Source: a virus | Taxonomy: Duplodnaviria; Heunggongvirae; Uroviricota; Caudoviricetes | Virus record (IMG/VR): IMGVR_UViG_3300044712_002337 | Coordinates: 18,564 to 82,563 of that record | DNA: 64,000 nucleotides | Strand: one strand, 5' to 3' | Shown here: positions 1 to 64,000 of the stretch, one piece after another | How positions within the stretch are numbered: position 1 is the first letter of the stretch | How the letters are laid out: every line of letters begins with the position of its first letter | Position numbers and translations under genes: made by a program | Notes under the pieces: generated by a model | Databases searched by the model: none | Told to the model about the DNA's origin: nothing | What the model saw: the letters and a program-made list of their open reading frames with translations, nothing else

Positions 1-1173
1 GGTGTTGGTCACCCCGCGGTGCTGGTTGGCGTAGGCGCCGCGGGTGCGGGTGGCCCAGGTCGACTCGCACGACCCGGCGCACTGGAACCGGCACCCGCTG
101 GCGTACTCGTAGGCGGCCTTGGCGGCCGGGTCGAAGGTGACGCCGGCGGCGAACGGGGTGCCGCTGCCCGGGGCGGACGGCTTGCGGATGGACAGGTTGG
201 TGACGCCGGTGAACGTGGCGTCCGCCGGGAGCCGCTTGCACCCGACCAGGGTGAACGAGCCGGCGGTGAACGCCGGGTTCGAGTCGGCCACCGTCACGTC
301 GAACGTCGTCGTGTTGGCGCCGGCGTCGTAGACGGGGGTGGTGGCGGACGTCACCTGCTGGGAGACGACGACCGAGTTACAGGTGCCGGTGAAGGTGACC
401 CGGTGGGTGCCGACCAGCCCGGGGTCGACCCGGAGGCCGATGCCCAGGGCCGATGTGAGGTACACCGTCACGTCCCCCGACCCGTCCCCGGTCGGCCAGC
501 CGGCGGCGTCCACCGGCGTGTCCACCCGCTTCGCCCCCGCCCACTGGTCGACGAACGCCTCCGGGCCGGTGTCGGTGCCGGACGAGAGCATCGACCCGAA
601 CGGGTTGTTCAGCCACACCTCCCAGTTCAGGTCGACCGGCCGCTCGGGCAGGCTCGGGGCGGACCAGGCGAGCTGGAACGTCTTCGCCCCGGTGCCGGCC
701 CGGTACTCGACCTCCACCTCGTACAGCGAGCCGGCGGTGAGGGCGTGGTCGCCGGTGGACACGCCCGGGGCCGACTGGTCGACGACCGTGGTCCAGGCGG
801 GGCCGCCGTCCGGGCGGATTCGCAGCCGGGCCCGGCCGTTGCGGGTGGTCAGCTTGAACGCGTGCGTCTCGGTGACCCCGGCGCGGAGGGTGCCGAGCGA
901 GCGGGCCGACCAGTCGTCCGCCGGGACGGACTGGTAGGCGGCGTCCGGGCTGCCGCCGGGCTTGCGGCCCGCCTCCCAGGCGAAGTCCAGGAGCGGCTCG
1001 CGGCGGGCGAACGCGGCCGGGCCGGTGAGGTCGGCCGTCGGGAAGTAACTGGTGAGCAGGCCGGCGGCGGCCAGCCCGCCGGGGGCGGGCCGGGCCGGGC
1101 TGGCGACGCGGGCGGGCCCGCCGCGGCGGCGGGGGGCGAACAGGCCGAGTCCGGGGGTGAGCACGCGGGGCAC
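1..1173 (-). CDS. Virion fibre/adhesin with PA14-like domain (runs off the window start)
   Basis: Open frame from GTG at 1173 to the window edge (absent from the ORF track). My translation: VPRVLTPGLGLFAPRRGG...LLDFAW...DDWSARSLGTL...YEVEVEYRAGTGAKTFQLAWS, which fits a PA14 pattern. It follows other virion genes. Confidence 0.65.
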   Translation of the reverse strand, partial: MPRVLTPGLGLFAPRRRGGPARVASPARPAPGGLAAAGLLTSYFPTADLTGPAAFARREPLLDFAWEAGRKPGGSPDAAYQSVPADDWSARSLGTLRAGVTETHAFKLTTRNGRARLRIRPDGGPAWTTVVDQSAPGVSTGDHALTAGSLYEVEVEYRAGTGAKTFQLAWSAPSLPERPVDLNWEVWLNNPFGSMLSSGTDTGPEAFVDQWAGAKRVDTPVDAAGWPTGDGSGDVTVYLTSALGIGLRVDPGLVGTHRVTFTGTCNSVVVSQQVTSATTPVYDAGANTTTFDVTVADSNPAFTAGSFTLVGCKRLPADATFTGVTNLSIRKPSAPGSGTPFAAGVTFDPAAKAAYEYASGCRFQCAGSCESTWATRTRGAYANQHRGVTNT

Positions 1174-1247
1174 CGGGCGGGGGGGGTGGGCGGCGGCCTT
1201 TACCCCGCCCGGCCGGGCCGGGCGATTTTAAAAGGGGAAATTCACCG

Positions 1248-4139
1248 TCACAGGGCCACCGCCTTCCCGCCGGTCAGCCACGCCCGGGTGGTGGCCCCGG
1301 CCGGCATCAGCTCGCCCCCGGTCGCCCGCCCGGACGCGGCGAACTCCTGGGCGTTCGTGCGGCCGGCCGCGGTCGCCCCGTACTTCGTCACCCCGGGCCC
1401 GCCGAACGTGATGTCCGCCTCGTACACGGCGGGGGCGTCGGCCGCTTGGCCGTCCCAGTACGCCTGAAAATCATCGGTCGACACCGCCTGGTGGTTGTGG
1501 ACGAACACCTGGGCCAAGGCCATCGGAATGGCCGTGGCGTTCAGAGCGCCCGGGTCCGACTGGAGCGTCACCACGCCGGCCGTGGACCCGCCCGGCTTGA
1601 CCAGCACGCAGTCGGTGAGGACGAGCCGCTGGCGGGTCTGGGCGATGTCGCTTGTCGCTTGCGGGCCGCTGCCGGGGAACGCGACCAGCACCGGGCGGGG
1701 GGTGCGGACGGTGGCGGTGGTGACGACCAAATCCTTGTTGCGGTCCGCGCCGCCGCTCAGCCACAGGCCGATGGGCGTGAACCCGCCGGCCCAGGCGAAC
1801 GTGTCCGTCTGCACGTCGCCGTTCGTCAGTTCGATGCGGGCCCCCCACGTGTCGATGCTCATGCCGGCGTACACGAACTTCCGCAGGGTGAACCCCCGCA
1901 GGATGTACGGCGCGGCACCGCCGTAACTGCGACAGAATTCGTGCGTGTACGCCCACATCGACACCGGGCCTAACTCCATCTGCGGTTGGTCGGCCACGGC
2001 CCAGCCCGGCCCGTGGTCGAAGCTCATCCCCTTGAACGTCGCGTACCCCTCGAAGCTCAGCCCGGCGAACGGTATGGTGCCGAACGACACCGAGCGGTAT
2101 TCGACCCCGTCCGCCCCTTCGCCGACGTTCGCCCCGCGGTACAACGGGACTTTCACCAGGGCGCCCCCGCCCGGCCGCACCCCGCCCCGCTGAAGGTAGT
2201 CGGCGTGGATCAGGTGCCCCAAGTATTGCAGCCCGGAGTCCGGGTTGGTCGTGTACTGGCCCACGTTGGCCAGCACGCACCGGGTGATGCGGTGCCAACC
2301 GAGGTTGAGCATCCAGAGCCCGTTCGCGACCGCATCATCCGGCCCGCCGTGCACGTCGGTGAACGAGCAGTCGACGAAATCACACCCCACTTCGGTGCCG
2401 ATTTCCAGGCTGAGCGCGGCAGCCGTGCAGTCGTGGACGTTGCACTCGTCGAACCGCACGAAGCTGGTGTCGTGGACCGCCACCCCCCACTTCCGCCCGT
2501 CGCGGAGGCCCAGCCCTTTGAACCGGTACTGGTAGTCGCCGTGGGCGTCCGCGTCCGTGCCGGTCAGCCGGTTGAGCACCGCGACGAACTGCGGAACGGT
2601 TCCGGCGCTCGTCAGGGTGAACGGGCCGCTCCCCGTCACCGTCACCTGACCGGCCCCGAACAGGGAATCGAGGGCTGCCTGAATGTTGGTCCGGAGGGTG
2701 GCCGGAGTCGCGCTCCACGCGATTTCGGCGGTCTGCTGAGACCGCCCGGCCGGGCTCACGTACATCAGGCGGAACGTGCCGCCGGTGACGGTGCCGCCAA
2801 ACGTGAGCGTCGATACTAGCGGGTCTGTGGCAACCGGCCCGGAGCAGTGGTGCAAATGCCACGCGTACCGGCCCTTCTGGTTCGGTCCGTACTTGGTCAG
2901 CAGCCCGTTCGCGGCCACAGCCCCGGAATCCGGCTCGGGTCCGGCGTGATTCGCGGTGCGGCCCAGGCTGTCCAGAAACACGTACTCGGCTTCGACCGCC
3001 ACCCGGCCGGTGAACAAGACGTGCCCGCGGGTGCCGGCCGGGTTCGCCGACCGCACGACGACGTTGCGGTGCGGGTTGATGACGTGGCACCGGAACCGGG
3101 GGGTGCCGTCCAGGTCGTAGGCCCCGGCGTGGTCGTCTTCGAGCGGGGCGGCAAAGCTCACCACGCTCCCGCTGATCCCGGTGATGGTCCTCTCTTCCGG
3201 GCGGAACGGGAAGCCGAACGACTCGCTGTGCCCGAAGTGGTAGACGGGCTCGGTGGACAGAATCGCGATGCGGTCACCCACCCGCCACCCGGTCGGCTCA
3301 AATTCCAGGGTGACGCTCGTGTGCCCGGCCATCGGGTCGGTCGTGACCCGCAGCTGGTCGGCCCGCGTTCGGCGGGCCGCCCCGCCGAACCGGACGGTCG
3401 ATGTGTCCATGGCGATCAGCCCGCGGCCGAGTTGCAGCGGGTCGACGTACCGGTCCGGGAGGGCGGTGTCGCGGAACGTGAGCGTGGCCGTGTGCGAGGC
3501 GTCGACACGGGCCGACGAACTGCCCATCTCATAAACGCCGTCGTCGAGTACGAACACGTCGTCGGCGACCAGTTCCGTCGTGGCGTCCGTGGCGAACTTC
3601 AGGTGCCCGCCGGTGTACACCATGACCGACCGGCAGGCGGCGTTCGTGTTCCGCAAGGTGACGGTGTGCCCGGCAATCACCACGTCCGTGCCGGCGGTGG
3701 GCACCACACCCCCGACCCACGTCGTGGTCTCGTCCCAGAACCCGGACTGTGCGGACAGGGTGCGGGCCGCCCCCAGCCGCAGCGGGAACCCTTCCCCGTG
3801 GTGGGCCATGCCGAACGGCAGCACGTCGGCGGTCAGCGGGGCGTTGCCGACGCCCGCCGCGGTGGCCGCGTTCGCCGTCAGGGCGAGCGTGACGGCCTCC
3901 GTCGGGGACACGCCCCGGGACAGCGTGTACTGCAGCACCGCCGACCCGGAGCCGGCCGAATAGGTGGCGGTCACGGCCCCGCCGGTCGCGGTCAGCGTCG
4001 GCACGGCCGCGTGGGTGACAGACCGGTCGAACGTCAGCCGCAGGGTCTGCGGGTCGCCGTGGTGGGCCGGCCACAGGGCCGCCACCCGCAGCCGCGGGCG
4101 GGGCGGGCGCTTGGCTGCGCCGGGGCTGAACGGGGGCAC
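1248..4139 (-). CDS. Large virion protein: G8 domain plus right-handed beta-helix (possible depolymerase/adhesin)
   Basis: WDETTTWVGGVVPTAGTDVVIAGHTVTL...GGHLKF...DDGVYEMGS fits G8. Later VAVHDTSFVRFDECNVHDC-type repeats fit PbH1/pectin-lyase fold. 963 aa. Confidence 0.7.
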   Translation of the reverse strand: MPPFSPGAAKRPPRPRLRVAALWPAHHGDPQTLRLTFDRSVTHAAVPTLTATGGAVTATYSAGSGSAVLQYTLSRGVSPTEAVTLALTANAATAAGVGNAPLTADVLPFGMAHHGEGFPLRLGAARTLSAQSGFWDETTTWVGGVVPTAGTDVVIAGHTVTLRNTNAACRSVMVYTGGHLKFATDATTELVADDVFVLDDGVYEMGSSSARVDASHTATLTFRDTALPDRYVDPLQLGRGLIAMDTSTVRFGGAARRTRADQLRVTTDPMAGHTSVTLEFEPTGWRVGDRIAILSTEPVYHFGHSESFGFPFRPEERTITGISGSVVSFAAPLEDDHAGAYDLDGTPRFRCHVINPHRNVVVRSANPAGTRGHVLFTGRVAVEAEYVFLDSLGRTANHAGPEPDSGAVAANGLLTKYGPNQKGRYAWHLHHCSGPVATDPLVSTLTFGGTVTGGTFRLMYVSPAGRSQQTAEIAWSATPATLRTNIQAALDSLFGAGQVTVTGSGPFTLTSAGTVPQFVAVLNRLTGTDADAHGDYQYRFKGLGLRDGRKWGVAVHDTSFVRFDECNVHDCTAAALSLEIGTEVGCDFVDCSFTDVHGGPDDAVANGLWMLNLGWHRITRCVLANVGQYTTNPDSGLQYLGHLIHADYLQRGGVRPGGGALVKVPLYRGANVGEGADGVEYRSVSFGTIPFAGLSFEGYATFKGMSFDHGPGWAVADQPQMELGPVSMWAYTHEFCRSYGGAAPYILRGFTLRKFVYAGMSIDTWGARIELTNGDVQTDTFAWAGGFTPIGLWLSGGADRNKDLVVTTATVRTPRPVLVAFPGSGPQATSDIAQTRQRLVLTDCVLVKPGGSTAGVVTLQSDPGALNATAIPMALAQVFVHNHQAVSTDDFQAYWDGQAADAPAVYEADITFGGPGVTKYGATAAGRTNAQEFAASGRATGGELMPAGATTRAWLTGGKAVAL

Positions 4140-4142
4140 GGG

Positions 4143-4460
4143 TCAATCTCGCAGTACGAGTAGGAACCGGGCGATGACCACGAGGCTGTCCGCCATGCTC
4201 TGCACGGCCGTCAGGGCTTCCAGCTTTTCCGGCGAGTCGGGGGTGGCCATCAGCTCGGCCACGAGGTCCGGGCTCGACACCTCGGCCGCGTCGGTTGGTC
4301 CCCACGCCGTGGCGTTGGCCGGACAGGGCGTGAAGGACGCGGTGTACTGGTTCGTCGTCCGGTTCACGTCGATACAGACGCGGCGGACGCCGAGCCGGTC
4401 CGGAACGAATCCGGTGGACGGCGGGACGGTGTACGACTCGGGGTTGGGAATCGGAATCAC
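4143..4460 (-). CDS. Hypothetical virion-module protein, 105 aa
   Basis: Tightly packed in the minus-strand operon; GC3-rich coding frame. Confidence 0.7.
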   Translation of the reverse strand: MIPIPNPESYTVPPSTGFVPDRLGVRRVCIDVNRTTNQYTASFTPCPANATAWGPTDAAEVSSPDLVAELMATPDSPEKLEALTAVQSMADSLVVIARFLLVLRD

Positions 4461-4471
4461 GGGGGCTCCGG

Positions 4472-4768
4472 TCAGCGGATGACGTCGACCATCGCCTTGA
4501 TGGGCGGGGCGGTGACGCCGGCCAAGTCGGCCGGGGTGAGGAAGGCGGCATCGAGCACGTCCATTGCCGCCAGCAGGCTCTGTACCTTTTGGGCGGACAG
4601 GTGGTTCAGGTCGCCGGCCCCCTGGTAGTCCGGGTCGGTCAGGGTCGCCACCCCGAGCGACTCCAGCCGGGCGCGGGTGGCCTTCAGGTCGAACACGGTG
4701 TCGTACAGGGCGCGGATTTGCTGCACCTCGGTCGACAGGGCGTTCATCTGCTGGGGGGTGATGGGCAC
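4472..4768 (-). CDS. Hypothetical virion-module protein, 98 aa
   Basis: Tightly packed in the operon; protein-like composition. Confidence 0.7.
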   Translation of the reverse strand: MPITPQQMNALSTEVQQIRALYDTVFDLKATRARLESLGVATLTDPDYQGAGDLNHLSAQKVQSLLAAMDVLDAAFLTPADLAGVTAPPIKAMVDVIR

Positions 4769-4788
4769 GATAGCCTCTGTGGTTGGGG

Positions 4789-7176
4789 TTAGGTAAGGGT
4801 GACGGTCCCGGTGCGGACGGTGCCGCCCGAGTCCTTCAGTTTGATGACAAGGTTGCCGCTACCGTCGGTGTAGAACGCGACGGAGCCGTTCGGGAGTAGG
4901 GCGTTGTCGGGGGCGGCGGCGTGGGCCGGGAACACCGGGTACCCCCGGCTGCCGTCGGTGACGCCGCGAAGGTACTCGCGGGCAGCGGTGTCATTCACCT
5001 CATGGACGGCCCGGCCTTTTCGGGTGGCGTCGGTCGATTCCGCCCACTCAGCCCGCCACGCGGCCTGTCGGCGGTTGGTGGTGGACGAGTCTTCCCACAG
5101 ACCGACGGTCGAACTGTTGGCCGGAACGCTCACCCGGTAGCCGGTGCCGCCGGGGGTCATTACGGAGAAGGCGGGGAACGTCTGAGAGTTCGCGGGCCAA
5201 CATTCCACGGACGTTCCGACTGCCACATTGCTATCAGAATGTCGGCGACCGAACTGAACCCGGTAGTCACCGCCCCCGCCCGGATTCGGGGTGAGGATTA
5301 TATTCTGGCCACCGCCACCGGCGTAGAAAACGAGATGACCAGTCACGGCACCGATAATCGTCTCGTCGCTATTCGGGGTGACGTCCAACCCGTTCCCGCT
5401 GTCACTGCGACTGATGCGGAACCGCCCGCCCCCGTCGTCGGTCGTGAAGGCATAACTTCGTCCGATTGGGCGAAGGACTAGCGACGGGTTGTCACCCCCG
5501 GTTATCTCCAACTTGTCCACCCCGTTCGCGACCGCCCGGAGCAGGGGAGCCGTCTGCCCGGTCGCGGCCCGCAGTTCCAACGGCACGTCGGTCGACGCCT
5601 GCGCCGTCGCGGTCAGGTGGACGCCGCTACCGGCGTAGACCAGAGCGGCGGCCCCGCCGAACGCGCCGGAGTTGTTGAACTGAACTTGTCCGCCCGCCCC
5701 GCCGGCCACCCCCACCGGCAGCACTTCCCACCGGCTCATCGCCCCCCGGTACCGAAGCAACACCTTCCCACGGGCGTTCAGGGTCAAGGCGGCCCCGCCC
5801 GGAATCAGGAACCGGTTGGCCGCCGTGCTGGACGCCGAGTCGTCGGCCAGGACGAGGGGGTTGGTGCCGACGTTCCAAATTTCCGCAATCTGCCCGTCCA
5901 CCTGCCCGATGCTCAGGCCGGTTAGCGTGCGGCTGGCGTCGGTGGATACGGCGTAAAACATCGCCACCGGCGGCGCCCAATCGTTCTGGTCGCTGGTGAT
6001 TTGGGCCGGGGTGAGCGGGACGGAGCGGAGGGTGCCGCCGCCGGTCCCCGCAAAATTCTCGATGCTCAGCACCCGTGGGGCCACCCGCGAGAGAGCGGTG
6101 TCTACCCCCGAAATGGTGACCCCGTTCGACCACTCGATCCGGCCGTCCGACGACAGGGATAAATCGGAACCATTTAAACAGGTGATGTGGTCCGTCGGCG
6201 TGACACTCGGCCCGACGCCTCCCCCCGTCACGCCGAGTACCCCGCCGTACCCGACGCTCACGCCCTGTGTTCCGGCCGTGCCGTGGATGTAAACCACGTC
6301 AAGCGATGACGCATCGGCACGAGTCACCCCAACGGCGGAACCGGTCGCGTGGATAAGCCGAAGAACCCCGGACCTCGACTCAACCTTTCCGTTCGTCCCA
6401 TCGTGACTGATTTCTAACGTGTCCGTGCCGGGTGCCCCGCCCGGCTGGTCCACCGCCAGCACGCCGGTGTTCGCGTTATACCGCACGTCACCAGTCTTCG
6501 GCCCCAAGTCGCCGGTGGCGTCCGGGAACAGGCCGACGTAGCAGGTGGTGTCGGTGCCGGCGTCGGCCACGGTGATCTGCGTCGGCACGCCCCCGCCGCC
6601 GCCGTCAACAGCGGCGTATTGGCTGATATACCAGCGGGTAGCCCCCACTTTGACCGCCGTCGCCCACTCATACTGATTAAGCGTGATACTCCCGGTCGCC
6701 CCGGTGCCCACCGACACCAGCGCGTCACTGGCGATCGCGACTGTGACCGCCCCGACCGAGTCGTTGGCGAACGCCAACACCGCCCCGACCGGGTACGCCA
6801 CCGAGGCGTTCGCGGGGACGGTGAACGTGCGGGCGCTGACGTCGCTGGCCGGGTGGTACAGGCACTTGCCGTTGTCGGCCAGCACCGCCGTGTAGTCGGC
6901 CGACTGGCTGTTCAGCGGCACCCCGCGGAACCCGACGGCGGTCGTGCCGTCGGCCGTGCAGTTGGTCAGGGTGCCCGAGCTGGGGGTGCCCAGGGCCGGC
7001 GTCACCAGCGTCTTGTTCGAGAGCGTCTGGGCGGCGGCGGTGGTGACCACCCCCATCCCGGCGAGGGCGTCGTCCAGCGACACCTCGTTCCGGGACCCGC
7101 CCTTGGAGCACGGGAAGACGGTGGCCCCGGTGACGGTGGACGGGGTGAGCGGCGTCGCGGTGGGGAAGACGGGCAT
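4789..7176 (-). CDS. Mosaic head/tail fibre protein, 795 aa
   Basis: Gly/Thr/Ser-rich beta modules, including NSQSADYTAVLADNGK...TFTVPANASVAYPVG typical of phage fibres. Lies downstream of the spike base. Confidence 0.7.
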   Translation of the reverse strand: MPVFPTATPLTPSTVTGATVFPCSKGGSRNEVSLDDALAGMGVVTTAAAQTLSNKTLVTPALGTPSSGTLTNCTADGTTAVGFRGVPLNSQSADYTAVLADNGKCLYHPASDVSARTFTVPANASVAYPVGAVLAFANDSVGAVTVAIASDALVSVGTGATGSITLNQYEWATAVKVGATRWYISQYAAVDGGGGGVPTQITVADAGTDTTCYVGLFPDATGDLGPKTGDVRYNANTGVLAVDQPGGAPGTDTLEISHDGTNGKVESRSGVLRLIHATGSAVGVTRADASSLDVVYIHGTAGTQGVSVGYGGVLGVTGGGVGPSVTPTDHITCLNGSDLSLSSDGRIEWSNGVTISGVDTALSRVAPRVLSIENFAGTGGGTLRSVPLTPAQITSDQNDWAPPVAMFYAVSTDASRTLTGLSIGQVDGQIAEIWNVGTNPLVLADDSASSTAANRFLIPGGAALTLNARGKVLLRYRGAMSRWEVLPVGVAGGAGGQVQFNNSGAFGGAAALVYAGSGVHLTATAQASTDVPLELRAATGQTAPLLRAVANGVDKLEITGGDNPSLVLRPIGRSYAFTTDDGGGRFRISRSDSGNGLDVTPNSDETIIGAVTGHLVFYAGGGGQNIILTPNPGGGGDYRVQFGRRHSDSNVAVGTSVECWPANSQTFPAFSVMTPGGTGYRVSVPANSSTVGLWEDSSTTNRRQAAWRAEWAESTDATRKGRAVHEVNDTAAREYLRGVTDGSRGYPVFPAHAAAPDNALLPNGSVAFYTDGSGNLVIKLKDSGGTVRTGTVTLT

Positions 7177-7188
7177 GGGCGACCGGGG

Positions 7189-7323
7189 TTACGAGGGCCA
7201 GGACAGGGGGGTGGCGTCCGGCCACGCGGCCGGGGTGGCGTCCGGCCACCCCAGGGCGGCCGGGGCGGGGGGCGACCCGCCGCGGCGGCGGAGCAGGGTG
7301 AGCAGGAGGCCGAGGCCGAGCAT
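7189..7323 (-). CDS. 44-aa spike-associated peptide MLGLGLLLTLLRRRGG...WPDATP-WPDATP-WPS
   Basis: ATG overlaps the TGA of the spike-base gene (TGATG). Stop TAA at 7191-7189. Below the ORF-track length cutoff. Explains the 18-bp direct repeat at 7208/7232. Confidence 0.65.
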   Translation of the reverse strand: MLGLGLLLTLLRRRGGSPPAPAALGWPDATPAAWPDATPLSWPS

Positions 7324-7592
7324 CAGCGGATTCCGTGCAGGCCGGTGGCGGTGGTGCCGGTGGCGAGCACCCGCCGCACCCGCACCGGCAGGAGGAAGGC
7401 GTCGGGGACGGTCCAGGCGTCGGTCAGCCCGTCCACCCCCTCGAACGCCACCGCCCCGCCGGCGGTCACGTACACGCTCCGCAGCGGCGGGTCGTAGGTG
7501 GTGGCGTCGCTCGGGGTGACGGCCACCGACCCGAACCCGGGGGACTCGGGGGCGTTGCCGGACACCTGGTAGTCGGACGGGGAGAAGGACAT
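7323..7592 (-). CDS. Head-spike base protein (RcGTA Rcc01079-like)
   Basis: AVTPSDAT...LRSVYVTAGGAVA...LPVRVRRVLATGTTATG matches the spike-base family pattern. First gene after the capsid. Confidence 0.8.
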   Translation of the reverse strand: MSFSPSDYQVSGNAPESPGFGSVAVTPSDATTYDPPLRSVYVTAGGAVAFEGVDGLTDAWTVPDAFLLPVRVRRVLATGTTATGLHGIR

Positions 7593-7671
7593 GGGGGCCT
7601 CGGGGTGGGGTCGCCCGCCCCTACCCCGCCCGGCCGGGCCGGGCGACGTGAAAAGGGGAACGCCCCCCACG

Positions 7672-7699
7672 AAAAAGGGGAGGGCCCCTGCCCTCCCCC
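7672..7699 (-). terminator. Intrinsic terminator after the major capsid gene
   Basis: Minus strand: GGGGAGGGC-loop-GCCCTCCCC followed by TTTTTC. Confidence 0.7.
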
Positions 7700-7729
7700 G
7701 TCTCAACCCCGTGCGGGCCCCGCGGGCGG

Positions 7730-8719
7730 TTACGCCTGGCCGAGGAGCAGGTGCCGCTCGTCCAGCGCCCCCACCCCCCACTTGGCCCGCCCGTACCACC
7801 CCTTCTTGTCCTCCTTGTGGAGGGTGGGGTCCTCGTGGATTTCGATGTTCATGCCCACCGGCATGACCACCTTGTCCTTGTGCCGGGTGTCCACCCCGAC
7901 CACCAGGTTGGTCTTCGAGTTGGTGAACGTCCCGCCCAGGGTGTCGTCCCAGTACTTCTGGTACACCCCGTCCGGCCCGAGCTCGTCGATGTCCACGTAC
8001 TCCACCTTGGCGAACCCGAGAATCTTGCCGTCCTCGGCGTCCAGGATGTCGGTGCGGTACATGTCCCCGATGTCGGTGGCGGCCAGGTACAGGATGGTCT
8101 CCCGCAGCTCCGGGCTCATGTACAGCCGGTTCATCCGGTACCCCCGCTTGGAGGTGTACTTCTGCCCGGCCCGCCGCATCTTCGTCTGCATCTGCCCCTG
8201 CAGCTTGAGGGAGAAGGTGCCGGCGGTGGCGGCGGTGTCGACCACCAGGAACCCGCGGTCGTGGGCGGTCTTGAGCACCAGGTGGAACACGTCGTCGTTC
8301 ATCGACATCTGCCACCCGGCGGCCATCCCGTCCAGGGCCCGGGCGATGACGTCGAAGTCCCCCCGGCGGACGCTCTCCAGCGGCACCCCGATGGTGTTCC
8401 CCCGCATGCTCATGGGGATGCGGAGGTTGTCGCTCTCCACCATCCGCTGCGGGATGTCCCCGATGCGGGGGATGTAGAACGCCTTGAACTCCCCCATGTC
8501 CTTGTTCCAGAACAGGTCCTTGGGGTAGTACACGTCGGCGAACTCGTCCGTCGGGCGGACGGTGGCCAGCTCGCCGAACAGGGCGTCCTGGAAAATCTGC
8601 TCCTTCACGTACCCGCCGACGGCCTCGGCCACGGCCGGCTCGGCCGCCGCCGCCACGGCCAGGTCGGCCGACGCGCTGTCCTTGAGCAGGGCGATGAACT
8701 CTTCGGGTTTCTCGAACAC
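7730..8719 (-). CDS. Major capsid protein (HK97-fold, probable)
   Basis: 329 aa, in the order portal, protease/scaffold, decoration, this gene, terminator. C-terminal GWYGRAKWGVGALD is capsid-like. The call rests mainly on synteny. Confidence 0.7.
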   Translation of the reverse strand: MFEKPEEFIALLKDSASADLAVAAAAEPAVAEAVGGYVKEQIFQDALFGELATVRPTDEFADVYYPKDLFWNKDMGEFKAFYIPRIGDIPQRMVESDNLRIPMSMRGNTIGVPLESVRRGDFDVIARALDGMAAGWQMSMNDDVFHLVLKTAHDRGFLVVDTAATAGTFSLKLQGQMQTKMRRAGQKYTSKRGYRMNRLYMSPELRETILYLAATDIGDMYRTDILDAEDGKILGFAKVEYVDIDELGPDGVYQKYWDDTLGGTFTNSKTNLVVGVDTRHKDKVVMPVGMNIEIHEDPTLHKEDKKGWYGRAKWGVGALDERHLLLGQA

Positions 8720-8848
8720 GGGGGCTCCGGGGGCGTGAAGCCCCTTCTGTGTGGGTGGGGCGGGCGGGGCCCGCCGGGAGGGTGTGTGACTTCGCTCTTT
8801 TAACGCGGGCGGGTTCGCCGCCCGGGGGGTGCGGGGGCCGGCCCCCGC

Positions 8849-9328
8849 TTAGAAGGCCTTCACCTGCAGCAGGGCGTACCCGTCGCTGTCCTTGGTCGAC
8901 TTCCACTTGCCGACCACCCCGTTGCCGTTCACGCTGGCCGTGCCGAACGTCGAGTCGGCCGCCAGGTAGGCGTCCCCTTCGAGGGCCGGGGTGCCGGTGA
9001 TTTTGTTCGTCCACACCTCGCACCACTCGCCGATGGCGACCGGCTCGCCGACGTTCGTGTCGGTCGGCTTGAAGCTGGACCGCGGGTAGGTGGACAGGTC
9101 GACGTTCTTCACCTGGTTCAGGGCGACGCCCAGGAACTTGGTGCCGCTCGGCGGGGCGCCGGCGTACGCGGCGGCCACCAGCCGCTGGCCGTCCAGCGCC
9201 TGGCCGACCCCGCCGCCGGACGGCTGGGAGGCCTTCAGAATCATCGCGCAGCCGTCGTCGGCCACGGCGTCGGTGACGTACCGCGTGTTCTCCGGGGCGA
9301 ACGGGCGGTAGTGGGCTTTGCGGGCCAT
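8849..9328 (-). CDS. Head decoration/cement protein
   Basis: 159 aa between scaffold and capsid. FLGVAL...GEPVAI...YLAADSTFG...VVGKW pattern of cement proteins. Confidence 0.6.
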   Translation of the reverse strand: MARKAHYRPFAPENTRYVTDAVADDGCAMILKASQPSGGGVGQALDGQRLVAAAYAGAPPSGTKFLGVALNQVKNVDLSTYPRSSFKPTDTNVGEPVAIGEWCEVWTNKITGTPALEGDAYLAADSTFGTASVNGNGVVGKWKSTKDSDGYALLQVKAF

Positions 9329-9341
9329 GGGGTGCGGGTCC

Positions 9342-10811
9342 TTACTTCTTGGTGCGGGTGGAGGGTTGGGCGGCGGCGGCCTTCTGCTTGCGGGCGTAGG
9401 CCAGGATGCTGTCGCGGGCGGCCTGGCCGCGGGTCGGCTTGGGGGCCTCGGCGGCGGCCGGCGGGGGCGGCGGGGCGGGCGGGTCGACCGGTTCGAGGGC
9501 GGCCAGGGCCGGGGGGTCGGCCGGCTTCGCCGGCGGCTCGGCGGGCGGGGCCGGCTTGGCCCCGGCGACGGCCGCCAGGTTCTTCTCCACCAGGTCGTCG
9601 GTCAGGGCGGCCAGGGTGAGGGCGATGGCCCCGGCCTTGTCCGCGTCCACCCCGTAGGCGGCGGCCACCTTGGCGGTGAGGGCGGCCAGCCGCCGCTCCT
9701 GGGCGACGGCGTCCAGGTCGGCCTGGGCCCGGGCCAGGTCGGCCCGGGCCTTGTCCAGCTCCGCCTGGAGCTCGTCCCGCTTGCCGGCCAGGGCGGCGGT
9801 GGCCGCCTGCTCGGCCGCCAGCCGGGCGGTCGCCTCGGCCAGCTGTCGGGCGGTCGCCTCGCCGTCGGCCTTGGCCTGGGCCAGGTCGGCCTCGGCCGCG
9901 CCGGCCGTCTTGTGGGCGGCGGCCAGCTCGGCCTTCAGCTTGTCCAGTTGTTCGTCCATTGCGGTTCCCGTGGGGGGTTCTGGGGGCGTGTACCCCGCCG
10001 CCGGCGGCGGGGCGTCGAGGGCGGCGGAAATTTTTCCGGAAAGTTGCTTCCCGTCGAACGAGTAGACGGCCGACTTCGGGTTGGCCGGGACGGGCACGAA
10101 CCCCTTGCCGGCGAAGGTGATTTGCCGGAGCACCTGCCCCAGCCGCTTGCCCTTGTACGTGTTCGTCGCCCGCGGGTTGTACCGGCTCAGGTGGGCGGAC
10201 AGGAACGCCGTGTCCTTCGTCCGCCGGACGAACTCCACCTGTGCCAGGTCGACGTCCGTCCACTCCGCCCCGGCCGGGGCGAGGGCGTAGTCGAAGTCGT
10301 CGTGCAGGGCCTCCATGCTCGCCCACCAGGCGCCCTGCTCCAGCTCCTCGATGAACGTCGCCATTTCTTCCGTCGCCGCCTTGTCCTTGCCGACGCGGTA
10401 CAGGACGGTGGTGTCGAACAGGTGGAACGAGTCGGGCAGGTCGGCCGCGGCGGTGTCGAGGGGCAGGTCCGACCCGTCGGCGGCGGCCGCCCGCACGGCG
10501 GTGGCGTGGCCGACGATGTCCGCCCGGTCGTGCCGGCGGTTGGCCGGCTTGTCCACCGGGGTGAACCGGGCGGCCCACGTGTCGGCCGCCGGGAAGAAGT
10601 GGCCGTTGCGGTTGAACCCGGTGCTCACCAGCAGGGTCTGGCAGTAGTACAGGTCCTTCTGGTTCAGGTTGGTGGCGAGGGCGAGGCCGCCCTCGCCCGG
10701 AAGACCCGGGGCGGGCAGCGGCCGCACCTCGCACACGGCGTCCACCCGGGCCGCCGCCAGGGCCGGGCCGAGGCCGGCTTCCAACTCCGCCGGGAACGGC
10801 GTGATGCCCAT
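9342..10811 (-). CDS. Prohead protease/scaffold fusion
   Basis: N-terminal LVSTGFNRNGHFF...HDRADIVGH...ASME...ITFAGKGFVPVPANPKS protease-like region. C-terminal Ala-rich coiled coil (scaffold). Confidence 0.7.
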   Translation of the reverse strand: MGITPFPAELEAGLGPALAAARVDAVCEVRPLPAPGLPGEGGLALATNLNQKDLYYCQTLLVSTGFNRNGHFFPAADTWAARFTPVDKPANRRHDRADIVGHATAVRAAAADGSDLPLDTAAADLPDSFHLFDTTVLYRVGKDKAATEEMATFIEELEQGAWWASMEALHDDFDYALAPAGAEWTDVDLAQVEFVRRTKDTAFLSAHLSRYNPRATNTYKGKRLGQVLRQITFAGKGFVPVPANPKSAVYSFDGKQLSGKISAALDAPPPAAGYTPPEPPTGTAMDEQLDKLKAELAAAHKTAGAAEADLAQAKADGEATARQLAEATARLAAEQAATAALAGKRDELQAELDKARADLARAQADLDAVAQERRLAALTAKVAAAYGVDADKAGAIALTLAALTDDLVEKNLAAVAGAKPAPPAEPPAKPADPPALAALEPVDPPAPPPPPAAAEAPKPTRGQAARDSILAYARKQKAAAAQPSTRTKK

Positions 10812-10814
10812 GGG

Positions 10815-11057
10815 TTATTTCACCTTTTTAAAATCGCCGCCGGCGGCGGCGGACGTGTGCTCGGACGTGTGCGTCTTGTTCGCCCGGTCGGCCACCCGCC
10901 GGCACAGGCTCATCGAGTACACGGGCGGCTCGCCGGCCGGCCCGCAGCAGCCGTAGGTCGAGAAGCAGACGCTCTCCAGGTCGGTCACCGGCACCCCGTC
11001 CCGGGTCAGCGTGAACGCCTTGGTGACGGTGTCGAAGGTGGCGGTTATCTGGGCCAT
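10815..11057 (-). CDS. Hypothetical protein, 80 aa
   Basis: Small ORF between portal and protease, bracketed by the repeat element. Confidence 0.6.
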   Translation of the reverse strand: MAQITATFDTVTKAFTLTRDGVPVTDLESVCFSTYGCCGPAGEPPVYSMSLCRRVADRANKTHTSEHTSAAAGGDFKKVK

Positions 11058-11128
11058 GCTCGCGGGCTCGCGTTCTCGGGGTCCGCGGGGCGGAGCCCCG
11101 CGATTTTAAAAGGGTGAAAATACGGTCG

Positions 11129-13243
11129 TCAGTCCTCTACCCCGCCGGCCCGGGCGGCGGCCAGCAGGGCGAGGCGGCCGGCCCGGTCCTGGGCGAGGGG
11201 CAGGCCGGCCAGGGCGGCGCGGGCGGCCCGCAGGTCGTCGGGCAGGGCCAGGTCCCCCTCCAGGGCGGCGAGCACGTCCGCCTCCCCCGCCCCGGCCGGC
11301 AGGCGGGCGAGCACGGCGAAGTGCAGGTCCTCGTACTCCGCCACCTGGGCGGTCGACAGCTGGCGGAAGGTGGCCTTGCCCAGGGCCCCCAGGTACAGCG
11401 GCTTGAGCACCTCGTCGGCCACCTCGGACGCGGCGGCCAGGGCGGCGGCCGCCCGGCCGAACGGGACCACCTTGCGGGGCCTCCGCTTCACCTTGTCGGT
11501 CGAGCCCGGCGGGCGGCCGGTCCGCTCCGGCGGCTTGTACGCCGCGGGGTCTTTCGTCCCCCGCTTCTTCCGGTTCCGCCGCTTCGGGTCGGCCGGGTCG
11601 GCCGGGTCCGGCTGCAGGGCGGCGGCGTGCTCGGCCGGGGTCTTCTCGCCCGCCTTCGGCGGCGGGTAGTCCAGGCCCACCTGGGACGGGGTGAGGTGCC
11701 CCTGGCCGACGAACGCCCGCTCGTTCATCACGTCCCGCTGGTACTCCAGGGCGAACGGCCCGGCCTTGGGCGGGGCGGCCCCCCGCTCCCGCGCCGCCCG
11801 CTCGCGGCGGAGGCGGACCTGCTCGATTTCCGGCACCGCCCCGAACCGCTCCTGCAGGAACTCCAGGCTCAGCCCCTCCCGGTCCATGAGCTCGATGAGC
11901 AGCCGCTTGAGCTGGGCGTCCTCGCCCAGCGGGGAGCCGTCGAACACGACGGTGAACGGGTGGCGGAACCCGAGCGGCTGGCGGACGCCGAGGTCGAGTT
12001 CGGCCTCCCAGAACCCCTTCAGGACGTCCCGCACGTACTGCAGCCGCTCGACCAGGCTCTGCATGGACACGGCGTTGTTGGTGAACCCGGCCTGCCCGCT
12101 CGACGTCCCGCCGGTGAGCGTCGGCGGCACCCCGTACCCCTGGAAGATGGCCTCCAGGGTGGGCACGTACTTCTCCTTGCCGAGGAAGTGGTGCACGTCG
12201 GTGGTGATTTCCTTGCAGTCGATGAACGGGTCCCAGATGATGTCCAGGGTGCCGCCGTTGACCGACTGGGTGACCAGGTCGTTCAGCCGGGCCATCATCT
12301 CGCGGGTCGGGTAGATGATGTTCTCCGGGTCGTCGGCGTCCTTGCCGAGCGTCCAGATGCGGGTGCGGGTGACCGCCCCGTCGGCCGCCATCTCGTCGGC
12401 CAGCTTGAGCTTGCCCAGGGTGCGGAGGTCGCGGAGCACCGAGTAGGTGATGGGCACGGGCACCGCCTGGTGGTCGGCCCGCTTGTAGAACAACAGGACG
12501 TTGTCCTTGGCCGTCAGGCGGACGGCGTCCCCGGCCGGGTCGACGGCCGCCCGCTGGGGGGCCGGGCGGAGCCACGCGAACAGGCGGCGGCCGGCGGCCG
12601 GCGGGCCGACGGCGTACCCGCTCAGGTCGGGCGTCTGGCCGGGGGCGAACTCGGCCGGCAGCCGCAGGGTGCGGGGGTCGAGCACGTCGTACCCGACCGG
12701 AATCTGCCCGGGCGGGAGCGGGCTCTTGACGACCGGGCGGACGGCCGCCGGCTTGAAGCCGTCCGGCAGTCTGGCCAGCCGCCGCTTGAGGGGCGCGGTG
12801 CCGGCCAGGTACAGCATGTGGGCGATCCGCTCGGACCGGTCGCGGGCGTTCACCCGCTTGAGCCACTCCCGCCCCACCTTCTGGGCCCGCACCCCGCGGT
12901 TGAGCACGTCCATCCCCTTGGCGGTGAAGTCGGCCATCAGGTCGATGATGTTCCGCACCAGGGAGAACTTGTGGTACGCCTGGAAGCAGGCGTCGATGAC
13001 GTGCACCGGGTCGGTGGGCAGGGCGGACTCGGGGCGGAACCAGTCGCGGTCGCCCTCGTCCAGCCCGTTGGTGACGGTGGTGTTCGGGTTGGCCGCCGGG
13101 AACAGGGGGGCGGCGGTGGCCGGGCGGGGGTCCGGGCGGCGGCGGCAGACGGCGTGCCCGTAGTCGGCGGCGCGGGCCAGGTCGGGCGGGGTGCGGGTGT
13201 ACAGGGGGGTGGTCACGCTGGAGTCCGACTGGAGTGGGGTCAC
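11129..13243 (-). CDS. Portal protein
   Basis: 704 aa directly after terL (4-nt overlap). LVRNIIDLMADF...GYGVPPTLTGG...LVERLQYVRDVL pattern. Confidence 0.75.
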   Translation of the reverse strand: MTPLQSDSSVTTPLYTRTPPDLARAADYGHAVCRRRPDPRPATAAPLFPAANPNTTVTNGLDEGDRDWFRPESALPTDPVHVIDACFQAYHKFSLVRNIIDLMADFTAKGMDVLNRGVRAQKVGREWLKRVNARDRSERIAHMLYLAGTAPLKRRLARLPDGFKPAAVRPVVKSPLPPGQIPVGYDVLDPRTLRLPAEFAPGQTPDLSGYAVGPPAAGRRLFAWLRPAPQRAAVDPAGDAVRLTAKDNVLLFYKRADHQAVPVPITYSVLRDLRTLGKLKLADEMAADGAVTRTRIWTLGKDADDPENIIYPTREMMARLNDLVTQSVNGGTLDIIWDPFIDCKEITTDVHHFLGKEKYVPTLEAIFQGYGVPPTLTGGTSSGQAGFTNNAVSMQSLVERLQYVRDVLKGFWEAELDLGVRQPLGFRHPFTVVFDGSPLGEDAQLKRLLIELMDREGLSLEFLQERFGAVPEIEQVRLRRERAARERGAAPPKAGPFALEYQRDVMNERAFVGQGHLTPSQVGLDYPPPKAGEKTPAEHAAALQPDPADPADPKRRNRKKRGTKDPAAYKPPERTGRPPGSTDKVKRRPRKVVPFGRAAAALAAASEVADEVLKPLYLGALGKATFRQLSTAQVAEYEDLHFAVLARLPAGAGEADVLAALEGDLALPDDLRAARAALAGLPLAQDRAGRLALLAAARAGGVED

Positions 13244-15492
13244 CCCCCACTACCCCGCCGCGGCCCGCCGCCGGGCGGGCGGGCGGCGAACCCGCCCACC
13301 CCGCCGCCCAGCTTGGCGGCCATCCGCCCGGAGCACACGTACAGCACCCCGGTCGGCTCCCCGGTCAGCCGGAGGGCCCCGGCCCGCCCGCCCAGGGCGA
13401 CCGGGGCGGGCAGGGAGGCGGGGGCGGAGTTCACCAGCCGGGCCCCCCAGTTGGCCATGAGCAGGGCGGAGTACCGGTCCTTCTTGAGGGGGCCCTTCCG
13501 CTGGCCGGGCACCTTGGCCTCGGGGACGTCCCACCGCTCGGTGTTGTTCGACGTTTGGGTGTGTACAATAGTACACATCTCATCCTTCAATTCCTCAATC
13601 TCGTGCAACACACTCTCGAACGCGTCCTCCAGGGCGTCCCCGTCGGCCCCGACCCGGCCGGCCGCGACGTCCTGCTCGTGGGCCAGGGCGAACCCGATTT
13701 CGTCCACCCGCGGGAACAGCAGGACGCGGTCCTCCAGGTCCTTCCGCATGGCCCAGTTGGCGTCCTTCAGCCACTGCTGCTTGCCGAAGTTGACCGGCCG
13801 CAGGAAGTGGTCGCCGGCCATCCAGTCGGTGTCCCGCGGGTTCTCCTTGTCCGGGATGGGGTAGACGGGCCGCTCCCCCTCCTCCAGCTTGGCCGGCTCG
13901 CTGAACGCCTCGAACAGGGCGTTGCCCGCGCCCCCCGACCCCTCGTCGATGACCACCTCGGTCGGCGGGAAGCGGCGGAACATGTCCCGCAGCTTCCGCA
14001 CGGCGTACGCGTAGAAGTCCATGGGGATTTTCCCGCTCTTCCGCTTCTTGCGGTGGTCGGACTTGTTCGTCGTCCAGCAGAACACGACCCGCCGGTGGTC
14101 CGGCCACACCTCGGTGACGACGACGGCGAAGTTGTCCCGGTTGAACGCCGGGTCGACGCCGTACGCGTACTTACACCCCTCCCGCCCCTGCATGGCCGGG
14201 CCGAACTCGACCACCCCGCAGGACGGGAACTCGGGCGGCGGCACCGGCTCCTCGGTCTGCCCGCCGATGGTCGCCCGCTCGATGAGGCTGCGGCGGTAGA
14301 AGCCGTCGGAATCGGTCACGAAAATCGTCAGGTACTCCGACTGGTACGCCGCCAGGGAGCTCATCTGCCGGGCCCGCTCGATGGTCTTCTCGTCCATGAA
14401 CCGGCGGGGGATGCGGTCCCACGGCAGGCGGATGACGGAGTAGTCCCGCCAGTCGAAGCTGTCCGGCGGCGGCCCGCCGAGCACCTCCCGGACCCGGTCC
14501 GGGTCGCCGCGGGTGGCGACGATGTCGTGGTAGTTCTGCCAGTACTTGAAGAAGTGGTTGAACTTGTACGAGGCCGTACCCGACAGGACGGACTGGTTCC
14601 CCCGGCGGCCGGCCGCCCCGAGGGCGTCCAGCTCCGGCGTCCACAGGTTGAGGCGGCGGAGCAGGAGTTCGCGGTTGTACTCGGCCGCCTTGGCGACCGG
14701 GTTGGCGGACACGGCCCCGAACCCCTGGACGACGACGCTGTACACCTCTTCCGTCACCGACGCAAACTCGTCGCAGATAACAGTTTGCGCCCGGATGCCC
14801 CGGATGGTCTCGCCGGTCGGCCCGAGCGGCAGGAACAGGGCGACCGAGTCGCCCACCCGGAACTCGCACCGGTCGTTCCCGCCCCGCCGCGGGCCGTTGT
14901 CGTACGACCCGTGGCCCTTCCCCACCAGGTCGCGGAACACGGGCGAGTTCGACCAAATCCGCTGGCAATATTCCCATATCACCATCGACTGGCGGAGCGA
15001 CTTGGCCACCACCGCCACCTGGGAGCCGGGGCAGAAGGTGAGCTTGAGCAGGATGAACAGGGCGAGCAAGCTGGACTTGGACCCACCCCGGCTGAAAATC
15101 AGCATGGGGAACTGCCGCCACCACAGTTCGAGCAGGGTGACCGTCTGGAACGGGGCCACCCGCAGCGGGTCCACCCCGTCCATGCTGAACAGGTGGTAGC
15201 AGGCGAACGGGAAGTACTCCGGGTTGGACAGCACCCGCAGCAGGCTGATGTCCGGCCGCTCCAGGGCGAGGGCGTCCAGCCGGTTCGGGCTGAACGGGTG
15301 GTCGGTCACGTCCGGCGTGTACAGCAGCCGCTCGATGGACCGGGCGGCCTCGTCCGGCGGGCACGGGGCCCCGTCCGCCCGCGGCTGGATGGACAGGATG
15401 TCCTCCTCCGTCAGGTAGAACATGGCCTCGTCAATCAGGTGCTTGAGGCGGTCGTGGGCGTCGGTGAACGCGGGCAGGTGTTTCTTGGCCAC
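13240..15492 (-). CDS. terL: Terminase large subunit
   Basis: Walker A-like FSRGGSKSS, ETIRGIRAQTVICDEF (Walker B), LSGTA coupling motif, RNase H-like YGVDPA...VIDEG...KDRYSALLM. No intein seen. Confidence 0.92.
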   Translation of the reverse strand: MAKKHLPAFTDAHDRLKHLIDEAMFYLTEEDILSIQPRADGAPCPPDEAARSIERLLYTPDVTDHPFSPNRLDALALERPDISLLRVLSNPEYFPFACYHLFSMDGVDPLRVAPFQTVTLLELWWRQFPMLIFSRGGSKSSLLALFILLKLTFCPGSQVAVVAKSLRQSMVIWEYCQRIWSNSPVFRDLVGKGHGSYDNGPRRGGNDRCEFRVGDSVALFLPLGPTGETIRGIRAQTVICDEFASVTEEVYSVVVQGFGAVSANPVAKAAEYNRELLLRRLNLWTPELDALGAAGRRGNQSVLSGTASYKFNHFFKYWQNYHDIVATRGDPDRVREVLGGPPPDSFDWRDYSVIRLPWDRIPRRFMDEKTIERARQMSSLAAYQSEYLTIFVTDSDGFYRRSLIERATIGGQTEEPVPPPEFPSCGVVEFGPAMQGREGCKYAYGVDPAFNRDNFAVVVTEVWPDHRRVVFCWTTNKSDHRKKRKSGKIPMDFYAYAVRKLRDMFRRFPPTEVVIDEGSGGAGNALFEAFSEPAKLEEGERPVYPIPDKENPRDTDWMAGDHFLRPVNFGKQQWLKDANWAMRKDLEDRVLLFPRVDEIGFALAHEQDVAAGRVGADGDALEDAFESVLHEIEELKDEMCTIVHTQTSNNTERWDVPEAKVPGQRKGPLKKDRYSALLMANWGARLVNSAPASLPAPVALGGRAGALRLTGEPTGVLYVCSGRMAAKLGGGVGGFAARPPGGGPRRGSGG

Positions 15493-15978
15493 TTAAATGT
15501 GCCCGTACCTTTCGAGCACCCGCTTGAACAGGCCGCGGGCGAACGCCTGGGCCTTCTCGGGGGTCTCGCAGAACACCCACTGGACGGTCGGGTGGGCGAG
15601 GGTGAGTTCGGCGAACCGCTTGTGCAGGAGGGCCGGGGTGACGCGGAGGCGGCGGCGTTTGGACTGCGGGATGCCCGAGTTTTCGGGGAATTCGTCGAGC
15701 CGCCGCCAGGGCGATTCGACCACGACGTACGGGTGGGCGATGGCCCGCATCCGCCCCAACTCCCGCTCGAACCGGTCTTCGAAGAAATTCCCCGCCAGCT
15801 CCGCGGTGTTCCGTTTGCGCTCGATCGCGACCAGGTGCCCGAGCCCGTCCAGGGCGTAGTCGCCCGTGGCCACGGTGCCCGGCCGGCTGCCGGCGCACCA
15901 CGAGTGCGGGGTAAAAACCCACGGGGTTTGTTCCCTCGTGTCCTGAATCACCCAGAACGTCGGCTTGGCCTCGGCCAT
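15493..15978 (-). CDS. ERCC4/XPF-domain nuclease
   Basis: VIQDTREQ...TGDYAL...VAIERKRNTAEL...ERELGRM...YVVVES is the ERCC4 signature. ATG at 15978. Confidence 0.85.
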   Translation of the reverse strand: MAEAKPTFWVIQDTREQTPWVFTPHSWCAGSRPGTVATGDYALDGLGHLVAIERKRNTAELAGNFFEDRFERELGRMRAIAHPYVVVESPWRRLDEFPENSGIPQSKRRRLRVTPALLHKRFAELTLAHPTVQWVFCETPEKAQAFARGLFKRVLERYGHI

Positions 15979-16025
15979 GGTCTCCCGCGGGCTGACGCCC
16001 GCGATTTTAAAAGGGTGAAATACCA

Positions 16026-16964
16026 TTAGGGCACCGGGGCCGGGGCCGCTTCGGGTAGCGGCTCGGCCGGCGGCAGGGCTTTGAGGACGGTGTCCGGGGT
16101 GAACAGCGGGCTGTCGACGGTGCCGTCGGCCAGTTTGATGGGGCGGGCGAGCCGCTCGGCCTCCCGCCTGCCCACCTGCTTCATCAGGGCCGCCCGCTTG
16201 CCCTCGGTCTCCCGCTTGTCCTCGGACAGGACGACCTTCATCAGGTCCTGGAAGGACATCGTCTTGGTCAGCCGCTCAATCCGCTGCTCGCGGGTCGACT
16301 TCAGGGACTCGAATATCTTCCGGTGCTTCTCGTCCAGGTCGGAGTGCTCGCGGACGAGGGAGTTCAGTTGACTCCCGAGTTGGCGGGCCCGCTCCTGTAA
16401 GCCTTCCATCGTGCGGACGGTGGCCTCGTCCCGCGCGATGGGCTGGCCGGGGGCGGCCAGCGGCCACAGCTTGTTGATACGCTCCCACTCGGCCTCGGCG
16501 TCCCGCCGCCGCTCGATGGCTTCTTTCTGGGCGGCCAGGTTGCGGTGCTTGAGCACGCTCAGGGTGACCGCGTCGTGCACCTGCACCCGCTCGGTGGCCA
16601 GCACGTCCCCGCCGAACTGTTCGAGCATGTCCGCGTACTGGTCCTCGTAGAACCGCTGCTCGTGCGGGAAGAAGGACGACTTCACCTGCCGCCACAGCTC
16701 GCTGTTGTGCAGGTCGGCCAGCAGCCGCTCGCGGGGGGCGGCGGCCGGGCCGCCGAGGGCGGACTGGGCGGCGGCGGCGGCCAGCTCGTCGGCCGTCGCC
16801 TTCGGGAACAGGCGGGCGACCGCCTTGGCGATGGTCTCCGCCGGCCGGCCGAGGGCGGCGGCGATGTCGGCCACCGGCTGGCCGAGCTCCACCCGCCCGC
16901 GGATTTCCCGCAGCTCCTGGGAGGTCATCCCCCGCTTCGGCTTGTCCCGCCTCGGCTTACTCAC
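16026..16964 (-). CDS. Probable terminase small subunit / HTH coiled-coil protein
   Basis: N-terminal HTH-like segment (VADIAAALGRPAETIAKAV), long coiled coil, upstream of terL. Confidence 0.5.
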   Translation of the reverse strand: MSKPRRDKPKRGMTSQELREIRGRVELGQPVADIAAALGRPAETIAKAVARLFPKATADELAAAAAQSALGGPAAAPRERLLADLHNSELWRQVKSSFFPHEQRFYEDQYADMLEQFGGDVLATERVQVHDAVTLSVLKHRNLAAQKEAIERRRDAEAEWERINKLWPLAAPGQPIARDEATVRTMEGLQERARQLGSQLNSLVREHSDLDEKHRKIFESLKSTREQRIERLTKTMSFQDLMKVVLSEDKRETEGKRAALMKQVGRREAERLARPIKLADGTVDSPLFTPDTVLKALPPAEPLPEAAPAPVP

Positions 16965-17625
16965 CGCCCGGTCCCCCCTCCCCCGGTTTTTCCGGAAACC
17001 CGAACGACTCCAGTAGACTCGGCGCGTGGTCCCGGATAATTATAAGTATGGTTTCTCGTATCTTCTCCCGGCGGTGGCGGGCGACGGGCCGCCCGGCCCG
17101 CATGCGGAGGTAGTCGGTGCGGAGGGCGGCGGGCAGGCGGGCGTCGAGCAGGGCGGCCAGCTCGGCGGCGGCGGCCGCGTCCTCCTGCTCGGGCGGGCGG
17201 GTGCCGGCGTCCGGGCAGGCGAGCACCGCCTCGTCGTACCCGGCCGGGGAGAGGAGGCCCTTCTTGGCGTCGTTCAGGGCCCGCCAGGCGGCGTACGGCC
17301 GGCACGCCGCGGCCACCCCGGCGGCCGGGCACGGGGTGCCGGCGTGGCACGCCCGGCACGGCGGGTCGTTCCGCTGGCACTTGGCCCGGTACAGGTGGCC
17401 GAGCTTGTTGTGGAAGTGGGCGCGGAGGAACGGGGTGGGCGGGCGGGAGCGGTCGTACGCCCCGTCCCGCCACGCCTGCAGGGCGAGGATGCGGGCCTCC
17501 TGGGCGATGTCCTCGCCCTCGAAGTACCCGAACGCCATCTGCCGGCGGATTTTGGTGATGAGCCCCTCGGCCGCCGCCCAGTACTCGGGGGACGGCGGGT
17601 CAGCGGGCGATTTTGCACTGTTCAA
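16957..17625 (-). CDS. Phage sigma-70/ECF-like factor with a Cys-rich insertion
   Basis: Region-2-like EDIAQEARILALQAW...YDRSRPPTPFLRAHFHNKL and region-4-like C-terminus. CQRNDPPCRACHAGTPC...C lies between them. TTG start is uncertain. Confidence 0.7.
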   Translation of the reverse strand: MNSAKSPADPPSPEYWAAAEGLITKIRRQMAFGYFEGEDIAQEARILALQAWRDGAYDRSRPPTPFLRAHFHNKLGHLYRAKCQRNDPPCRACHAGTPCPAAGVAAACRPYAAWRALNDAKKGLLSPAGYDEAVLACPDAGTRPPEQEDAAAAAELAALLDARLPAALRTDYLRMRAGRPVARHRREKIRETILIIIRDHAPSLLESFGFPEKPGEGGPGGE

Positions 17626-17746
17626 GGGCGGCCTCGGCGAGGACGGGGTCCTCGGGTTCTGCGGGCGGGTCGACGGCCGGGCCGACCAGCAGCGGGTCGG
17701 CGGCGGCGACGAGGACGAGCGGCTCGTCCGGCGTGTCGGGGGACAT
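17600..17746 (-). CDS. Small acidic protein, 48 aa
   Basis: MSPDTPDEPLVLVAAADP...CKIAR; GC3-rich frame. Confidence 0.45.
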   Translation of the reverse strand: MSPDTPDEPLVLVAAADPLLVGPAVDPPAEPEDPVLAEAALEQCKIAR

Positions 17747-17822
17747 ACGGTTTCCCTTTTAAAACGGAGAACGGTCCTCCGTTCTCCCATACCCCGGGCG
17801 GGCCCCGTGCCCCGGAGGCGGC

Positions 17823-18080
17823 GTGCTGGACACCTTCTGGGAGGGGCTGCTGGGCGGGCCGGGGGACGTGCCCGGGGTGGCCGACCTGATGCGGCTGCAC
17901 GGGCTGAAGGAGGAGGCGCGGGCGCTGCCCGTGCTGGCCGACGGGCTGCGCGTGCTCCCCGGCCCGGCGTACGGGCGGATGCTCGTGCGGGCGGTGCGGA
18001 GCCTGATGGCGTACACCCCGGCCGAGCGGGCGGCGTGGTTCGCCGCGTTCGACGCCCGGGGGCTGGACCTGACCTGGTAG
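17823..18080 (+). CDS. Degenerate TIGR02996-like protein
   Basis: FWEGLLGGPGDVPGVADLM resembles FW..I...P.D..PRLV.ADWL; paralogue of 18176. Confidence 0.55.
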   Translation: MLDTFWEGLLGGPGDVPGVADLMRLHGLKEEARALPVLADGLRVLPGPAYGRMLVRAVRSLMAYTPAERAAWFAAFDARGLDLTW

Positions 18081-18175
18081 GGGCGGTAGGGGGAATCCGC
18101 TGGACACGTCCGGCGACCAACCCCTACCGCCCCCACGGGCGGGGGAGACCCCCACATTATTTTAAAAGGTGAAAA

Positions 18176-18565
18176 ATGTCCGCGAACCCCCAGGCGGGTC
18201 CCGCGAGCCTGCCGGCCTTTTGGGAGGCGGTGTTCGCCGGGGTGGAGGGCCCGGCCGACGTGCCGGCGGTGGCCCGCCTGTTGGCCGCCGCCGGGTTCCG
18301 GCGGGAGTCCCTGGTGCTGTCGCTGCTGGGGAAGCGGCGGTTCGGGTGGGAGCCGCAGGCGGCCGGCCCGGACGGGGGCTGGCTGCTCCACCACCTGACC
18401 GCCCTGCGGGCGGACGGGAGGGGGTACGGGGAGACGCTGCTGGCCGGGCTGCGGCTGGCGCGGGGGTGGGGGGACGGGCTGGCCCGCGAGCTGGGCGTGC
18501 GGACGCGGACCCTGGACCGGCGGGGCGAGCCGCACACCTGGCTGAGCCTGGTGGTCCCGTTCTAG
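18176..18565 (+). CDS. Degenerate TIGR02996-like protein
   Basis: AFWEAVFAGVEGPADVPAVARLL; AAGGTG SD inside the repeat element. Confidence 0.6.
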   Translation: MSANPQAGPASLPAFWEAVFAGVEGPADVPAVARLLAAAGFRRESLVLSLLGKRRFGWEPQAAGPDGGWLLHHLTALRADGRGYGETLLAGLRLARGWGDGLARELGVRTRTLDRRGEPHTWLSLVVPF

Positions 18566-18893
18566 CGGGCCCCGCCCGCGGGGGTACGGGCGGTTCGGGC
18601 GGGGCGAACGAAGCGAAGCGACCATCTTACGGGGACGGTAGGGGTTGGTCGCTGGACAAACGGGGCGGAGGCCGCGGGGTGTGAGGTCGCCCCCCGCCCC
18701 CCGCCCGCCCCCCTGGGGGGGGTGCCGTTCGGGATTGGAAAACCCCCGCGCCCTCTGGTGGTGCGGGGCGACCCGCGACGAACGAACCGCCCGCCGCGAG
18801 CGAATCGCGGCCGACCGAACCGACCGCCCGCCGGGAAAGGCGAGGGGCACGGGCCGGGCCGACAACCTCAACCACCCACACGGGGGAGACGCC

Positions 18894-19085
18894 ATGTTCA
18901 CGAACGGCTTAACGGAAGACATGTTGGTTGCGACTCGGGCGAACGTGGCCTACGCAGTGCGAATGGTCGCCAAACGGCTCGCGGAAGGAAATGAGCGGTC
19001 GGCGACGGATTGGTCGGAAATGGTCATCCGCTATCAGACGGTAGCGGCCTATCTGTCCGACCGGATTGCCCGGAACGACGACTAA
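18894..19085 (+). CDS. Hypothetical protein, 63 aa
   Basis: GGGGAG SD then ATG; atypical codon usage block. Confidence 0.65.
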   Translation: MFTNGLTEDMLVATRANVAYAVRMVAKRLAEGNERSATDWSEMVIRYQTVAAYLSDRIARNDD

Positions 19086-19265
19086 GGCATTCGCCCCGCG
19101 CCCTCTGTCGGCGTGGGAAACGGGCGGAACGACCCTTCGCCGGGATAGGCGGGGGGCATGGTCCGGCCGACATTCGAGACTAACGCACCGTCCGATCCGG
19201 ACGGGACGGGAAACCGGTCTCGGCTCACAGTGCGGGCACCGCCCGCGTTCTTGAGGGGTTACGCC

Positions 19266-19619
19266 ATGAGTCTGTTCAACCGGATGACGAACAAGGGGTT
19301 CAAGCGGGTTCACGGGATGCGAACGAAGGAGCGCATCGTCGGCACGGTGGACGGGGTGGAAGTGAAGTACCAGCTCGATGCCGGCATCAACGCGACGGAC
19401 ATCGCGGAGATTGCCGAAACGGTGGCGTCGGAAGGGGTGAAGGTGACGGCGACGGAAACGGTCGAACTGACGGGCGCGGCCGCCGACCGCTCGCGGAGCA
19501 TGGCGTTCAAGGGCCGCGCGGCCGCCGTCGCCCTGTTGCAGCTGACGGGCGAGACGGAAGGGGATGAGGCGACGGCGGACGACGCGGAGTTGGCGGAACT
19601 GGCGTCGCGAACGAAGTGA
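19266..19619 (+). CDS. Hypothetical protein, 117 aa
   Basis: GAGGGG SD then ATG; atypical codon usage block. Confidence 0.7.
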   Translation: MSLFNRMTNKGFKRVHGMRTKERIVGTVDGVEVKYQLDAGINATDIAEIAETVASEGVKVTATETVELTGAAADRSRSMAFKGRAAAVALLQLTGETEGDEATADDAELAELASRTK

Positions 19620-19727
19620 CTCCGATGGGTGGGGCGGTCGTTCCGCCTCATTAAGGAAGGGGTCGCATCGTGCGGCCCGCGGTCCAAACTCCGCGTTCGC
19701 TCCGCTCGCACTCAAGAGGGGTCTGTC

Positions 19728-20453
19728 ATGCCCACTAAGCAAGTGGTCCGCGCCGTCAAGAGCGGGCGGATTCGGGTGGCGACGAAAGAGACGGACGGGT
19801 TCGACCGCGTGGTGATTCGGAACCACGGCATCATCGTCTACGTCAAGGCGACGAGTAAGGCGGCGCGGGAGTTCGACCGCTACCTCGCCCGGTTTGAACT
19901 GCACGCCGAACAGGTGTCGGAAGGGCTGGACTACTGGTGTCGGGCGGACGGCGGGTTCATCGCCTACGTCGGGCAGGATGAGGTGTGCCCTCCCCTCTAC
20001 TATGAGGCGGGGAAGGAGCGGCGGGCGGAACGGCGGAGCGAACCGACGGCGTGGCACGTCATCGGGGACGACGCGGAGATACTCGCCCGTCTGACGAACG
20101 AGTGGTACGTCGACGGTCGCGCTCATGACGTGTGCCCGGTTCGGGTGACGGGTCAGGCGGCCGGCGGCGGGGAACTGTCCGAAGGGGCGAAACGGCGGAT
20201 GCGGGTGCAACGGGAGTTGCGGCTGAAGGACGCGGAAGCGAAACCGAGCGAACGGCAGGCGGACGAAGCGTTCCTCCGCTCCCTGCCGTTGGTCGAACGG
20301 GCGGCCGTACTCGCCCGGCGGGAACGGGAGTTGTCTTACCAAGCGGAAACCTACGTGCCGACCGGCGACGACGAGACGGACGGGCGGGCGCTAGCCGCCA
20401 TCGAGCGGAAGCAAAAGCAGCTCGAAAAACTCGCCGAGCGGATGCTGGGCTGA
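19728..20453 (+). CDS. Hypothetical protein, 241 aa
   Basis: GAGGGG SD then ATG; followed by a terminator. Confidence 0.7.
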   Translation: MPTKQVVRAVKSGRIRVATKETDGFDRVVIRNHGIIVYVKATSKAAREFDRYLARFELHAEQVSEGLDYWCRADGGFIAYVGQDEVCPPLYYEAGKERRAERRSEPTAWHVIGDDAEILARLTNEWYVDGRAHDVCPVRVTGQAAGGGELSEGAKRRMRVQRELRLKDAEAKPSERQADEAFLRSLPLVERAAVLARRERELSYQAETYVPTGDDETDGRALAAIERKQKQLEKLAERMLG

Positions 20454-20468
20454 CGGGTGAGCGCGGCG

Positions 20469-20495
20469 AACCCCCTGGATTTCCAGGGGTTTTTT
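20469..20495 (+). terminator. Intrinsic terminator
   Basis: CCCCTGGA-TT-TCCAGGGG followed by TTTTTT. Confidence 0.8.
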
Positions 20496-20789
20496 CGTGC
20501 GCGGGCGGGCGGGCGCGTGGGCGGGCGGGGTCCGGGGCGAACCCCCTTCGGACCGCGAGCCGCCCGGTTCTTTTAGTCGGGCCGTCCGGCACGCCACAGG
20601 TAGCCGCCGCCGCCGCCGCCCGGGGGCGGACCGGCAGGACGGGCCGAAACCCGTCCCTTTGGGGGCGCCCACCCCGACCGGCCCGCCGAACGCGGATTCA
20701 GTGTACAAAATAACACAACCGTGTCTAAAAAAGCGCACAACGATTGAGTTTCCCTTTTAAAATGACGGGGCGGCGCCCGGGTATGTGGG

Positions 20790-21323
20790 GTGGACCCTCC
20801 CTCCGGACCCGCCCCCGTGCACGAGCCGCAAGCCTTCTGGGATAAAGTCGCCATCACCGACGAGGACGACGACCGCTGCTGGGAGTGGCAAGCCAGTAAA
20901 AACGAGAAAGGCTACGGTCAGTTCCGCGGCCACGTCGCCAGTCGCCTCGCCTACCGTCTCACCCACGGCCCCATCCCGGATGGTCACTACGTCTGTCACC
21001 ACTGCGACAACCCCGGCTGTTGTCGTCCGTCCCACTTGTTCGCCGGGACACCGAAAGACAACTGGGACGACTGCGTCAATAAAGGGCGGGCCCACACGCT
21101 TCCCCCACGCCAGCCGAAAGAGATTCCGCAACTTCTTGTGGAACAAATAGTTAATCTCGCTAACGCGAATCTGACAAACCGTCAAATCGTGACAGAAACC
21201 GGACTAACTTACTCAGCCGTCGCCTCTCGCGTGAGAAAACTCCGCGAGGCCGGCGTTATAACCACAAAACCAAGGACGCGCTGGGACGGAATCGTTGTAA
21301 ACCGGCACCTCGCAAGCGATTAA
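20790..21323 (+). CDS. HNH endonuclease (HNH_3-like) with C-terminal HTH
   Basis: CWEWQASKNEKGYG...SRLAY...VCHHCDNPGCCRPSHLFAGTPKDN; lower GC than flanks. Confidence 0.9.
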   Translation: MDPPSGPAPVHEPQAFWDKVAITDEDDDRCWEWQASKNEKGYGQFRGHVASRLAYRLTHGPIPDGHYVCHHCDNPGCCRPSHLFAGTPKDNWDDCVNKGRAHTLPPRQPKEIPQLLVEQIVNLANANLTNRQIVTETGLTYSAVASRVRKLREAGVITTKPRTRWDGIVVNRHLASD

Positions 21324-21604
21324 TTCAATGATATCACTACGCTATCAGGGGTGAGAGGAGGGCGGGGCAAACTCGCCCTTTCGAGCGGCAGCCCGCGACC
21401 GCGAAATCGCCCCTCCCGACCCCGCACCCGCCCCCGAAACCCGCCCCGGTGCGTCCGCCTACTCCCTTGACTACCTCTAGGTCTAGGACCACACCCGGGC
21501 AAAAGAGTGTTTGTACTAAAACCAAACCCAGCAACCACTTAGGGTGAGCTTACCGGCCTGCATTCCCGGGCCGTCGGCCCCCTCACTTACCCAAGGAGTC
21601 CGCC

Positions 21605-21799
21605 ATGAAAAAGGTCGCCGCCGCCACCGCCCGTGAGCAACGCACTACGCGTCGCCGCAAGATTCTGGCCCGCCGCCGGGCCGAGTGGGACCGCCTGAAC
21701 GAATGGCGGGCCGACTTCCTGGCCTACCAGGCCGCGCATAACGGGGAGATGGATAAGCGGATGACCCGGGCGTACGAGGAAGAACTGCTCTCCCTGTAA
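21605..21799 (+). CDS. Basic hypothetical protein, 64 aa
   Basis: AAGGAG SD then ATG. Confidence 0.7.
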   Translation: MKKVAAATAREQRTTRRRKILARRRAEWDRLNEWRADFLAYQAAHNGEMDKRMTRAYEEELLSL

Positions 21800-21890
21800 G
21801 TTCACTATGTTAAAAGGGTTAAGTCACCCCATACCATCGCACCCCCATCCCGCCCCCGTGGGCACGGTAGGGGTTGCTCGGAGGACAGAA

Positions 21891-22127
21891 ATGACCGACC
21901 GGAAGACCGGGCGGCGGGTCCGCGTCTACGCCCTGCCCGACGTCATCCCGACGGAACTCTGCCAGTACAGTTCCACCGGCCCGTACGCCGAGGGGGAGGA
22001 GCTCGCCGGGAACGAGCACGCCACCGTCCTGCGGGCGGCCGGGGTCGACGGGGCCCGCGTCCTCGTCCTCAACAACCGGTTCGTCAAGTGCGTGGCGTTC
22101 GAGCCGGACGACGGGGGGAAAGAATGA
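21891..22127 (+). CDS. Hypothetical protein, 78 aa
   Basis: GGAGGA SD then ATG at 21891. Confidence 0.65.
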   Translation: MTDRKTGRRVRVYALPDVIPTELCQYSSTGPYAEGEELAGNEHATVLRAAGVDGARVLVLNNRFVKCVAFEPDDGGKE

Positions 22128-22324
22128 CCCCCGAAACCCCAGACCCCCGCCTCCGCGACCTGATAGCCGACCTCGGCCACGTCCTCCGCCCGGCCGTGGT
22201 CAGCCTGTGCCACGACAAGCCGCCGGACGCCGCCCCCCTGGCCCACGCCCTGCTCGCCTGGGTCCGCCGGTACGGGGTCGGGCCGGCCGACCTGGACGCC
22301 ATGACCGCCCTCCGGGCACGGTAG
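22124..22324 (+). CDS. Hypothetical protein, 66 aa
   Basis: ATGA overlap with the upstream gene. Confidence 0.6.
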   Translation: MTPETPDPRLRDLIADLGHVLRPAVVSLCHDKPPDAAPLAHALLAWVRRYGVGPADLDAMTALRAR

Positions 22325-22345
22325 GGTTTCCTCCCAGGACAAAAA

Positions 22346-22729
22346 ATGACCACCTACGAAGCCGAGGAAGAAATCCGCGAGGGGCCCGCCCCGGGCGAAG
22401 AGGAGGCCTTCTGGGCGGCCATCGAGGCCCGCCCGGAGGACCACCTCCCCCGCCTGGTGTTCGCCGACTGGCTGGACGAGCGCGGCCGCCAGGGCGAGGC
22501 CACGGCCTGGCGGGAAACGGTCGGATTCGCCCCGCGTCGGTTTTACACGCTCAACGTCGTGGCCTGGCACGACGCCTCCGTCTTCACGAACGGCGCACCC
22601 GACGACCTGCCTCGGCGGGTGTTCCGGCGCATCGTCAAAGACCCGAAAAACAAGCAGACCGCCGTGTACTTCGACTCCTTCCGCGAGGCGATGGAGGCTC
22701 TGTTCGACGTCTGGCGGGAAGAAGGCTGA
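22346..22729 (+). CDS. TIGR02996 domain protein
   Basis: AFWAAIEARPEDHLPRLVFADWLDERG is the canonical motif. Confidence 0.88.
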   Translation: MTTYEAEEEIREGPAPGEEEAFWAAIEARPEDHLPRLVFADWLDERGRQGEATAWRETVGFAPRRFYTLNVVAWHDASVFTNGAPDDLPRRVFRRIVKDPKNKQTAVYFDSFREAMEALFDVWREEG

Positions 22730-22875
22730 CGGACGAACCCCGAAGCCGCGTCAGGGGAACCCGGTGGGTTAACCTCCCGTCGCCGGGCACGGCCCCTCCC
22801 CCGGTTCGAGCCCGGGCCGCGGCACTGGTGTGATTTCCCCCTTTTAACATCGCGGGCGCAGCCCGCGGAGGCCCC

Positions 22876-23070
22876 GTGACCCCGCCCCCCAAACCCCCGC
22901 TCGCCCACTGGCTGCTCGCCGCCGCCGCCGTCCTGTCCGCCCTGGGCGGGGTGGCCGCCGCCGCCCTGGCGTACGACCCGGCCGCCCCCGTCCGGGGCGC
23001 CGAGTACGGGGTGCTCGGCATGCCCCTGTCCGCCTTCCTGTTCGTCCTGCTGTTCTGCCTGGAAGAGTAA
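22876..23070 (+). CDS. Small two-TM membrane protein
   Basis: Two hydrophobic stretches; flanked by inverted copies of the repeat element. Confidence 0.65.
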   Translation: MTPPPKPPLAHWLLAAAAVLSALGGVAAAALAYDPAAPVRGAEYGVLGMPLSAFLFVLLFCLEE

Positions 23071-23099
23071 AAATCACTATTTTAAAAGGAGAAATACTC

Positions 23100-23210
23100 A
23101 TGTTGGGCAAAATCGTCGTCTACCGGAACAAGCCCGCCCTGGTGGTCGCCACCTTCGCCTCGGGCGCCCTGCTCGTCGAGGTCGAGGGGCGGCCCGTCCT
23201 CATCCCGTGA
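23100..23210 (+). CDS. Small protein, 36 aa
   Basis: AAGGAG SD; MLGKIVVYRNKPALVV...LIP. Confidence 0.55.
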   Translation: MLGKIVVYRNKPALVVATFASGALLVEVEGRPVLIP

Positions 23211-23217
23211 GCGACCC

Positions 23218-23449
23218 ATGAACGGACTCCAGATGGCGGCCGTCACCCAGGCCGTCCTCTCCGCCCTGAACTACGGCGTCCGGTCCGAGCGGGCCCGGGG
23301 GCCGGACCGGTACGAGCTCGAAAACGACGTCCGGGCGGTGGCCGCCGCCGCCCTGCTCGGCGACCCGTTCCCGTTCGACTGGGACAAGTCCCGGGACCTG
23401 GAAGACCTGTACGACCACCTCCGGGGGGGCCGTCCAAATGGGGGACTGA
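23218..23449 (+). CDS. Hypothetical protein with an apparent frameshift at a G7 run
   Basis: With G6 instead of G7 at 23423-23429 the gene ends at TGA 23447-23449, directly before ATG 23450. Confidence 0.45.
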
Positions 23450-23842
23450 ATGAGATACTACCAACAGGCGTTCGAACTCGCGTGCGAGGGGGCCAAAGCC
23501 CCCGAGTGCTGGTACGTCGCCCTGCTCGAACACGTCCCGTATTACGGCGGCCCCGAGGAAGGGGGCTGGTGGGGCACGGACGTGGCCGTCTCGGCCTACC
23601 GCGAGTACCTGACCGAGCGGGACGCCCGGGCCGCCGCGGCGAACGTGGAGCGTCTGGCCGGAGAACTCTCCCTGCGGGCGAAGCGGGACTTCGGGGAACA
23701 GTGCCTCCGGGAGACCGACTGGCTCGACGCCCGCGGGCTGGACGCCGACTTCCTGCCCGAGCCGGACGGGGAGGCCCGCTACAGCGTGTACGTCGGGCGG
23801 GAACTCCCCCAGCCGAGCTACGGGACGAGGGGGTACTCGTGA
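23450..23842 (+). CDS. Phage hypothetical protein (YYGGPEEGGWW motif)
   Basis: GC3-rich frame, 130 aa. Confidence 0.75.
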   Translation: MRYYQQAFELACEGAKAPECWYVALLEHVPYYGGPEEGGWWGTDVAVSAYREYLTERDARAAAANVERLAGELSLRAKRDFGEQCLRETDWLDARGLDADFLPEPDGEARYSVYVGRELPQPSYGTRGYS

Positions 23843-24021
23843 CCGCCTGGCTTTACGAGCGGGACTTCCCGCACGTGAATGCCCTGTACGAAACCGCCGA
23901 ACGCCTCTTTCGGGAGGGGTTCAGAGTGTTCATCCAGGGCTACTCGGCCATGGACTGCAAGGAGATTGTCCGGAGTGCGGCACCCAAAAAGTTGCCGCCG
24001 CCGAGGGGAGCCAACGAATGA
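23839..24021 (+). CDS. Hypothetical protein, 60 aa
   Basis: GTGA overlap with the upstream gene. Confidence 0.55.
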   Translation: MTAWLYERDFPHVNALYETAERLFREGFRVFIQGYSAMDCKEIVRSAAPKKLPPPRGANE

Positions 24022-24269
24022 CCGCTAAGTACTGCGTGTGTGGCCGTCGCGTTGACGGCCTCCTGCTCTGGGTCATCTGGGACAACACCACCATCAAAAA
24101 TCCGTACTGGAATTACGAAACCAAGACGTGGGGTAAGGCCCCGCACTGGACGCCCAACCTGGAAGTTCTGCTCGTCGACTTCGCCCGGCACAACCCCGAC
24201 GACATCCCCGTCGACCCCGAGTTCTCCCTCGTCTTCACGGGGAGTTCTTTGAAACCCTGGATTTTATAA
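24018..24269 (+). CDS. Hypothetical protein, 83 aa
   Basis: ATGA overlap. Confidence 0.65.
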   Translation: MTAKYCVCGRRVDGLLLWVIWDNTTIKNPYWNYETKTWGKAPHWTPNLEVLLVDFARHNPDDIPVDPEFSLVFTGSSLKPWIL

Positions 24270-24286
24270 GGGGAGCGAAGCGAACC

Positions 24287-24610
24287 ATGAAATTGCTCAA
24301 ACAAAAACCCGTCAAAACCCTCACCGTAACCGAGGCTCTAGGTCGGTTCGGGCCGAACAGCAACGCCGGCGGGAAATTATTCGTCCAAGTGTACAAGGAC
24401 AATGAAGTGAGCATCCTCACCCGCTCGCCCGTGTTGGACGACTGGGGGTTCACCAAGGGCGGCGGCATCTGGAGCACCGTCACCAGCAGCCTGGACCTGC
24501 TCGCCGACCGGCTGGTCGACATCGGCCCCAACTGCGAGTACTACCTGTTCGACTCCCTGGTGGAGTTCGCCCGGGCGGTCATCGAGAACAACTGGACATT
24601 TGAAGACTAG
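24287..24610 (+). CDS. Hypothetical protein, paralogue of 37669
   Basis: FDSLVEFARAVIENNW vs FKSLEEFCQTAIERKW. Confidence 0.7.
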   Translation: MKLLKQKPVKTLTVTEALGRFGPNSNAGGKLFVQVYKDNEVSILTRSPVLDDWGFTKGGGIWSTVTSSLDLLADRLVDIGPNCEYYLFDSLVEFARAVIENNWTFED

Positions 24611-24621
24611 GGAGAAATCAC

Positions 24622-25011
24622 TTGACCGAAACCCAAGCGCAAGAGGCCGCCCGGTTCGAGGCGACCGTCCGCAAGGGGTACGCCGACGGCTTCCGCCCCA
24701 AGCACTTCCGCCTGTACGACCTGGAAGACGACGGCCCGTGCGGGTGTGTGCTCGGCGCCGCCCTGCACGGCAGCGGCGTCGGGGCCGCCTTCACCACGAC
24801 GGGCGGGGGCGTGGACTGTCTCGCCCGGCAGTTTCCCCAGTTGGGCAACGACTTCATGTGGGGCGCGGTCTACGGCTACGACCGCCACGTGGTGGTCGGT
24901 CGCCATACGGAGAATCCCGTCTTCCTGGCCGGGTACGCCCTCGGCCGGAAGTTCGACACGGAGGAGAAGGCATGCGGCACGGACTCGTCGCCCTCGTCGG
25001 GGTCTGTCTGA
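24622..25011 (+). CDS. Hypothetical protein, paralogue of 28786
   Basis: CGCVLGAAL...FMWGAVYGYD vs GCCGVGAAAV...YTWGVQLGFD. Confidence 0.7.
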   Translation: MTETQAQEAARFEATVRKGYADGFRPKHFRLYDLEDDGPCGCVLGAALHGSGVGAAFTTTGGGVDCLARQFPQLGNDFMWGAVYGYDRHVVVGRHTENPVFLAGYALGRKFDTEEKACGTDSSPSSGSV

Positions 25012-25103
25012 TGGGGTGCTCTCATGTTAACACAAAAATTGTAGTACAACCCACCGACGACCACAAACGACTGACCTACAGGGTCGAAGTCTCCATCCCC
25101 TAG
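24972..25103 (+). CDS. Small putative lipoprotein, 43 aa
   Basis: MRHGLVALVGVCLMGC|SHV signal II / lipobox pattern. Confidence 0.5.
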   Translation: MRHGLVALVGVCLMGCSHVNTKIVVQPTDDHKRLTYRVEVSIP

Positions 25104-25139
25104 GGGCCTTCGGCCCAATTTTAAAAAGGTGAAAACGTC

Positions 25140-25550
25140 ATGGAACTGAGAAGCCTGGGATTCGCCGAAGGAATGGCCCGCGGGCTGATGGGCGGGTTTC
25201 CGCCCAGTGACACGCCCAAGATGTTCGACTGGGACAAGGCCGCCCAAATCCTGGCCGAGCGGAGACCCGAGAGCGCGGCCGCCGGGTTAGCCGAGGACTG
25301 GGGTTGTACCGGCGGCGTCATCTGGGACGACGGAAAGCCGCAGAAGGACAGCTCGGCCTATCTGTCGTCCGTATGGGCCACCCCCGTCCTCGTGATTGGT
25401 GACGAGGTCATCCCGTGCTGGAAGAGGTTCGACAACCACGGACACGCCGGCGAACACTGGCCGCCGTCCGCCCTGGCCTTGGTCGAAGGGGGCGACCCCA
25501 CTCCTCTCGTCGTCGAGAACCCGTCTTACCCGCGAGGGAACCGGGCATGA
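25140..25550 (+). CDS. Phage hypothetical protein (FDWDKAA...GLAEDW..TGGVIW)
   Basis: SD inside the repeat element; 136 aa. Confidence 0.75.
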   Translation: MELRSLGFAEGMARGLMGGFPPSDTPKMFDWDKAAQILAERRPESAAAGLAEDWGCTGGVIWDDGKPQKDSSAYLSSVWATPVLVIGDEVIPCWKRFDNHGHAGEHWPPSALALVEGGDPTPLVVENPSYPRGNRA

Positions 25551-25903
25551 CCGTCGAAGAACTCCTCCAACACTGGCTGGCAGACCGCGAAGCCGTCGTA
25601 CTCGGTTGGTTCGTCGGCACGGGCCGCGTCCTGATGGAGGACGCGGTCGACCTGGCCGTCGCCTTGGCAGAGGACGACCCGGAGCAGCACATCGCACGGG
25701 GGTTTGCTCGGAAACTGAGGGCGGCGATAGCCGCCAAGCACGCCGACTGCCACCCCGCCCACGTCGCCGTCGGCGAGGGGCGGTTCGCCGACGCCGAGCG
25801 GGAAATCGCCCGGCTGACCGCGGAATACGGCAGCCAGGACTGCGACGTCCTCGACCTGAACCGCCTCCTCCGCTTCAAGAAGTTCGTGGGGGAAAAGAAG
25901 TGA
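25547..25903 (+). CDS. Hypothetical protein, 118 aa
   Basis: ATGA overlap. Confidence 0.65.
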   Translation: MTVEELLQHWLADREAVVLGWFVGTGRVLMEDAVDLAVALAEDDPEQHIARGFARKLRAAIAAKHADCHPAHVAVGEGRFADAEREIARLTAEYGSQDCDVLDLNRLLRFKKFVGEKK

Positions 25904-26478
25904 GGCACGCGAAAGGTAGTTCGGCCCAACCGCACGTGTGGAGCCGCTGGTACTGCAACCTCACCCACCTCACGACCGAGACCACCGCCGGAAAGCGGTT
26001 CGTCACCGTCCAGCGGGGGTTCGCCGGCGGTAAGGCTCTGCTCACCACTCGCCCCAATGGTCCGGACGGGGGGTTCGTGGACAAAATGTACGACACCGTC
26101 GAACAGGCCGTCAGAGCCGGCCGCCGCGCCCTGGGCGTGACCGGTCCGGTCGTCCCACCCCTGGAAAAAGGAGACCCGTCCCCCGTGTTCCCCAACAACC
26201 GCCCCGTCCGCACCACCCAGGAACGCCGGGCCAACCAGGACGAGCCGCTCGCCCGCAAGGCTCGCAAGGGGAAGAACCTGCCGAACGCCTGGGACGACCT
26301 CGTCAACCGGACCGGGCTGAAAATCTGGAAGCTGGCCATCCGCTGGCTGAAGGACGCCGCCAACAAGGGCCGCAAGAAGGACGACGTCTTCTCGGATTTC
26401 AGAAAAAAGCCGGAGTTCAAGACTTTTACCAAAGAAGAGTTCACCCTCCTGTGGAAGTGGCGGATAGACGGGTTCTAA
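25900..26478 (+). CDS. Basic hypothetical protein, 192 aa
   Basis: GTGA overlap. Confidence 0.65.
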   Translation: MRHAKGSSAQPHVWSRWYCNLTHLTTETTAGKRFVTVQRGFAGGKALLTTRPNGPDGGFVDKMYDTVEQAVRAGRRALGVTGPVVPPLEKGDPSPVFPNNRPVRTTQERRANQDEPLARKARKGKNLPNAWDDLVNRTGLKIWKLAIRWLKDAANKGRKKDDVFSDFRKKPEFKTFTKEEFTLLWKWRIDGF

Positions 26479-26537
26479 CCCCCCTTCGGGGGCTTCGGGG
26501 GCAGAGCCCCCGGATGTTAAAAGGAGGAAATCTCCCC

Positions 26538-26804
26538 GTGCACACGACTGTCGTCTCCCCCACCCGCCCCGAGGCCCGCGCCGCCCCCCGGGTCGCCCTG
26601 GGCGACGTCCTCCGGGCCGACCTGCGGGCGCGGTGGGCGGCCGCCGTCGGGCGGGGCGAGCGGGAGGCCGTCCGCCGCTGGCTGCGGGTGGCCGACGCCT
26701 GGGCGGCGGTCGGCGCCCCGGGGTTCCCGCTGGTGCGGCTGGCCGCCCGCCTGGCCGACCTCGCTCTGATTCCGGTCCGGGCGTATCGCCAGGTCGGCGG
26801 GTAG
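26538..26804 (+). CDS. Ala/Arg-rich hypothetical protein, 88 aa
   Basis: AAGGAGG SD inside the repeat element. Confidence 0.6.
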   Translation: MHTTVVSPTRPEARAAPRVALGDVLRADLRARWAAAVGRGEREAVRRWLRVADAWAAVGAPGFPLVRLAARLADLALIPVRAYRQVGG

Positions 26805-26937
26805 AACGTCGATGTTATCAGTAGAAATGAGAGTAGCAACCCTAGCCGGGGCGGCGACTTATGAAAAACAGTATGTTTTAGGGAATTTTTCGCCCGCGAA
26901 AAGCGTCTGATGGGCCTTTTTGGGGTACGAGCTATGG

Positions 26938-28215
26938 ATGATTCGCTCTCAGCGCATTCTCCTGAAGCCGACGCCCCAACAAGCGAAGCAGTTCGAAAGG
27001 TCTGCCGGCCTAGCCCGCTTCGCATGGAACTGGGCACTCGCAATCCGCGAACGACACTGGCGGTGGTTCGGAAAGCGTGAAGGATACCGTCGGCCAACCG
27101 CTATCTCCTTGAATAATCTATGGAGAAGGATTCGAAGGTTTAAATTCCCCTGGACGTACGAACTTAGCAACCGGATTCCTGGGGACTGCTTTCGAAAGCT
27201 GGATTTCGCGTACCACGCCGCCTTTCGGCGGATGAAGGCCGGGTCCGAAGCCGGGTTTCCGAAATTCCACAAGAAGAGGGACGAGTCCAGCTTCATGGTG
27301 GTCCCCGGAAAATCGACGCCGATGAGGCTGAGTGGAACCCGATTCCAAATCCCAAAAATTGGTTTCGTTAAAACTCAATCGAAATTGAGGTGGCCCGGAG
27401 CCACCCAAACCTACGGCCGTGTGAAGCGTGTGGCGGGTCGGTGGTGGCTCACCTTGTCGTACGAACTGCCCGACCCGCCGAAACTGCCGGACGGGAGACC
27501 GGCTTGTGGTATCGACCTCGGGATTTCGAGACTGGCGACGATTGCAAGCGGTGGCCGAGTGGTCGAGGAGGTGAAGTCCCCTTCCCCGTACATGAAGGCT
27601 CAAGAGCAACTGCGGCAGGCGAAGCGGCGGGCGAACCGTAAATCGCGAGGCTCTGCGAATCAGCGGAAGGCACTATTAAAGCTTGCCAAGCTTCACGAGC
27701 GAGTCGCCAGCGTCCGCGGCAACTTCCTGCATCAGTTAACGAACCGGCTCGTCAATCGGTTCGGGGTCATCTGTCTTGAGGACTTGCGAGTCGGCGAGCT
27801 AGCCGGGAAGGGTCTTGGCAAACTAATCCACGATATGGGATGGGGTATAATCCGCCGGCAAATCGAATACAAGGCAGAGACGGCCGGCACGAAAGTCGTC
27901 TTCGCCGACCGGTTCTACCCGAGTTCGAAAACCTGTTCGACCTGCGGTCAAGTGAAAACCAAGCTTGCCCTGGCCGAACGGAACTGGACGTGTGAGGGTT
28001 GCGGCACCTCGCACAACCGCGACGTCAACGCCGCGATTAATCTCGAAAAACTAGGGCGGGGCACGCCCGAAGAAACGCCTGCGGAGACCAGGTCTACGCC
28101 GAAGCGAAAGCTGAGTTGTAGTCGGTCGAGGAAACAGGAAACCCCTTGCTCGCAGGAGCGGCAAGCTGGGGAAATGCCCACGTCAGGACTACCGCCTATG
28201 ACGCCGACGCCGTAG
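26938..28215 (+). CDS. tnpB: TnpB RNA-guided endonuclease (copy 1, no TnpA)
   Basis: LLKPTPQQ...ARFAWNW HTH; RuvC GIDLG / LEDL / RDVNAAINL all intact; zinc finger CSTC...CEGC. Confidence 0.95.
   Translation: MIRSQRILLKPTPQQAKQFERSAGLARFAWNWALAIRERHWRWFGKREGYRRPTAISLNNLWRRIRRFKFPWTYELSNRIPGDCFRKLDFAYHAAFRRMKAGSEAGFPKFHKKRDESSFMVVPGKSTPMRLSGTRFQIPKIGFVKTQSKLRWPGATQTYGRVKRVAGRWWLTLSYELPDPPKLPDGRPACGIDLGISRLATIASGGRVVEEVKSPSPYMKAQEQLRQAKRRANRKSRGSANQRKALLKLAKLHERVASVRGNFLHQLTNRLVNRFGVICLEDLRVGELAGKGLGKLIHDMGWGIIRRQIEYKAETAGTKVVFADRFYPSSKTCSTCGQVKTKLALAERNWTCEGCGTSHNRDVNAAINLEKLGRGTPEETPAETRSTPKRKLSCSRSRKQETPCSQERQAGEMPTSGLPPMTPTP
28050..28195 (+). ncRNA. Putative omegaRNA scaffold of TnpB1
   Basis: Overlaps the 3' end of tnpB. 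Shares CGCCTGCGGAGA, GAA(A/G)CAGGAA and GTC(A/C)GGACTACC with the TnpB2 end. Confidence 0.6.
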
Positions 28216-28241
28216 CGTCACAATCAAGAATAACGTGTACG

Positions 28242-28269
28242 ACGGGCGGGGTTAACTCGCCCGTTTTTT
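28242..28269 (+). terminator. Intrinsic terminator
   Basis: ACGGGCG...CGCCCGT followed by TTTTT. Confidence 0.75.
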
Positions 28270-28367
28270 CTTGTCCTAACATTAACAGTATTAATAACTT
28301 AATAAAAGCCGACGGAATTGTGGGAATAAAATGACCTTTCGGCGCATCTAGGACGTACCGACCTTTT

Positions 28368-28623
28368 GTCCGTCCGCCGGCCCTCCGTCGTCCGCTCTCC
28401 CGTCCGGGAAGACGTCAGTCAACGTGAGGACAGGATGTCCGAGCGAAGGCCTCGCCGCCTGAGATTGTCCGGCGGACCGGATGTCCGCCCTCCCACCGTC
28501 CGGTCCTACCCCCGTCCGTCCTAGTGTCCGTGGAAGAACTCTGCGCCGAACGGGGTTCGGAGCGGAGGGCGAGGACTTCCGTCCGGGAAGCCCACCCCCC
28601 GGCGACCGTCTTCGTCCCGTCCG
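28368..28623 (+). repeat. Cluster of 12 co-oriented GTCCG pentamers in non-coding DNA
   Basis: GTCCG at 28368, 28372, 28390, 28402, 28437, 28467, 28483, 28498, 28514, 28526, 28581, 28619. Confidence 0.7.
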
Positions 28624-28785
28624 AAGGACTGGTGATTTTCCCCTTTTAACATGCCGGCCGGAGGCCGGCTGAGAACCAGTCGCATCGCGCGATTCCGGGG
28701 AATCGGCGGGACTGGCCTTGCATCGGGAATGTGACTACCTTACAAAATGCGGGGCTTACCCGGGTCCCGAGAGAGGAGCGGACGC

Positions 28786-29166
28786 GTGACCGAAGACCAA
28801 CGCCAGGAGTTTCTCGCGCTGGCGAGAAAAGGGTTCGAGACGGTGCCGCCCAAGCCGGGCCAGTGGGTGTCCCGGCGGCCGGGGCACAAGGACATCATCG
28901 GGTGCTGCGGGGTGGGCGCCGCCGCCGTCGCCAAGTTCGGCGGCGAGCCGGGCGACCCGGCGGTGGCGGTCAAGTCCCTCGGCCTGCCGGAGGACTACAC
29001 CTGGGGCGTGCAACTCGGGTTCGACATGCCGAACAACAAACCGCCCGACGACCTGAACTTCGACGAGGACGCGTACGCCCTGGCCCGGCTGGGGCACGCC
29101 GACGGGGTGATGCTCCGCCGGGAGGCGGAGGAGAAATGGAGTGGGAAGAAACCCCCGCAGTTTTAA
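28786..29166 (+). CDS. Hypothetical protein, paralogue of 24622
   Basis: GAGGAG SD then GTG. Confidence 0.7.
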   Translation: MTEDQRQEFLALARKGFETVPPKPGQWVSRRPGHKDIIGCCGVGAAAVAKFGGEPGDPAVAVKSLGLPEDYTWGVQLGFDMPNNKPPDDLNFDEDAYALARLGHADGVMLRREAEEKWSGKKPPQF

Positions 29167-29207
29167 CAGGTCGAAATCCATGCCACTCGTGCGAGGATAC
29201 CGAGCAC

Positions 29208-29606
29208 ATGCTGATTGCAGTACCCCTCAACCCGGTCACCGTGGCCAAACGCGCCTTCTGGCTGGCCTTCCAGGCGAGTCGGGCCCAGGGAATGGGCCAC
29301 CTCCACGCTGAGGCGGCCAAGGCGGCCACCGAAGACGACGTCTGGCGGGTCGTCATGACGGACGAGTGGACGGGGAAGAGCCGGGACTTCCCGTACGGGG
29401 ATTACGTGTTCGGCCGCATGATGAAGACCCGACTCCAGTGGACGAGCGACGAAATCCAGACGCCGGAGTCGGAGCCGCGGTTCGACTACCAGAGCTGGTG
29501 CGGACGGTACGGCGGGTACGGGGAGCTCGTCGACGCCGCCGTCTCCTCCCTGAAGGAAGAGCAGAACCGCTCCCCGAACCCCGAGAAGGAGGCGGCTCGT
29601 GCGTAG
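29208..29606 (+). CDS. Phage hypothetical protein (DYVFGRMMK motif)
   Basis: GAGGA SD then ATG at 29208. Confidence 0.7.
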   Translation: MLIAVPLNPVTVAKRAFWLAFQASRAQGMGHLHAEAAKAATEDDVWRVVMTDEWTGKSRDFPYGDYVFGRMMKTRLQWTSDEIQTPESEPRFDYQSWCGRYGGYGELVDAAVSSLKEEQNRSPNPEKEAARA

Positions 29607-29749
29607 CGTCCCCGTCGTCTGCACCGCCCTGGCCGGGGCCGCCCTCGGCTTCGGCTGGGTGCCCCTGGCCCTGCTGTTCGCCTGCCTGGTGCCGCCCACC
29701 GCGGCATTCGTCCGCTGGGGATCGGCTTCACCGACATAAGGAGTAAGGC

Positions 29750-30256
29750 GTGAAAAAGGTAGTCGCGTTAGTCTCGCTGCCGGGCGGGGGCAAGACGACG
29801 CTCGCCCGCAAGCTCGTCCGCGAAGCGATGCCCGAGGCGTCCGACGCCGCCGTCGACCTCGTCCTGAAGGGGTTCGAGCCTTGCGGGTCGCCGGTGGTGG
29901 TGTGCTCGGCCGACCACTACTTCATCGACGGCGAGGACGGGGACAAGTACAAGTTCCGGAGCGAAGACCTGCCGCTGGCCCACCACGAGTGCCAGCGACT
30001 CTGCCTGTTGGCCATGACGGACGAAGTCCCCCTGGTCATCGTCGACAACTGCAACCTGACCGAGCGGGACCGGGCGTTCTACGCGGCCGCCGCCCGCAAG
30101 CACGGTTATGAGCTGGAGTACCGCCTGCCCGGCACCCCGTGGCAGTTCGACCCCGAGGAGTGCGCCCGCCGCACCACCCACGGCGTCCCCCTCGAAATCA
30201 TTCGGCGGATGGCGGAACACGCCACCTACCCGCCGGTTAACAACTCTAAACCGTGA
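29750..30256 (+). CDS. Polynucleotide kinase-like P-loop protein (AAA_33 / N4BP2-like)
   Basis: LVSLPGGGKTTLA...CSADHYF...VIVDNCN...RTTHGVP. Confidence 0.85.
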   Translation: MKKVVALVSLPGGGKTTLARKLVREAMPEASDAAVDLVLKGFEPCGSPVVVCSADHYFIDGEDGDKYKFRSEDLPLAHHECQRLCLLAMTDEVPLVIVDNCNLTERDRAFYAAAARKHGYELEYRLPGTPWQFDPEECARRTTHGVPLEIIRRMAEHATYPPVNNSKP

Positions 30257-30267
30257 GCGGAGCGAAC

Positions 30268-30660
30268 ATGGGAAAAGTAGAGTGCGTGTTCGACGGCCCG
30301 CAGGCGTACTACGACGAGCTGGTGCGGGCCAGCCGGGCGGGCGAGTTCCCGGCCACCGACGGGTTCTCCTGCGCGTACCTGACCCCCGACGGCCGCCGGT
30401 GCGGCATCGGCAAGCTGTGGCCGCGTCGCACGTGCGAGACGGCCGAGGCGCAGGGGTGGGGGGCCGTGTCTTACTGGAAAGACGAGGCCGCGTCCGACCG
30501 GCTGCCCGCGTGGCTCCCGGTCGCGGACGCGGTCCGCATCCAGAACGCACACGACGACCAGTTCGACGGCGACCTCCCCACCTGGGACCACGAACAGTTC
30601 GTTCGGAGTTTGAACGACATCCCCGTGTTCGCGGGCTGCGCCCGCATGTTAAAAGGGTAA
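30268..30660 (+). CDS. Hypothetical protein, 130 aa
   Basis: CAYLTPDGRRCGIG...IQNAHD; preceded by GAGCGGAGCGAAC. Confidence 0.7.
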   Translation: MGKVECVFDGPQAYYDELVRASRAGEFPATDGFSCAYLTPDGRRCGIGKLWPRRTCETAEAQGWGAVSYWKDEAASDRLPAWLPVADAVRIQNAHDDQFDGDLPTWDHEQFVRSLNDIPVFAGCARMLKG

Positions 30661-30664
30661 AACC

Positions 30665-31078
30665 ATGTCCGCGACGAAGACCCAGGCGGACCGGTTCGCC
30701 CGCAAGGCCCGCGCCGTCGCCACCCTGGCCGACGTGGTGGCCGGGGACTACTTCCCGGCCCAGAAGAATGAGTGGCTCGCCGCCGGCCGGTCCTTCCTGG
30801 CCGACGTCCGCGCCCGCCTCGGGGGCGACGGCGAGGTGCGGGTGTGCCGGGGCGGCCCGGCCGTGCCCGGGGAGATTGTCTTACACACGGACAAGTTATA
30901 CATCATACTCTGCGCCGGCCCGCTCGGCCCGGCGTCCGGGCTGATGTACCGGACCTGTCAGGGGCGGAAAGACTATACGGGCGGCCCCAACCGGTATTAC
31001 TCGTACCGCGCCCTGGCCGACGACCCGGACGGGTTCGTGGGGGTGCTGCGGGCTCTGCAAGAAAAGGGGGCGATGTGA
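30665..31078 (+). CDS. Hypothetical protein (GEIVLHTD...YRTCQGRKDYTGGPN)
   Basis: Repeat-element SD; 137 aa. Confidence 0.75.
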   Translation: MSATKTQADRFARKARAVATLADVVAGDYFPAQKNEWLAAGRSFLADVRARLGGDGEVRVCRGGPAVPGEIVLHTDKLYIILCAGPLGPASGLMYRTCQGRKDYTGGPNRYYSYRALADDPDGFVGVLRALQEKGAM

Positions 31079-31293
31079 ACAGCTCGGTCGACAGAAAAAT
31101 CCACAAACTCCTGATGAACGAACGGGATGGTCCGCACGGGGAGAGCGAGCGGAGGTACGCCGCCGAGTGGGCTCTGGATCACCTGGACAACACGGAATGT
31201 GAAGACGACCCGATGCCGGTCGAGGACGCCCTGGACTACCTGGCGGAAGCGGTGACGGACTTGGCGGGGCGTATCCGAGCCCTTCGCGACTGA
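31075..31293 (+). CDS. Hypothetical protein, 72 aa
   Basis: GTGA overlap. Confidence 0.6.
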   Translation: MNSSVDRKIHKLLMNERDGPHGESERRYAAEWALDHLDNTECEDDPMPVEDALDYLAEAVTDLAGRIRALRD

Positions 31294-31347
31294 TGATTTC
31301 ACCCTTTTAAAATCACGGGCATAGCCCGTGGACCCCGGAGGTGGGAC

Positions 31348-31734
31348 ATGCGGGCTGACCTGACCGTGGGGCACTACGCGTTCCGTGTGGCTGATGAAGA
31401 TTTTGTGAATCCGGAGGAGTTCGCGAGCTACGCCTACGACCGCAAGAAGCCCTCCGTCTTCCTCTTCCACGACCACGGCGCCGTCCTGGCCGTGGTCGTG
31501 GCGGACGACCTCCAGGACGCCCTCGACATCGCGGCGGACGAGGACAAGCTGGACCGGTTTCAGGTCCAGGGGGAGGAGTTAAAAGATTACGAGGACGAAG
31601 AGGGCCTGTCCTTCCTGGGCAACGCCGGGGAGCCGTTCGACATCGAGTCTTTAGGGGTGGAACAACTCCCCTTCCCTCCCTTCTCCCCCGTCGCCCTGTA
31701 CGTGGCGGCCGGCAAAGCCGCCCTGAAAGCCTGA
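31348..31734 (+). CDS. Acidic hypothetical protein, 128 aa
   Basis: GGAGGT SD. Confidence 0.7.
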   Translation: MRADLTVGHYAFRVADEDFVNPEEFASYAYDRKKPSVFLFHDHGAVLAVVVADDLQDALDIAADEDKLDRFQVQGEELKDYEDEEGLSFLGNAGEPFDIESLGVEQLPFPPFSPVALYVAAGKAALKA

Positions 31735-31742
31735 GCCGAAGC

Positions 31743-32036
31743 ATGCGAACGATTGAGGTGACCGTCGGCCTCGTCGTGGCCGTGCCCGACGACGCCATCC
31801 TGCCCCTGGTGGACGTCGAGCTGCCGCTCGACCTGCTCCACGTCGATGTCCCCTGTCTGGGTGGGCGCCACCGCGGCGTCCCGCTCTCTTACTACGCGGT
31901 CGACACCGTCGACCTGGACGAGGAGGCAAGATATGTTGACCGCAGTACCCCCGAAACCCCGGACGAAGAAGGCGAAATCGTCCTCGACTCCGCCGAAGGC
32001 CCCGGAGCCGGTGGCCTGGGCGGAGATTGCGACTGA
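31743..32036 (+). CDS. Hypothetical protein, 97 aa
   Basis: ORF track; 3' part overlaps the next gene. Confidence 0.5.
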   Translation: MRTIEVTVGLVVAVPDDAILPLVDVELPLDLLHVDVPCLGGRHRGVPLSYYAVDTVDLDEEARYVDRSTPETPDEEGEIVLDSAEGPGAGGLGGDCD

Positions 32037-32292
32037 CGGCTACACCCGCGGCCTCACCCTCCGCGAGGGCGTAGCCCTCCAGTTCCTGGTCAACCCCCAC
32101 GCCGAGCAAATTCACGACCCGGACGCGAGCAACGCTCTGTTCGAGTGCCTGTTCCCCGACCGGGAGCCGGCCGAGGACTTCGCGGCGACGTTATGGATAC
32201 ACGGACAGAAATATTCTCTCCTGTTTTTGATGAACGAGGACGGGAGTAACACCGCCGTCACCCGCCGGGCCGGCCTCCAATCCCGACTGTAA
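31933..32292 (+). CDS. Hypothetical protein, 119 aa
   Basis: AGGAGG SD then ATG at 31933. Confidence 0.65.
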   Translation: MLTAVPPKPRTKKAKSSSTPPKAPEPVAWAEIATDGYTRGLTLREGVALQFLVNPHAEQIHDPDASNALFECLFPDREPAEDFAATLWIHGQKYSLLFLMNEDGSNTAVTRRAGLQSRL

Positions 32293-32303
32293 GCAAGGCG
32301 AAC

Positions 32304-32762
32304 GTGAGTGACACGACCCACTACCTGGCCACCCTGCCCGACGGCCGCGAGTTCGCCTACGAGTTCGCCGGCGACCGCTGGAAGACCGGGGGCGAGAAGG
32401 CGGCCGCGCGGGCCGTCCGGGACGCCGGCCTCACCTGCCGGCGGGGGGACGACGTCCGGACGGTGGCCGTCACCGTCCGGCCCGTCACCCTCAAGCTGGG
32501 CAAGGCGGTGCACGGGCACCCGACCAAGTACCGCGTCGACCTGCCCCTCGCCCCGATGACGGAGGAGGAGTTCGAGGCCGACCTGGCCGAGGCGCTGGCG
32601 GCCCTGCCCGAGGAGTTCCGCGGGGCCGTGTCGGCCGAGGCCTGGGACCGGGGGCACTGGGCCGGGTACGAGGAGGTCCTTCTTCACGCCCGCGGCATCA
32701 CCGACTGGCTCAGCCCGGCCGTCGCCAAGTACACCGACGCGGTACTCAGGGACCACTCTTAG
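32304..32762 (+). CDS. Hypothetical protein, 152 aa
   Basis: C-terminal half is similar to 32797. Confidence 0.7.
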   Translation: MSDTTHYLATLPDGREFAYEFAGDRWKTGGEKAAARAVRDAGLTCRRGDDVRTVAVTVRPVTLKLGKAVHGHPTKYRVDLPLAPMTEEEFEADLAEALAALPEEFRGAVSAEAWDRGHWAGYEEVLLHARGITDWLSPAVAKYTDAVLRDHS

Positions 32763-32796
32763 GGCTTCGCCGCCCGTTTCAAAAGGGGACAGCGCC

Positions 32797-33015
32797 GTGA
32801 CTCTTTCCCGCGACGAGTTCGAACGGGCCCGGGTGGACGCCCTGGCCGCCCTGCCCAGTCAGTTCCGGCAGTTCGTGGCCAACCTGGGCACCGAGCCGTG
32901 GGACCACGACGCCGGCGTCAGTTACGAGGCGGTTTTAGCCAGGACCGAGACCATCGCCACCGACCTGCTCATCGCCCTCCGGGCGTACAACCTGTGGCGC
33001 CTGCGGCCGGAATAA
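32797..33015 (+). CDS. Hypothetical protein, 72 aa
   Basis: EFE..R..ALAALP..FR shared with 32304. Confidence 0.65.
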   Translation: MTLSRDEFERARVDALAALPSQFRQFVANLGTEPWDHDAGVSYEAVLARTETIATDLLIALRAYNLWRLRPE

Positions 33016-33057
33016 GGGCGAGCCGAAGGCCCGCATTTTAAAAGGAGAAAGTCATCT

Positions 33058-33333
33058 ATGGACGACGTGAGCGTGACGGAGTGCGAGGCGGCCGTCGAGG
33101 GCCCGGGCAAGTTCGAGGGGGAGCGGCCCTGGGTGTATTACTACTGGGCGCTCGCGATGGAGGGCGGGGCGGACGAGGAGTACGAGGACCGGCTGATTTT
33201 CGACGTGAAGCCGGAAGACGTGGCCCTGTTCGAGGAGCTGTCCGTGTACTCCCGGGTGGTCATCCGGGAGACGGGCGACGGGTTCGTGCGGGGGTACGGG
33301 TGGATTCCGGCCGAGCGGATAACGGAGGAGTGA
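33058..33333 (+). CDS. Acidic hypothetical protein (GPGKFEGE), 91 aa
   Basis: Repeat-element SD. Confidence 0.7.
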   Translation: MDDVSVTECEAAVEGPGKFEGERPWVYYYWALAMEGGADEEYEDRLIFDVKPEDVALFEELSVYSRVVIRETGDGFVRGYGWIPAERITEE

Positions 33334-33408
33334 GCCGCGCAAAAGGTGTCGCCCCTTCTCACCGCGGCGAAGCCGCCCCACAAACTCTTTTGCGAGCAGA
33401 GCGAGCGA

Positions 33409-34236
33409 ATGGGATATACACACTACCTCCGCCGCCGCCGGGCGCTGCCCGAGCGGGCGTTCGCCGCGGCCGCGGCCGACTGCAAGCGGGTCTGTGAGGC
33501 GAGCGGCGTGCCGCTCCAGTTCGAGGCCGACGACCCGATACCGGCCGTGTTCACCTCCGAACTCATCCGCTTCAACGGGGTGGGCGAGGACGGGCACGAG
33601 ACGTTCTACGTCGGGCGGGATTTCGACCCGGAGCCTCACCAAACCGCGGAGCGAGGGAAATATTTTGATTTCTGTAAGACTGCCCGCAAGCCCTACGACC
33701 TGGCCGTCTGTTCTTCGCTGATTGTTCTCTCTCACCATCTCAAGAAAAATGTGGCCATCAGCTCGGACGGGGACGACGAGGAAGAGAACTGGCCGAAGGC
33801 TAAGCTCCTCTGTCAGGAGGTGCTCGGGTACGGAGCCGACTTCACCCTGTTCCGACCCGACCCGATGACGATGGACGGGCTGCGGGTTGGGAGCCGCTGG
33901 TGGAACGGCCCCCGCTGCGAGCACATCCTGGCCGACGGCTGGGCCCTCCACACCCGCGAGCGGCGGCGGTTAGTCGCCGTGACGAAGTACCACGAGTTCC
34001 AGGGTGAGTACCGGAGCAAGAAGGAGGCCTTGTGGGCGGCCACGGTCGGGTGGTGGCGGGACCGACTCGAACCGTACCCGACCGAGGACCGGGAGGCTTT
34101 TCTGAAAAACATGTCGCAGGCCCGCGAGTGGCTGCCCCTGCTGGTGCTACTGGACCAGGTGGAGGAGAAGTACGGCTGTCAAGTCCGCCTCCGCGGACAT
34201 TTACCAAAGAAAGTAATCCAAGGGGTGAGTACGTGA
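33409..34236 (+). CDS. Phage protein of the MGYTHY...FCKTARKPYD type
   Basis: MGYTHY start, IRFNG...HETF, FCKTARKPYDLAV...SSDG. Confidence 0.8.
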   Translation: MGYTHYLRRRRALPERAFAAAAADCKRVCEASGVPLQFEADDPIPAVFTSELIRFNGVGEDGHETFYVGRDFDPEPHQTAERGKYFDFCKTARKPYDLAVCSSLIVLSHHLKKNVAISSDGDDEEENWPKAKLLCQEVLGYGADFTLFRPDPMTMDGLRVGSRWWNGPRCEHILADGWALHTRERRRLVAVTKYHEFQGEYRSKKEALWAATVGWWRDRLEPYPTEDREAFLKNMSQAREWLPLLVLLDQVEEKYGCQVRLRGHLPKKVIQGVST

Positions 34237-34625
34237 GCGCAGCGAACAAGAAGTCTTACACCGAGGAACGCGTGAGCGAGGTCGTCGCCGAGCTGGAGCG
34301 GATGCACCGGGTGATGGAGGACTGGACGTGCCTGGCCCGGGAGACGGGACCCGTCACCAACGACCTGGCCCTGGCCGTCATGAGCGGGCGGGCCGAGCTC
34401 GTCCTGATTCCCGAGAAGGAAGTGACCCTGCAGCAAACGCAGTCGGCCTACCGCCTGGTGAAGGCACTGCTGGAGACGAATGCTGCGCTCCAGCGGCACG
34501 CCGCCCTGCTGGCCCAGCTCGCCGAGCAGCAGAAAGACGCCCTGTGGGCCGCCTTCCGCAAGAGCGCCGACGTGGAGGCCCTGGCCAACTTCCGGTCGCC
34601 CGAGGGCGACGAGGGGGATAACTAA
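34233..34625 (+). CDS. Coiled-coil hypothetical protein, 130 aa
   Basis: GTGA overlap. Confidence 0.65.
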   Translation: MSAANKKSYTEERVSEVVAELERMHRVMEDWTCLARETGPVTNDLALAVMSGRAELVLIPEKEVTLQQTQSAYRLVKALLETNAALQRHAALLAQLAEQQKDALWAAFRKSADVEALANFRSPEGDEGDN

Positions 34626-34885
34626 TGGTCTCGAACGTCTACGTCGCGTACCGCTACGCCGACGCCGAGGGGCGGCGGGTGGACGACGTCGCCGCGTTCC
34701 TCTGCCGGGAGGACGCCGAGAAGGCGGCCGCCCTGGTGAACGACGGGCACGGGAACCCGCCGTCGGTCGGCGTGCTGGCCTGCTACCACACGTTCGCCGC
34801 GTTCGAGCGGGCGTACCGGGACGAACTGAGGCAGAAGGCCCTGGGCAAGCTGACCCCGGCCGAACGGAAGGCGCTAGGTCTGTGA
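34625..34885 (+). CDS. Hypothetical protein, 86 aa
   Basis: TAATG coupling; ends ...LGKLTPAERKALGL. Confidence 0.7.
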   Translation: MVSNVYVAYRYADAEGRRVDDVAAFLCREDAEKAAALVNDGHGNPPSVGVLACYHTFAAFERAYRDELRQKALGKLTPAERKALGL

Positions 34886-35241
34886 CCAAATCTTGCCCCG
34901 CCCACCACGCCCCGCTGGTCACGACCGCTACCCGCTTCGGGGCGAGGCTGGCCTGTCCGGTCGTCGGCTGCACGGTCGCCTGCTGGGACGGCCCGACCAG
35001 TTCGCCGGCGGACGCCGAGACGCGGGCGCTGCGGTCGGCCTGTCACGCCGCCTTCGACCCGCTCTGGCAGACGGGCGTGTTCCCCTCCCGGAACGCCGCC
35101 TACGACTGGCTGGCCCGGGTGATGTTCTTGGACCGTGACGAGACCCACGTCGGCCTGTTCGACGCCGACCAGTGCCGGGAGATGTTGGAGCAGGTGGCCG
35201 CGTACGCCGCCCTGAAAAACGTGAGCGACCGGAGGGAGTGA
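34882..35241 (+). CDS. DUF3268-like zinc-finger protein
   Basis: CP.H...ACP..GC...PAD...RALR..CHAAFDPLW...AY.WLA......THVGLFD..QC. Confidence 0.75.
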   Translation: MTKSCPAHHAPLVTTATRFGARLACPVVGCTVACWDGPTSSPADAETRALRSACHAAFDPLWQTGVFPSRNAAYDWLARVMFLDRDETHVGLFDADQCREMLEQVAAYAALKNVSDRRE

Positions 35242-35245
35242 ACAC

Positions 35246-35767
35246 ATGAGCGAAAACACCGTCTCGCCGCTCGGGGTGAGACTGGCCGAACTCGGCCTGG
35301 GCGTCACGTCCGAGTTCGTCCCCACCACCGCGGAGCGGACGAAGGACCTGAAGGTGCGGTGGCGGGTGACGCTGACGCGGAACGGTAAAGATGTGTATAG
35401 CACAGAGTACACCCAAGGAATCGGCCACCTGGAGGGGGCCAACAAATCCCTCACATCCTTGTCCCGCCTGAGTATGGACGGGGAGCAGTTACTCCGCCTG
35501 GCCTGCCGGGAGGAGAAACACCCCTTCCGCCACCAGCTCCGGGCCGTCCCGCCGAAGGCCTCGGACGTCTGGGCGTGTATCCTCTCGGACGCGGACGCCC
35601 TCGACCACCCGTCGTTCGAGTCCTGGGCGAGCGACTACGGGTTCGACGAGGACAGCCGGAAGGCGGAGCGGATTTACCAGACCTGTCTGGCGGCCGGGCT
35701 GGCCTTGAGGTCCGCCCTGGGCGAGCCCCTGTTCTCCGAACTGAAGGAGCTGGCCCGCCGGGAATAG
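35246..35767 (+). CDS. Phage hypothetical protein (ILSDA...FESWASDYGFDEDSRKAERIY)
   Basis: 173 aa, GC3-rich frame. Confidence 0.75.
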   Translation: MSENTVSPLGVRLAELGLGVTSEFVPTTAERTKDLKVRWRVTLTRNGKDVYSTEYTQGIGHLEGANKSLTSLSRLSMDGEQLLRLACREEKHPFRHQLRAVPPKASDVWACILSDADALDHPSFESWASDYGFDEDSRKAERIYQTCLAAGLALRSALGEPLFSELKELARRE

Positions 35768-35893
35768 CACGCCCGCCCTTGGCGCCGCCTGCTAATTGAC
35801 TATCTTATAGATTATCGGCGGGGGCCGTGGGGGCACCACCCCCACATGTCCAAAGGGCGAAACCACACACACTCCTTGCGAGCGGAGCGAGCG

Positions 35894-36130
35894 ATGCGGT
35901 ACCTGACCATCTGGGCCGACGCCAAGGGCGGGGCGGCCGTGCCGGCGTGCGAGGCCGACCTGGACCGGCTGATGCGGCGGTTCGCCGGGGACGAGTCGCC
36001 CGACGGGCGGCTGTTCTGGGGCCGCGGGGCGACCAAGTTGAACCCGGCGGCCACGTCGTCGCTGGACAAGTACCTGCTGTTCCTGCGGGCGGAGCCCGCC
36101 ACCCCCGAGGGCGAGCGATGTCACGCGTAA
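35894..36130 (+). CDS. Hypothetical protein, 78 aa
   Basis: ATG after the GAGCGGAGCGAGC motif. Confidence 0.6.
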   Translation: MRYLTIWADAKGGAAVPACEADLDRLMRRFAGDESPDGRLFWGRGATKLNPAATSSLDKYLLFLRAEPATPEGERCHA

Positions 36131-36459
36131 AAACCGTGGTCGTCCCCACCGGCGACCGCCACGGGAACGCCGTCCTGCTCCGCTGGACGGGGTCGGTCGG
36201 CCTGTCGAAAATCCGCGACGTGCTGAAGGACGCCGTGGCGGCCTGGGCGCTGTACCCGGACGCGCGGGAGTCCTTGTCGGGCTACGACCACCCCGTCACC
36301 CTGGAGCAGGTGCTCGCCCACCGGGACGACCACCTGGACGCCATCCTGCGGAGTAAGGGCGTGTACGACTTCGCCGACGAGAACGTGGCGTTGGCGGGGG
36401 AAGACCTGGGGTACCACGAGGTCCTCTGGCGGTCCGGCGACCGCGTCACGAAAGGATGA
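36118..36459 (+). CDS. Hypothetical protein, 113 aa
   Basis: ATG at 36118; GC3-rich frame. Confidence 0.65.
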   Translation: MSRVKTVVVPTGDRHGNAVLLRWTGSVGLSKIRDVLKDAVAAWALYPDARESLSGYDHPVTLEQVLAHRDDHLDAILRSKGVYDFADENVALAGEDLGYHEVLWRSGDRVTKG

Positions 36460-36866
36460 ACATGTCCGACGAAACCAAGACGGTTTACGCCTGCACGTGG
36501 GTGGAGAAGCTGGCCGAAGAGGACGACTTCGTGCACGGGGTGAGCGGCCGGCCCACCCTCATCCTGTCCGAGCGGTGCGACCTGGCGGCCCCGACCTTCG
36601 GGACCCTGTTGGAGAAAATCAAAACGCGGTTCTTCCTCGAAGAGGTGTCCGACCTCTTCCTCCCCGGGGACGACGACGGGGTCTCCCACATCGGGGTGAG
36701 CCAACTAGAGACGGCCGACGGCAACCTGCCGTCGGACCGGGAGCGGGACCTGTGGCGGGAGGGGAAGTTCAAGCTCTTCCTGTGCGACTACACGTTCGGC
36801 GTCGAGTCGCGGCAGGTGCGGCCGCTCACCCCGGACGAGGTGGCCGCCGTCGCCGCGACCCACTAG
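36456..36866 (+). CDS. Acidic hypothetical protein, 136 aa
   Basis: ATGA overlap. Confidence 0.7.
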   Translation: MNMSDETKTVYACTWVEKLAEEDDFVHGVSGRPTLILSERCDLAAPTFGTLLEKIKTRFFLEEVSDLFLPGDDDGVSHIGVSQLETADGNLPSDRERDLWREGKFKLFLCDYTFGVESRQVRPLTPDEVAAVAATH

Positions 36867-36943
36867 TGGGGCTCCGCCCCGCAGTGAGCAGGCTACGCCC
36901 GCATGTTAAAAGAATGAAATCCACCCCCTTGCGAGGAACGACC

Positions 36944-37102
36944 ATGCCCCTGTGGTGCGCCCTGTCCGACGCCGAGCTGTTCGCCGAGTACGAGTTCTGG
37001 CTGGCCAGCGACAACCCCCACGCCGGCCGCGTCCTGGCCAACCTGGACCTGGAGCGGCAGCGGCGGGTGGACGAGTGGTTCGGCTCCGCCCCCCACGAGT
37101 AA
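36944..37102 (+). CDS. Small protein, 52 aa
   Basis: GAGGA SD then ATG. Confidence 0.55.
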   Translation: MPLWCALSDAELFAEYEFWLASDNPHAGRVLANLDLERQRRVDEWFGSAPHE

Positions 37103-37107
37103 CCAGG

Positions 37108-37653
37108 ATGGACGTCCGGGAAGCCGAGGGCGCGGACCTGGAGGCGGCCCACGCCCTGGTCGCCTCCGCCTACTCGGCGGCCGGGCTGGGCGAGCCCTCC
37201 CCCGTCCCGGGGGCCGTCACCTTCGTGTTACTCGACGGCGGAGCGGTCGCCGCCACCCTCAGTCTGGTCCGGGATTCGGAGGACGGACTACCCTGTCAGA
37301 CTTTGTTTTCGGAAGAGATAGACGACCTCCGAAACCGGACCAGACGCCTCGCCGAGTTCACCCGGTTTGCCTCGGTACAACCCCTTTCCCGCTCGGCCTT
37401 TATGTCCTTGTCCGGGGCCGCCTTCCGCCACCACTTCCAGGCCGGCGGGGACGCCCTGGTGGCCTGCGTCCACCCGGACCACGCGCGGGTGTATCGCGCG
37501 GTGTTCGGGTTCGAGCGGCTGGGGGAGACGAAGGCCCACGCCGGCATGGGCGGGGCGCCGGCCTCGCTCAACGCGGTGACCGCCGACGCCCTGTGGGAGG
37601 GGCGGCGGGCGGTGTGGTGGCGGCTGTTTCCCCCTTTCAACATGCGGGCGTAG
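37108..37653 (+). CDS. GNAT acyltransferase, FeeM / N-acyl amino acid synthase-like
   Basis: AHALVASAY...ATLSLVRDSEDGLP...EIDDLR...LAEFTRFA...ACVHPDHARVYRAVFGF. Confidence 0.75.
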   Translation: MDVREAEGADLEAAHALVASAYSAAGLGEPSPVPGAVTFVLLDGGAVAATLSLVRDSEDGLPCQTLFSEEIDDLRNRTRRLAEFTRFASVQPLSRSAFMSLSGAAFRHHFQAGGDALVACVHPDHARVYRAVFGFERLGETKAHAGMGGAPASLNAVTADALWEGRRAVWWRLFPPFNMRA

Positions 37654-37668
37654 CCCGCCAGGTGACCC

Positions 37669-37986
37669 GTGCTCAAAGTGGTGGCCAGTCGGGCCGACGG
37701 GGTTTCCGTCGGCGAACTGTTCGGCCAGGGGGCCGGCGACCGCGGCCTCGTCGTCCGCGTGAGCCAGGGCAAGGTGTGGTTCCTCACCCTGACGGACCCG
37801 GCCGGGAAGTGGATATTCAGCGGCCTGGACTCGTGGACCGCCATGCACTCCCTCTCCCTCGACGAGATGGAGGGCCGCGTCCGCGCCAAGCTCCAGGCCG
37901 GGGACGAGTTCTTCGCCTTCAAGAGCCTGGAGGAGTTCTGCCAGACCGCCATCGAGCGGAAGTGGAAGGCTTGTTTCCAAGGTTAA
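37669..37986 (+). CDS. Hypothetical protein, paralogue of 24287
   Basis: See 24287. Confidence 0.7.
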   Translation: MLKVVASRADGVSVGELFGQGAGDRGLVVRVSQGKVWFLTLTDPAGKWIFSGLDSWTAMHSLSLDEMEGRVRAKLQAGDEFFAFKSLEEFCQTAIERKWKACFQG

Positions 37987-37999
37987 CCCCGGAGATGAC

Positions 38000-38281
38000 A
38001 TGACCGAGCAAGAACTGGCCGCCCTCCCCCGCCACCCCGACTGGCACCTCGGGCGGTGGCTGTACTGCTGGGCGGTGTTCGACGGGCTCCGCGCCGAGGT
38101 GGCCTGGTCCGAGTTGCCCTCCCTCGCCCCGCCCTGGCTGGTCGTCGGCCTGGACGGGGGCGCGCCCCGCCACGTCGAGGTGACCCACGCCGAGGCCCGC
38201 CGCATCCTCGCGGCCGACCCGCGGGACCTGCCGGCCGCGTACCCGGGCGAGTGGGCCGCGGCGGGGGAGGGCCAGGGATGA
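38000..38281 (+). CDS. Hypothetical protein, 93 aa
   Basis: GGAG SD. Confidence 0.6.
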   Translation: MTEQELAALPRHPDWHLGRWLYCWAVFDGLRAEVAWSELPSLAPPWLVVGLDGGAPRHVEVTHAEARRILAADPRDLPAAYPGEWAAAGEGQG

Positions 38282-38463
38282 CACTGACGATTCTGCGGGG
38301 CCTGTGCCTGTTCGGGGCGATCGCCCTCACCCCCGCCTGGGGGAGTGCTGACCCGCAAGCGGTCGCCTGGGGCGCCCTGATTGGCGGGTTCCTCGCGTTC
38401 AACGTGTGCGACCTGATTCTGCTCTTCGAGAAGAAGAAGTTCGCCCGGGAGGCCGGGAAGTGA
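38278..38463 (+). CDS. Small two-TM membrane protein
   Basis: ATGA overlap; hydrophobic stretches with a basic tail. Confidence 0.6.
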   Translation: MTLTILRGLCLFGAIALTPAWGSADPQAVAWGALIGGFLAFNVCDLILLFEKKKFAREAGK

Positions 38464-38708
38464 GCCACGCCAAAAGTTCGCCCCCGGTCTCGTACGAGGT
38501 GGTCCTCTCGTGCGTCGCCGGCTTCGACGCGTACTTCCACCCCGTCGTGTTCGTCGACGAGGGGAACGCCCGGGAGTTCGACCGGTACGTGAACTCCTGT
38601 CTGGTCGACGTGAAAGCCGCCCTCGTCGAACTCCCCAACGGGTTCGACCGCCACACCGTCACCCGGGTGGAGGGGATTTACCGGGTGGAAAGGAGCTTAC
38701 TCGGATGA
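38460..38708 (+). CDS. Hypothetical protein, 82 aa
   Basis: GTGA overlap. Confidence 0.6.
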   Translation: MSHAKSSPPVSYEVVLSCVAGFDAYFHPVVFVDEGNAREFDRYVNSCLVDVKAALVELPNGFDRHTVTRVEGIYRVERSLLG

Positions 38709-39049
38709 GTTATGAGAACGCTTTCGACCGCACGATTGACGAGGTGTCCATCACCCACGACCTGAACTGGAACGACGACAGCAAAATCCGCCTATTCGCC
38801 CGGTTCCTCGGGGATAACACGCTGAATCACGACCTCGCCGGGTGGGAGAAATTTCTCGAAGTTCAAGCGAACGACGAGATTGTGGCCGCGTCGCCCAAGG
38901 GTGAAGACGAACGCGACCCGTGGGGCGAAGACCCGGACTACCCGCGGGCGGACTGGCGGTACCAGGTGGCCAACGGGGACACCAACCAGGGCTACTGGGA
39001 GTGGGTCGAACACGAGAAGGAAATTCACGAGGACGCCGGCGATGATTAA
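38705..39049 (+). CDS. Acidic hypothetical protein (WRYQVANGDTNQGYWEW)
   Basis: ATGA overlap. Confidence 0.7.
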   Translation: MSYENAFDRTIDEVSITHDLNWNDDSKIRLFARFLGDNTLNHDLAGWEKFLEVQANDEIVAASPKGEDERDPWGEDPDYPRADWRYQVANGDTNQGYWEWVEHEKEIHEDAGDD

Positions 39050-39515
39050 TCTTCCGGACGACTGGTCCGAGTGCGAGCGGGGCAACACCCTGCTCGTCAA
39101 CACGGACGGCGACACGCCCAAGTGGGTGGCCTACGTCGACCTGCCCGGCGGCAGGGTGATGGAAATCGCCCTATCGCCCGAGAATTATCCTTCTTTGGAA
39201 GTGATGATTCTTTCCCAAGAAAACCAAGACAACCTGTCCGACCACCTGGACGCCCTCCAGGACCAGGGGTGGTACGTCCGCAAGCGGAACCACGGGGAGT
39301 ACACCCCGGCCAACGTGCGGCTGACCGCCCTGGCGAAGAAACGCGGCTGGGACGTGCCCGCTCTCACCACCGCGTTCGAGATGGAGTTCGTTTACGCCGA
39401 AGGGTTGACGGTGGAACAGACCATCGACTTCGTCCTGAACGAGCACTGGGACGTGGAGTCGGTGCGGGAGAAGCTGATGGCGGGACCGGCAACGTCGGCC
39501 GCCTCGGACGACTAA
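39042..39515 (+). CDS. Hypothetical protein, 157 aa
   Basis: Overlaps the upstream stop; GC3-rich frame. Confidence 0.65.
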   Translation: MINLPDDWSECERGNTLLVNTDGDTPKWVAYVDLPGGRVMEIALSPENYPSLEVMILSQENQDNLSDHLDALQDQGWYVRKRNHGEYTPANVRLTALAKKRGWDVPALTTAFEMEFVYAEGLTVEQTIDFVLNEHWDVESVREKLMAGPATSAASDD

Positions 39516-39623
39516 CCCCGCGGAGAAGCCGCATAAAAGGAGAAAGCAATCACCATTCAAGAACGCGACGCCCGCCTGGAGCGGATGACGGACTAGAGTA
39601 TAATCCATCCTATAATTGTAATT

Positions 39624-40868
39624 ATGCACCGCTCCCAGCGATTCCTGCTTAAACCCTCACAAGCTCAAGCTCGGCTATTAGCCGGGGCCGCCGGCCTATC
39701 GCGTTTCGCTTGGAACTGGGCGGTCGCCCTGTGCCAGCGACACTACGAGTGGTACGGGAAGTTGCCCGGGTACAAGCGGTTGACCGCGTACTCGCTCGGG
39801 AAGCGATGGAACACGGTCAAGGACCGGCACTTCCCCTGGGTGCGCGAGTACAGCAAATACATCCCTGAGGAGAGCTTCAGGAAAGTGGACTTGGCCTACC
39901 GGGCCGCCTTCGCACGCCTGAGGAGAGGGCAGCCGGCGGGCTTTCCTAAGTTTCACAAGAAAGGGGTGAATGAGTCTTTTCAGGTGGTACCCTCCAGCCA
40001 TTTCCCCCTCACCCTCAACAGGAACAAGTTCCGCATTCCGCGGGTCGGATTCGTCCGGACGGAGACGACCGTGCGGTGGCCAGAGGGAAAACAAGTGTAC
40101 GGCCGGGTGAAGAAGCGAGCAGGCAGGTGGTGGCTCATCCTGAGCCACCACCTGCCGGACCCGCCGAAGCTCCCGGAGGGGCGGCCGGCGTGCGGGGTGG
40201 ACGTGGGGTGCACCACCTTCGCGACCGTCGCGAGCGAGGGGGTGGTCGAGGAGGTGGCCCCGCCCAAACCGTACGCGAAAGCCCGGCGGCGGCTGCGGCG
40301 GGCCCACCGGCGGGTGAGCCGGAAGGTGAAGGGGTCGGCCAACCGGAAGAAGGCGGTCCTCCGCCTGGCCAAGGCGCACGAGCGGGTGGCCAACATACGG
40401 GATAACTTCCTGCACCAGTTGACCAGCCGACTGGTCAAGAGGTTCGGGGTCATCGTATTAGAAGACCTGTCCGTGAAGGGGCTGGCCGGCGGAATGTTGG
40501 CCAAGACCGTTCACGACATGGGCTGGGGCGAGTTCCGCCGCCAGGTGGAGTACAAGGCGGAAACGGTCGGCACGAAGGTTGTCTTCGCCGACCGTTTTTA
40601 CCCATCTTCGAAAACCTGTTCGGCCTGCGGTCAAGTGAAAGCCAAGCTTGGACTGAGCGAACGGGAGTGGACGTGTATGGGCTGCGGCACCTCGCACGAC
40701 CGCGACCACAATGCCGCCAAAAACCTTGAAAAACTAGGGCGGGACACGCCCGAAGTTACGCCTGCGGAGAGTGGAGGTTCAGGCTCGTGCCGAAAGGTAA
40801 GGGTCGGTGCCACTCAGGGAAGCAGGAATATTCAGGACGCGATTGATTCGTCAATCCCGCTTGAGTAA
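39624..40868 (+). CDS. tnpB: TnpB RNA-guided endonuclease (copy 2)
   Basis: RFAWNW HTH; RuvC GVDVG / LEDL / RDHNAAKNL intact; CSAC...CMGC. Confidence 0.95.
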   Translation: MHRSQRFLLKPSQAQARLLAGAAGLSRFAWNWAVALCQRHYEWYGKLPGYKRLTAYSLGKRWNTVKDRHFPWVREYSKYIPEESFRKVDLAYRAAFARLRRGQPAGFPKFHKKGVNESFQVVPSSHFPLTLNRNKFRIPRVGFVRTETTVRWPEGKQVYGRVKKRAGRWWLILSHHLPDPPKLPEGRPACGVDVGCTTFATVASEGVVEEVAPPKPYAKARRRLRRAHRRVSRKVKGSANRKKAVLRLAKAHERVANIRDNFLHQLTSRLVKRFGVIVLEDLSVKGLAGGMLAKTVHDMGWGEFRRQVEYKAETVGTKVVFADRFYPSSKTCSACGQVKAKLGLSEREWTCMGCGTSHDRDHNAAKNLEKLGRDTPEVTPAESGGSGSCRKVRVGATQGSRNIQDAIDSSIPLE

Positions 40869-40886
40869 AGTCCGGACTACCAGCGG
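40740..40886 (+). ncRNA. Putative omegaRNA scaffold of TnpB2
   Basis: 3' overlap of tnpB up to the element end; GAAGCAGGAA and GTCCGGACTACC shared with copy 1. Confidence 0.6.
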
Positions 40887-41095
40887 TTTGTTGTTCTTCA
40901 GAGAATCCACAACGCCCTCTTCCTTGTCTCCGACAGGGGCGAGAGCAGGCTCGACCCTGATAAAGAGTGGACCCCGGACACCCCGAACGAGGTTGCGGTC
41001 GCCTTCGGGGCGACCGACATTGGCTACCTCGAACTGGGCGGTATACTCGGGCATTAAGAAGCAGGTCCGGGCGGCCTCACCCGCGGAGACTCGAC

Positions 41096-41635
41096 ATGCC
41101 CGTCTACCAGGTCGGCAAGCCGTACAACCCGGCCGCGACGAAGTGGCCCCAGGGCGCTCAGTACAACTTCCGCTCCGGCCAGCACGAGTTGTTCCTCTCG
41201 TGGGAACGCCCGTCCAAGAAGGAGGTCCGCTCCGTCCAGTCGGCGCGGGCCGACTTCGGCTTTCTGGAGTGGGAGCACACCGTCTTCCTGTTGTACAGAT
41301 TCGCACTGGGGCCGTGGTCCGACCAGCCCTTCTCGTACCACCTGGTCCCGAAGGGGGAGCGGGAGTTGCCGCCCGAACTGGACGGGGAGAAGGGCGAGCG
41401 GACGCTCCTGACCGTCCTGCTGGTCAGCTCGGAGGACGGAATTCTGAGGGCTATCCGTGCCTTAACTCTGAGCCCCGAAGTTTCTTCGGGGCTCAACAAG
41501 GCGATTGTCCGCAACGCCCTGGCCGACTGGCCCGGGCCGGAGGCGTACGAGTTCGCGGTCAAGCGGGCGTACGCCAAGTACCCGTCGGCCGACCAGATGG
41601 CCGCCGCCGCCCTCACCTGCGTGGGAGGCTCCTGA
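41096..41635 (+). CDS. Hypothetical protein, 179 aa
   Basis: GGAG SD then ATG at 41096. Confidence 0.75.
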   Translation: MPVYQVGKPYNPAATKWPQGAQYNFRSGQHELFLSWERPSKKEVRSVQSARADFGFLEWEHTVFLLYRFALGPWSDQPFSYHLVPKGERELPPELDGEKGERTLLTVLLVSSEDGILRAIRALTLSPEVSSGLNKAIVRNALADWPGPEAYEFAVKRAYAKYPSADQMAAAALTCVGGS

Positions 41636-42100
41636 GTGTCCGGCAAACACCCCAACCGCGTGGCGGCCGGCCGGAAGGCGGCGTCGAAGGTGTGGCCGCG
41701 GGCCTGCCCGCGGTGCGGCCACCCCTTCACCGGCACGGCTAAGCAGGTGTACTGCTCGCGGGTGTGCAAGGATGCGGCCGCCGCCGCGGCCCGCGAGGTG
41801 AAACGGTGCGGCTGGTGCGAGACGCTCATGCCGGCGGCCCTCGCCCGCCAGCGGTGGTGCTCGGACGCCTGCCGGAAAAAGGGGCGGTACGCGGCCGAGA
41901 CGAAGGAGTGCAGCGAGTGCTCGCGGCCGTTCACTCCGGCCCGCGGTCGGGCTAAGCGGCTCACCTGCTCGCCGGCCTGTGCCACCGTGCGGGACAGCCG
42001 GCTGAAGTACCTGGAGCGGAACCCGCACGTGGGCGCGGCCGACCTGGCCGCCAAACTGGGAGCGAAACGGTATGACAACCCTGGCGACCCCGGCCCCTGA
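41636..42100 (+). CDS. Triple zinc-finger protein (CxxC...CSxxC x3)
   Basis: CPRC...YCSRVC, CGWC...WCSDAC, CSEC...TCSPAC. Confidence 0.75.
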   Translation: MSGKHPNRVAAGRKAASKVWPRACPRCGHPFTGTAKQVYCSRVCKDAAAAAAREVKRCGWCETLMPAALARQRWCSDACRKKGRYAAETKECSECSRPFTPARGRAKRLTCSPACATVRDSRLKYLERNPHVGAADLAAKLGAKRYDNPGDPGP

Positions 42101-42827
42101 CCTGACCGGCCTGTCGGTGCCGGACCTGAAGCGGGAGCTGGCCCGCGGCCTGCAACTGTCGGCCGACGCACTGCTGTACGTGGCGGCCGTGTGGCGGGAG
42201 CTGGAAGCCCGCGGGGAGGACCTGACCGAGTTCAAGACCGGCATCGGCCGGGCCATCCCGCTCATCGCCGCCGGCCGGCTGGCGGCCGAGGCGGTGGTGG
42301 CGTTCGCCGGCCGCCCGGGGGTGCTGGACGCCCTGGCCGGGCTGCCCCTGGCCCGCCAGCGGGAGCTGGCCGCCGGCGGGACGGTGAGCGTGCTCACCCC
42401 GGAGGCGGCGACGGCGACGGCCGTGCCGCTGGCCGCCCTGCCCGCCCAGGCGGTCCGGCTGGTGTTCGCCGACGGGGTGGAGCGGACCCCGGAGCAGCAG
42501 CGGGCGGCCCTGGTCGCCCGCCGGCCGCGGCGGGAGCGGGGGCCGGCCCGCCAGTACCGGGTGAACGTCGACCGCGACCGGCGGGTGGTGCGGGTCGGCC
42601 GCATGGAAATCCCGGTGGAGACGGTGCTGGCCGCGTTCGCCGAGGCGGCCGCCGGGCTGGACGGGGCCGACCCGGCGGTCGCCCGCGACCGGGGCGAAGG
42701 GCTGCCCATGGCCTCCTGCTACCTGACCGCCGACGAGGACGAGCGGCTGAAGGCGCTGTGCAAGGCGAAGAAGCTGGACCGCGGCGACGCGGTGCGGCGG
42801 GCGGTGGTGGCGATGCTCCTACTCTGA
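42072..42827 (+). CDS. Probable DNA-binding protein with C-terminal ribbon-helix-helix
   Basis: C-terminus CYLTADEDERLKALCKAKKLDRGDAVRRAV. Confidence 0.55.
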   Translation: MTTLATPAPDLTGLSVPDLKRELARGLQLSADALLYVAAVWRELEARGEDLTEFKTGIGRAIPLIAAGRLAAEAVVAFAGRPGVLDALAGLPLARQRELAAGGTVSVLTPEAATATAVPLAALPAQAVRLVFADGVERTPEQQRAALVARRPRRERGPARQYRVNVDRDRRVVRVGRMEIPVETVLAAFAEAAAGLDGADPAVARDRGEGLPMASCYLTADEDERLKALCKAKKLDRGDAVRRAVVAMLLL

Positions 42828-42879
42828 CCTTCCCGCAATCCCGGCGGGCCGCGCCCGCCATTTTAAAAGGGAAAATCAC

Positions 42880-43353
42880 ATGCCGACCATCACGATTGAC
42901 ATCGACGACGTCCGGAAGGCCGGGGGTGTACGGGAAGCCCTGGCGAAGAAGTGCGAGGGGTCCGACGCGGTGGCCTGCGGGGTCATCGGGATGGCGTTCG
43001 CCACCAGCGGGCCGGGCCACGGCTGGTCGCAGACGTTCGGGGCGGAGGACTTCGCCGCCCGCGCCCTGGACGAGGGTTGCGGGGCGCTCGCCTACCTGGA
43101 CCTGGACGACGGGCGGGTGGCCGCCCTGGAGGACGGCGAAGTCGTCTGGACGGACGAGAGCGACGTGCGAATCGAGTGCCCGGGCGTCGAGGACGCTCTG
43201 GCCCACCCGGAGGTCGCGGCCGAGATGGCCCGGGCCGTGCGGGACTATCACCACCCGGAGAGCGACGTGGCGGAGTGGAAGAAGTTGGTGGTCGCCATCA
43301 AAGCGGCCGGCGAGGCGTTCGACCGGCTGGACCCCGAGCGGTTCGACGGCTAA
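42880..43353 (+). CDS. Hypothetical protein, 157 aa
   Basis: Repeat-element SD. Confidence 0.7.
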   Translation: MPTITIDIDDVRKAGGVREALAKKCEGSDAVACGVIGMAFATSGPGHGWSQTFGAEDFAARALDEGCGALAYLDLDDGRVAALEDGEVVWTDESDVRIECPGVEDALAHPEVAAEMARAVRDYHHPESDVAEWKKLVVAIKAAGEAFDRLDPERFDG

Positions 43354-43386
43354 CCCCTTTTCTCTCTTACCGCGAGCGGAGCGAGC

Positions 43387-43971
43387 ATGACGACCGAAAT
43401 CGGCGAGGTGTGGGAGGAGGTGCCGCTCTACCTGGTGAGCTTCCGCCCGACCCGGCACTTCACCGACGAGCAGGTGGCGGAGCTGACCGACGAGGAGGTT
43501 TACGGGGCCGAGTGGGCGGGCGACGGGCACGGGAATCACTGGTCGCGGGGGCACGACGCCGGCAGCCTGCGGGACGTCCGCCCCACCCCGGTCCTCACCT
43601 GGCGGCTGAAGCCGGGCGACCGGCTGATTCGCCAGTTCCGGATTCGTTTCAAGCGGGCGGTGGTGCGGGACGACCGGGGCGGGGAGGCGCCGCCCGTCAC
43701 CTACCTGGGCCGCGTGACGGAAGCCCGCTGGGAGGACGAGACGTTCTTCGACCCGCGGGCCGCCGGGGACGACGCCAAGCGGCTGGTGGCGGTGACCACC
43801 TGCGACCCGCACCCGCGGTTGCTCGGCGACGACTCCGACCCGCACGCGCCGACCGACGCCGTCCGCCTGATGGTCGAGACGTACCCGGACGACATGAGAT
43901 TCATGGCCGTGAGGCTCGAACTGCGGCCGCCGGACCCGGGCGGCCGTGAAGAGCACTCGTTCACCTTCTGA
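43387..43971 (+). CDS. Hypothetical protein, 194 aa
   Basis: ATG after GAGCGGAGCGAGC. Confidence 0.7.
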   Translation: MTTEIGEVWEEVPLYLVSFRPTRHFTDEQVAELTDEEVYGAEWAGDGHGNHWSRGHDAGSLRDVRPTPVLTWRLKPGDRLIRQFRIRFKRAVVRDDRGGEAPPVTYLGRVTEARWEDETFFDPRAAGDDAKRLVAVTTCDPHPRLLGDDSDPHAPTDAVRLMVETYPDDMRFMAVRLELRPPDPGGREEHSFTF

Positions 43972-44024
43972 GGCCGCCCGGTTCACCCGGGTGAACGGTT
44001 ACCCCTCTCCACCACACGGGAGAC

Positions 44025-44303
44025 ATGATGGCCGCGAACACCCAGACCCGCCGCGAAGCCGTCGAGATGGTGCTCTCCGTCCTCCGCGACGGCGCCCGCA
44101 ACGACCGGTATTTGCGGCAGGCCGACGACGGGCACTACTACACCACCCCGGACCACACGTTCCTCGGCGACGACGGTCCGTACAGCCCGCCGGGCGTCAC
44201 CATCCCGGTCGCCTACGACACCCCCGAAGAGCAGGAAGAGGGGTGGGCCGAAGCTCTGCTCGACGAGTTGGACGAGAAGGTTGCCGGCGGGGGCGACGAG
44301 TGA
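44025..44303 (+). CDS. Acidic hypothetical protein, 92 aa
   Basis: GGGAG SD. Confidence 0.65.
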   Translation: MMAANTQTRREAVEMVLSVLRDGARNDRYLRQADDGHYYTTPDHTFLGDDGPYSPPGVTIPVAYDTPEEQEEGWAEALLDELDEKVAGGGDE

Positions 44304-44332
44304 GACGCCGTCACCCCGGGGGTGATATCACC

Positions 44333-44365
44333 GAGAGGCCGCCCGGGTGGGCGGCCTCTTTCGTT
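44333..44365 (+). terminator. Intrinsic terminator
   Basis: GAGGCCGCCC-GGGT-GGGCGGCCTC then TTTCGTTT. Confidence 0.7.
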
Positions 44366-44415
44366 TGGCGGGCCGAGCCCGCCGGACCAACTAACTTCCG
44401 AGCGGAGCGAACAAG

Positions 44416-45063
44416 ATGACGAAGTCCAAGCCTAAAACCAGCCGGGACACGACCATCACCCTGGCCCTGGCGAACCCGTCCGAGCGGGCGACTCACCTGG
44501 AAGTCTCGGTGTCGTACGACAAGGGCGGCCCGAACTACTTCTCGGGCTCGACCGTGGCCCGCGGCTACTATCTCAGCGTCGGCCCGGTGAAACTCGCCCG
44601 CGGGATGCGGAGATTCGAGATTATGTCCCACCGCGCGGTCCTGCTCGAAACCACCGGGCGGAGGTCGGACAAGCGGCTGGGCTGGCACTTCGAGCAGGCC
44701 AAAGCCTCCGTCACCGCCCAGTCCGGCCAGGCGTTCGAACTGCTGCAACGCTTCCGGGCGGCGGAGGCCGCCAAGGAGGGGGACCGGCGGCGGGTTTATC
44801 ACGTCTGCTGGGACGCCCCTTTTATCAAAATCGACCACTGTTGGTGCTCCGAGAGTGCTGTCGCACTCGCCAAAGTGGTGACCGCCGGCGGGGCCGACAA
44901 AGCGCCGCTTCTGGCCGACGCCCTGGAGGAGGCCGGGTGCGACTGCCCGCTGACGCTCGCAGAACTTCGGCGACCGGACGACGAGGTGGCACGTCGCGCC
45001 GGCGAGCCGGGCGTGGCCCTCGTGGTTGCCCGGCACGTGCTCAGTCATCAGGCGTCTTACTGA
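44416..45063 (+). CDS. Fusion of a phage domain and a Gemmataceae-type LADALEEAGC domain
   Basis: N-terminal VSYDKGGPNYFSG...RGYYLSV; C-terminal PLLADALEEAGCD resembles the planctomycete ILADALQDAGC motif. Confidence 0.65.
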   Translation: MTKSKPKTSRDTTITLALANPSERATHLEVSVSYDKGGPNYFSGSTVARGYYLSVGPVKLARGMRRFEIMSHRAVLLETTGRRSDKRLGWHFEQAKASVTAQSGQAFELLQRFRAAEAAKEGDRRRVYHVCWDAPFIKIDHCWCSESAVALAKVVTAGGADKAPLLADALEEAGCDCPLTLAELRRPDDEVARRAGEPGVALVVARHVLSHQASY

Positions 45064-45134
45064 CGAAGTCTATTTCACCCTTTTAAAATCGCTGGGTTTC
45101 ACCCCGCGGACCCCGAAAGTACAGTGAGGTTAGA

Positions 45135-45884
45135 ATGTCCGCGACCCTGGAACGCGGCCGGGTTCCCCTGCGCGTGTTGGAAGAGCGGGTGGGCGGGTTG
45201 AGCACCCCGGGGAAGATGCCGTTTTACGGGTTCTCCCTGCCGGCCCAAGCCTGCAAGACCGGCTCGAAGCTGCGGGAGGTGAAGGGGTCGGTGTGCGAAA
45301 ACTGTTACGCTCTACGTGGCAACTATTTGTACACTAATGTACAAAAAGCCCTATGGAGGCGGTTGGAAATCCTGGAGGCCGACCCGGACGCGTGGGTGGA
45401 TAACCTGGTCGCCGTCCTCAAGCGGCGGTGCCGCCAGTTCACCCCCACCCCGGACGACCCGTGGCCGGCGGTCCGGGCTCACGACGCGGGCGATTTGCAG
45501 GGGGTGTGGCACCTGCGGGCCATCTGCGAGGTGGCCCGGCGGCTGCGGCGGGTGAGGCTGGCGGACGGAACCCGGGCGGCGGCGAGGCTGTGGCTCCCGA
45601 CCCGCGAATACGGGTTTGTGAAGGAGTTCCTGAACGGGGGCGGCGTCATCCCCCGCAACCTGACCGTCCGGCTGAGCGTTCACATGGTGGACGAGGGCCC
45701 CTCCCCCGGGTTGAGGAAATGGGCGCGGGAGAACGGTTTGGTCTTGTCCACGGTCAGGAAGAAGACTATCTTAGAAAATCACGGGGAGTGGGTGTGTCCC
45801 GCCCCGAAGCAGGGCAATGTTTGTGGAAAGTGTAGAAGTTGCCATGACCGAAGAATCGCCGTCATCTGCTACGGAAAGCACTGA
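45135..45884 (+). CDS. Gp88-like Cys-rich protein (mycobacteriophage gene 88 family)
   Basis: LSTPGKMP...SLPAQAC..GSKL....GSVC..CYA...HDAGDLQ...WLPTRE...NLTVRLS...CPA..QG..CG.CR.C. Confidence 0.8.
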   Translation: MSATLERGRVPLRVLEERVGGLSTPGKMPFYGFSLPAQACKTGSKLREVKGSVCENCYALRGNYLYTNVQKALWRRLEILEADPDAWVDNLVAVLKRRCRQFTPTPDDPWPAVRAHDAGDLQGVWHLRAICEVARRLRRVRLADGTRAAARLWLPTREYGFVKEFLNGGGVIPRNLTVRLSVHMVDEGPSPGLRKWARENGLVLSTVRKKTILENHGEWVCPAPKQGNVCGKCRSCHDRRIAVICYGKH

Positions 45885-46935
45885 GCAGTGGGAATTTAAT
45901 GACCCCGGCGTCATAATCCCGCTGACGAATGACGGAAGCGTTGTGGTTTCGCCGGAGGATGTAGAGCTCGTGTCTACTCACCGGTGGAGGCTTGCGAGAT
46001 GCCGCAGAAAGCTCTACGCCGAGTCGACGGAAAAGGTAAATGGAAAATGGAAGAAGATATTACTACACCGCTTTATTCTCCGCCCTCCGTCCGATATGCT
46101 CGTCGACCACAAAAATAACAACGGGCTCGACTGTCGTCGTTGTAACTTGCGGCTAGCCACACATACCCAAAACCAAAGAAATGCTCCCTCTAGGATCGGG
46201 TCTTCAAGCAAGTTCAAGGGGGTTTGGTTTGCTGATAAACCGGCCAGGTGGCTAGCCCAAATATGCGACATCTATCTGGGCACATTCTCCGACGAGGTAT
46301 TGGCGGCAGAAGTTTATGACCACGCCGCCGTTCATATTTTTGGAGAGTTTGCTTGGCTGAATTACCCCAGCCGCCGAGACGAGTATGCCGCACAACCATT
46401 CTACTCAAACATGATTCGCGTCCGGCGAACGCGTGGCGAAAACCCCTACGTAGGGACGCAAAAGCGTGGGAACAGTTGGCTAGCTGATTGTAGCGGCTAT
46501 CCGCAGACTTATAGGGGTAGTTTTGCCACCGGCGAAGCTGCGGCGATGGCTTACGATTTGGCGAAAGTTCGTCAAGCAGGCACGACCGCTAAGGTCAACT
46601 TTCCAGAACGTATGTCCTACTACCTCGACGCCATACTCGGCGGCGTCGCCGAATCGATGTCAAAAACCGAGTTCAAAAAGTACGTGCGAGATAAAGTCCG
46701 TGACTACCTAAAAGGTAGATGGGTCGAAAAGACACGGTGGATGGGAAGCCGCGGTAAGCAGGATAGATTTGCGGGACTCGGCTGGTACGCAGAGGATGTG
46801 ATAGCCATTATGCCGAGTCTCACGGACGTGGAAGCCGCTAGTTGGCTAGCTCGCAACGATGATGAGATACGTGAGCGAATTCGCGCGTTAGGTGCAGACG
46901 TCATTAAGTCTATGCTTGAAACGGAATTCTCCTGA
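45844..46935 (+). CDS. HNH-AP2 homing-type endonuclease with an extra C-terminal domain
   Basis: LLHRFIL...VDHKNNNGLDCRRCNLR...QN; two AP2-like SKFKGV / AAEVYD / AAMAYD segments; lower GC. Confidence 0.88.
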   Translation: MTEESPSSATESTEQWEFNDPGVIIPLTNDGSVVVSPEDVELVSTHRWRLARCRRKLYAESTEKVNGKWKKILLHRFILRPPSDMLVDHKNNNGLDCRRCNLRLATHTQNQRNAPSRIGSSSKFKGVWFADKPARWLAQICDIYLGTFSDEVLAAEVYDHAAVHIFGEFAWLNYPSRRDEYAAQPFYSNMIRVRRTRGENPYVGTQKRGNSWLADCSGYPQTYRGSFATGEAAAMAYDLAKVRQAGTTAKVNFPERMSYYLDAILGGVAESMSKTEFKKYVRDKVRDYLKGRWVEKTRWMGSRGKQDRFAGLGWYAEDVIAIMPSLTDVEAASWLARNDDEIRERIRALGADVIKSMLETEFS

Positions 46936-47006
46936 ACTTGTTCCCATTATGCTACGCCCGCCACTGAGCGGGCCGGTGGCCCGCGATGTTAAAAGGGGAA
47001 AATCGT

Positions 47007-47261
47007 ATGCCCGTGAAAATCACCGTCGGCCCCTCCCCCGTGCCGCCCGTCCGGTACACCCCGCTCTCCCTCCTCCTGAAGCCCGGCATCTACCGCCCCG
47101 AGGACGAGCCGAACGACTGGCGGGTGGTCGTCTACCGCAAGGACCAGGCGCTGTACGTGGACCTACAGGCCGACCAGATTGAGCCGTACGACCCGGCCTT
47201 GTGGACCGGGTACTTCGTGCGGACGGGCGAGAAGCGTGTCACCCTCACGTTCGAGGACTAA
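47007..47261 (+). CDS. Hypothetical protein, paralogue of 50457
   Basis: PGIYRP...LYVD...IEPYDPALW vs PGVYSP...LWTD...FEAVDEDLW. Confidence 0.65.
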   Translation: MPVKITVGPSPVPPVRYTPLSLLLKPGIYRPEDEPNDWRVVVYRKDQALYVDLQADQIEPYDPALWTGYFVRTGEKRVTLTFED

Positions 47262-47291
47262 CGCCCTCGTTTTCGAGAAAGGTCGCAGCCC

Positions 47292-47405
47292 ATGCTGTTC
47301 GCCGAACACCACCCCCTGTCCTGGCCCGACGCCTTCGCGATGGCGGCCATGTTCGCCTTCTTCGCGTTCTGCATCTGGTGTCTGGTCCGCTATGGAAATC
47401 GGTAA
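47292..47405 (+). CDS. Small membrane peptide, 37 aa
   Basis: SWPDAFAMAAMFAFFAFCIWCLVR. Confidence 0.5.
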   Translation: MLFAEHHPLSWPDAFAMAAMFAFFAFCIWCLVRYGNR

Positions 47406-47424
47406 CTACTTTATAAGGACTTAA

Positions 47425-48582
47425 ATGTCTGAAACCAAGAAAACGACCCACCGGGTGGACGTCGTCCCCTTGAATCTGTCGCCGTGTCCGAACTCGGATT
47501 TTCTCTCGGTCTGCGCCGTAGACGGGTGGCAGTGCGTCACCCAGACGGCCCAGTGGGCGGGCAAGGACCGGGCCGCGTTCGTGCTACCCGACACCCTCGT
47601 GCCGGTGTCCCGCCCCGAGTTCGCCTTCCTGGCCAAGGACGCCAACGCCGACGGGTACTACCGCATCCGGGCGAAGAAGCTGCGGGGCGTCCGCTCGTTC
47701 GGCCTGCTCGTGCCCGCCCCGGACGGGGCCGAGATTGGGCAGGACGTGAGCGACCTGCTCGGGTGCAAGCACTATGACCCAGCTATCGCTGGGTCGAGGC
47801 CGAAGGGTGGACTATTCATGGGCGGCGAGGTGGCCCCGGCCCCGGACATATTCACCGTCAAGTACGACCTGGAGCCGGGCCGGAAGTACGCCCAGAAGGT
47901 GTTCACCCCGGGCGAGCCGTGCCTGGTGACGGAAAAGCTGCACGGGGCAAATAGTAGATACGTGTACAGTAAAGGAGAGATGCACTGCGGCAGCCGCACC
48001 GAGTGGAAGAAGGAGTACCCGTCCTACGACCACGTGACCGTCGAGTACCTGGTCGAGAAGGGCAAGACGCCGGAGGAGGCGGAAGACATCATCGCTCGGC
48101 TGAAGACGAAGCCGAAGACGCGGAACATGTGGTGGCAGGCCCTCGACGCCACCCCGTCCCTGCGGGCGATGTGCGAGGCGAACCCCGGGATGGTGGTGTA
48201 CGGCGAGGCGTACGGCGCCGTCCAGAACCTGAACTACGGGTGTAAGAAGGGCGAGGTGAAGTTCGCCGCCTTCGACCTGATGAAGGACGGGCGGTGGCTG
48301 GACGCGGGCGAGGCCCTCGAAATCCTCCGGTTCTGGGACGTGCCGACGGTCCCCATCCTGGGCGAAGCCGTCCCCTTCGACTTCGACGCCCTGTGCGAGA
48401 TGGCCGAGGGGCGGTCCACGGTGCCGGGAGCGGGGCACGTCCGCGAGGGGATTGTGGCACGCCCACTGAAGGAGCGGACCGACCACTGCTGCGGCCGCGT
48501 CGTGCTCAAGTTCGTCGGCGTCGGCTACCTGGAGAAGTCGGTGGACGAGGAGGTTAATTGTGAAGACCTCGCAGAGGTCTGA
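47425..48582 (+). CDS. RNA ligase, DRB0094/Rnl5-like
   Basis: N-terminal OB-like IRAKKLRGVRSFGLLVP; motif I TEKLHGAN; GEAYG, FAAFDL, REGIV, VVLK. Confidence 0.9.
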   Translation: MSETKKTTHRVDVVPLNLSPCPNSDFLSVCAVDGWQCVTQTAQWAGKDRAAFVLPDTLVPVSRPEFAFLAKDANADGYYRIRAKKLRGVRSFGLLVPAPDGAEIGQDVSDLLGCKHYDPAIAGSRPKGGLFMGGEVAPAPDIFTVKYDLEPGRKYAQKVFTPGEPCLVTEKLHGANSRYVYSKGEMHCGSRTEWKKEYPSYDHVTVEYLVEKGKTPEEAEDIIARLKTKPKTRNMWWQALDATPSLRAMCEANPGMVVYGEAYGAVQNLNYGCKKGEVKFAAFDLMKDGRWLDAGEALEILRFWDVPTVPILGEAVPFDFDALCEMAEGRSTVPGAGHVREGIVARPLKERTDHCCGRVVLKFVGVGYLEKSVDEEVNCEDLAEV

Positions 48583-48952
48583 ACTGACGGCCGAAGGGCG
48601 TCTGGAGGTGTGCGGCGGCTGGGCCCGGCTGGTGCCGCCCGAGGGGTTGGGGAAATACCTCCGGCACCTGTTCCACCTGTGGACGCACCGGGTTCACAAG
48701 CTGCAAGCCCCGTCACGCGGGGCCCACATAACCGTGGCCGAGCCGGGACGGGCTTCGCCCGGGTTGCTCGCCCTCGTCGGGCGGGAGTTCGAGTTCACCC
48801 TGGGGCTGGACCCCCGGACGAACGGGAACGCCTGGTGGCTGCCCTGCGGGTGCGAAGCCCTGGAGCCGCACCGGGCGACGCCGACCGACTTCCACCTGTG
48901 CCTCGGGTACGAAAGAGAGGGCTCGCATGCAAGACACCCCCGCCCTGATTAA
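48560..48952 (+). CDS. 2H phosphoesterase-like protein
   Basis: GAHITV and FHLCLG spaced as the two Hx(T/S) motifs; RTNGNAWWL segment. Confidence 0.7.
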   Translation: MKTSQRSELTAEGRLEVCGGWARLVPPEGLGKYLRHLFHLWTHRVHKLQAPSRGAHITVAEPGRASPGLLALVGREFEFTLGLDPRTNGNAWWLPCGCEALEPHRATPTDFHLCLGYEREGSHARHPRPD

Positions 48953-49100
48953 CGCCCTGCTCCACCCCGACTTCGTCCCCGTCAAGCGGCGGGCCACCAC
49001 CCCGGACGACGTCCGGGCGAAGCGGAAGCGGGTGGCGAAGCGGCGGGCCAAAAAGAGGAACGCTAAACGTTCCCAGAAACTCAACCGAGGAAAATCGTGA
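48927..49100 (+). CDS. Small Arg/Lys-rich protein, 57 aa
   Basis: GAGGG SD; KRKRVAKRRAKKRNAKRSQK. Confidence 0.55.
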   Translation: MQDTPALINALLHPDFVPVKRRATTPDDVRAKRKRVAKRRAKKRNAKRSQKLNRGKS

Positions 49101-49294
49101 AAAAAGCCTACCAAGTTACCGTCCTGTGCCAAACGCAGCTCAACTACCTTGTCGACGCCGAAACCCCCGTGGAGGCGGAGGTCGCCGCTCTTAACCGATG
49201 GGTGGGCGGAGACAAGGGCGAGACACTCGGGGACGAGTGGACGCGAATTGAAAAGTACACCACCGTGGAGAAGGCGACTTCGTCGTCGGACTGA
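49097..49294 (+). CDS. Hypothetical protein, 65 aa
   Basis: GTGA overlap. Confidence 0.6.
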   Translation: MKKAYQVTVLCQTQLNYLVDAETPVEAEVAALNRWVGGDKGETLGDEWTRIEKYTTVEKATSSSD

Positions 49295-49349
49295 GCGGTC
49301 CAGCCGCTCCGGGGTATGGGCCTCCGTGCAATACCGCACGGAGTGAGTC

Positions 49350-50144
49350 ATGCCAAAGGTCGTCCCCGCCGAAGTCGCCGCCGCCCTCTGCCCGGAAAAC
49401 TGCGTTCTCGACGCCTCCTCCTTCAAGGCGATGTCCCAACCAGCCCGGTTCACCGACCCCGATTACGGGGAGTTCGAGGCCACGCCCCACCAGGTCATCC
49501 GGGAGAACCGAGTCCACCGCAAGCGGGCCCTGGCCGAGGGGCGGAACGTGAAGCTGACGGCGGACGAGGTGCAGGAAAGGCTCCCTCCGCACGTCACGCT
49601 CGTGGCGAAGACGTTCAAGGGCTGCATGAAGCCGGCGACCTTCATTGATGCCGAGTACGGCAAGTGGAAGAGTACGGCGCACCACGTGATGGCCGGGCAC
49701 GGCCACCCCGAGCGGGGCAAAGAGAAGAGCAAGGAGACGTGTGTCGCCCGGTTCCAGTGCCGGCACCCGATGCAGAACCGGGACATCCTGATTAAGGCGG
49801 CGAGCAAGAAGAAGAACGCCCACTTCGTCCGCCACTGGCGGACGCAGGAGCTCGTCGTGGCCGTCGGGGGCTACGAGCTTGCCGTGGTGAACTGGTTCAA
49901 CCGGAACGCGATCGACTTCGAGTGGCAGTGCCCGGTCAAGCGGGCGGACGGGACGGTGTACTTCGTCGACTTCCTCCGGAAAGACTCTAACGTTTACTTG
50001 GAGATTAAAGGGAGGTGGATGGATGACAACGCCAAGCGAAAGTGGCGGGAGTTCCACGCCGAGTACCCCAACTCCGAGTTGTGGGACTACCGGCGGCTCG
50101 TCGACAAGGGCATCATCGAGCCCCGCTCCCGCGGCGGGCGGTAG
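49350..50144 (+). CDS. Free-standing endonuclease: two DUF723-like repeats plus PD-(D/E)xK domain
   Basis: Repeats F.D..YG.F/W.ATPH.V...HP.R; GGYELAV...YFVDFL...YLEIKGRW. Confidence 0.75.
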   Translation: MPKVVPAEVAAALCPENCVLDASSFKAMSQPARFTDPDYGEFEATPHQVIRENRVHRKRALAEGRNVKLTADEVQERLPPHVTLVAKTFKGCMKPATFIDAEYGKWKSTAHHVMAGHGHPERGKEKSKETCVARFQCRHPMQNRDILIKAASKKKNAHFVRHWRTQELVVAVGGYELAVVNWFNRNAIDFEWQCPVKRADGTVYFVDFLRKDSNVYLEIKGRWMDDNAKRKWREFHAEYPNSELWDYRRLVDKGIIEPRSRGGR

Positions 50145-50456
50145 GCCGCCGGCCGACCCACCCCGGGAGAATCTCGCGACCGGCCTGCGACCCGGCGACC
50201 ACGTGTTCCGCGTGGACACGTACCACGACCCCGGCCCCCGCCTGAAGGCCCGGCTGACCGTCGGCGTCATCGCCGAGCACCCGGACGCCGACCGGCTGCT
50301 CGTCGTGGCGCCGAACCTGGACGGGGTCGGGTTCATGGTCTCCAACTACCTCGACTTCCTCTGGTTCCGCACGCCGGGCGAGGCCAAGACCGAGGCCCTG
50401 AACCGGGCGAGCGAGCACCACATTGACGTCGCCAAGGCGGTGAGTGGGGTGCCGGG

Positions 50457-50708
50457 ATGAGAGTTTTTATTAAAAACAAAGCCCCGCCCGGCCATTTTCT
50501 GAGTCTGGATGAAGTCTTATCTCACCCCGGCGTTTACTCGCCCGTCGGCGAGAGCGGGTGCGAGGGAGAACGCCTGATTACCCTGTCGCCAGGGGCGACC
50601 CTGTGGACGGACGGGGGGCGGTTCGAGGCGGTGGACGAGGACTTGTGGTCGGAAGTCCCCTTCCGACGGGTGAAGACGGGCCGGCTGGTGGTCCTGTTCG
50701 GACAGTGA
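50457..50708 (+). CDS. Hypothetical protein, paralogue of 47007
   Basis: ATGA overlap. Confidence 0.6.
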   Translation: MRVFIKNKAPPGHFLSLDEVLSHPGVYSPVGESGCEGERLITLSPGATLWTDGGRFEAVDEDLWSEVPFRRVKTGRLVVLFGQ

Positions 50709-50764
50709 TTATTTACCCTTTTAAAATGTGGGGCTCCACCCCACGCCAGGAGGAGGTAGCGACC

Positions 50765-51676
50765 GTGAGCATTCAGCAAGTCGGCCAGGTGCAGGTGGTC
50801 AAGCCGTCGGACGAGGTGGTCAACCAGTTCGCCACCCTGGAGCAGACGACCCTCGACCGCCCGGTCAGCCCGGCGCGGCTGGAGTACCACCGCCAGCAGC
50901 TCGCCCGGGGGCGGTTCCTCCACCCGCCCACCTGGGCGAGCGTGTACTGCCGGCACAACGGCAAGCGGTACCGGGTGAACGGCAAGCACACGTCCCTGGT
51001 ACTGCGGGAGGTGCCGTACGCCGCCCGCCCGGCGGTCACCCTGGTGCACTACGAGTGCGACACCCCGGACGAGGTGGCCGACCTGTTCAACACGTTCGAC
51101 ACGCGGGAGACGACCCGCACGGTGACGGACGTGAACCGGGCGGTGTTCAACGCGAACGACGCCCTGAAGGGGTACCCGGTGCGGCTGGCCAACGGGATGA
51201 CGAGCGGCGTGTGCATCGTCAAGGCGGTCAAGACCGAGTGGGCGGAGGGGCGGCAGGTCGACTTCAACAAGCTGACGCGGGCGACGAACGCGGCCGAGCG
51301 GGCGCGGGCGGTGGCCGAGTACACGGGCACCGCCCTGTGGGTGCGGGACAACCTGAACACCCTGAAGACGGTCATCTTCGAGCGGGCGGCCGTGCTGGCC
51401 GCCGTCATCCTCACCCGCGAGGCCAGCCAGCAGGAGGCCGAGGGGTTCTGGCTGGCCGTGCGGGACGGCACCGACCCGAACCCGAAGGCGCCCACCCGCG
51501 TGCTGCGGGACTACCTGCTCGCCACCCGGGTGGCCGCCGGGGCGGCCGGGCGGGGGCGGACCGCCTCCCAGCGGGAGATGCTGACCAAGTGCCTGAAGGC
51601 GTGGAACGCCGCCCGCACGGGGGAGGAGTTGCTGCTGCGGTACTACGAGCAGAGCCTGATGCCGAAGCCGCTGTGA
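50765..51676 (+). CDS. ParB/DGQHR-like protein
   Basis: DRPVS...VNGKHT...FNTFD....RT..D pattern; AGGAGG SD. Confidence 0.65.
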   Translation: MSIQQVGQVQVVKPSDEVVNQFATLEQTTLDRPVSPARLEYHRQQLARGRFLHPPTWASVYCRHNGKRYRVNGKHTSLVLREVPYAARPAVTLVHYECDTPDEVADLFNTFDTRETTRTVTDVNRAVFNANDALKGYPVRLANGMTSGVCIVKAVKTEWAEGRQVDFNKLTRATNAAERARAVAEYTGTALWVRDNLNTLKTVIFERAAVLAAVILTREASQQEAEGFWLAVRDGTDPNPKAPTRVLRDYLLATRVAAGAAGRGRTASQREMLTKCLKAWNAARTGEELLLRYYEQSLMPKPL

Positions 51677-51720
51677 GCCGGACGGCGAAAACCCACGTGA
51701 CAACCCAAGAGGCAAACCGG

Positions 51721-52140
51721 ATGGAAAGCTGGCGTATCGTGTGGCGGGACGGGTTCGTTCCCGGCCTCTCGACGGAAAACCTGCAAGCCCTGGAGAAGGG
51801 GCTGGAAGCGGACGACTCGCGAATCCTTCAGGGGGCCACGACCACCCCGCCGCCCCTCATGTGCGTGCGGGATTGGGAGGTGGAAGCCGCTTGCCCGCTC
51901 GGCTACTGCGGCGTCCTAGAAAACGGCGGATTCGGCGAAGCTACGGTAGGTGAAACTGAGGAATTTTTTGCGCGAGCGTGCTTCGACGCCGACCAGCGAT
52001 TGGGAGAGCCGGCCGCCTGCCGATGGTTTTTAAATGCGTGGGACGATACGCCGAGAGACGAGATGAGGCGGGAGCTACTCGCCGAGGTCCGACTAGCCCT
52101 GGCCGCCCGGGCCGCCGTCCAAGAAGGAGCCGCCGCGTGA
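51721..52140 (+). CDS. Conserved hypothetical protein, probably host-derived (MESWR..WRDG...TTTPPPLMCV)
   Basis: Recalled as similar to a Gemmataceae chromosomal hypothetical protein; not verified. Confidence 0.7.
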   Translation: MESWRIVWRDGFVPGLSTENLQALEKGLEADDSRILQGATTTPPPLMCVRDWEVEAACPLGYCGVLENGGFGEATVGETEEFFARACFDADQRLGEPAACRWFLNAWDDTPRDEMRRELLAEVRLALAARAAVQEGAAA

Positions 52141-52349
52141 AGCCCACAACCTATCGGGTCGAGCACTACATCCTCTACCGAGACGGGCGGTGGAGCACGG
52201 CGGCCGAGCGGGTGATGAGTTTTACGGAAGAAAAAGCCGTCGTCTTGGGTCGCGAGGCTTTAGCCGAGCGATTCCGGACCATCTCCTCGTTCGAGTGCCT
52301 GGGGCCGCTGTACCACATCGCTGAGGTGGAGGTGGACCATGAAGACTAG
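52137..52349 (+). CDS. Hypothetical protein, 70 aa
   Basis: GTGA overlap; AAGGAG SD. Confidence 0.6.
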   Translation: MKPTTYRVEHYILYRDGRWSTAAERVMSFTEEKAVVLGREALAERFRTISSFECLGPLYHIAEVEVDHED

Positions 52350-52611
52350 CGAAGTGTACATCTGCTACGCCTTTCACGAAGTCATCGGGGACGGCGAGAT
52401 TTCCTGTAACCCAATCACGGGGGCGCGGTTCACGTCGCCAGAGCACGCCGCCGAAGTCCTCAAACTGTGGCGAGCGGACAGCGAGCCACTGCCGCCCCTG
52501 TTCCTGTGTCAGCACACGGTCCAGCCCATCATCGCCGCTGACGCGGCGAGTAGAGAAGTCGCGTGCGGGCTGGCTCCGCCCGGGGCCGTGGGGCCGAGCC
52601 CCACATTTTGA
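52339..52611 (+). CDS. Hypothetical protein, 90 aa
   Basis: GGAGGT SD. Confidence 0.6.
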   Translation: MKTSEVYICYAFHEVIGDGEISCNPITGARFTSPEHAAEVLKLWRADSEPLPPLFLCQHTVQPIIAADAASREVACGLAPPGAVGPSPTF

Positions 52612-52621
52612 AAGGTGAAAA

Positions 52622-52855
52622 ATGACCACCCATAGAGTGTTCCAAAGGGTCAACTGGGAGCAACTCCGGCTCCAGAAGGAGTGTCTCGTCCGGGTGTCTG
52701 GGTATAACGGGCGGGCGCCGCAGGTCGGGGCCGAGGAGGCCAACCTGCTGTGCGGGGTGGTGGCCCTCCTGGACCACTTCCAGGACTGCGCCGCCGAGGG
52801 GCTCGGCGAGAAAACCGTGTTCGGAGACCTGTCCGATGAGGGAGAAACGGGCTGA
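52622..52855 (+). CDS. Hypothetical protein, 77 aa
   Basis: Repeat-element SD. Confidence 0.65.
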   Translation: MTTHRVFQRVNWEQLRLQKECLVRVSGYNGRAPQVGAEEANLLCGVVALLDHFQDCAAEGLGEKTVFGDLSDEGETG

Positions 52856-53174
52856 GCCCCAGGCCTATCGCGTCGTCCTGAAAGACCCCACCTGGCTCCG
52901 CGACGGCGACCGCCCCGTCCACCTGGTCGAGCGACACGTCCACCTGCTCGGGTTCTTGACCGGGGGCAAAGTCCTCATCCCGCTGGGCGGGCGAGACCTG
53001 CGGGCCTCGCCGGATGACGTGCTCGACTCCCGCCCCCTTCGGACCGAGTGGTCCCACGCGGACGTGGACGAGGCGAACACCATGCGGCTGACGTGCCGGT
53101 ACTGCGGGGCGTGGCTGAGTCCGTCGGACGACGGGTACGGGGGCGAGTACGGCCATTGCGGGTGTGCGGAGTAA
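52836..53174 (+). CDS. Hypothetical protein with C-terminal CxxC...HCGC
   Basis: ORF track; followed by a terminator. Confidence 0.6.
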   Translation: MREKRAEPQAYRVVLKDPTWLRDGDRPVHLVERHVHLLGFLTGGKVLIPLGGRDLRASPDDVLDSRPLRTEWSHADVDEANTMRLTCRYCGAWLSPSDDGYGGEYGHCGCAE

Positions 53175-53204
53175 CCTCCGCACACAGTGAAAGACAGGAA
53201 TGCG

Positions 53205-53228
53205 GGCGGCCTTGGCCGCCTCTTTTTT
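53205..53228 (+). terminator. Intrinsic terminator
   Basis: GGCGGCC-TTG-GCCGCC then TCTTTTTT. Confidence 0.7.
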
Positions 53229-53244
53229 CGTACAGGGAGTTCCT

Positions 53245-53337
53245 ATGAGGCCGAGCCTACTCAAAGAGACGGTGAAGTCGTTCAAATACTCTAAAGTTCC
53301 TCTGTGGTTGTGGTCGGGTCCGGGGCTCGGACTTTAG
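53245..53337 (+). pseudogene. Orphan 30-codon copy of the AAA ATPase N-terminus
   Basis: MRPSLLKETVKSFKYSKVPLWLWSGPGLGL-stop vs MKPSLLLETVKSFRGSKVPLWVWGPPGCSK at 54260; has its own AGGGAG SD. Confidence 0.85.
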
Positions 53338-53403
53338 GATTGTGAGTACGGGGTTTTCTTGGATTCGGGGTAGAGGCCTCCGAACCCAAGGAGACCTCAG
53401 TTT

Positions 53404-54309
53404 ATGTCAGAGAAATTCGCCCGGAACTGCCCGCAGTGTGGGAAGGAAATCCTCCACACGAACAAGTATTACCGGAACCACAGCGAACGTGATAAACGCC
53501 CGTGTCGGGCGTGCAACCTCAAACCACACCAAGGTAAGGGTGAGAAGGCGCCCTTCTTTGGGAAGAAGCACACCCAGGAGACGATTAATAAACTCCGCGA
53601 AAGAGACACTAGCCGCTGGAAAACGGACGAGTTCAAGAAGAAGATGTCGGTTGTCACGAAGGGTGAGCGCAATCCGATGCACGGTAGGACAGTGTACGGT
53701 GTGTGGGTTGAGAAGTACGGGCAAGAGGAGGCTGATAAGCGATACGAGGCCATGCTGGTGAAGCAGAAGGCTAGGTCAACGGGTAAGAGGAACCCGATGT
53801 ACGGGAAGCCCTCACCAAGCGGGAGCGGCAACGGTTGGTCAGGGTGGTATAAGGACTGGTATTTCAGGAGTTTGCGTGAACTTTCGTACGTCATCAATCA
53901 TTTCGAACGGAATGGTATAGCATGGACTACGGGAGAAACGATTCGCATCCCTTACACGGACCCGGTTGGCCGGGATAGGACTTACTCGCCGGACTTCATC
54001 GTTGGGGGCACGATTATCGAAGTGAAGCCTCTGAAGCTGCACCCCTCCCCGCTCGTGACAGCGAAGAGACTCGCGGCTGAAGCGTACTGCTCGCAGAATG
54101 GGCTGGTTTATCTTCTGACCGACGCTACTCCACTCACTGACGACGAGATTCAAGAACTACACGAGCGCGGGGAAATCGTTTTCCTACCCCGGTACGAAAA
54201 GAAGTTTCAAGAACGGATGGCGGTTAGGTCAAAAACGCCTACTTTAAAGGATTCAACTGATGAAACCGAGTTTACTTCTGGAGACCGTGAAGTCGTTCCG
54301 AGGGAGTAA
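53404..54309 (+). CDS. Free-standing endonuclease: zinc ribbon + NUMOD3 + TnsA_N-like PD-(D/E)xK
   Basis: CPQC...CRAC; FFGKKHT / NPMHG / NPMYGK; FRSLRE...YSPDFIV...IEVKP. Confidence 0.85.
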   Translation: MSEKFARNCPQCGKEILHTNKYYRNHSERDKRPCRACNLKPHQGKGEKAPFFGKKHTQETINKLRERDTSRWKTDEFKKKMSVVTKGERNPMHGRTVYGVWVEKYGQEEADKRYEAMLVKQKARSTGKRNPMYGKPSPSGSGNGWSGWYKDWYFRSLRELSYVINHFERNGIAWTTGETIRIPYTDPVGRDRTYSPDFIVGGTIIEVKPLKLHPSPLVTAKRLAAEAYCSQNGLVYLLTDATPLTDDEIQELHERGEIVFLPRYEKKFQERMAVRSKTPTLKDSTDETEFTSGDREVVPRE

Positions 54310-55333
54310 GGTTCCGCTCTGGGTGTGGGGGCCGCCGGGCTGCTCGAAGTCCTCTCTCGTTAAACAGGCCTCGCAGCAGTTGGAAATTGGTTTGGTCGAC
54401 GTGCGCAGCACCCTGATGGACCCGGTCGACCTCCGCGGTCTGCCTACAGTGGACAAGAAGGCGAATCAGACGCGTTGGTGCCCGCCCGACTTCTTCCCGA
54501 CCGACGGGGAGGGGTTCCTCTTCCTGGACGAACTCGCCCAGGCACCCCCGATGATGCAGGCGGCACTCCTGCAACTCGCCCTGGACCGTAAGGTGGGCGA
54601 CTACGAACTTCCGCCGGGGTGGACCGTCATCGCGGCGAGTAACAACGCGAACGACCGGGCCGGGGTGGGCAAGGTCATCACTCCCCTGCTGAACAGATTT
54701 TGTCATCTAAATTTAGAAGTTAGTACGAGCGACTGGTTGGACTGGGCGTTGTCCGCCGGCGTCCGCCCCGAGGTGGTCGGGTTCATCCGCTTCAAGGAGT
54801 CGATGCTCCTGCAGTTCAACCCGGCGAGCGGGGCGAAGGCCTACCCCACCCCGCGGAGCTGGGAGTTCACCTCGAACGCCCTGGCTTCGCTTGAAAAACA
54901 TCCCGCCAGGGATGCGGTCCTTTTCGACGTCGTCAAGGGGTGCGTCGGGGACGGGCCGGCGGCGGAGTTCGTGTCGTTCGTCAAGCTCATGAACAAACTC
55001 CCCACGCCCGAATCCGTTCTCTCCGACCCGCACGGGTCGACCGTGCCGACCCAGATGGACGTGCTCCACGCCCTGACGAGCAGCCTGACCAGCCACGTGA
55101 GCGACCACCCGGACAAGCTGGGGGCGTTTTTGGATTACGCGAAACGGCTGCCGAACGAGTTCTACGCGTTCGCCGTCACGGGGGTGACGGCCGCGTTCAA
55201 GGGGCGGCAGGCCACCCTCATCAAACACCCCGGCTTTAAAGAGTTCGTGAAGACGGCGCGGGAGCGGGGCATCATGCTCGATGTCGGCGGGGCCGACACG
55301 AGCAAGGGAGGAGTCAGTCAGGACTTCAGATGA
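54260..55333 (+). CDS. MoxR-like AAA+ ATPase
   Basis: WGPPGCSKS, DPVDLRGLP, LFLDEL, IAASN, LLNRF, PTPRSWE. Confidence 0.92.
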   Translation: MKPSLLLETVKSFRGSKVPLWVWGPPGCSKSSLVKQASQQLEIGLVDVRSTLMDPVDLRGLPTVDKKANQTRWCPPDFFPTDGEGFLFLDELAQAPPMMQAALLQLALDRKVGDYELPPGWTVIAASNNANDRAGVGKVITPLLNRFCHLNLEVSTSDWLDWALSAGVRPEVVGFIRFKESMLLQFNPASGAKAYPTPRSWEFTSNALASLEKHPARDAVLFDVVKGCVGDGPAAEFVSFVKLMNKLPTPESVLSDPHGSTVPTQMDVLHALTSSLTSHVSDHPDKLGAFLDYAKRLPNEFYAFAVTGVTAAFKGRQATLIKHPGFKEFVKTARERGIMLDVGGADTSKGGVSQDFR

Positions 55334-55392
55334 GTGGGGCTCCGCCCCACAGCCCCGTGGCCCTGCGGGCCACATTTTAAAAAGGGAAACCT

Positions 55393-55806
55393 GTGACCGT
55401 TTCACCCGAACACCCGGCCGTCCGCGCCGCCGCCAGGTGGTGGGCCGACCAGCTTCGCACGCGGCGGGCCTCGACCGTCGGCGACGAGACCATGGACCTG
55501 ATGATGATGGTGGCAGACGGCCAGAACCCGTCGGTCTCCCCCGAAGACGCCGACCGGTTCGAGTCGGCCCTGGCTCACGAAATCGCCGCCTTCCTCTCCG
55601 GCTCCCGGTGGGAAGAGTGGCCGGAGGTGGTCGACGTGGATTACTGGCCGGACCCGACCCTCGGCCGGGCGCTCGGCGCGATTGGTCGTGCCGGTGGGTT
55701 GAACGTGCTTCCCGTCAAGACGGTGATGTGGGTGGGGCCGAAGAAGGTCGAAGTCCGCCGCGGCTACCGGCAGCCGGAGGTGGTGGTCTGGTCTTCGGAT
55801 GTGTAG
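55393..55806 (+). CDS. Hypothetical protein, 137 aa (VDYWPD..L)
   Basis: Exactly bracketed by inverted repeat elements. Confidence 0.75.
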   Translation: MTVSPEHPAVRAAARWWADQLRTRRASTVGDETMDLMMMVADGQNPSVSPEDADRFESALAHEIAAFLSGSRWEEWPEVVDVDYWPDPTLGRALGAIGRAGGLNVLPVKTVMWVGPKKVEVRRGYRQPEVVVWSSDV

Positions 55807-55864
55807 TATTTTACCCTTTTAAAATCGCGGGGCTCTGCCCCGCGGACCCCGAGGAAACAGCCAA

Positions 55865-56047
55865 ATGCTCACCGAGAAGCAGCAGAACTTGGTGGTGGGG
55901 ATGCTGGCCGAGCTGGTGGCGTGGTACGGCGAGGAGGACAACGCGGCCTACTGCGCCCGCCTGACCCGGGCGGAGAAGCTCCTCAAGAAGGTCGCACCGG
56001 AAACCCTGAAAAGTTTACAAGAATTCATCAAGGACAACTACTCGTGA
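55865..56047 (+). CDS. Hypothetical protein, 60 aa
   Basis: GAGGA SD. Confidence 0.6.
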   Translation: MLTEKQQNLVVGMLAELVAWYGEEDNAAYCARLTRAEKLLKKVAPETLKSLQEFIKDNYS

Positions 56048-56058
56048 GCGGAGCGAAC

Positions 56059-56319
56059 ATGCCCATCTACACGAAGTGGGGCGACCGGGTGGAAATCGTC
56101 GAGAACGCCGGCCGGCACAAGCCGTCCTGGGCCGAGGAGAGCGAGCTCACCCTGGTCCGGCTGGTGTACCCGGACGACGGCTACCGGACGCGGTTCGAGT
56201 TCGCCCACGCCCTCCGGGCGGAGGGCGGGTGGCCGGTCATCGAGGCGGCCGTGAACGCGGCCCCGAAGCTCGAACTGGCCGGGGCGGCCCTGGTTGAAGC
56301 GTTAAAGGAGGCCGAATGA
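56059..56319 (+). CDS. Hypothetical protein, 86 aa
   Basis: ATG after GAGCGGAGCGAAC. Confidence 0.65.
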   Translation: MPIYTKWGDRVEIVENAGRHKPSWAEESELTLVRLVYPDDGYRTRFEFAHALRAEGGWPVIEAAVNAAPKLELAGAALVEALKEAE

Positions 56320-56699
56320 TGACCTGGGAAGAGATTCGAGAGCGGGCCGAGGACGACCACGAGGAACACGCCGACCGCCTCATCCGGGTGCGGGGGTGTC
56401 AAATCGGCGGGCTGAAGGCGGACGACGACGGCGAGTACGAGCCGGACCCCGAGTACCTGTACTTCCGCAAGGGGCTCTGGGTTGTAGTCGGGAAAAAGTT
56501 TGATTATCTCACAGACACAAACGAGAGCGCCGGGCTGCTCGACGCCACCTGGGAGGCGGAAGCCCTGCCCGGTCAGTTGAGCCCGGGCGAGTACGTTTGC
56601 TGGATTGACGGCCCGACCTACTACCTCGACGGGCGGCGGGAGACGCCCTCCTGGATGGAGGTCGGGGAGAAGGTCATCGACCTGACGCTCGCGGACTAA
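56316..56699 (+). CDS. Acidic hypothetical protein, 127 aa
   Basis: ATGA overlap. Confidence 0.65.
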   Translation: MMTWEEIRERAEDDHEEHADRLIRVRGCQIGGLKADDDGEYEPDPEYLYFRKGLWVVVGKKFDYLTDTNESAGLLDATWEAEALPGQLSPGEYVCWIDGPTYYLDGRRETPSWMEVGEKVIDLTLAD

Positions 56700-56737
56700 G
56701 CGGCCTGTCGGCCGCGTTTTAAAAGGGAGAATCACTG

Positions 56738-57091
56738 ATGAGTTCGTACTACGTCCCGACCTACCTGGAGTTCGGCCCCCGCCAGGCGGACGGGTGGCCC
56801 GCCTTCGTCACCGAGGAAGGCAAGGCGTACGCCGCGGAAAAGGTGGCCGAGCTGTTCGACAGGTACACCCTGGTCGACCTGGACATGTGCCACCGGGCCG
56901 TTTTCGAGCGGCGGAAGGGGCAGCCCGAGTGCTTCAAGGGGGTCGCCCTCTGGGACGCCATCTACGCCGTCTGCCACCGGGCGATTCTGGACAACCAGGC
57001 GGAGCCGGTGTGGCGGCGGACGGGGTACGGCAACCTCCTTCGGGAGGAGAACCTGCGGCGGAAAGCGGCGGGCGAAGCTCGGCCCTCTTGA
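56738..57091 (+). CDS. Hypothetical protein, 117 aa
   Basis: Repeat-element SD. Confidence 0.65.
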   Translation: MSSYYVPTYLEFGPRQADGWPAFVTEEGKAYAAEKVAELFDRYTLVDLDMCHRAVFERRKGQPECFKGVALWDAIYAVCHRAILDNQAEPVWRRTGYGNLLREENLRRKAAGEARPS

Positions 57092-57139
57092 CGAGAGAAA
57101 TCTTCTACCTTATAAAACCAAAAGCTCAGGGGACTGGCC

Positions 57140-58015
57140 ATGGTGACCAAGACGACCGCGTGGGGCGTAATCAGCTTCTGGTCGCTGTCGGAGTCTTGCG
57201 ACCGGCGGGTGCTGAACGAGGGGTGGTCGGCGCTCGGTTTGAACAAATACGTTCCGGACGCCCCGAATGATTTCGCCGTGCTCAAGCGGGCGCTCGAACA
57301 GGTGTACCCGAAGGCGGGCACCATCCCCCGCCAGCTCCGCACGAAGACCGGGTTCTTCCTGCTCGACGAGACGCGGGGCGTGGACGCCAACCAGTACGGC
57401 GGGACGACCACGGTGAAGCTGCGGCCGGGAACCAACGGGCTGGACTTCGCCAACACCGACGGGTCGGAGTTCGTGTACGACGACCGGGCGATGGAGGTGG
57501 TGAGCCGGTTCCGCGAGGGGCAAGGGCGGCTGAGCGCGGCCCAACTGGCCAAGGCGATGACGGCGGTGCTCACCCAGGAGTACCACGCGGTGGCCCTTCG
57601 CCCGAGCGGCGGAATCTATTGGATGTCAGGTCATCACAATGACAACTGGCGGGCGGCCGCCGAGGTGGTCGAGCGGGCGTGCCCCGGGTCGAGCGTGTAC
57701 TTCGTCGAGAACGGGGCCGACACGGACTCGGTCCGCGCCGTGCGGGACGCGGTCATCCACTCGGTCGAGGTGCAGTCCCGCCAGATGGTGAAGGAGATGG
57801 AGGAGGGCGACCTGGGGGAGCGGGCCCTCCGCACGAAGATGACCGAGATTTCCCGGCTGGCCGACCAGGTGGTCGAGTACGAAGCCATCCTGGCCGAGTC
57901 GCTGGAACCCCTGCGGGCCCGCCTGGAGGAACTCCGCCAGGCCCACGGCACGGCCCAGCTCCTCGCCTCGGTCGGCGGGACCGCCTCCACGCAGAAGGAG
58001 TACTCGTATGCGTGA
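57140..58015 (+). CDS. AAA/vWA-associated protein (DUF3150/DUF6744-like, tentative)
   Basis: LRPSGGIYW motif, coiled-coil C-terminus, lies between the AAA ATPase and vWA genes. Confidence 0.6.
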   Translation: MVTKTTAWGVISFWSLSESCDRRVLNEGWSALGLNKYVPDAPNDFAVLKRALEQVYPKAGTIPRQLRTKTGFFLLDETRGVDANQYGGTTTVKLRPGTNGLDFANTDGSEFVYDDRAMEVVSRFREGQGRLSAAQLAKAMTAVLTQEYHAVALRPSGGIYWMSGHHNDNWRAAAEVVERACPGSSVYFVENGADTDSVRAVRDAVIHSVEVQSRQMVKEMEEGDLGERALRTKMTEISRLADQVVEYEAILAESLEPLRARLEELRQAHGTAQLLASVGGTASTQKEYSYA

Positions 58016-60965
58016 GTTCGACCCGCCCGCGGAGGGGTTGGACCCCCTGGCCGCCCTCGACCGGGAGGCCAAGCGGCAGGCCGCCGAGGAGGCCGCCCTG
58101 GAGAAGCACCGCCGGGTGGTGGGCCGGTTCTACGTGCTGGGGGCCAGTCCGAACCGGGCGTTCCTGACGGCCCTGGCCCTCCAGCTTGAGCCGAAGGTGG
58201 ACTGGGAGGCTCAGACCGCGTGGACCGACGGGAAGAACATCGGGTTCAACCCGGACTTCGTCGGGGGGCTGAGCGACACGCAGTGGGACGCGGTGACCGC
58301 CCACGAGATTCTGCACGTGGCCTGCCTCCACCACGTGCGGCGGGGCGACCGCGACCCGGAGCTCGCGAACATTGCATGTCTGCGGGGTGACGCACTGGTA
58401 TTAGGGGTAGACGGCAGCAGTCGTAGAATCGAGAACTTAGCAATCGGCGACACAGTAATTGGGATTCGTGGTGGCAAACTAGTCCGGACGAAAGTCCTAA
58501 ATGTGACTAGCAAGTATGCACCCGAGCTAGTTAGTGTTCGCTGTGGCGAGGACGAGGTTCTCTGCACGCCGGAACACCTCTTTCTCACCAGTGATGGGTA
58601 TGTGGAAGCCTCACAGCTCGGTTCCTCCGGCAACGCGCCATGGCAAGTTGTCCGTTTCAGAGAAGGCGTTTCTCTCGAAACATTGCCATACCATGACCAA
58701 TGTGGAGTTAGCAACGAAACTTGGAAGAACCTACAACTCAATTGCGAGTTACTTCAGGAAGTGCCCAAGGACAAAAATCGTCAAACGCAGAAATGTTGCA
58801 CCGTTCCTGAAAATGAGTGCCGAGACTCTGGCTTACATGGCAGGTATTATCGACGGCGAGGGGACGGTAACAGTAAGTGGTCGAGGCCAGGCCCAAATAT
58901 CAGTAGCGAACACGTCCAACAAACTGGCCGGATGGATGGAGAGCAAGGGGTTTGGGCTCAGAAAAACTCGCAATATAAAGGGGCGGCCATACTGGAATAT
59001 GGTACTGGGCGGGTATTCCATCATCGAGCCTCTGAAGAAGCTATTGCCCTATCTCGTTATCAAGCGTCAGCAAGCCGAGCTGGTAATCGAGTATATCGAT
59101 CTGCGACTGTCGCAAGGGCATCGCTTCACGCTCTCGGCGCGGATGGAGGAGATTATTCGCGAGATTCGGGCCTTGAACGAGCGGCGTACTCCTGCCGAGT
59201 TCAAAAACATCAAGCTGGAGCCCGAGTATATGACATCACCACCTGCTGCGGCTCTTTCATCGCCAACGGATTCGTCGTCCACAATTGCGATTTAGCTATT
59301 AACTCCATCCTGGTGGACGCCAACTTCGATTTGCCGGCGTGCCGCCTCCTGCCCGGGGAGGGCGAGTACAAGGACCTGCCGCCGGGCCTGGGTTTTGAGG
59401 ATTACTATGCTCGCCTGCAGCAGGCTCGCAATGAAAACCCCGGAAAACAGGGGAACGGGGCTCCACAGGGCGGCGGGGCGAAGGGCGACCCCGGCGGGTG
59501 TGGCGAGGTGCGGGACGGGGGCTCCGACGCCTCCTCTTTGGCGGAAGCGGAAGCGAACGCCAAGGTGATGGTGGCCCGCGCGGAACAAGCGGCTAAAGCC
59601 AAAGGAGAACTGGGGGCCGGTCTGGAAAGAATGACGGGGGCGGCTTTGCGACCCCCGTCCAACTGGAAGGACGAGCTTCGAGACTTCGTCTCCCAGAAGG
59701 CCAAGGAAGACTATTGTGTCGCCCCGGAAACACTAGTCTTGAATGCTGAATTAAAATGGGTGACGGCTGGAAGCCTCAAGCCAGGCGACCGTCTGTTAAC
59801 AGTAGAAGAGTACCCGGCTTCCGGTCGGTGTCATCGTAGAATGTGTGAAGCGGTAGTTCAAGGAGCTTATATTTTTGAAGCACCGCGAATGGTTATGGAG
59901 AATGATAAGGGGCCACCAATCGTGTCGACGCTTGACCACAAGTATTTAGCTGCTACGGATGGCTCTGGTAACCGTTGGGTTAAAGCGAAAAGACTGAAAG
60001 TGGGGCGGAAAGTCAAGTTTTTGGTCGACCCATGGAGTGACGACCGTTCGGATTCATGGCTCGCTGGCATGTATGACGGAGAGGGATATCTAACCGCAAA
60101 CCCTCCCGACCGCCCAAGGTCGGGCGTGAACCTTGGTATTGCCCAAACCGCTGGTCCGGTACTCGACCGCGTCTTAGAAACTTTTGATAGTCTTGGACTA
60201 AACGCGGGTCAGTATGTGAAGCCTCGACTGTTGGTGAATTCCGCTGAGGCGGGGAGACCAGTCAGTAAGAAGGATTGTTACTCGATTGGGATTAATAGAT
60301 TATCGAATATCCTTCGTCTGCTTGGTGTTTACCGACCGATTCGATTGCTGACAAAGTTTCAACATATGATGAGAGAAAAATGGTTTACTTTTCCTCGCCC
60401 CGGTAAAGCGACCATCACAAAACTTGAACGAGTTGGCGACGGGCCTGTCGTATCTCTTAAAACCTCGACGGGCACACTCATAACGAACGGAGTTGTTAGC
60501 CACAACTGCTGGGCCCACCCCAACCGCCGGTTCATCGCCCAGGACCTGTACCTGCCCGGCCTCCACTCGGAGACCCTGGGCACCGTGGCCGTCGCCGTCG
60601 ACTGCTCGGGCTCCATCGACGAGACCCTCCTGGCGGAGTTCGGGAGCGAGCTCCAGGACATCCTCTCTTGTTTTCCGAAGACGAAACTCCACACCTTTTA
60701 TCACGACGTGGACGTCCACAAGGAAGAGGTGTGGAGTTCCGAAGACGGGGAACTGAAGCTGAGCCCGGTCGGGGGCGGGGGCACCTCCCACGTCCCGGTG
60801 TTCGAGCGGATGGCCGCGATGGACGAGCAGCCGGCGTGCATCGTATGTTTGACCGACTGTTATACTACTTACCCGACGAGTGACCCGGGTGCCCCTGTCC
60901 TGTGGGCGTGCTTCGGGAACGACGGGGCGAATCCGCCCTTCGGGAGGGTGATTCACGTGCGGTGA
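58008..60965 (+). CDS. Metallopeptidase (HExxH)-vWA protein (DUF2201-like) with two inteins
   Basis: TAWTDG, AHEILHVAC.H, NIA|CDLAIN, DY|CWAHPNRR, VAVDCSGSI, GGGGTSH, CLTD. Confidence 0.92.
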   Translation: MREFDPPAEGLDPLAALDREAKRQAAEEAALEKHRRVVGRFYVLGASPNRAFLTALALQLEPKVDWEAQTAWTDGKNIGFNPDFVGGLSDTQWDAVTAHEILHVACLHHVRRGDRDPELANIACLRGDALVLGVDGSSRRIENLAIGDTVIGIRGGKLVRTKVLNVTSKYAPELVSVRCGEDEVLCTPEHLFLTSDGYVEASQLGSSGNAPWQVVRFREGVSLETLPYHDQCGVSNETWKNLQLNCELLQEVPKDKNRQTQKCCTVPENECRDSGLHGRYYRRRGDGNSKWSRPGPNISSEHVQQTGRMDGEQGVWAQKNSQYKGAAILEYGTGRVFHHRASEEAIALSRYQASASRAGNRVYRSATVARASLHALGADGGDYSRDSGLERAAYSCRVQKHQAGARVYDITTCCGSFIANGFVVHNCDLAINSILVDANFDLPACRLLPGEGEYKDLPPGLGFEDYYARLQQARNENPGKQGNGAPQGGGAKGDPGGCGEVRDGGSDASSLAEAEANAKVMVARAEQAAKAKGELGAGLERMTGAALRPPSNWKDELRDFVSQKAKEDYCVAPETLVLNAELKWVTAGSLKPGDRLLTVEEYPASGRCHRRMCEAVVQGAYIFEAPRMVMENDKGPPIVSTLDHKYLAATDGSGNRWVKAKRLKVGRKVKFLVDPWSDDRSDSWLAGMYDGEGYLTANPPDRPRSGVNLGIAQTAGPVLDRVLETFDSLGLNAGQYVKPRLLVNSAEAGRPVSKKDCYSIGINRLSNILRLLGVYRPIRLLTKFQHMMREKWFTFPRPGKATITKLERVGDGPVVSLKTSTGTLITNGVVSHNCWAHPNRRFIAQDLYLPGLHSETLGTVAVAVDCSGSIDETLLAEFGSELQDILSCFPKTKLHTFYHDVDVHKEEVWSSEDGELKLSPVGGGGTSHVPVFERMAAMDEQPACIVCLTDCYTTYPTSDPGAPVLWACFGNDGANPPFGRVIHVR
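58377..59285 (+). mobile_element. Intein 1 (303 aa), no endonuclease motifs in frame
   Basis: CLRGDALV...IENLAIGD...CTPEHLFLT...VYDITT...FIANGFVVHN|C; the middle of the in-frame sequence has no nuclease motifs. Confidence 0.92.
58594..59295 (+). CDS. LAGLIDADG endonuclease with N-terminal HTH, in the +1 frame inside intein 1
   Basis: SEKAFLSKHCHTMTNVELATKLGRTYNSI; LAYMAGIIDGEG; LLPYLVIKRQQAELV. Start uncertain (ATG 58594, 58600 or 58693). Confidence 0.85.
   Translation: MGMWKPHSSVPPATRHGKLSVSEKAFLSKHCHTMTNVELATKLGRTYNSIASYFRKCPRTKIVKRRNVAPFLKMSAETLAYMAGIIDGEGTVTVSGRGQAQISVANTSNKLAGWMESKGFGLRKTRNIKGRPYWNMVLGGYSIIEPLKKLLPYLVIKRQQAELVIEYIDLRLSQGHRFTLSARMEEIIREIRALNERRTPAEFKNIKLEPEYMTSPPAAALSSPTDSSSTIAI
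59715..60506 (+). mobile_element. Intein 2 (264 aa) with in-frame LAGLIDADG
   Basis: CVAPETLV...STLDHKYL...WLAGMYDGEG...VVSLKTSTGTLITNGVVSHN|C. Confidence 0.92.
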
Positions 60966-60988
60966 CGAGGTCGCCTTGGGAGGGGAGT

Positions 60989-61270
60989 ATGGGTCTCACA
61001 CGCGCCGAGTTCGAGAGCTTGCAATGCCGGGCCCAACTGTGGGCCACCGGGGCGACCGTCCACGACGTGAGGTGTCTGCTCGGCCCCATCGAGATGACGG
61101 TGGCGGGGCTGAAGGAGCGGTGGCACCGCAACCCGGCGATGTTGCGGTGGGTGGACCAGTACCAGGCGGTGCTGGTGAAGACGTTGGAAGAGTTCATGGC
61201 TCACGGCGACTACCGCAAGGCCCGGCGGGAGAACCCGGAGCCCGAAGCCCCGAGGGAGGAGAAGAAGTGA
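60989..61270 (+). CDS. Hypothetical protein, 93 aa
   Basis: GGGGAG SD. Confidence 0.6.
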   Translation: MGLTRAEFESLQCRAQLWATGATVHDVRCLLGPIEMTVAGLKERWHRNPAMLRWVDQYQAVLVKTLEEFMAHGDYRKARRENPEPEAPREEKK

Positions 61271-61533
61271 CCTTAGCCGACAAAATCGCTATTCGCCACA
61301 TCCCGCTCAAGCGGCTGTTCGACCTGGCGAAGGACCTGCTCGAACCGGGCGAGGAGCACTTGAACCCGGAGTACACGCGGGCCCTGGTCAACCTGCTCGG
61401 GGACGCGGCCGGGATGGCCACGGACGAGCACGACCAGGTGGCGGCCGCACTCGGGGCGGACTACGTGAAGCTGATGGAGGCGGCGGACTCGGATTACGAA
61501 CGGAGACGGGCGGCATTCAGGGGAGGTGACTAA
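61267..61533 (+). CDS. Hypothetical protein (NPEYTRALVNLLGD), 88 aa
   Basis: GTGA overlap; GGAGG SD. Confidence 0.65.
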   Translation: MTLADKIAIRHIPLKRLFDLAKDLLEPGEEHLNPEYTRALVNLLGDAAGMATDEHDQVAAALGADYVKLMEAADSDYERRRAAFRGGD

Positions 61534-61535
61534 GT

Positions 61536-62003
61536 ATGAGTCACTTCGTCATCGGCCAGAAAGTCGAAATCTTGACCCACGGAAAACCATTCTACCGCGG
61601 CGTCATCACCGCAGACCGCGGCCTTCTCGGCCCGAACCGGAGTCGAATCTGGCGGGTCGAGAACAGTTGGGTCTTGGAGGTGGGGGAGGACCAGATGCGG
61701 GTCGCCTCCCCCGCCCCGCCGACCGAGTACCGGATTTGCGAGTACTCGGGCAACGTCATCGGGCCGGGCGGGTTCGATGTCGCGGTAGACCGGGAGGACA
61801 TGGACCTGGACCCGCTGGTCGCGCGGCTGAACCATCTCCACGCCGCCCTGACCGCCTGTGTGAAGTTCGAGACCGAGCCGTGCCGGTTCGACCACGACGG
61901 CGTCTGCCAGGCTCACCACCTGGGCAAGCCGTGCGAGGTGGCCGTCGGCCGGAAGCTGCTCGGGCTGCCACACACCCCGCCGCTGGCTTCGCCAGCAGAT
62001 TAA
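61536..62003 (+). CDS. Hypothetical protein, 155 aa (SH3-like N-terminus, FDHDG.CQAH)
   Basis: GGAGGT SD. Confidence 0.65.
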   Translation: MSHFVIGQKVEILTHGKPFYRGVITADRGLLGPNRSRIWRVENSWVLEVGEDQMRVASPAPPTEYRICEYSGNVIGPGGFDVAVDREDMDLDPLVARLNHLHAALTACVKFETEPCRFDHDGVCQAHHLGKPCEVAVGRKLLGLPHTPPLASPAD

Positions 62004-62095
62004 AGGGCTGTACCCATGGCGGACACTATTGTCTGGTTCGTTGTCATCCTCGCCCTTTGGCTCATCGCGATGAGGGGGCTGAGAAAGGGGGACTG

Positions 62096-62428
62096 ATGCG
62101 TGCGACCAAGAGCAACGACGGTAAGTACCGGTTCGACCTGAAAATCACCTACCGGCTGGGCCTGATGGATGTGGTACAGGGGGCGGCCGACTGGGTGCGG
62201 TCGCAGGAACCGGAGTGGCCGGAGGAAGTGGAGGAACTCATCAAGAAGATGTGCCGGACCACCGTCCTCAACCACCTGCGCGAACTGGTCAAGCAAGACG
62301 GGCTGGGGTGGTCGATGCGGTCGGGTGACTACGTCCGCGAATACCTGGACCAGTACCCGGGCGCGGCCGGGCTGGAGGAACAAGCCGAGGCGAAGGCGCT
62401 GAAGCTGTTCCCGGAACTGGCGAAATAG
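62096..62428 (+). CDS. Hypothetical protein, 110 aa
   Basis: AAGGGGG SD then ATG. Confidence 0.65.
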   Translation: MRATKSNDGKYRFDLKITYRLGLMDVVQGAADWVRSQEPEWPEEVEELIKKMCRTTVLNHLRELVKQDGLGWSMRSGDYVREYLDQYPGAAGLEEQAEAKALKLFPELAK

Positions 62429-62488
62429 TGGGGCTCCGCCCCACAGCCCCGTGGCCCTACGGGCCACATTTTAAAAGGTGAAAATCAT

Positions 62489-62710
62489 ATGTCAGTCGGA
62501 ACCGGCATCAGCGCGACCGCCCACCTGAAGCGAGACATCACGCTGTGGGCGGGCCAAACGTCCTCCGTCACCGGCGAGCTCATCCAGGGGACCGACAAGG
62601 ATTCCATCGGGTTCCTGGTCGAAGGGCCCTACTCCCAGAAGGCGGTGGTCGTCGTCCCGAACCACAACATCACCGCCCTGGTGCGACTGGTCGAGAAGTT
62701 TCCTGAGTAG
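62489..62710 (+). CDS. Hypothetical protein, 73 aa
   Basis: Exactly bracketed by inverted repeat elements. Confidence 0.7.
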   Translation: MSVGTGISATAHLKRDITLWAGQTSSVTGELIQGTDKDSIGFLVEGPYSQKAVVVVPNHNITALVRLVEKFPE

Positions 62711-62765
62711 TATTTTTCCCTTTTAAAATAGCTGGTGAACCCCGCGGACGCCAAGAGGAAGACGC

Positions 62766-63044
62766 GTGCGAAAACTCTACAAGTTCCACTGGGACTGCGG
62801 CCGGATGGGCGACCTGGTGGGCGTCTTCGCGGCCGAGGAGGCCGCGGTCAGGGCGGCCGTCGGGCGGGAGGTCTACTTCGGCGAGGTGCTCGGGAAGCAC
62901 TCGGAGATTTACGGGGACGTGACCGAGGACGACTTCGAGGTGCTGACCGACGACCAGGCGTTCATCGACCAGGCGATAGCTTACGGCCTGCTGCCCACGG
63001 GTCACAACCCCCTCGACCGCTTACGCGGCGGGGACGAGGAGTAG
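62766..63044 (+). CDS. Phage hypothetical protein (WDCGRMGDL.G.F...YFGEVLGKHSEI)
   Basis: GAGGA SD. Confidence 0.75.
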   Translation: MRKLYKFHWDCGRMGDLVGVFAAEEAAVRAAVGREVYFGEVLGKHSEIYGDVTEDDFEVLTDDQAFIDQAIAYGLLPTGHNPLDRLRGGDEE

Positions 63045-63049
63045 TCAAA

Positions 63050-63265
63050 ATGGTCGTCCGAGGGAGGAAGCCCTGGTTCGTCGCCCCCGACCCGGCCTGG
63101 ACGTACCGGCAGACGGCCCGGGCGTTCGCCGAGCGGGAGCGGGCCGAGCTGCGGACGGGCAAGCAGGCCGAGTTCTCGCTCGCCGGCCGGCCGGAGCGGT
63201 TCCGCATGGCCCTGGTCCGCTCGGAGAGCGGGTGGGTGTTCGCCGTCGTCCCGGAGGGGAAGTAG
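63050..63265 (+). CDS. Hypothetical protein, 71 aa
   Basis: GAGGAG SD then ATG. Confidence 0.55.
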   Translation: MVVRGRKPWFVAPDPAWTYRQTARAFAERERAELRTGKQAEFSLAGRPERFRMALVRSESGWVFAVVPEGK

Positions 63266-63364
63266 TGCGCGTTCTGGTGTACTGGGGGATTATCACTATT
63301 TGGGTGATAATTGGATTGTTCGTCAAAGACGAAGACCGACAACTTCCTGCGAGCGGAGCGAGCA

Positions 63365-63796
63365 GTGGACGAAATTAACCCGCCCGAACCGCCGGCGAGC
63401 TTCCGCCTCTCGATAGGCGAATTCCTCATCGCCCAGTCCGCCTGGGAACCGCTGTGGAAAACCCCCCTCGTTGTGGACGGGGTCGGGGTCGCCGAGGTGA
63501 CCGGCGGCGGCCGCGGCCCGACCGTCCGACTCCCGGACCCGGCGTTCGGCCTGCTCCTGGCCCTCGCCCTCCCGACGCCGACCGGCGAGGGGCCGGGCGA
63601 CCGGTGGCACGAGGCCCTGTGCCGGGCCCGGGAGGCGGGCGACGCCGTGACCTGGAACGCGTTCGCCGACTGGTGTGACGACGAGGGGCACGCCCGCTGG
63701 GCGGCCATCGCCCGGGCGGAGTCCGAGAGGTTGGGACAAAAAGACGGCGGCGAAGCCGCCGTCCAAAAAACGAACTGCGAGGGGGCCGAGCGGTGA
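63365..63796 (+). CDS. Protein with C-terminal TIGR02996-like motif
   Basis: WHEALCRAREAGDAVTWNAFADWCDDEG; GTG after GAGCGGAGCGAGC. Confidence 0.6.
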   Translation: MDEINPPEPPASFRLSIGEFLIAQSAWEPLWKTPLVVDGVGVAEVTGGGRGPTVRLPDPAFGLLLALALPTPTGEGPGDRWHEALCRAREAGDAVTWNAFADWCDDEGHARWAAIARAESERLGQKDGGEAAVQKTNCEGAER

Positions 63797-64000
63797 CGCC
63801 AGAGGATAACCCCGCCGACGACATCTCGGAGGAGGAGTACTACCGGGGAATGGTCGAGGCGGAAGACCGCAAGTATTGCGAAGCAATCATGAATTCGCCC
63901 GAGTACGCCCAGGGGTACGACGACGCCCACCCGTTCAACCAGGACTGCGACATCTGCGGCGGCAAGGGGTGGCACAGTTTCGATGAGTACATGGGAAGGG

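Follow-up and report, generated by a model that had tools for sequence, protein, structure and literature searches.

What is the element, a short GC stem-loop followed by TTTTAAAAGG and a tail rich in purines, that recurs between the genes of a large, GC-rich, uncultured phage of the Caudoviricetes, and what reads it? The phage is represented by IMG/VR record IMGVR_UViG_3300044712_002337 (176,391 bp) and is predicted from its gene content to be temperate. The window analyzed here is a 64,000-nt stretch of that record (positions 18,564–82,563). A sequence-only reading of this stretch had proposed a protein-binding site, hairpin promoters or recombination sites that define exchangeable cassettes.

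Copy number and distribution

Exact TTTTAAAAGG occurs 16 times in the window (0.00 in 100 shuffles), and 41 times when one mismatch is allowed (0.94 expected). A covariance model trained on 18 copies gives 86 matches at a cut-off of E≤0.1 across the record, for about 90 copies overall. Around 30 of the full-length elements it recovers lie within the window, in agreement with the roughly 32 copies first counted. The strict motif is found as a repeat in no other viral contig, no metagenome contig, and none of 185,579 species genomes. It is thus not a generic Shine–Dalgarno (SD) or terminator signal of host type in any of those genomes, and the element appears to be private to this lineage, with multi-copy occurrence found in this phage alone. 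Copies in the window are listed below, where class A is sense and class B antisense relative to the neighboring genes.

1205..1247 (+): antisense (B) to minus-strand genes; 8-bp stem, loop CGG
8784..8825 (-): weak sense (A), upstream of capsid gene; core CGTTAAAAGA, E 0.006
10812..10853 (-): sense (A); start codon 13 nt past core
11083..11125 (+): antisense (B) after portal-like gene; loop GGA
15985..16026 (+): antisense (B); 4-nt loop
17743..17787 (-): lone copy where the two long arms diverge (gap of 76 nt); tail next to the start of the first leftward gene, hairpin on the side of the first rightward one
18152..18181 (+): sense (A), tail without a GC stem beside it; start 7 nt past core
20742..20780 (-): antisense (B); weak stem
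21793..21829 (+): sense (A); tail, poor stem
22828..22869 (-): antisense (B); 7-bp stem, loop TGC
23074..23101 (+): sense (A), tail only; start 11 nt past core
25099..25140 (+): sense (A); 5-bp stem
26494..26536 (+): sense (A); TGTT variant
28630..28671 (-): antisense (B)
30629..30668 (+): sense (A); upstream ORF crosses hairpin and core, stops in tail
31291..31332 (-): antisense (B); tail holds stop of gene ending 31293
33016..33057 (+): sense (A); one A–C mismatch in stem
35825..35868 (+): degenerate sense; core TGTCCAAAGG, then GAGCGGAGCGA leader
36886..36925 (+): sense (A), long-leader class; start 31 nt past core
37621..37661 (-): antisense (B); overlaps 3' end of upstream ORF
39518..39552 (+): decayed sense; TTT lost, just upstream of TnpB insertion, E 0.06
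42841..42882 (+): sense (A); start 10 nt past core
45067..45110 (-): antisense (B); G–A mismatch in stem
46966..47008 (+): sense (A)
50705..50746 (-): antisense (B); 5-nt loop
52586..52627 (+): sense (A); upstream stop TGA within core variant TTTTGAAAGG
55355..55396 (+): sense (A), left bracket of gene 55393–55806; second hairpin before it, 55334–55350
55803..55845 (-): antisense (B), right bracket of gene 55393–55806
56698..56738 (+): sense (A); G replaces A before TTTT
62449..62490 (+): sense (A), left bracket of gene 62489–62710; second hairpin before it, 62428–62444
62707..62748 (-): antisense (B), right bracket of gene 62489–62710; imperfect stem

Anatomy of the element

The element comprises, in order, a 6–8-bp GC palindrome with a 3-nt loop, one A, the palindromic and easily melted box TTTTAAAA, and a purine tail of 12–15 nt, GG(G)(T/G)GAAA(T)(TCA), which is unstructured and showed no fold of its own when checked. 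Of 82 strong copies, 50 have a perfect stem of at least 6 bp whose end lies 0–2 nt ahead of the core, compared with 1–2% at control positions. Among the 63 copies with a stem of at least 5 bp, 45 distinct stems occur, 49 loops are triloops, and 46 stems end exactly 1 nt before TTTT, a spacing that suggests joint recognition of the hairpin foot and the tail. As first noted, stem sequences vary while tail and hairpin shape persist: 97.3% of the paired cells on the covariance-model alignment are paired, with double changes at all seven pairs. The stem is therefore selected as structure rather than sequence. Its pairs are almost all Watson–Crick (G–U occupies 5 of 514 cells), and its mismatches have no strand bias. 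C-GNA-G triloops are also common, as first noted: C–G closes 44 of 49 triloops, and 30 of the 49 read GNA on one of their strands, where about 10% would be expected. In the tail, the GG-to-GAAA spacing varies between 0 and 3 nt; binding sites on rigid duplex DNA seldom vary in this way, which counts against a signal read on DNA.

Orientation and relation to start and stop codons

Copies are almost all intergenic and sit within long co-directional operons in both orientations, with 35 sense and 34 antisense genome-wide. A recount of the plus arm of the window gives 14–17 sense and 9–10 antisense copies, close to the 16 and 10 reported earlier; the claim that two antisense copies never occur in a row holds in that arm but not genome-wide, where antisense–antisense neighbors occur 10 times. 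The two classes do not differ in how well hairpin, A and tail are conserved, and the spacer A is kept in 33 of 35 sense and 32 of 34 antisense copies. This 1:1 orientation with equal conservation argues against reading in the mRNA of flanking genes, since such a signal should be one-sided, and placement in either direction argues against an ordinary ribosome site, promoter or terminator.

Both orientations nonetheless serve a secondary use, as their positions show. Where the spacing of sense copies is short (18 copies), the start codon lies 6–14 nt past the GG and no other SD-like word is present, so the purine tail has been co-opted as the SD site of the next gene, as the sequence-only reading had held. 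Its placement of antisense copies close after stops is likewise borne out: the stop codon of the preceding gene falls inside the tail in 20 of 32, and the complement of the tail thus often provides that stop.

The positions also bear on a REP-like reading, which we consider possible though doubtful, in which every transcript running across the Watson–Crick palindrome, in whichever orientation, would fold there, making it an exonuclease barrier or weak attenuator. Single-stranded UUUUAAAA beside the stem would be an endonuclease site of RNase E/Y type, and cuts there would split polycistronic RNA into stable pieces. Enterobacterial REPs do act as mRNA punctuation (PMC3733652, PMC3479197), which counts for such a role here. 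Consistent with it, copies lie in co-directional operons in both orientations and fill 55–80% of 40–119-nt gaps, two of the three parts (the stem and TTTTAAAA) are palindromic and thus orientation-free, and the RNA stems are stable (−13 to −20 kcal/mol). However, antisense copies, whose mRNA contains the complement of the asymmetric purine tail, conserve that tail equally well, and translation of the upstream ORF runs into the element in 9 of 33 sense copies and 20 of 32 antisense ones (about 45% overall), which is awkward for an RNA hairpin that needs to form. G–U pairs are almost absent, the stable loop type has no preference for the sense strand (GNA by sense strand, 14 against 16), and triloops dominate, whereas the real terminators of the phage have tetraloops.

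Relation to the phage's own promoters and terminators

Apart from the element, the phage has canonical sense-oriented sigma-70 promoters, canonical long-T terminators (4-nt loops, at least 5 T), and a separate start-associated (SD) motif, GAGCGGAGCGA, that is sense in 12 of 13 copies. In one gap, at 93.4 kb in the genome, the order is long-T terminator, sigma-70-type promoter, element, SD and start. The element is neither the promoter nor the terminator. The earlier view that an SD or terminator alone would not suffice is upheld by these separate signals, by the equally conserved antisense half of the copies, and by the terminator rule (5-of-8), which the copies fail, having no more than 4 T past the stem.

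Ordinary gene-end and gene-start signals, that is, an intrinsic terminator plus the RBS of the next gene, with antisense copies as bidirectional terminators, would account for sense copies that read stem, A, UUUU and AAGG 6–14 nt before a start without another SD, and for the one copy between convergent genes. Such signals are very improbable. In the direction of the gene, antisense copies have no U-run past the stem, the tail is conserved even where it is not an SD, and about 35 intra-operon terminators directly before starts would silence the genes downstream; a true terminator also shares the 93.4-kb gap with the element, and the motif is not repeated in any of the 185,579 genomes. Orientation and context largely refute this explanation. 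Separately, the sense stem followed by A-UUUU resembles an intrinsic terminator, though a weak one, and a terminator would need just such an exact stem-to-T spacing; both observations count against a signal read on DNA.

A phage-specific promoter, read by a sigma-like factor or as an extruded hairpin promoter in the manner of coliphage N4, might fire both ways from palindromic TTTTAAAA (bottom strand TAAAAT). N4 has three hairpin promoters with a 5–7-bp stem, a 3-nt loop and conserved flanks; the hairpin is extruded from supercoiled DNA and stabilized by a G–A loop, and all three point with the early genes and need a giant virion RNA polymerase. The stem and loop sizes of the element presumably match these. 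On the bottom strand, a perfect TANNNT arises from the spacer A; on the top strand, the TGTT variant creates a TGn-extended −10. The 76-nt divergent gap that heads both arms has one copy as its sole AT-rich feature, a hairpin-T6A4-hairpin variant occupies another divergent gap, canonical promoters are few between 1 and 87 kb, and the phage carries weak sigma-like genes. Even so, a promoter is unlikely. Transcription from half of the copies would run antisense into the gene before them, and its start would land within the stem. No −35 is conserved at the element, and full promoter matches are about as many as chance predicts (3 found, 2.5 expected). A sense start 7 nt after TAAAAG would give 1–10-nt leaders without an SD. 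The real leaderless genes of the phage have exactly 6 nt from −10 to start, and the copy at 93.4 kb lies downstream of a separate promoter. The N4-type proposal in particular is weakened by the 1:1 orientation and by the search for a phage RNA polymerase, including a giant virion enzyme, which found none in this phage.

Pairs, bracketed genes and spacing

Genes 55393–55806 and 62489–62710 are bracketed by inverted pairs, as claimed. Among pairs less than 1 kb apart, 24 are inverted and 4 direct, an excess best read as loss of direct repeats by deletion and not as function. The same depletion of direct repeats could reflect recombination or mobility, with copies as PeSL-like linkers for cassette exchange or as a REPIN/MITE-like miniature element spread by a transposase. 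Random orientation, back-to-back doublets in single gaps, a complete copy in frame inside a 389-aa ORF, the many upstream ORFs that end within the element as if after insertion, and four TnpB (IS605-type) genes in the phage are all in keeping with this. Against it, a Y1/RAYT transposase was looked for and is absent from the phage, candidate host genomes yielded no repeated copies, and searches found no relatives usable for comparing breakpoints of gene gain and loss. Moreover, 45 stems with compensatory changes stand beside near-invariant tails, a sign of long selection in place and not of recent copying. Tails-in and tails-out arrangements are equally frequent among close inverted pairs, the two copies that bracket a gene resemble each other no more than randomly paired copies do, and bracketed genes are of ordinary composition (the same GC3). 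Sites of recombination or mobility are thus an unlikely explanation, and the exchangeable-cassette proposal loses ground with them.

Spacing on each strand is more even than chance (CV 0.52 and 0.66 versus 0.89 ± 0.08 expected; 0 of 5000 shuffles), with per-strand medians of 3.9–4.6 kb. This evenness could indicate a strand-specific process, which counts against a signal read on DNA in either orientation. One such process would be loading or priming on single-stranded DNA at ssi-like sites, a stable DNA hairpin with a conserved 3' tail every ~4 kb per strand used by the replication, recombination or nicking machinery of the phage. The features of the element track its own strand and not the genes, the GNA triloop lies 20:10 on the pyrimidine-tail strand, and a Toprim primase, DnaB helicase and SSB are encoded. 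Yet the evenness arises largely because close direct pairs are lacking, the GNA bias is not significant (p about 0.1), no strand switch is seen around any origin, and known replicative primases need only trinucleotides. Priming sites of this kind are accordingly improbable.

Comparison with known systems

Stoperators of Cluster A mycobacteriophages (13–14 bp, without a hairpin, oriented with transcription) and the conserved inverted repeats (CIRs) of Streptomyces phage phiC31, which are sequence-conserved palindromes, are dozens of dispersed operator-like sites at which a bound phage regulator blocks transcription genome-wide. The element likewise offers dozens of candidate sites at temperate-phage gene boundaries, but unlike stoperators it has a hairpin and no orientation bias, and unlike CIRs its stem sequence is free. 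Stoperators are mentioned in PMC3203893 and PMC4351075.

REP/BIME/REPIN sequences of bacterial chromosomes are high-copy extragenic palindromes of 20–40 bp with a conserved tag at one end and proposed roles in mRNA stability and protein binding (PMC3733652, PMC3116915, PMC3479197). Like the element, they are found within operons as well as between them, in either orientation, and neighbors are often inverted. Their tag is GTAG/CGTC, whereas that of the element is a 20-nt AT-box plus purine tail; the element also differs in residing in a phage, in stems that vary between copies, in the absence of a RAYT gene, and in inverted partners that usually lie a gene apart and not in one unit.

SAS/ESAS motifs of Cluster K mycobacteriophages and Cluster EF Microbacterium phages are start-associated, with extended inverted repeats (PMC3203893, PMC7302621). 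They share with the element a phage-private, SD-containing motif a few nt before starts that is absent from the host, and an inverted repeat precedes the motif in half of cases. SAS copies are virtually all in one orientation (10–19 per genome), whereas half of the element copies are antisense, after stop codons, and this phage has a separate sense-only SAS-like motif in GAGCGGAGCGA.

The 17–18-bp dyad repeats of Cluster O mycobacteriophages and Cluster EG Microbacterium phages, one of which flanks a gene missing in relatives (PMC4351075, PMC7302621), resemble the element in having more than 30 dispersed, mostly intergenic copies of no meaningful orientation. Their arm is invariant, an asymmetric tail is lacking, and a third of them are located within genes; in the element the arm is free and the structure kept. 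PeSL cassettes of T4-type phages are promoter–terminator units suggested to mediate gene shuffling (PMC2839356, PMC4122927). They too place a stem-loop and a conserved AT-rich box before small accessory genes, but they carry a full sigma-70 promoter (−35, N17, −10) that points with the genes, whereas the element has no −35, is oriented 1:1, and can be accompanied by a separate promoter and terminator.

A candidate gene-boundary signal

A protein-binding site is the best fit among the candidates first proposed. The phage has an integrase, and candidate readers are encoded among its proteins of HTH repressor type and its weak sigma-like ones. For the possible binders named earlier, Pfam and PHROGs give weak or no support to the labels 'sigma factor', 'RHH' and 'ParB-like'. 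To our knowledge, in vivo extrusion of a 7-bp palindrome is known for special cases only, which counts against a signal read on DNA. We tentatively favor the view that the element is a private gene-boundary signal, read on DNA by a candidate phage factor and punctuating operons; its chief rivals are REP-like mRNA punctuation, hairpin promoters and recombination sites. The AT box would ease extrusion of the palindrome as mini-hairpins, or at least mark the hairpin foot, and a phage-encoded or phage-redirected host protein would recognize the foot together with the tail. About 90 occupied sites could then punctuate the long operons in either orientation, and at them RNA polymerase would most likely meet a regulated roadblock or a conditional stop. 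This part may be likened, in role only, to that of stoperators in temperate actinophages.

Anatomy of the repeated element

The element is a GC hairpin joined through an A to the AT-rich core TTTTAAAAGG and a purine tail, and it is repeated between phage genes. Exact TTTTAAAAGG occurs 16 times in the window, where none is expected, and allowing one mismatch gives 41 sites against 0.9 expected. A weight matrix detects ~105 sites across the whole record and none in shuffled sequences at equal score. A covariance model gives 86 matches at E ≤ 0.1 in the record, with ~30 full-length copies in the window, close to the roughly 32 counted in the sequence-only reading. This model was built from 18 copies, an ungapped subset with 7-bp stems, because the MAFFT alignment misplaced stems of unequal length.

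The consensus consists of a 6–8-bp GC stem with a 3-nt loop, the second arm, an A, T(T/G)TTAAAAGG and G(T/G)GAAA(T)(TCA). One flank reads GGGGTC or GCCCC, the opposite flank A-TTTTAAAAGG. Of 82 strong copies, 50 have a perfect stem of at least 6 bp that ends 0–2 nt 5′ of the core, compared with 1–2% of control positions. Among 63 copies, the stem stops exactly one base (A) from TTTT in 46, measures 6–8 bp in 57 and encloses a 3-nt loop in 49; 45 distinct stem sequences are present. The model-based alignment, which is biased towards structure, has 97.3% of cells paired and all seven pairs changed on both sides, and pairing falls to 33–59% once the partner column is displaced by one to three positions; the hairpin frequency test (50/82 versus 1–2%) is independent of that alignment. 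Hardly any G-U pairs occur, and the mismatches, which are few, favour neither strand. What is conserved in the stem is its structure.

A C-G pair closes 44 of the 49 triloops. The loop is of the GNA type on either strand in 30 of 49, where ~10% would be expected, which bears out the initial impression that GNA triloops on one strand are common. Whether GNA lies on one strand or the other does not depend on gene direction. The tail shows no folding beyond that of shuffled sequences; a second AT stem, pairing ATTTT with AAAAT, was rejected on this ground and on the uncompensated TGTT variant.

About 8 sense copies form a subfamily with a further hairpin (GGGGCTCCGCCCC) upstream, after which comes ACAGCCCC. 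Members include:
window 36866-36883, extra upstream hairpin
window 55334-55350, extra upstream hairpin
window 62428-62444, extra upstream hairpin
Separately, a variant in a divergent gap (genome 101153-101271, in coordinates of the whole record) has TTTTTTAAAA with a GC hairpin on each side, each facing a divergent gene.

Gene content of the phage

The record is 176,391 bp long, of which the window covers bases 18,564-82,563; it is 69.7% GC, is classed as complete by CheckV and represents an uncultured, temperate tailed phage. Structural genes encode capsid, portal-like, terminase-like and tape-measure proteins, and further genes encode an integrase, HTH repressor-type proteins, DnaB, a Toprim primase, SSB, RNR and ThyX. 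Our own codon-usage script, approximate for a few low-GC genes, called 254 genes, with a coding fraction of 86%. The sole tyrosine recombinase sits within a standard integration module. Four TnpB/IS605-OrfB genes (Cas12f-like TNB domain) are present without TnpA:
window 39624-40868, plus strand, TnpB in lower-GC DNA inserted just 3′ of a decayed element copy
genome 88555-89649, plus strand, TnpB
outside the window, two more TnpB genes
The ends of these insertions are unrelated to the element, which speaks against a link between the two. A low-GC patch holds an HNH/AP2 endonuclease gene (window 45817-46935), and a 985-aa ORF has HNH-endonuclease matches (window 58008-60965).

Placement relative to genes

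Nearly all copies are intergenic, and 55–80% of co-directional gaps of 40–119 nt are occupied. Copies that are sense to their flanking genes (A copies, 35) and copies that are antisense (B copies, 34) occur in equal measure in the plus and minus arms, and the two classes show the same degree of conservation in stem, spacer A and tail. The antisense copies seen in the sequence-only reading are a frequent feature genome-wide.

A copies run from the stop through hairpin, A-TTTTAAAAGG and tail to the start. In 18 of them, the start lies 6–14 nt past the GG and there is no other Shine-Dalgarno (SD)-like word, so the tail is very probably the ribosome-binding site. An SD or a start-associated sequence (SAS) is a purine-rich word on the sense strand, 5–13 nt before the start, and these 18 copies agree with that description. 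The same does not apply to the ~12 long-leader A copies, whose start is 30–39 nt away and preceded by a separate SD, or to the 34 B copies. Along the genes, the order in B copies is stop, then the tail complement, TTTTAAAA-T and the hairpin, and finally an ordinary SD within a C-rich stretch ahead of the start. The preceding gene's stop codon falls inside the tail in 20 of 32 B copies, and 9 of 33 A copies have an upstream ORF whose translation extends into the hairpin or core. Divergent and convergent gaps contain single copies as well, and two copies stand back to back in four or five gaps.

One complete element, with an 8-bp stem and TTTTAAAAGG, lies in frame (genome 165150-165200) within a minus-strand ORF of 389 aa (164379-165548) that has no stops across it. 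Either the element was inserted in frame, or the gene caller mis-joined two genes.

Terminators, promoters and a start motif of the phage

Intrinsic terminators consist of a GC-rich stem-loop followed by a U-rich run, usually with at least 5 U in 8 nt. The element is rejected as one: in every copy, the stem is followed by A and only four T, so none passes the 5-of-8 rule, and B copies have no T-run after the stem in the gene direction. Nor is the placement that of unit ends, with 35 A and 34 B copies inside co-directional arrays and short-spacing A copies 6–14 nt before starts. That the element is a plain terminator combined with an SD is hardly credible, given the four T and the half of all copies that are antisense. 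The initial argument that an SD or terminator alone is insufficient stands, as the 34 B copies are equally conserved and the terminator rule fails. The phage has canonical intrinsic terminators of its own, with 9–10-bp stems, 4-nt loops and 5–6 T:
window 7592-7730, minus strand, canonical intrinsic terminator directly 3′ of the major capsid gene
window 44303-44416, plus strand, canonical intrinsic terminator
window 53204-53230, plus strand, canonical intrinsic terminator

Sigma-70-type promoters and PeSLs have −35 and −10 hexamers 16–18 nt apart and point to a gene. The phage contains ~15 sigma-70-type promoters (TTGACT, 17 nt, and either TAAAAT or a TATCTTATAAAA variant), every one of them co-directional with the genes:
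window 57086-57117, plus strand, TTGACG, 17 nt and TATAAA within CCTTATAAAA, 31 nt before the gene at 57140; conserved TATCTTATAAAA box family
genome 87.07, 93.42, 98.0 and 125.9 kb, further promoters of the conserved TATCTTATAAAA box family
Two promoters precede leaderless starts. For the minus-strand starts at genome 110074 and 143566, exactly 6 nt separate the −10 TAAAAT of a consensus promoter from the GTG/ATG, and the transcripts are probably leaderless. Another serves the single tRNA-Met(CAT) gene (genome 117050-117119, minus strand), which has its own consensus promoter. At this locus, an inverted pair of elements with tails facing each other (tails-in) adjoins the −35.

The element itself does not qualify as a sigma-70-type promoter or PeSL. 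No conserved −35 was found upstream of the bottom-strand TAAAAT, its orientation is 1:1, and the phage's own promoters are separate and sense-oriented. Full promoter matches using the element's TAAAAT number 3, against 2.5 expected. An ECF-type −35 in the tail was likewise rejected, since by inspection no −10 lies at the right distance.

A second private motif, (GC)GAGCGGAGCGA(A/G)C, lies 3–6 nt before start codons and resembles the SAS of Cluster K phages. It has 13 matches in the window against 3.4 expected, 12 of them on the sense strand. Sites include:
window 24273, 30255, 35880, 43374, 44400, 56046 and 63351, plus strand, GAGCGGAGCGA start motif
genome 93.5, 95.2 and 98.0 kb, GAGCGGAGCGA start motif
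The gap at genome ~93.38-93.52 kb begins with a long-T terminator, followed by a sigma-70-type promoter and a first hairpin; the element comes next, and after it the GAGCGGAGCGA motif and then the start. Because terminator, promoter and element coexist here, the element is a third kind of signal. The copy at 93.4 kb occupies a transcribed leader or operator position.

Comparison with other hairpin and repeat families

The element resembles N4 hairpin promoters, which have a small stem (5–7 bp) and a 3-nt loop: its stems are 6–8 bp, mostly with triloops and C-G closure. A hairpin or bidirectional promoter would fit these sizes and the GNA loop or its complement in 30 of 49 copies, but the lack of a conserved −35, the 1:1 orientation and the missing virion RNA polymerase make this distinctly unlikely. 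The search for single-subunit RNA polymerase (PF00940) gave no phage match, with controls likewise silent, and the largest proteins (1230 aa, 1614 aa and >2179 aa) are tail/tape-measure-like or without match; a cognate N4-type polymerase was found in neither set. The N4-type candidate raised at first is weakened by the orientation and by the polymerase search.

With REP/REPIN sequences, the element shares the form of a high-copy extragenic palindrome in both orientations. REP-like RNA punctuation, with processing within UUUUAAAA in both A and B copies, is therefore conceivable but rather unlikely. The GTAG or CGTC tag at the palindrome end has no counterpart here, the phage gives no match at E ≤ 1 to the RAYT (Y1 HUH transposase) PF01797, for which controls respond, and the repeat is absent among 185,579 genomes, which makes little of the alternative that the host supplies such an enzyme. 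Stoperators differ in having a single orientation to transcription, compared with 35:34 for this element.

Neighbouring copies and bracketed genes

Adjacent copies are more often in opposite than in the same orientation relative to the genes (53 versus 21) and by absolute strand (57 of 81 opposite, p = 3e-4). The excess is short-range: pairs less than 1 kb apart are inverted 24:4, compared with 17:16 beyond 2 kb. At short range, tails-in and tails-out (facing away) pairs are equally frequent. The simplest reading is that ~45-bp direct repeats a gene apart would be lost by deletion, while inverted ones survive.

Recombination sites delimiting exchangeable cassettes were among the initial proposals. 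Integron attC sites occur one per cassette in a single orientation, with an integrase and attI nearby. The element is not of this type, given its mixed orientation, the equal frequency of tails-in and tails-out among close pairs and a sole recombinase confined to the standard integration module. Tail identity is 14.15 for gene-bracketing pairs and 14.07 for random pairs, and their stems are no more alike, which speaks against pairing or shared descent of bracketing copies. GC3 (0.899 for bracketed genes versus 0.904) gives no sign of a foreign composition. The exact bracketing of genes 55393-55806 and 62489-62710 is real, but it is no evidence for cassette units, because bracketing pairs resemble random pairs, GC3 is the same and tails-in equals tails-out. 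The cassette proposal is weakened on these counts, and recombination or mobility sites are improbable.

Spacing on each strand is more even than chance (CV 0.52 and 0.66 versus 0.89), as strand-specific loading or priming sites would show. Such sites are nonetheless highly unlikely, as the even spacing largely follows from the missing close direct pairs, the same short-range effect that yields the excess of inverted pairs.

Occurrence elsewhere

Megablast and tblastn searches of 50,697 phage records found no relatives. Capsid and terminase searches returned only proteins 36–56% identical, on 37–43% GC contigs without the motif, and exact cluster look-ups gave only the same phage from another assembly. 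The strict motif has 12 single matches in low-GC viral contigs, 34 in unrelated genomes among 185,579 species genomes and 59 in metagenome contigs; none is repeated in the first two sets, and none is multi-copy in high-GC DNA in the third. These single matches are attributed to chance, and most fall in low-GC DNA. One 50%-GC contig has two look-alike copies and shares no proteins with the phage. Since no other record repeats the motif, a general host signal is excluded, at least for the species representatives that have been sequenced, and the objection of a motif equally common at host gene boundaries does not hold in these genomes.

Proposed recognition of the element on the DNA and its possible reader

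Several facts point to recognition of the element itself and not via the mRNA of neighbouring genes. Orientation is 1:1 with an equally conserved asymmetric tail; the stems are purely Watson-Crick, and their loop preference does not follow the sense strand; the stem joins the AT box exactly and many copies are translated into; and true promoters and terminators coexist with it. Recognition could take place on duplex, extruded or single-stranded DNA. We tentatively favour, on the strength of these facts, a binding site for a phage factor that may punctuate or regulate long operons; its uses as SD and for stop codons would be secondary adaptations. Another reading, which we consider unlikely, is that the copies are supercoil-extruded DNA mini-hairpins, genome-wide and on both strands, that serve as loading sites for a phage factor. 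The loading factor might then be a transcription factor that recognises hairpins and works with no N4-type polymerase, or else an enzyme for nicking or priming.

Candidate readers include several HTH proteins, among them cI-type ones near genome 106–108 kb, three weakly sigma-like proteins (window 16957-17625; genome 98386-99195; genome 141324-141860) and the product of window 42072-42827. The sigma factor initially proposed at 16957 does have a sigma-like match, but a weak one. A type IB topoisomerase was sought because the tail complement holds CCCTT, and none was found in the phage.

Dispersed private repeats are known from several phage groups (SAS/ESAS, stoperators, Cluster O dyads and PeSLs), and their function is mostly unknown. 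The element adds an unusually clear case, with ~90 copies, a stem kept by structure only, an exact join to an AT box and purine tail, and an orientation independent of the genes. Structure and orientation together separate reading in mRNA from recognition on DNA more sharply than in the known families, so the element offers a defined substrate for finding its reader. Should that reader be a regulator, a single type of site would give the phage control over 170 kb. If the hairpins extrude, this would be the second natural system after N4 to use small DNA hairpins as signals; and if they act as loading sites, a dsDNA phage would be using small G-A-triloop DNA hairpins as a general means of signalling, placed about every 4 kb per strand.

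Follow-up and report, generated by a model that had tools for sequence, protein, structure and literature searches.

A probable homing cassette with a replacement 5′ gene end at the Walker A codons of a phage AAA+ ATPase gene

The locus described here is best explained by a free-standing homing cassette that has inserted at the Walker A codons of an ATPase gene and has carried with it a replacement 5′ end for that gene, a reading to which we assign a probability of roughly 0.8 and in which cleavage of the target and resistance of the carried allele are presumed. It lies in a stretch of 64,000 nucleotides (the window) from a virus record of 176,391 bp that is listed as 100% complete and has 69.7% GC. 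Insertion at Walker A and a carried replacement start had both been proposed in the first-pass annotation of this DNA, and they are now supported by the recurrence of the arrangement across the nuclease family, by one pair of related loci (L069 and L073), and by the finding of duplicated starts in none of 56 other viral ATPase loci.

Arrangement of the locus and its two ATPase starts

Read 5′ to 3′ on the forward strand, the locus comprises an orphan ATPase start, a leader with a hairpin, a nuclease gene, and a complete ATPase gene with its own start. The orphan, which standard gene callers overlook, is an ORF of 30 codons plus TAG (53245-53337) with its own Shine-Dalgarno (SD) sequence, GGGAG, 5 nt before the ATG (53235-53239). 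It had been described as stopping exactly at the Walker A lysine; the ORF and its SD stand, but similarity ends after Gly29 (53329-53331), just before the lysine position, codon 30 encodes leucine where 119 of 119 homologues of the family have lysine, and the stop follows one codon later. Likewise, the orphan's loop is not strictly the canonical one it was taken for, as serine replaces the first glycine, but the identical loop occurs in an intact homologue (P0096). The cassette leader of 72 nt (53332-53403, with the left border at 53332 presumed) is followed by the nuclease ORF (53404-54309), the final 50 nt of which are also the first 50 nt of the ATPase ORF (54260-55333, 357 aa), an overlap exactly as first reported. 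The replacement N-terminus through Walker A spans 54260-54352, with Ser29 at 54344-54346 and Lys30 at 54347-54349, and its SD, part of a degenerate start box (54243-54251), lies within the nuclease reading frame. From the Gly29 codon to the downstream Lys codon the insert measures 1,015 nt, only 72 nt of which are non-coding. The cassette has a GC content of 0.47-0.60 against about 0.67 in the flanks, the nuclease ORF has a copy of the duplicated gene end on either side, and the hybrid reading frame is intact. A Logan contig from run SRR26046407, which may stem from the same sample as the record, encodes identical nuclease and ATPase proteins with the same 230-nt gap, and an assembly artefact is therefore unlikely.

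Within the 176-kb genome the two starts pair with each other by tblastn (E 1e-9), and the same search found no third copy. They are 62% identical over the 90 nt compared, without an indel, and their codons divide into 11 identical, 9 synonymous, and 10 non-synonymous. Both fit the family profile equally well (23.5 vs 24.7 bits), and GC3 (0.68 and 0.75) does not tell the copies apart. They have in common an N-terminal signature that is absent from all other homologues, and hence both come from one narrow lineage. Such a shared origin would suit a history in which the gene start was first duplicated locally and the nuclease only afterwards came to lie between the two copies, with no foreign allele involved. 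However, a nucleotide divergence of 38% with no indel or early stop, together with 9 synonymous changes among the 20 residue-keeping codons, points to two translated alleles, as the first-pass annotation had held; moreover, none of the 56 loci has duplicates without a nuclease, and in unrelated genes the orphan breaks off at the same point. We consider local duplication highly improbable.

Some further features of the two starts can be recorded here. The orphan start is preceded by a terminator-like GC hairpin and T run (53204-53229) that looks like a degenerate version of the box found at the phage's starts, and in fact both ATPase starts carry this phage-wide box (GC hairpin plus T-run/A-run/GG) in degenerate form (53204-53240 and 54243-54251), the orphan having kept the hairpin and the new start the core. 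These degenerate boxes hint that the donor may have been a related phage. Recombination at the short words common to both starts would mostly produce frameshifts, the exception being a 12-nt exact in-register match (53266-53283 and 54281-54298) at which recombination would cleanly delete the nuclease and leave a single hybrid gene, of the full 357 aa and carrying the recoded loop.

The complete gene encodes a MoxR/dynein-like AAA+ ATPase by sequence, with all core motifs present, including Walker B, sensor 1, and the arginine finger, and with Pfam scores slightly below the gathering cut-offs. Its nearest relatives are 52-58% identical, the named homologues come from Zavarzinella, and it is followed by partner genes of the DUF6744 (57140-58015) and DUF2201 vWA (58008-60965) families, the same partners as at a related locus (L348). 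In its loop, serine occupies a position where the nearer homologues have glycine (117 of 119) or alanine (2 of 119). Serine was found there in 3 of 150 distant intact homologues and in none of the 119 nearer ones, and no nuclease lies beside the three serine-loop homologues on their short contigs. The downstream ATPase is thus probably functional on its own, since its serine loop occurs in distant intact homologues without the nuclease. Given the same three homologues, serine is not diagnostic as a mark of a resistant allele. In MCM and MoxR proteins, alanine or, less surely, serine is also seen at the corresponding place in the loop.

Several side observations concern the same gene and its neighbourhood. 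Twelve codons at the arginine-finger motif (54689-54724) have a GC3 of 0.17, matched by 0.03% of windows of this kind genome-wide, and could possibly be another stretch of a conserved motif that has been recoded or has recombined. One database call (P0001) starts the ATPase 21 codons late, and two homologues that apparently begin at Walker A (P0308 and P0320) proved to have mis-called starts. The DUF2201 vWA gene contains two intein-like inserts with Hint matches.

The layout also allows the question of whether this 1,015-nt insert, from Gly29 to the downstream Lys codon, is spliced out or bypassed to restore a canonical Gly-Lys loop. The join would be in frame and would yield the loop seen in P0096. 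The last base of the skipped stretch would be G, and the hexamer that straddles the left junction (53329-53334) is the reverse complement of the downstream Lys-Ser codons (54347-54352), which would open the right-hand exon; this last match may be due to chance, half of it being inherent in the gene. However, the insert has almost no room for an intron between its coding parts, and its 3′ part codes for two proteins; the last base of the 5′ exon would be A, where group I introns have U; and the matched landing codon of a bypass is absent. No Rfam intron was matched, even at E up to 5: the scan of 52500-55500 returned two chance-level matches only, and that of seven related loci returned tRNAs only. 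The lack of a ribozyme match and the 72 non-coding nt speak against a group I or group II intron. Furthermore, the downstream start is complete with an accessible SD, and the serine loop is tolerated in intact homologues. Splicing or bypass is considered very unlikely.

The nuclease and its leader

The product of the nuclease gene (301 aa) contains two CxxC pairs, NUMOD3 repeats (Pfam NUMOD3, E 9e-12), and a TnsA/T7-endonuclease-I-like PD-(D/E)xK domain (Tn7_TnsA-like_N, E 9e-6), with further weak sequence matches to T7 endonuclease I and to the DNA-binding domain of I-TevI. The residues E159, D197, E206, and K208 are intact and are invariant across 31 relatives, which bears out the original assignment to a NUMOD3/PD-(D/E)xK nuclease. 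In a structure model of pLDDT 87 the closest fold, with scores in the middle range, is that of TnsA (Z 7.6, rmsd 6.5, 126 aligned), ahead of Vsr (Z 5.5) and I-Bth0305I (Z 5.0); Foldseek gave a probability of 0.98 for its matches but E values of 0.009-0.05, with none at 0.001 or better. A Vsr-like or EDxHD enzyme is ruled out by the invariant PD..ExK motif, and the ranking of TnsA above the two alternatives agrees. The gene is present in a single copy in the genome, and its product ends in a C-terminal extension of about 25 aa that covers the ATPase start, relatives stopping about 25 residues earlier. The nearest relative (P0122) is 52% identical and is its sister in the tree (SH-aLRT 91), and the gene encoding it overlaps a P-loop kinase gene. 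With a nuclease domain, intact catalytic residues, and DNA-binding modules, in a gene that lies outside any intron or intein and occurs patchily beside a conserved gene, being absent from the 56 viral ATPase loci, the enzyme has the features of a free-standing homing endonuclease.

Between the orphan and the nuclease gene, nucleotides 53348-53401 of the leader form a hairpin (-32.2 kcal/mol, z -4.8, reached by 0 of 200 shuffles), in the core of which 53350-53362 pairs with 53386-53398. A hairpin over part of the nuclease SD had been noticed before, at 53358-53390; it is real, but longer than described, and the SD (53388-53393) is buried whole, with a probability of being unpaired of 0.0 against 0.52 and 0.67 at the two ATPase starts. 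Over its last 31 nt, the leader is similar to that of the closest relative of the nuclease (L002; 0 of 2000 shuffles, or 11 of 2000 when the SD part is left out), in which this segment likewise folds into an SD-hiding hairpin. A sigma-70 promoter scan found none. A −35-like word common to the left ends of cassettes is possible and too weak to claim.

Recurrence across the nuclease family and the search for cassette-free alleles

The nuclease belongs to a family of over 1,100 uncharacterised homologues, from which 137 distinct loci were surveyed, 124 of them scorable for Walker A. In 55 of these 124, a Walker A motif lies within −100 to +300 nt of the nuclease stop, compared with 2 of 124 when the reverse strand is read and 7 of 98 in windows further downstream. 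Fifty of the Walker A loci had sufficient DNA upstream for an orphan start to be sought, and in 19 of them, the present one among these, the orphan exceeded the 99th percentile of shuffled sequences (controls: 1 of 50 for reverse strands, 0 of 39 for windows further upstream), and alignment adds one more case (L044). The orphans break off at loop position 6 in ten loci, position 5 in eight, and position 4 in one, and they occur in at least eight separate places on a nuclease tree built by a quick method with weak deep branches. At about three in five Walker A loci an orphan is not detectable.

Evidence for movement comes from L069 and L073, in which the leader, the nuclease, and the new start are 100% identical as far as about 10 codons beyond Walker A; their orphans are 92% and their gene bodies 65% identical (85 nt available). 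At the level of sequence, this is the footprint expected of a cassette that has moved between alleles. The same pair bears on the extent of the transfer. The nuclease could have come with an entire ATPase gene, the orphan being a remnant of the displaced older gene; this would be the same kind of element with a longer conversion tract. No close relative places the right border in the window, and the lower GC3 over the first 45 codons of the ATPase (0.65-0.75) is within the range of other N-termini in the genome, both of which would allow a whole-gene arrival. Against this, the tract common to L069 and L073 ends shortly after Walker A, and most later parts of the ATPase gene have a host-like GC3 of 0.85-1.0. 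Transfer of the whole gene is considered improbable, and a cassette that carried the gene start is preferred.

Selection could in addition maintain the orphan itself, either as a leader ORF, with ribosomes that terminate on it modulating the hairpin 11 nt downstream, or as a left homology arm in later rounds of homing, an add-on that would be compatible with the homing cassette. The SD, the ATG, and the open frame of the orphan are all retained, and many related orphans are also open, ending at a nearby stop. Decay is nevertheless common (L020, L091, and L121, for example), and the differing orphans beside the identical cassette of L069 and L073 are as expected if orphans are refreshed from each recipient. 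As such, a selected orphan appears rather unlikely.

The 56 distinct viral ATPase loci, only 29-45% identical in their ATPases to that of the window, include none with a nuclease and none with both N-termini, the best score for a duplicate start being 33 or less against 110 here. No cassette-free sister allele was found by single-protein scans of viral contigs, a protein search with the ATPase N-terminus only matched just this phage, and an 18-nt DNA pattern matched 93 stretches, with the ATPase in none of the 80 loci listed. Neither these searches, which brought up no close cassette-free allele, nor composition, by which the copies cannot be told apart, gives a direction of transfer at this locus; the probable direction is read from position, with the orphan coming after the intergenic hairpin and the new SD lying within the nuclease gene.

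Other members of the family show different arrangements. Another 22 of the 137 loci form a class of their own, in which an intein between the second glycine and the Gly-Lys of the Walker A loop is split by the nuclease (L007, L012, L027, L050, L056, L089, and L104, for example); the intein N-fragment is only about 25 residues long, making these candidate natural atypically split inteins. One nuclease clade precedes 5′-3′ exonuclease or C5 DNA methylase genes and not P-loop genes (L083, L132, L141, L143, L146, L154, L155, L162, and others), and neither the exonuclease nor the methylase clades yielded an orphan start. In 15 related kinase loci (L034, L063, L067, L069, L073, L074, L099, L105, L107, L110, L113, L118, L131, L135, and L165), and not in this window, the replacement start has an insert of 5, 6, or 7 nt in Walker A. 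These inserts place a stop, of which all three kinds are seen, right after a Pro codon and end in a cognate or near-cognate Pro triplet, and the reading frame beyond them runs on without a stop for 117-287 codons and differs at many synonymous sites, a pattern suggestive of a short ribosome hop over the insert.

Taken together, the family could be a homing lineage specialised on P-loop-encoding DNA that moves among unrelated NTPase and kinase genes, with the host genes kept alive by three devices at the same codons, namely the recoded replacement start of this window, the split intein, and a start with a 5-7 nt stop gap hopped by ribosomes. The nearest relatives of the nuclease adjoin kinase genes, and the window would on this reading record a jump from a kinase to a MoxR-type ATPase gene. 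This wider interpretation is tentative, and we place it a little short of even odds.

Proposed mechanism and comparison with known systems

The mobile unit would consist of the leader, the nuclease gene, and the donor ATPase start to just past Walker A. In a co-infecting phage, the nuclease would cut the Walker A codons of a cassette-free allele. The right end of the break could then be repaired by homology with the donor ATPase body, while the left end, bearing the recipient's first 29 codons, would be joined to the cassette leader, probably by a non-homologous join in the first invasion, with the orphan supplying left-hand homology in later ones. The outcome would be the layout seen here, with an orphan start, the nuclease, and a full-length ATPase translated from the SD inside the nuclease gene, for which splicing is not needed. 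Recoded loop codons would protect the carried allele, and the hairpin may delay translation of the nuclease, the SD becoming free only on a shorter transcript or at a late signal.

If correct, a selfish nuclease can sit in the codons of a catalytic motif without an intron or intein, by means of a swapped-in start, and such swapping would make hybrid proteins and move N-termini and translation signals between phages. Furthermore, as the orphan narrows the presumed cut site down to a few bases, the target of a widespread nuclease family becomes directly testable. No relevant paper on 5′-end replacement in phages or on NUMOD3 plus TnsA homing endonucleases was found, in a search of largely open-access journals.

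Several known systems have elements in common with the phage cassette. The seg and mob genes of T4-like phages are likewise free-standing, lie beside their presumed targets, and have hairpins over their SD sequences (mobE, segB, and I-TevI), but they are intergenic, cut hundreds to thousands of bp away, and no duplication is mentioned for them (PMC2988022), whereas the cassette is intragenic, its insertion point is the presumed cut site, and it leaves a scar copy. Similarly, T4 mobA and the gene 60 bypass combine a nuclease with an altered target site that travels with it and protects the carrier (10.1101/2022.08.31.505936), although in the cassette protection would be by recoding, with no gap.

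The fractured genes with split inteins and Vsr-like or GIY-YIG endonucleases (Dassa et al., 2009; PMC2677866) also have a nuclease within a phage gene, an SD hairpin, and a downstream overlap, of 6-69 nt, and the group formed by these genes, Aeh1 nrdA/mobE, and I-Bth0305I (PMC3239194) has NUMOD3 repeats before a restriction-fold domain, as the cassette does. The 22 split-intein loci of the nuclease family are exactly of this fractured-gene type. In the window, however, the downstream part is complete and the enzyme is of the PD-(D/E)xK type (D197, E206, and K208) and not Vsr-like/EDxHD; a fractured gene with a split intein is rejected here, as the ATPase has no Hint match and its pieces are redundant.

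The cassette also resembles the mORFs of fungal mitochondria, which form gene hybrids in atp6 of Allomyces macrogynus and in atp6, atp9, cox2, and nad3 of Glomus (PMC3630166). There, an endonuclease gene lies in a host gene together with a foreign gene end, the native end is stranded about 1 kb away (PMC3630166), and neither an intron nor an intein is involved; the phage locus has the same layout, in which the carried end would be the foreign one and the orphan the native one. The mORFs replace the C-terminus, use LAGLIDADG or GIY-YIG enzymes, and reside in mitochondria (PMC3630166), whereas the cassette replaces the N-terminus and the translation start, uses a NUMOD3/TnsA-like enzyme, and resides in a phage. 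To summarize, the principle is already known from fungal mitochondria, and the phage cassette works like a mORF but is not a member of that group.

Follow-up and report, generated by a model that had tools for sequence, protein, structure and literature searches.

The first of the two inteins in a phage gene for a putative DUF2201 metallopeptidase/VWA protein is open in two reading frames over the same DNA, and the two frames are of a very different nature: in the frame of the host gene, there are two splicing halves on either side of a long stop-free stretch, and in the +1 frame, a LAGLIDADG nuclease with a conserved sequence and a confidently modeled fold. The explanation that we prefer, and to which we would give a probability of about 0.85, is that this intein (intein 1) is a mini-intein with a spacer, together with a free-standing homing endonuclease gene that would be translated separately. 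The positions used throughout are those of the window, that is, the whole stretch of 64,000 nucleotides that was analyzed, and the features are collected in Table 1.

Table 1. Coordinates in the window of the host gene, its inteins and the nuclease ORF
Feature	Position	Strand	Basis
Host gene, putative DUF2201_N metallopeptidase + VWA-like DUF2201 protein	58008..60965	+	ORF, Pfam
Intein 1, host frame, predicted class 1 type, 303 codons	58377..59285	+	translation, alignment
Predicted Hint-N splicing half (residues 1 to ~88, blocks A + B)	58377..58640	+	AF2, Foldseek
Predicted Hint-C splicing half (blocks F + G, ends HN)	59166..59285	+	AF2, alignment
Stop-free, low-confidence spacer, host-frame reading of nuclease DNA (intein residues 109-262)	58701..59162	+	AF2, identity
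Putative overprinted homing endonuclease gene, +1 frame, stop TAG 59293-59295	58600..59295	+	HMMER, PHROG
Predicted three-helix HTH-like DNA-binding module, N-terminal, +1 frame	58654..58761	+	AF2
Predicted I-CreI-like LAGLIDADG core of nuclease, +1 frame	58819..59178	+	AF2, Foldseek, PDB profile
Intein 2, canonical, in-frame single-motif LAGLIDADG domain	59715..60506	+	translation, PHROG

Predicted splicing halves and spacer in the host frame

The host ORF is open from end to end, with 985 codons including the two inteins and a predicted spliced product of 418 aa, and the host protein matches the Pfam families DUF2201_N (E 9.6e-31) and DUF2201 (E 1.3e-23). A split intein with an intervening endonuclease gene, of the type known as a fractured gene, is ruled out by this single and continuous ORF. 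Within it, intein 1 has a GC content of ~50%, against ~68% in the exteins, and shows the succession of blocks C1 (58377-58379), TPEH (block B, residues 64-67), VYDITT (block F) and HN (residues 302-303), after which comes the Cys +1 of the C-extein (59286-59288). In an alignment of 13 inteins, formed by that of the window and 12 homologous ones, C1, H302 and N303 do not vary, H67 occurs in no fewer than 90% of the sequences, and the Hint-C motif VYDLTT..G.F.ANG..VHN is conserved. The Pfam Hint and Intein_splicing matches on intein 1 fall under the curated cut-off. In the predicted structure (AF2) of the host-frame intein, Hint-N reaches a pLDDT of 77-95 (residues 1-80) and Hint-C of 85-90, and Foldseek relates this Hint domain to the Ssp DnaB mini-intein and the Mtu RecA splicing domain (probability 1.0, target-normalised TM 0.74-0.78). 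By its blocks and its modeled Hint fold, intein 1 would be a class 1 intein, and its splicing is predicted.

The host-frame reading that lies between the two halves is of another kind, as its pLDDT falls below 50 (block means 23-46), so that the model presents a disordered middle between a good Hint-N and a good Hint-C, and the search of residues 109-262 in Pfam and PHROG gave no match. Intein 2, of similar GC, serves as an internal control within the same gene: its LAGLIDADG domain, which matches phrog_5046 at host residues 681-727, is in frame, and its two other frames contain 19 and 21 stops.

The original prediction, made from the sequence of this DNA, had described these two situations, with the splicing blocks C1, TPEH, VYDIT(T) and HN/C intact in the host frame of intein 1 and an in-frame nuclease in intein 2, and had placed in the +1 frame of intein 1 a helix-turn-helix (HTH) and a single-motif LAGLIDADG nuclease ending 10 nt beyond the splice junction; all of these features were recovered, at coinciding coordinates.

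The nuclease in the +1 frame

The +1 frame is open from 58531 to its TAG, the last base of which is the one that lies 10 nt past the junction, and its product consists of the HTH plus LAYMAGIIDGEG...LLPYLVIKRQQA. There are two candidate starts, ATG 58600, which is homologous to the start of the relatives that begin with MWK..., and the alternative ATG 58594. The product matches phrog_5046 (E 6.3e-15), and an exhaustive HMMER search with it retrieved 3,972 relatives, of which the best five have 198-233 aa. A single-protein query of viral contigs gave no related loci, which the alignment-based scans did find, and in GenBank phages tblastn returned no nested gene, only distant LAGLIDADG genes (~30%) that stand free in the genomes of Caulobacter, Gordonia and Streptomyces phages.

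The affinity of this nuclease is indicated, firstly, by a PDB profile search (I-MsoI, E 5.5e-26; I-CreI, ~1e-8) in which the DGEG and PYLxIK motifs are aligned. The motif LAYMAGIIDGEG, at 58828-58863, aligns with FLDGDG/FVDGDG of I-MsoI/I-CreI, the conserved Lys of LVIKRQQA is at 59062-59064, and D73, G74, G76 and K143 are invariant among 17 relatives; in nucleases of this type the LAGLIDADG helix ends in an acidic residue that binds the metal, the catalytic Asp of I-CreI being D20. Secondly, the AF2 model has a pLDDT of 87 overall and of 92-98 in the LAGLIDADG core, the elements of which (H62-75, E76-80, E86-92, H95-103, E109-112, E118-125, H127-139) follow the order alpha-beta-beta-alpha-beta-beta-alpha, and the top 40 Foldseek matches are all I-CreI, I-MsoI or I-CvuI, with a probability of 1.0. 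Motif and modeled core fold together would identify it as a single-motif nuclease of the I-CreI type. It is from this single-motif architecture that a homodimer is expected, the two-copy complex prediction having scored 0.73 against 0.54 for the best control, slightly under the required margin. The HTH-like module has three predicted helices (nuclease residues 7-16, 22-29 and 33-42; pLDDT 84-89) and a weak PHROG match to a D5-like transcriptional regulator.

Constraint on the two frames, recurrence and start of the nuclease

The openness of both frames exceeds chance. Under null models in which the nuclease frame was subjected to codon-order shuffles or to synonymous resampling, 9.5-11.2 stops would be expected in the host frame of intein 1, where none is observed, and no stop-free replicate appeared among 20,000 + 20,000 + 1,500. 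The Poisson estimate for a stop-free host frame is 1e-5 to 7e-5, so the rough value of about 1e-4 in the original prediction was of the right order of magnitude, and the third plus frame, for which it had noted no tracked ORF, has 11-12 stops over the nuclease stretch. The depletion is also visible in the succession of codons: in a window nuclease in which 18-21% of codons end in T, not one of the 52-55 codons beginning with AA, AG or GA has such a codon before it. When 13 loci are pooled, ~120 host-frame stops would be expected and none is observed, a T-ending codon precedes 0 of 707 AA, AG or GA codons, and the third frame contains 6-31 stops per locus, near expectation.

Conservation is specific to the frame. 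Over the DNA shared by allelic inteins, the nuclease frame is 50-58% identical and the host frame 24-28%; Hint-N, at 43-44%, and the N-extein, at 38-45%, are less conserved than the nuclease. Selection was judged here by per-frame identity and not by a formal dN/dS, since synonymous sites are saturated and the protein identity to the nearest allele (L002) is no more than 57%. These identities, and the model of the host-frame middle, argue for selection on the nuclease frame and for a middle that in the host frame is constrained only to avoid stops; the stop depletion and the difference in identity support the proposal, already made in the original prediction, that both frames are under selection and that neither decay nor a sequencing slip accounts for the layout. 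The nuclease copy of the window itself may have been inactivated recently.

The same nested layout was found in 33 further independent viral or metagenome loci, which makes 34 non-identical loci with the window, and in all of them the nuclease is in the +1 frame of the host gene (the host in frame -1 of the nuclease), with a GC of 0.30-0.61 in the nuclease ORF. Hint-N is upstream in each, and block G HN followed by Cys/Ser was located downstream in 33 of the 34; L119 was counted as nested on its open host frame alone. In favor of the original prediction, none of the 33 other loci has the three parts, Hint-N, nuclease and Hint-C, in one frame, nor a stop in the intein frame. The host genes include DUF2201 (two sites), GT1 glycosyltransferases (two or more sites) and others, and the layout also occurs directly after a GxGK (P-loop-like) sequence. 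Occupancy of the sites is sporadic: site a is filled in the window, L004, L081, L091 and L108 and empty in L011, site b is filled in L011 only, and site c, that of intein 2, in the window only. Free-standing relatives, with many stops in their other frames, fall within the same 51-row clade as the nested nucleases. Four other loci of GC 0.60-0.72 (L032, L043, L067 and L120), in which a second open frame runs over a LAGLIDADG ORF, were rejected as chance openness on account of their GC-rich DNA and the lack of Hint blocks.

It is among the codons G-Y(TAT)-V/A, which in the Hint-N half come after block B, that the nuclease starts, and the relatives, among the matches listed, start at the same ATG or at most 1-2 residues away. 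A Shine-Dalgarno (SD)-like motif is found in 12 of the 34 loci, and is strong (AGGAGG-type, in Gly-Gly codons) in L028, L081, L090, L092 and L127; before ATG 58594 and ATG 58600 of the window it is absent, as it is in the closest relatives, L002 and L003, so that translation of the window nuclease is putative and may be weak. The other genes of this phage mostly have an SD, and the search for an internal promoter in the window revealed no promoter-like site.

This lack of an SD, added to the fact that the +1 frame of the window has 21 stop-free codons ahead of its first ATG (23 in the case of ATG 58600), makes entry from the host frame by programmed frameshifting physically possible. The ribosome would shift by +1 after block B and then either return before block F, with a canonical fusion intein as the product, or stop at 59295, with a fusion of N-extein, Hint-N and nuclease. 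However, in 19 of the 34 loci a stop in the +1 frame lies 0-5 codons upstream of the nuclease ATG, in three of them directly before it, which leaves little or no room for such an entry and argues for initiation at the ATG; moreover, no conserved slippery motif appears in the aligned junction regions, and the double shift is without precedent. Frameshifting seems to us, on balance, quite unlikely.

A second possibility is that of a decaying intein, with real compensating indels, in which the +1 ORF would be the remnant of a recently dead nuclease and selection would act only on the openness of the host frame. Selection on the host gene would indeed be enough to preserve that frame, and the absence of an SD before the +1 start of the window is what such a remnant could show. 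But a dead frame would gain stops and diverge, and this one is instead open in 34 of 34 loci, surpasses the splicing domain and the extein in conservation, and keeps the residues of the catalytic motif invariant; its conserved starts, the SD motifs of 12 loci and the confidence of the nuclease model (pLDDT 87) also stand against decay, as does the age of the layout, which predates divergence to <35% identity and spans several host genes. We consider decay improbable.

Finally, an assembly or sequencing artefact, that is, a canonical one-frame intein altered by compensating errors (+1 near 58620-58650, -1 near 59220), would keep the overall length and place both apparent switch points where a canonical domain boundary is expected, as is the case here, but it could not erase ~10 expected host-frame stops (0 of >40,000 shuffles are stop-free) nor repeat the same layout on 33 other independent contigs from different samples and of different GC, with no one-frame homologue among them, and it can be practically dismissed.

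A proposed composite mobile element and its relation to known systems

We propose, then, that the DNA of intein 1 contains two overlapping genes that form a composite mobile element. In the host frame, it would be in effect a mini-intein, with a Hint-N of ~88 aa, a spacer of ~175 aa and a Hint-C of ~40 aa; the spacer would have no structure of its own, and the sole demand on it would be to contain no stop codons, in such a way that the full-length precursor could be made, intein 1 excised, and the DUF2201 metallopeptidase/VWA protein restored. In the +1 frame, the DNA of the spacer would be a free-standing homing endonuclease gene, with its HTH module and one LAGLIDADG motif of the I-CreI type, the product of which, expected to be a homodimer, would be made alone, most likely by internal initiation on the host mRNA at ATG 58600 or 58594, within the Gly-Tyr-Val codons that end the Hint-N half just past TPEH. 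During co-infection, this nuclease would cut intein-free alleles, and the repair would copy in both intein and nuclease (homing). The most likely origin would be a free-standing endonuclease gene that settled in the endonuclease slot of an intein, and the layout could persist because each potential host-frame stop (T/AA, T/AG, T/GA) is removable by a synonymous NNT-to-NNC change in the nuclease.

A more speculative extension, which we regard as possible but doubtful, is that the HTH-LAGLIDADG nucleases constitute a single lineage of free-standing homing endonuclease genes specialized in inteins, for which the slot would be a safe harbor, and which, traveling either together with inteins or from one intein to another, would have reached at least six insertion sites in phage genes that are not related, always in the +1 frame, as this is the only overlap in which every host-frame stop is synonymously removable (NNT to NNC). 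If this were so, overprinting would be a stable, rule-governed life style of these genes, rather than something that happens rarely and by chance before a canonical or a split intein is reached.

The interest of the arrangement is that two proteins share one stretch of DNA under unlike selection, one frame keeping a fold and the other only remaining open, and that a single nuclease clade is repeatedly encountered, in this +1 layout, among many uncultured phages. It supports the model of intein origin in which the splicing domain comes first and the endonuclease invades later, and suggests that the other frames would be worth checking wherever an intein has been annotated as decaying or as a mini-intein with a long linker; the family could also be a source of compact I-CreI-like nucleases whose target sites, the extein junctions, can be predicted.

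An intein with its endonuclease gene out of frame is a layout already described, and what is new here is the host gene, a DUF2201 metallopeptidase/VWA gene. With I-CreI, I-MsoI and I-CvuI, which are homodimeric and belong to group I introns, the nuclease shares its core fold and its one LAGLIDADG motif, and the motifs DGxG and P(Y/F)LxxK align as well; it differs in its additional N-terminal three-helix module and in being coded within an intein and not an intron. In the hidden HNH endonuclease insertions of the ShiLan type in phage methylase genes (PMC11855218), an out-of-frame endonuclease ORF also lies over an in-frame stop-free insertion and poses the same problem of how its translation would begin in the absence of an obvious ribosome-binding site; that insertion, however, has no splicing domain and stays as a loop in the host protein, whereas here complete Hint blocks flank the insertion. 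The split inteins with a free-standing endonuclease gene between their halves, or “fractured genes” (Dassa et al., 2009, as cited in later work), likewise appear to join a splicing element and a free-standing endonuclease gene in one mobile unit, but from what is cited of them the host gene is in two ORFs and splicing occurs in trans, while in our case the host frame runs through the nuclease DNA.

The non-canonical inteins of actinobacteriophages (Gosselin, Arsenault and Gogarten, bioRxiv 10.1101/2025.01.02.630785), for which an origin from free-standing endonuclease genes was proposed and which annotation pipelines miss, are also alike, in that an ORF of its own, lying over the region that separates the splicing blocks, codes for the endonuclease, and what is read in frame there has no structure. 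On the opposite strand they have LAGLIDADG or Vsr-like nucleases, and on the same strand, in frame 3, nucleases similar to endonuclease VII; the host genes are those of terminase, DNA polymerase, minor capsid and ThyX. That preprint describes no +1 HTH-LAGLIDADG on the same strand in a DUF2201 or glycosyltransferase gene. Such inteins would be under-counted, a view of the 2025-26 preprints that our results support, because gene callers report one of the two ORFs.

An out-of-frame endonuclease in the Ssp DnaX intein was proposed by Gorbalenya (1998), as cited in these preprints, and the cyanobacterial dnaX intein has now received the same interpretation as that given here, backed by dN/dS, its authors arguing that a free-standing endonuclease gene secondarily invaded a mini-intein (Phillips, DeSimone and Gogarten, bioRxiv 10.64898/2026.09.14.751524). 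Both inteins are contiguous, with splicing blocks in the host frame, an in-frame middle predicted to be disordered, and a confidently folded LAGLIDADG nuclease in an overlapping second ORF, the frame of which is under purifying selection in dnaX. The likeness is one of layout, and the two differ in their hosts, a cellular dnaX in one case and a phage DUF2201 metallopeptidase/VWA gene in the other, as well as in the distribution of the clade described here, which extends over many host genes and sites, mostly on viral contigs.

The overprinted intein

The source of the window is a 176-kb IMG/VR virus record, in which a host gene with a 68% GC background is broken by two stretches of about 50% GC. 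The splicing blocks claimed in the original prediction are present in intein 1, where, in the host frame (that of the DUF2201 gene), they form a complete class 1 block set; the sequence between them gave no match in Pfam or PHROG. The LAGLIDADG nuclease predicted over the same DNA is equally borne out, and both frames are, as claimed, free of stops, the third having 11-12 across the stretch open in +1. All the elements of the original prediction lie at the coordinates it gave.

Features in the window and in related contigs (L-numbers, own numbering)
Feature	Position	Content
Host gene	58008-60965	DUF2201_N putative metallopeptidase and VWA-like DUF2201 domain
Intein 1	58377-59285	First stretch of about 50% GC; host-frame blocks C1 ... 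TPEH ... VYDITT ... HN, then Cys
Nuclease ORF, +1 frame	Open from 58531 to TAG at 59293-59295	LAGLIDADG_3 at the Pfam cut-off; phrog_5046, E 6.3e-15
Intein 2	59715-60506	Canonical; in-frame single-motif LAGLIDADG domain; GC similar to intein 1
Strong Shine-Dalgarno (SD) motifs	L028:2900-2922; L081:2445-2470; L090:2455-2479	AGGAGG/GGAGGA, 5-8 nt before nested ATG
Extended -10-like element	L006:2885-2922; L008:2888-2925	TGTTGTATAAT, ending 7 nt before nuclease ATG
Inteins with nested nuclease	L088:1993-3963; L117:2047-4116	Right after GVGK/C and GIGK/C, respectively; end HN/S
Second open frame over free-standing LAGLIDADG gene	L043:2415-5741; L067:2661-3716; L032:2774-4231	Contig GC 0.64-0.69

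The AlphaFold2 model of the nuclease (pLDDT 87) begins with a module of three helices and continues into an alpha-beta-beta-alpha-beta-beta-alpha core; Foldseek matches the model to I-CreI, I-MsoI and I-CvuI with probability 1.0. In a PDB profile search I-MsoI scores E 5.5e-26, the alignment covering the DGEG and PYLxIK motifs, and residues D73 and K143 are invariant in 17 relatives. In the host-frame model, Hint-N and Hint-C are confident and both resemble mini-inteins, and residues 109-262 fall below pLDDT 50. Intein 1 is best read as a mini-intein whose long spacer lacks stops, together with a free-standing homing endonuclease gene that would be translated on its own. One DUF2201 gene houses both this architecture and the canonical one of intein 2, whose site (site c) is empty in five other aligned DUF2201 genes.

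Absence of host-frame stops

A host-frame stop in this overlap requires a T-ending nuclease codon directly before a codon starting with AA, AG or GA. The nuclease ORF contains 52-55 codons of the latter kind, and T is the last base in 18-21% of all its codons, with zero such adjacencies; between 9.5 and 11.2 host-frame stops would be expected from codon-order shuffling or synonymous resampling, and every one of the more than 40,000 replicates had at least one. Two compensating sequencing errors would not explain this absence of stops. Intein 2 serves as an internal comparison: its endonuclease is in frame, as predicted, and its other frames carry 19 and 21 stops. Detailed study of 13 loci puts the expected total of host-frame stops at about 120, against 0 observed, the third frame having 6-31 per locus.

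When the window is compared with its allelic relatives, identity over the shared DNA is 50-58% read as nuclease and 24-28% read as host-frame peptide, a nuclease conservation that exceeds that of Hint-N (43-44%) and the N-extein (38-45%). Overall, the original observation holds, and the interpretation offered with it, a dual-coding intein with selection on both frames, is supported.

Chance remains a source of mimicry elsewhere: L043, L067 and L032 were rejected as overprinted inteins, because without Hint blocks their second frame reflects chance openness in GC-rich DNA, a caution for automated screens.

The code table would give the uniform +1 layout a simple rationale: as NNT and NNC are always synonymous, every potential host-frame stop is erasable without changing the nuclease, and in the other overlap a Met codon ahead of one that starts with A would inevitably create TGA.

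Recurrence, translation and origin

An exhaustive HMMER search started from the +1 product brings up 3,972 relatives, of which the top five are proteins of 198-233 aa. Among the homologues listed, the start position coincides or differs by 1-2 residues; several open with MWK, and many close with SSTT, which is block F VYDLT read in +1. The two top matches lie on contigs with an identical layout at the same site of the same host gene, with the host frame open and the nuclease in +1; the ATG falls within the G-Y(TAT)-V/A codons that end Hint-N, just downstream of TPEH block B, and the stop in block F or just beyond the splice junction.

When viral, genome and metagenome contigs were scanned by alignment, the nested loci, in which a nuclease ORF overlaps an intein slot in another frame with the host frame open, came to 34 non-identical ones including the window (nuclease-ORF GC 0.30-0.61). 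Homologues joining Hint and nuclease in one frame had been proposed as a check; in 34/34 nested loci the host frame is the nuclease frame minus one, with Hint-N upstream. In 33 of them a block G HN with Cys or Ser after it could be located downstream; L119 was counted on its open host frame alone. DUF2201 carries 11 at site a, including the window, and one at a second site (site b), in L011, where site a is empty; GT1 glycosyltransferases carry 13 at the EAxA/C site and two at another; two directly follow a P-loop-like GxGK sequence, and five lie in other host genes without assignment. Occupancy is sporadic. The GxGK before the L088 and L117 inteins looks like a Walker A P-loop.

Separate initiation of the nuclease would be favoured, judging from sequence, by the conserved start, by +1-frame stops 0-5 codons upstream of the ATG (19/34 loci) and by SD-like motifs in 12 of the 34, some of them strong, AGGAGG-type, and spelled by intein Gly-Gly codons, so that the ribosome-binding site of one gene lies inside the coding sequence of the other. 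No SD precedes the nuclease start in the window copy or its closest relatives, the phage's other genes mostly having one, and no promoter-like site for the nuclease was found in the window. In two glycosyltransferase inteins (L006, L008), TGTTGTATAAT, spelled by host-frame codons L-L-Y-N-S, could be an internal promoter, from which the nuclease mRNA would have no leader or almost none.

The phylogeny of 113 nucleases places all nested ones in one well-supported 51-member clade, which also includes true free-standing genes. This composition fits an origin in which endonuclease genes of the free-standing kind invaded inteins; many inner branches are weakly supported, compatible with single or multiple origins. 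Seven contigs (L020, L023, L025, L028, L040, L056, L073) each have two LAGLIDADG ORFs of this superfamily a few kb apart; those of L028 are an intein-nested one and a free-standing one (near 4670).

Comparison with known out-of-frame endonucleases

Out-of-frame endonucleases in inteins have already been reported: in actinophage inteins with antisense LAGLIDADG, antisense Vsr-like and frame-3 endonuclease VII-like genes (bioRxiv 10.1101/2025.01.02.630785); in the Synechocystis DnaX intein (Gorbalenya 1998, as cited in that preprint); and in the cyanobacterial dnaX intein, whose LAGLIDADG nuclease occupies an overlapping "+2 ORF", dN/dS included (bioRxiv 10.64898/2026.09.14.751524). Out-of-frame HNH insertions are also described (PMC11855218), although these are without splicing domains, whereas intein 1 has the full block set. 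What is added here is DUF2201 as a new host gene for an overprinted intein, a clade of HTH plus I-CreI-like nucleases that repeatedly occupies one and the same frame in many host genes, and a single gene bearing an overprinted and a canonical intein side by side.
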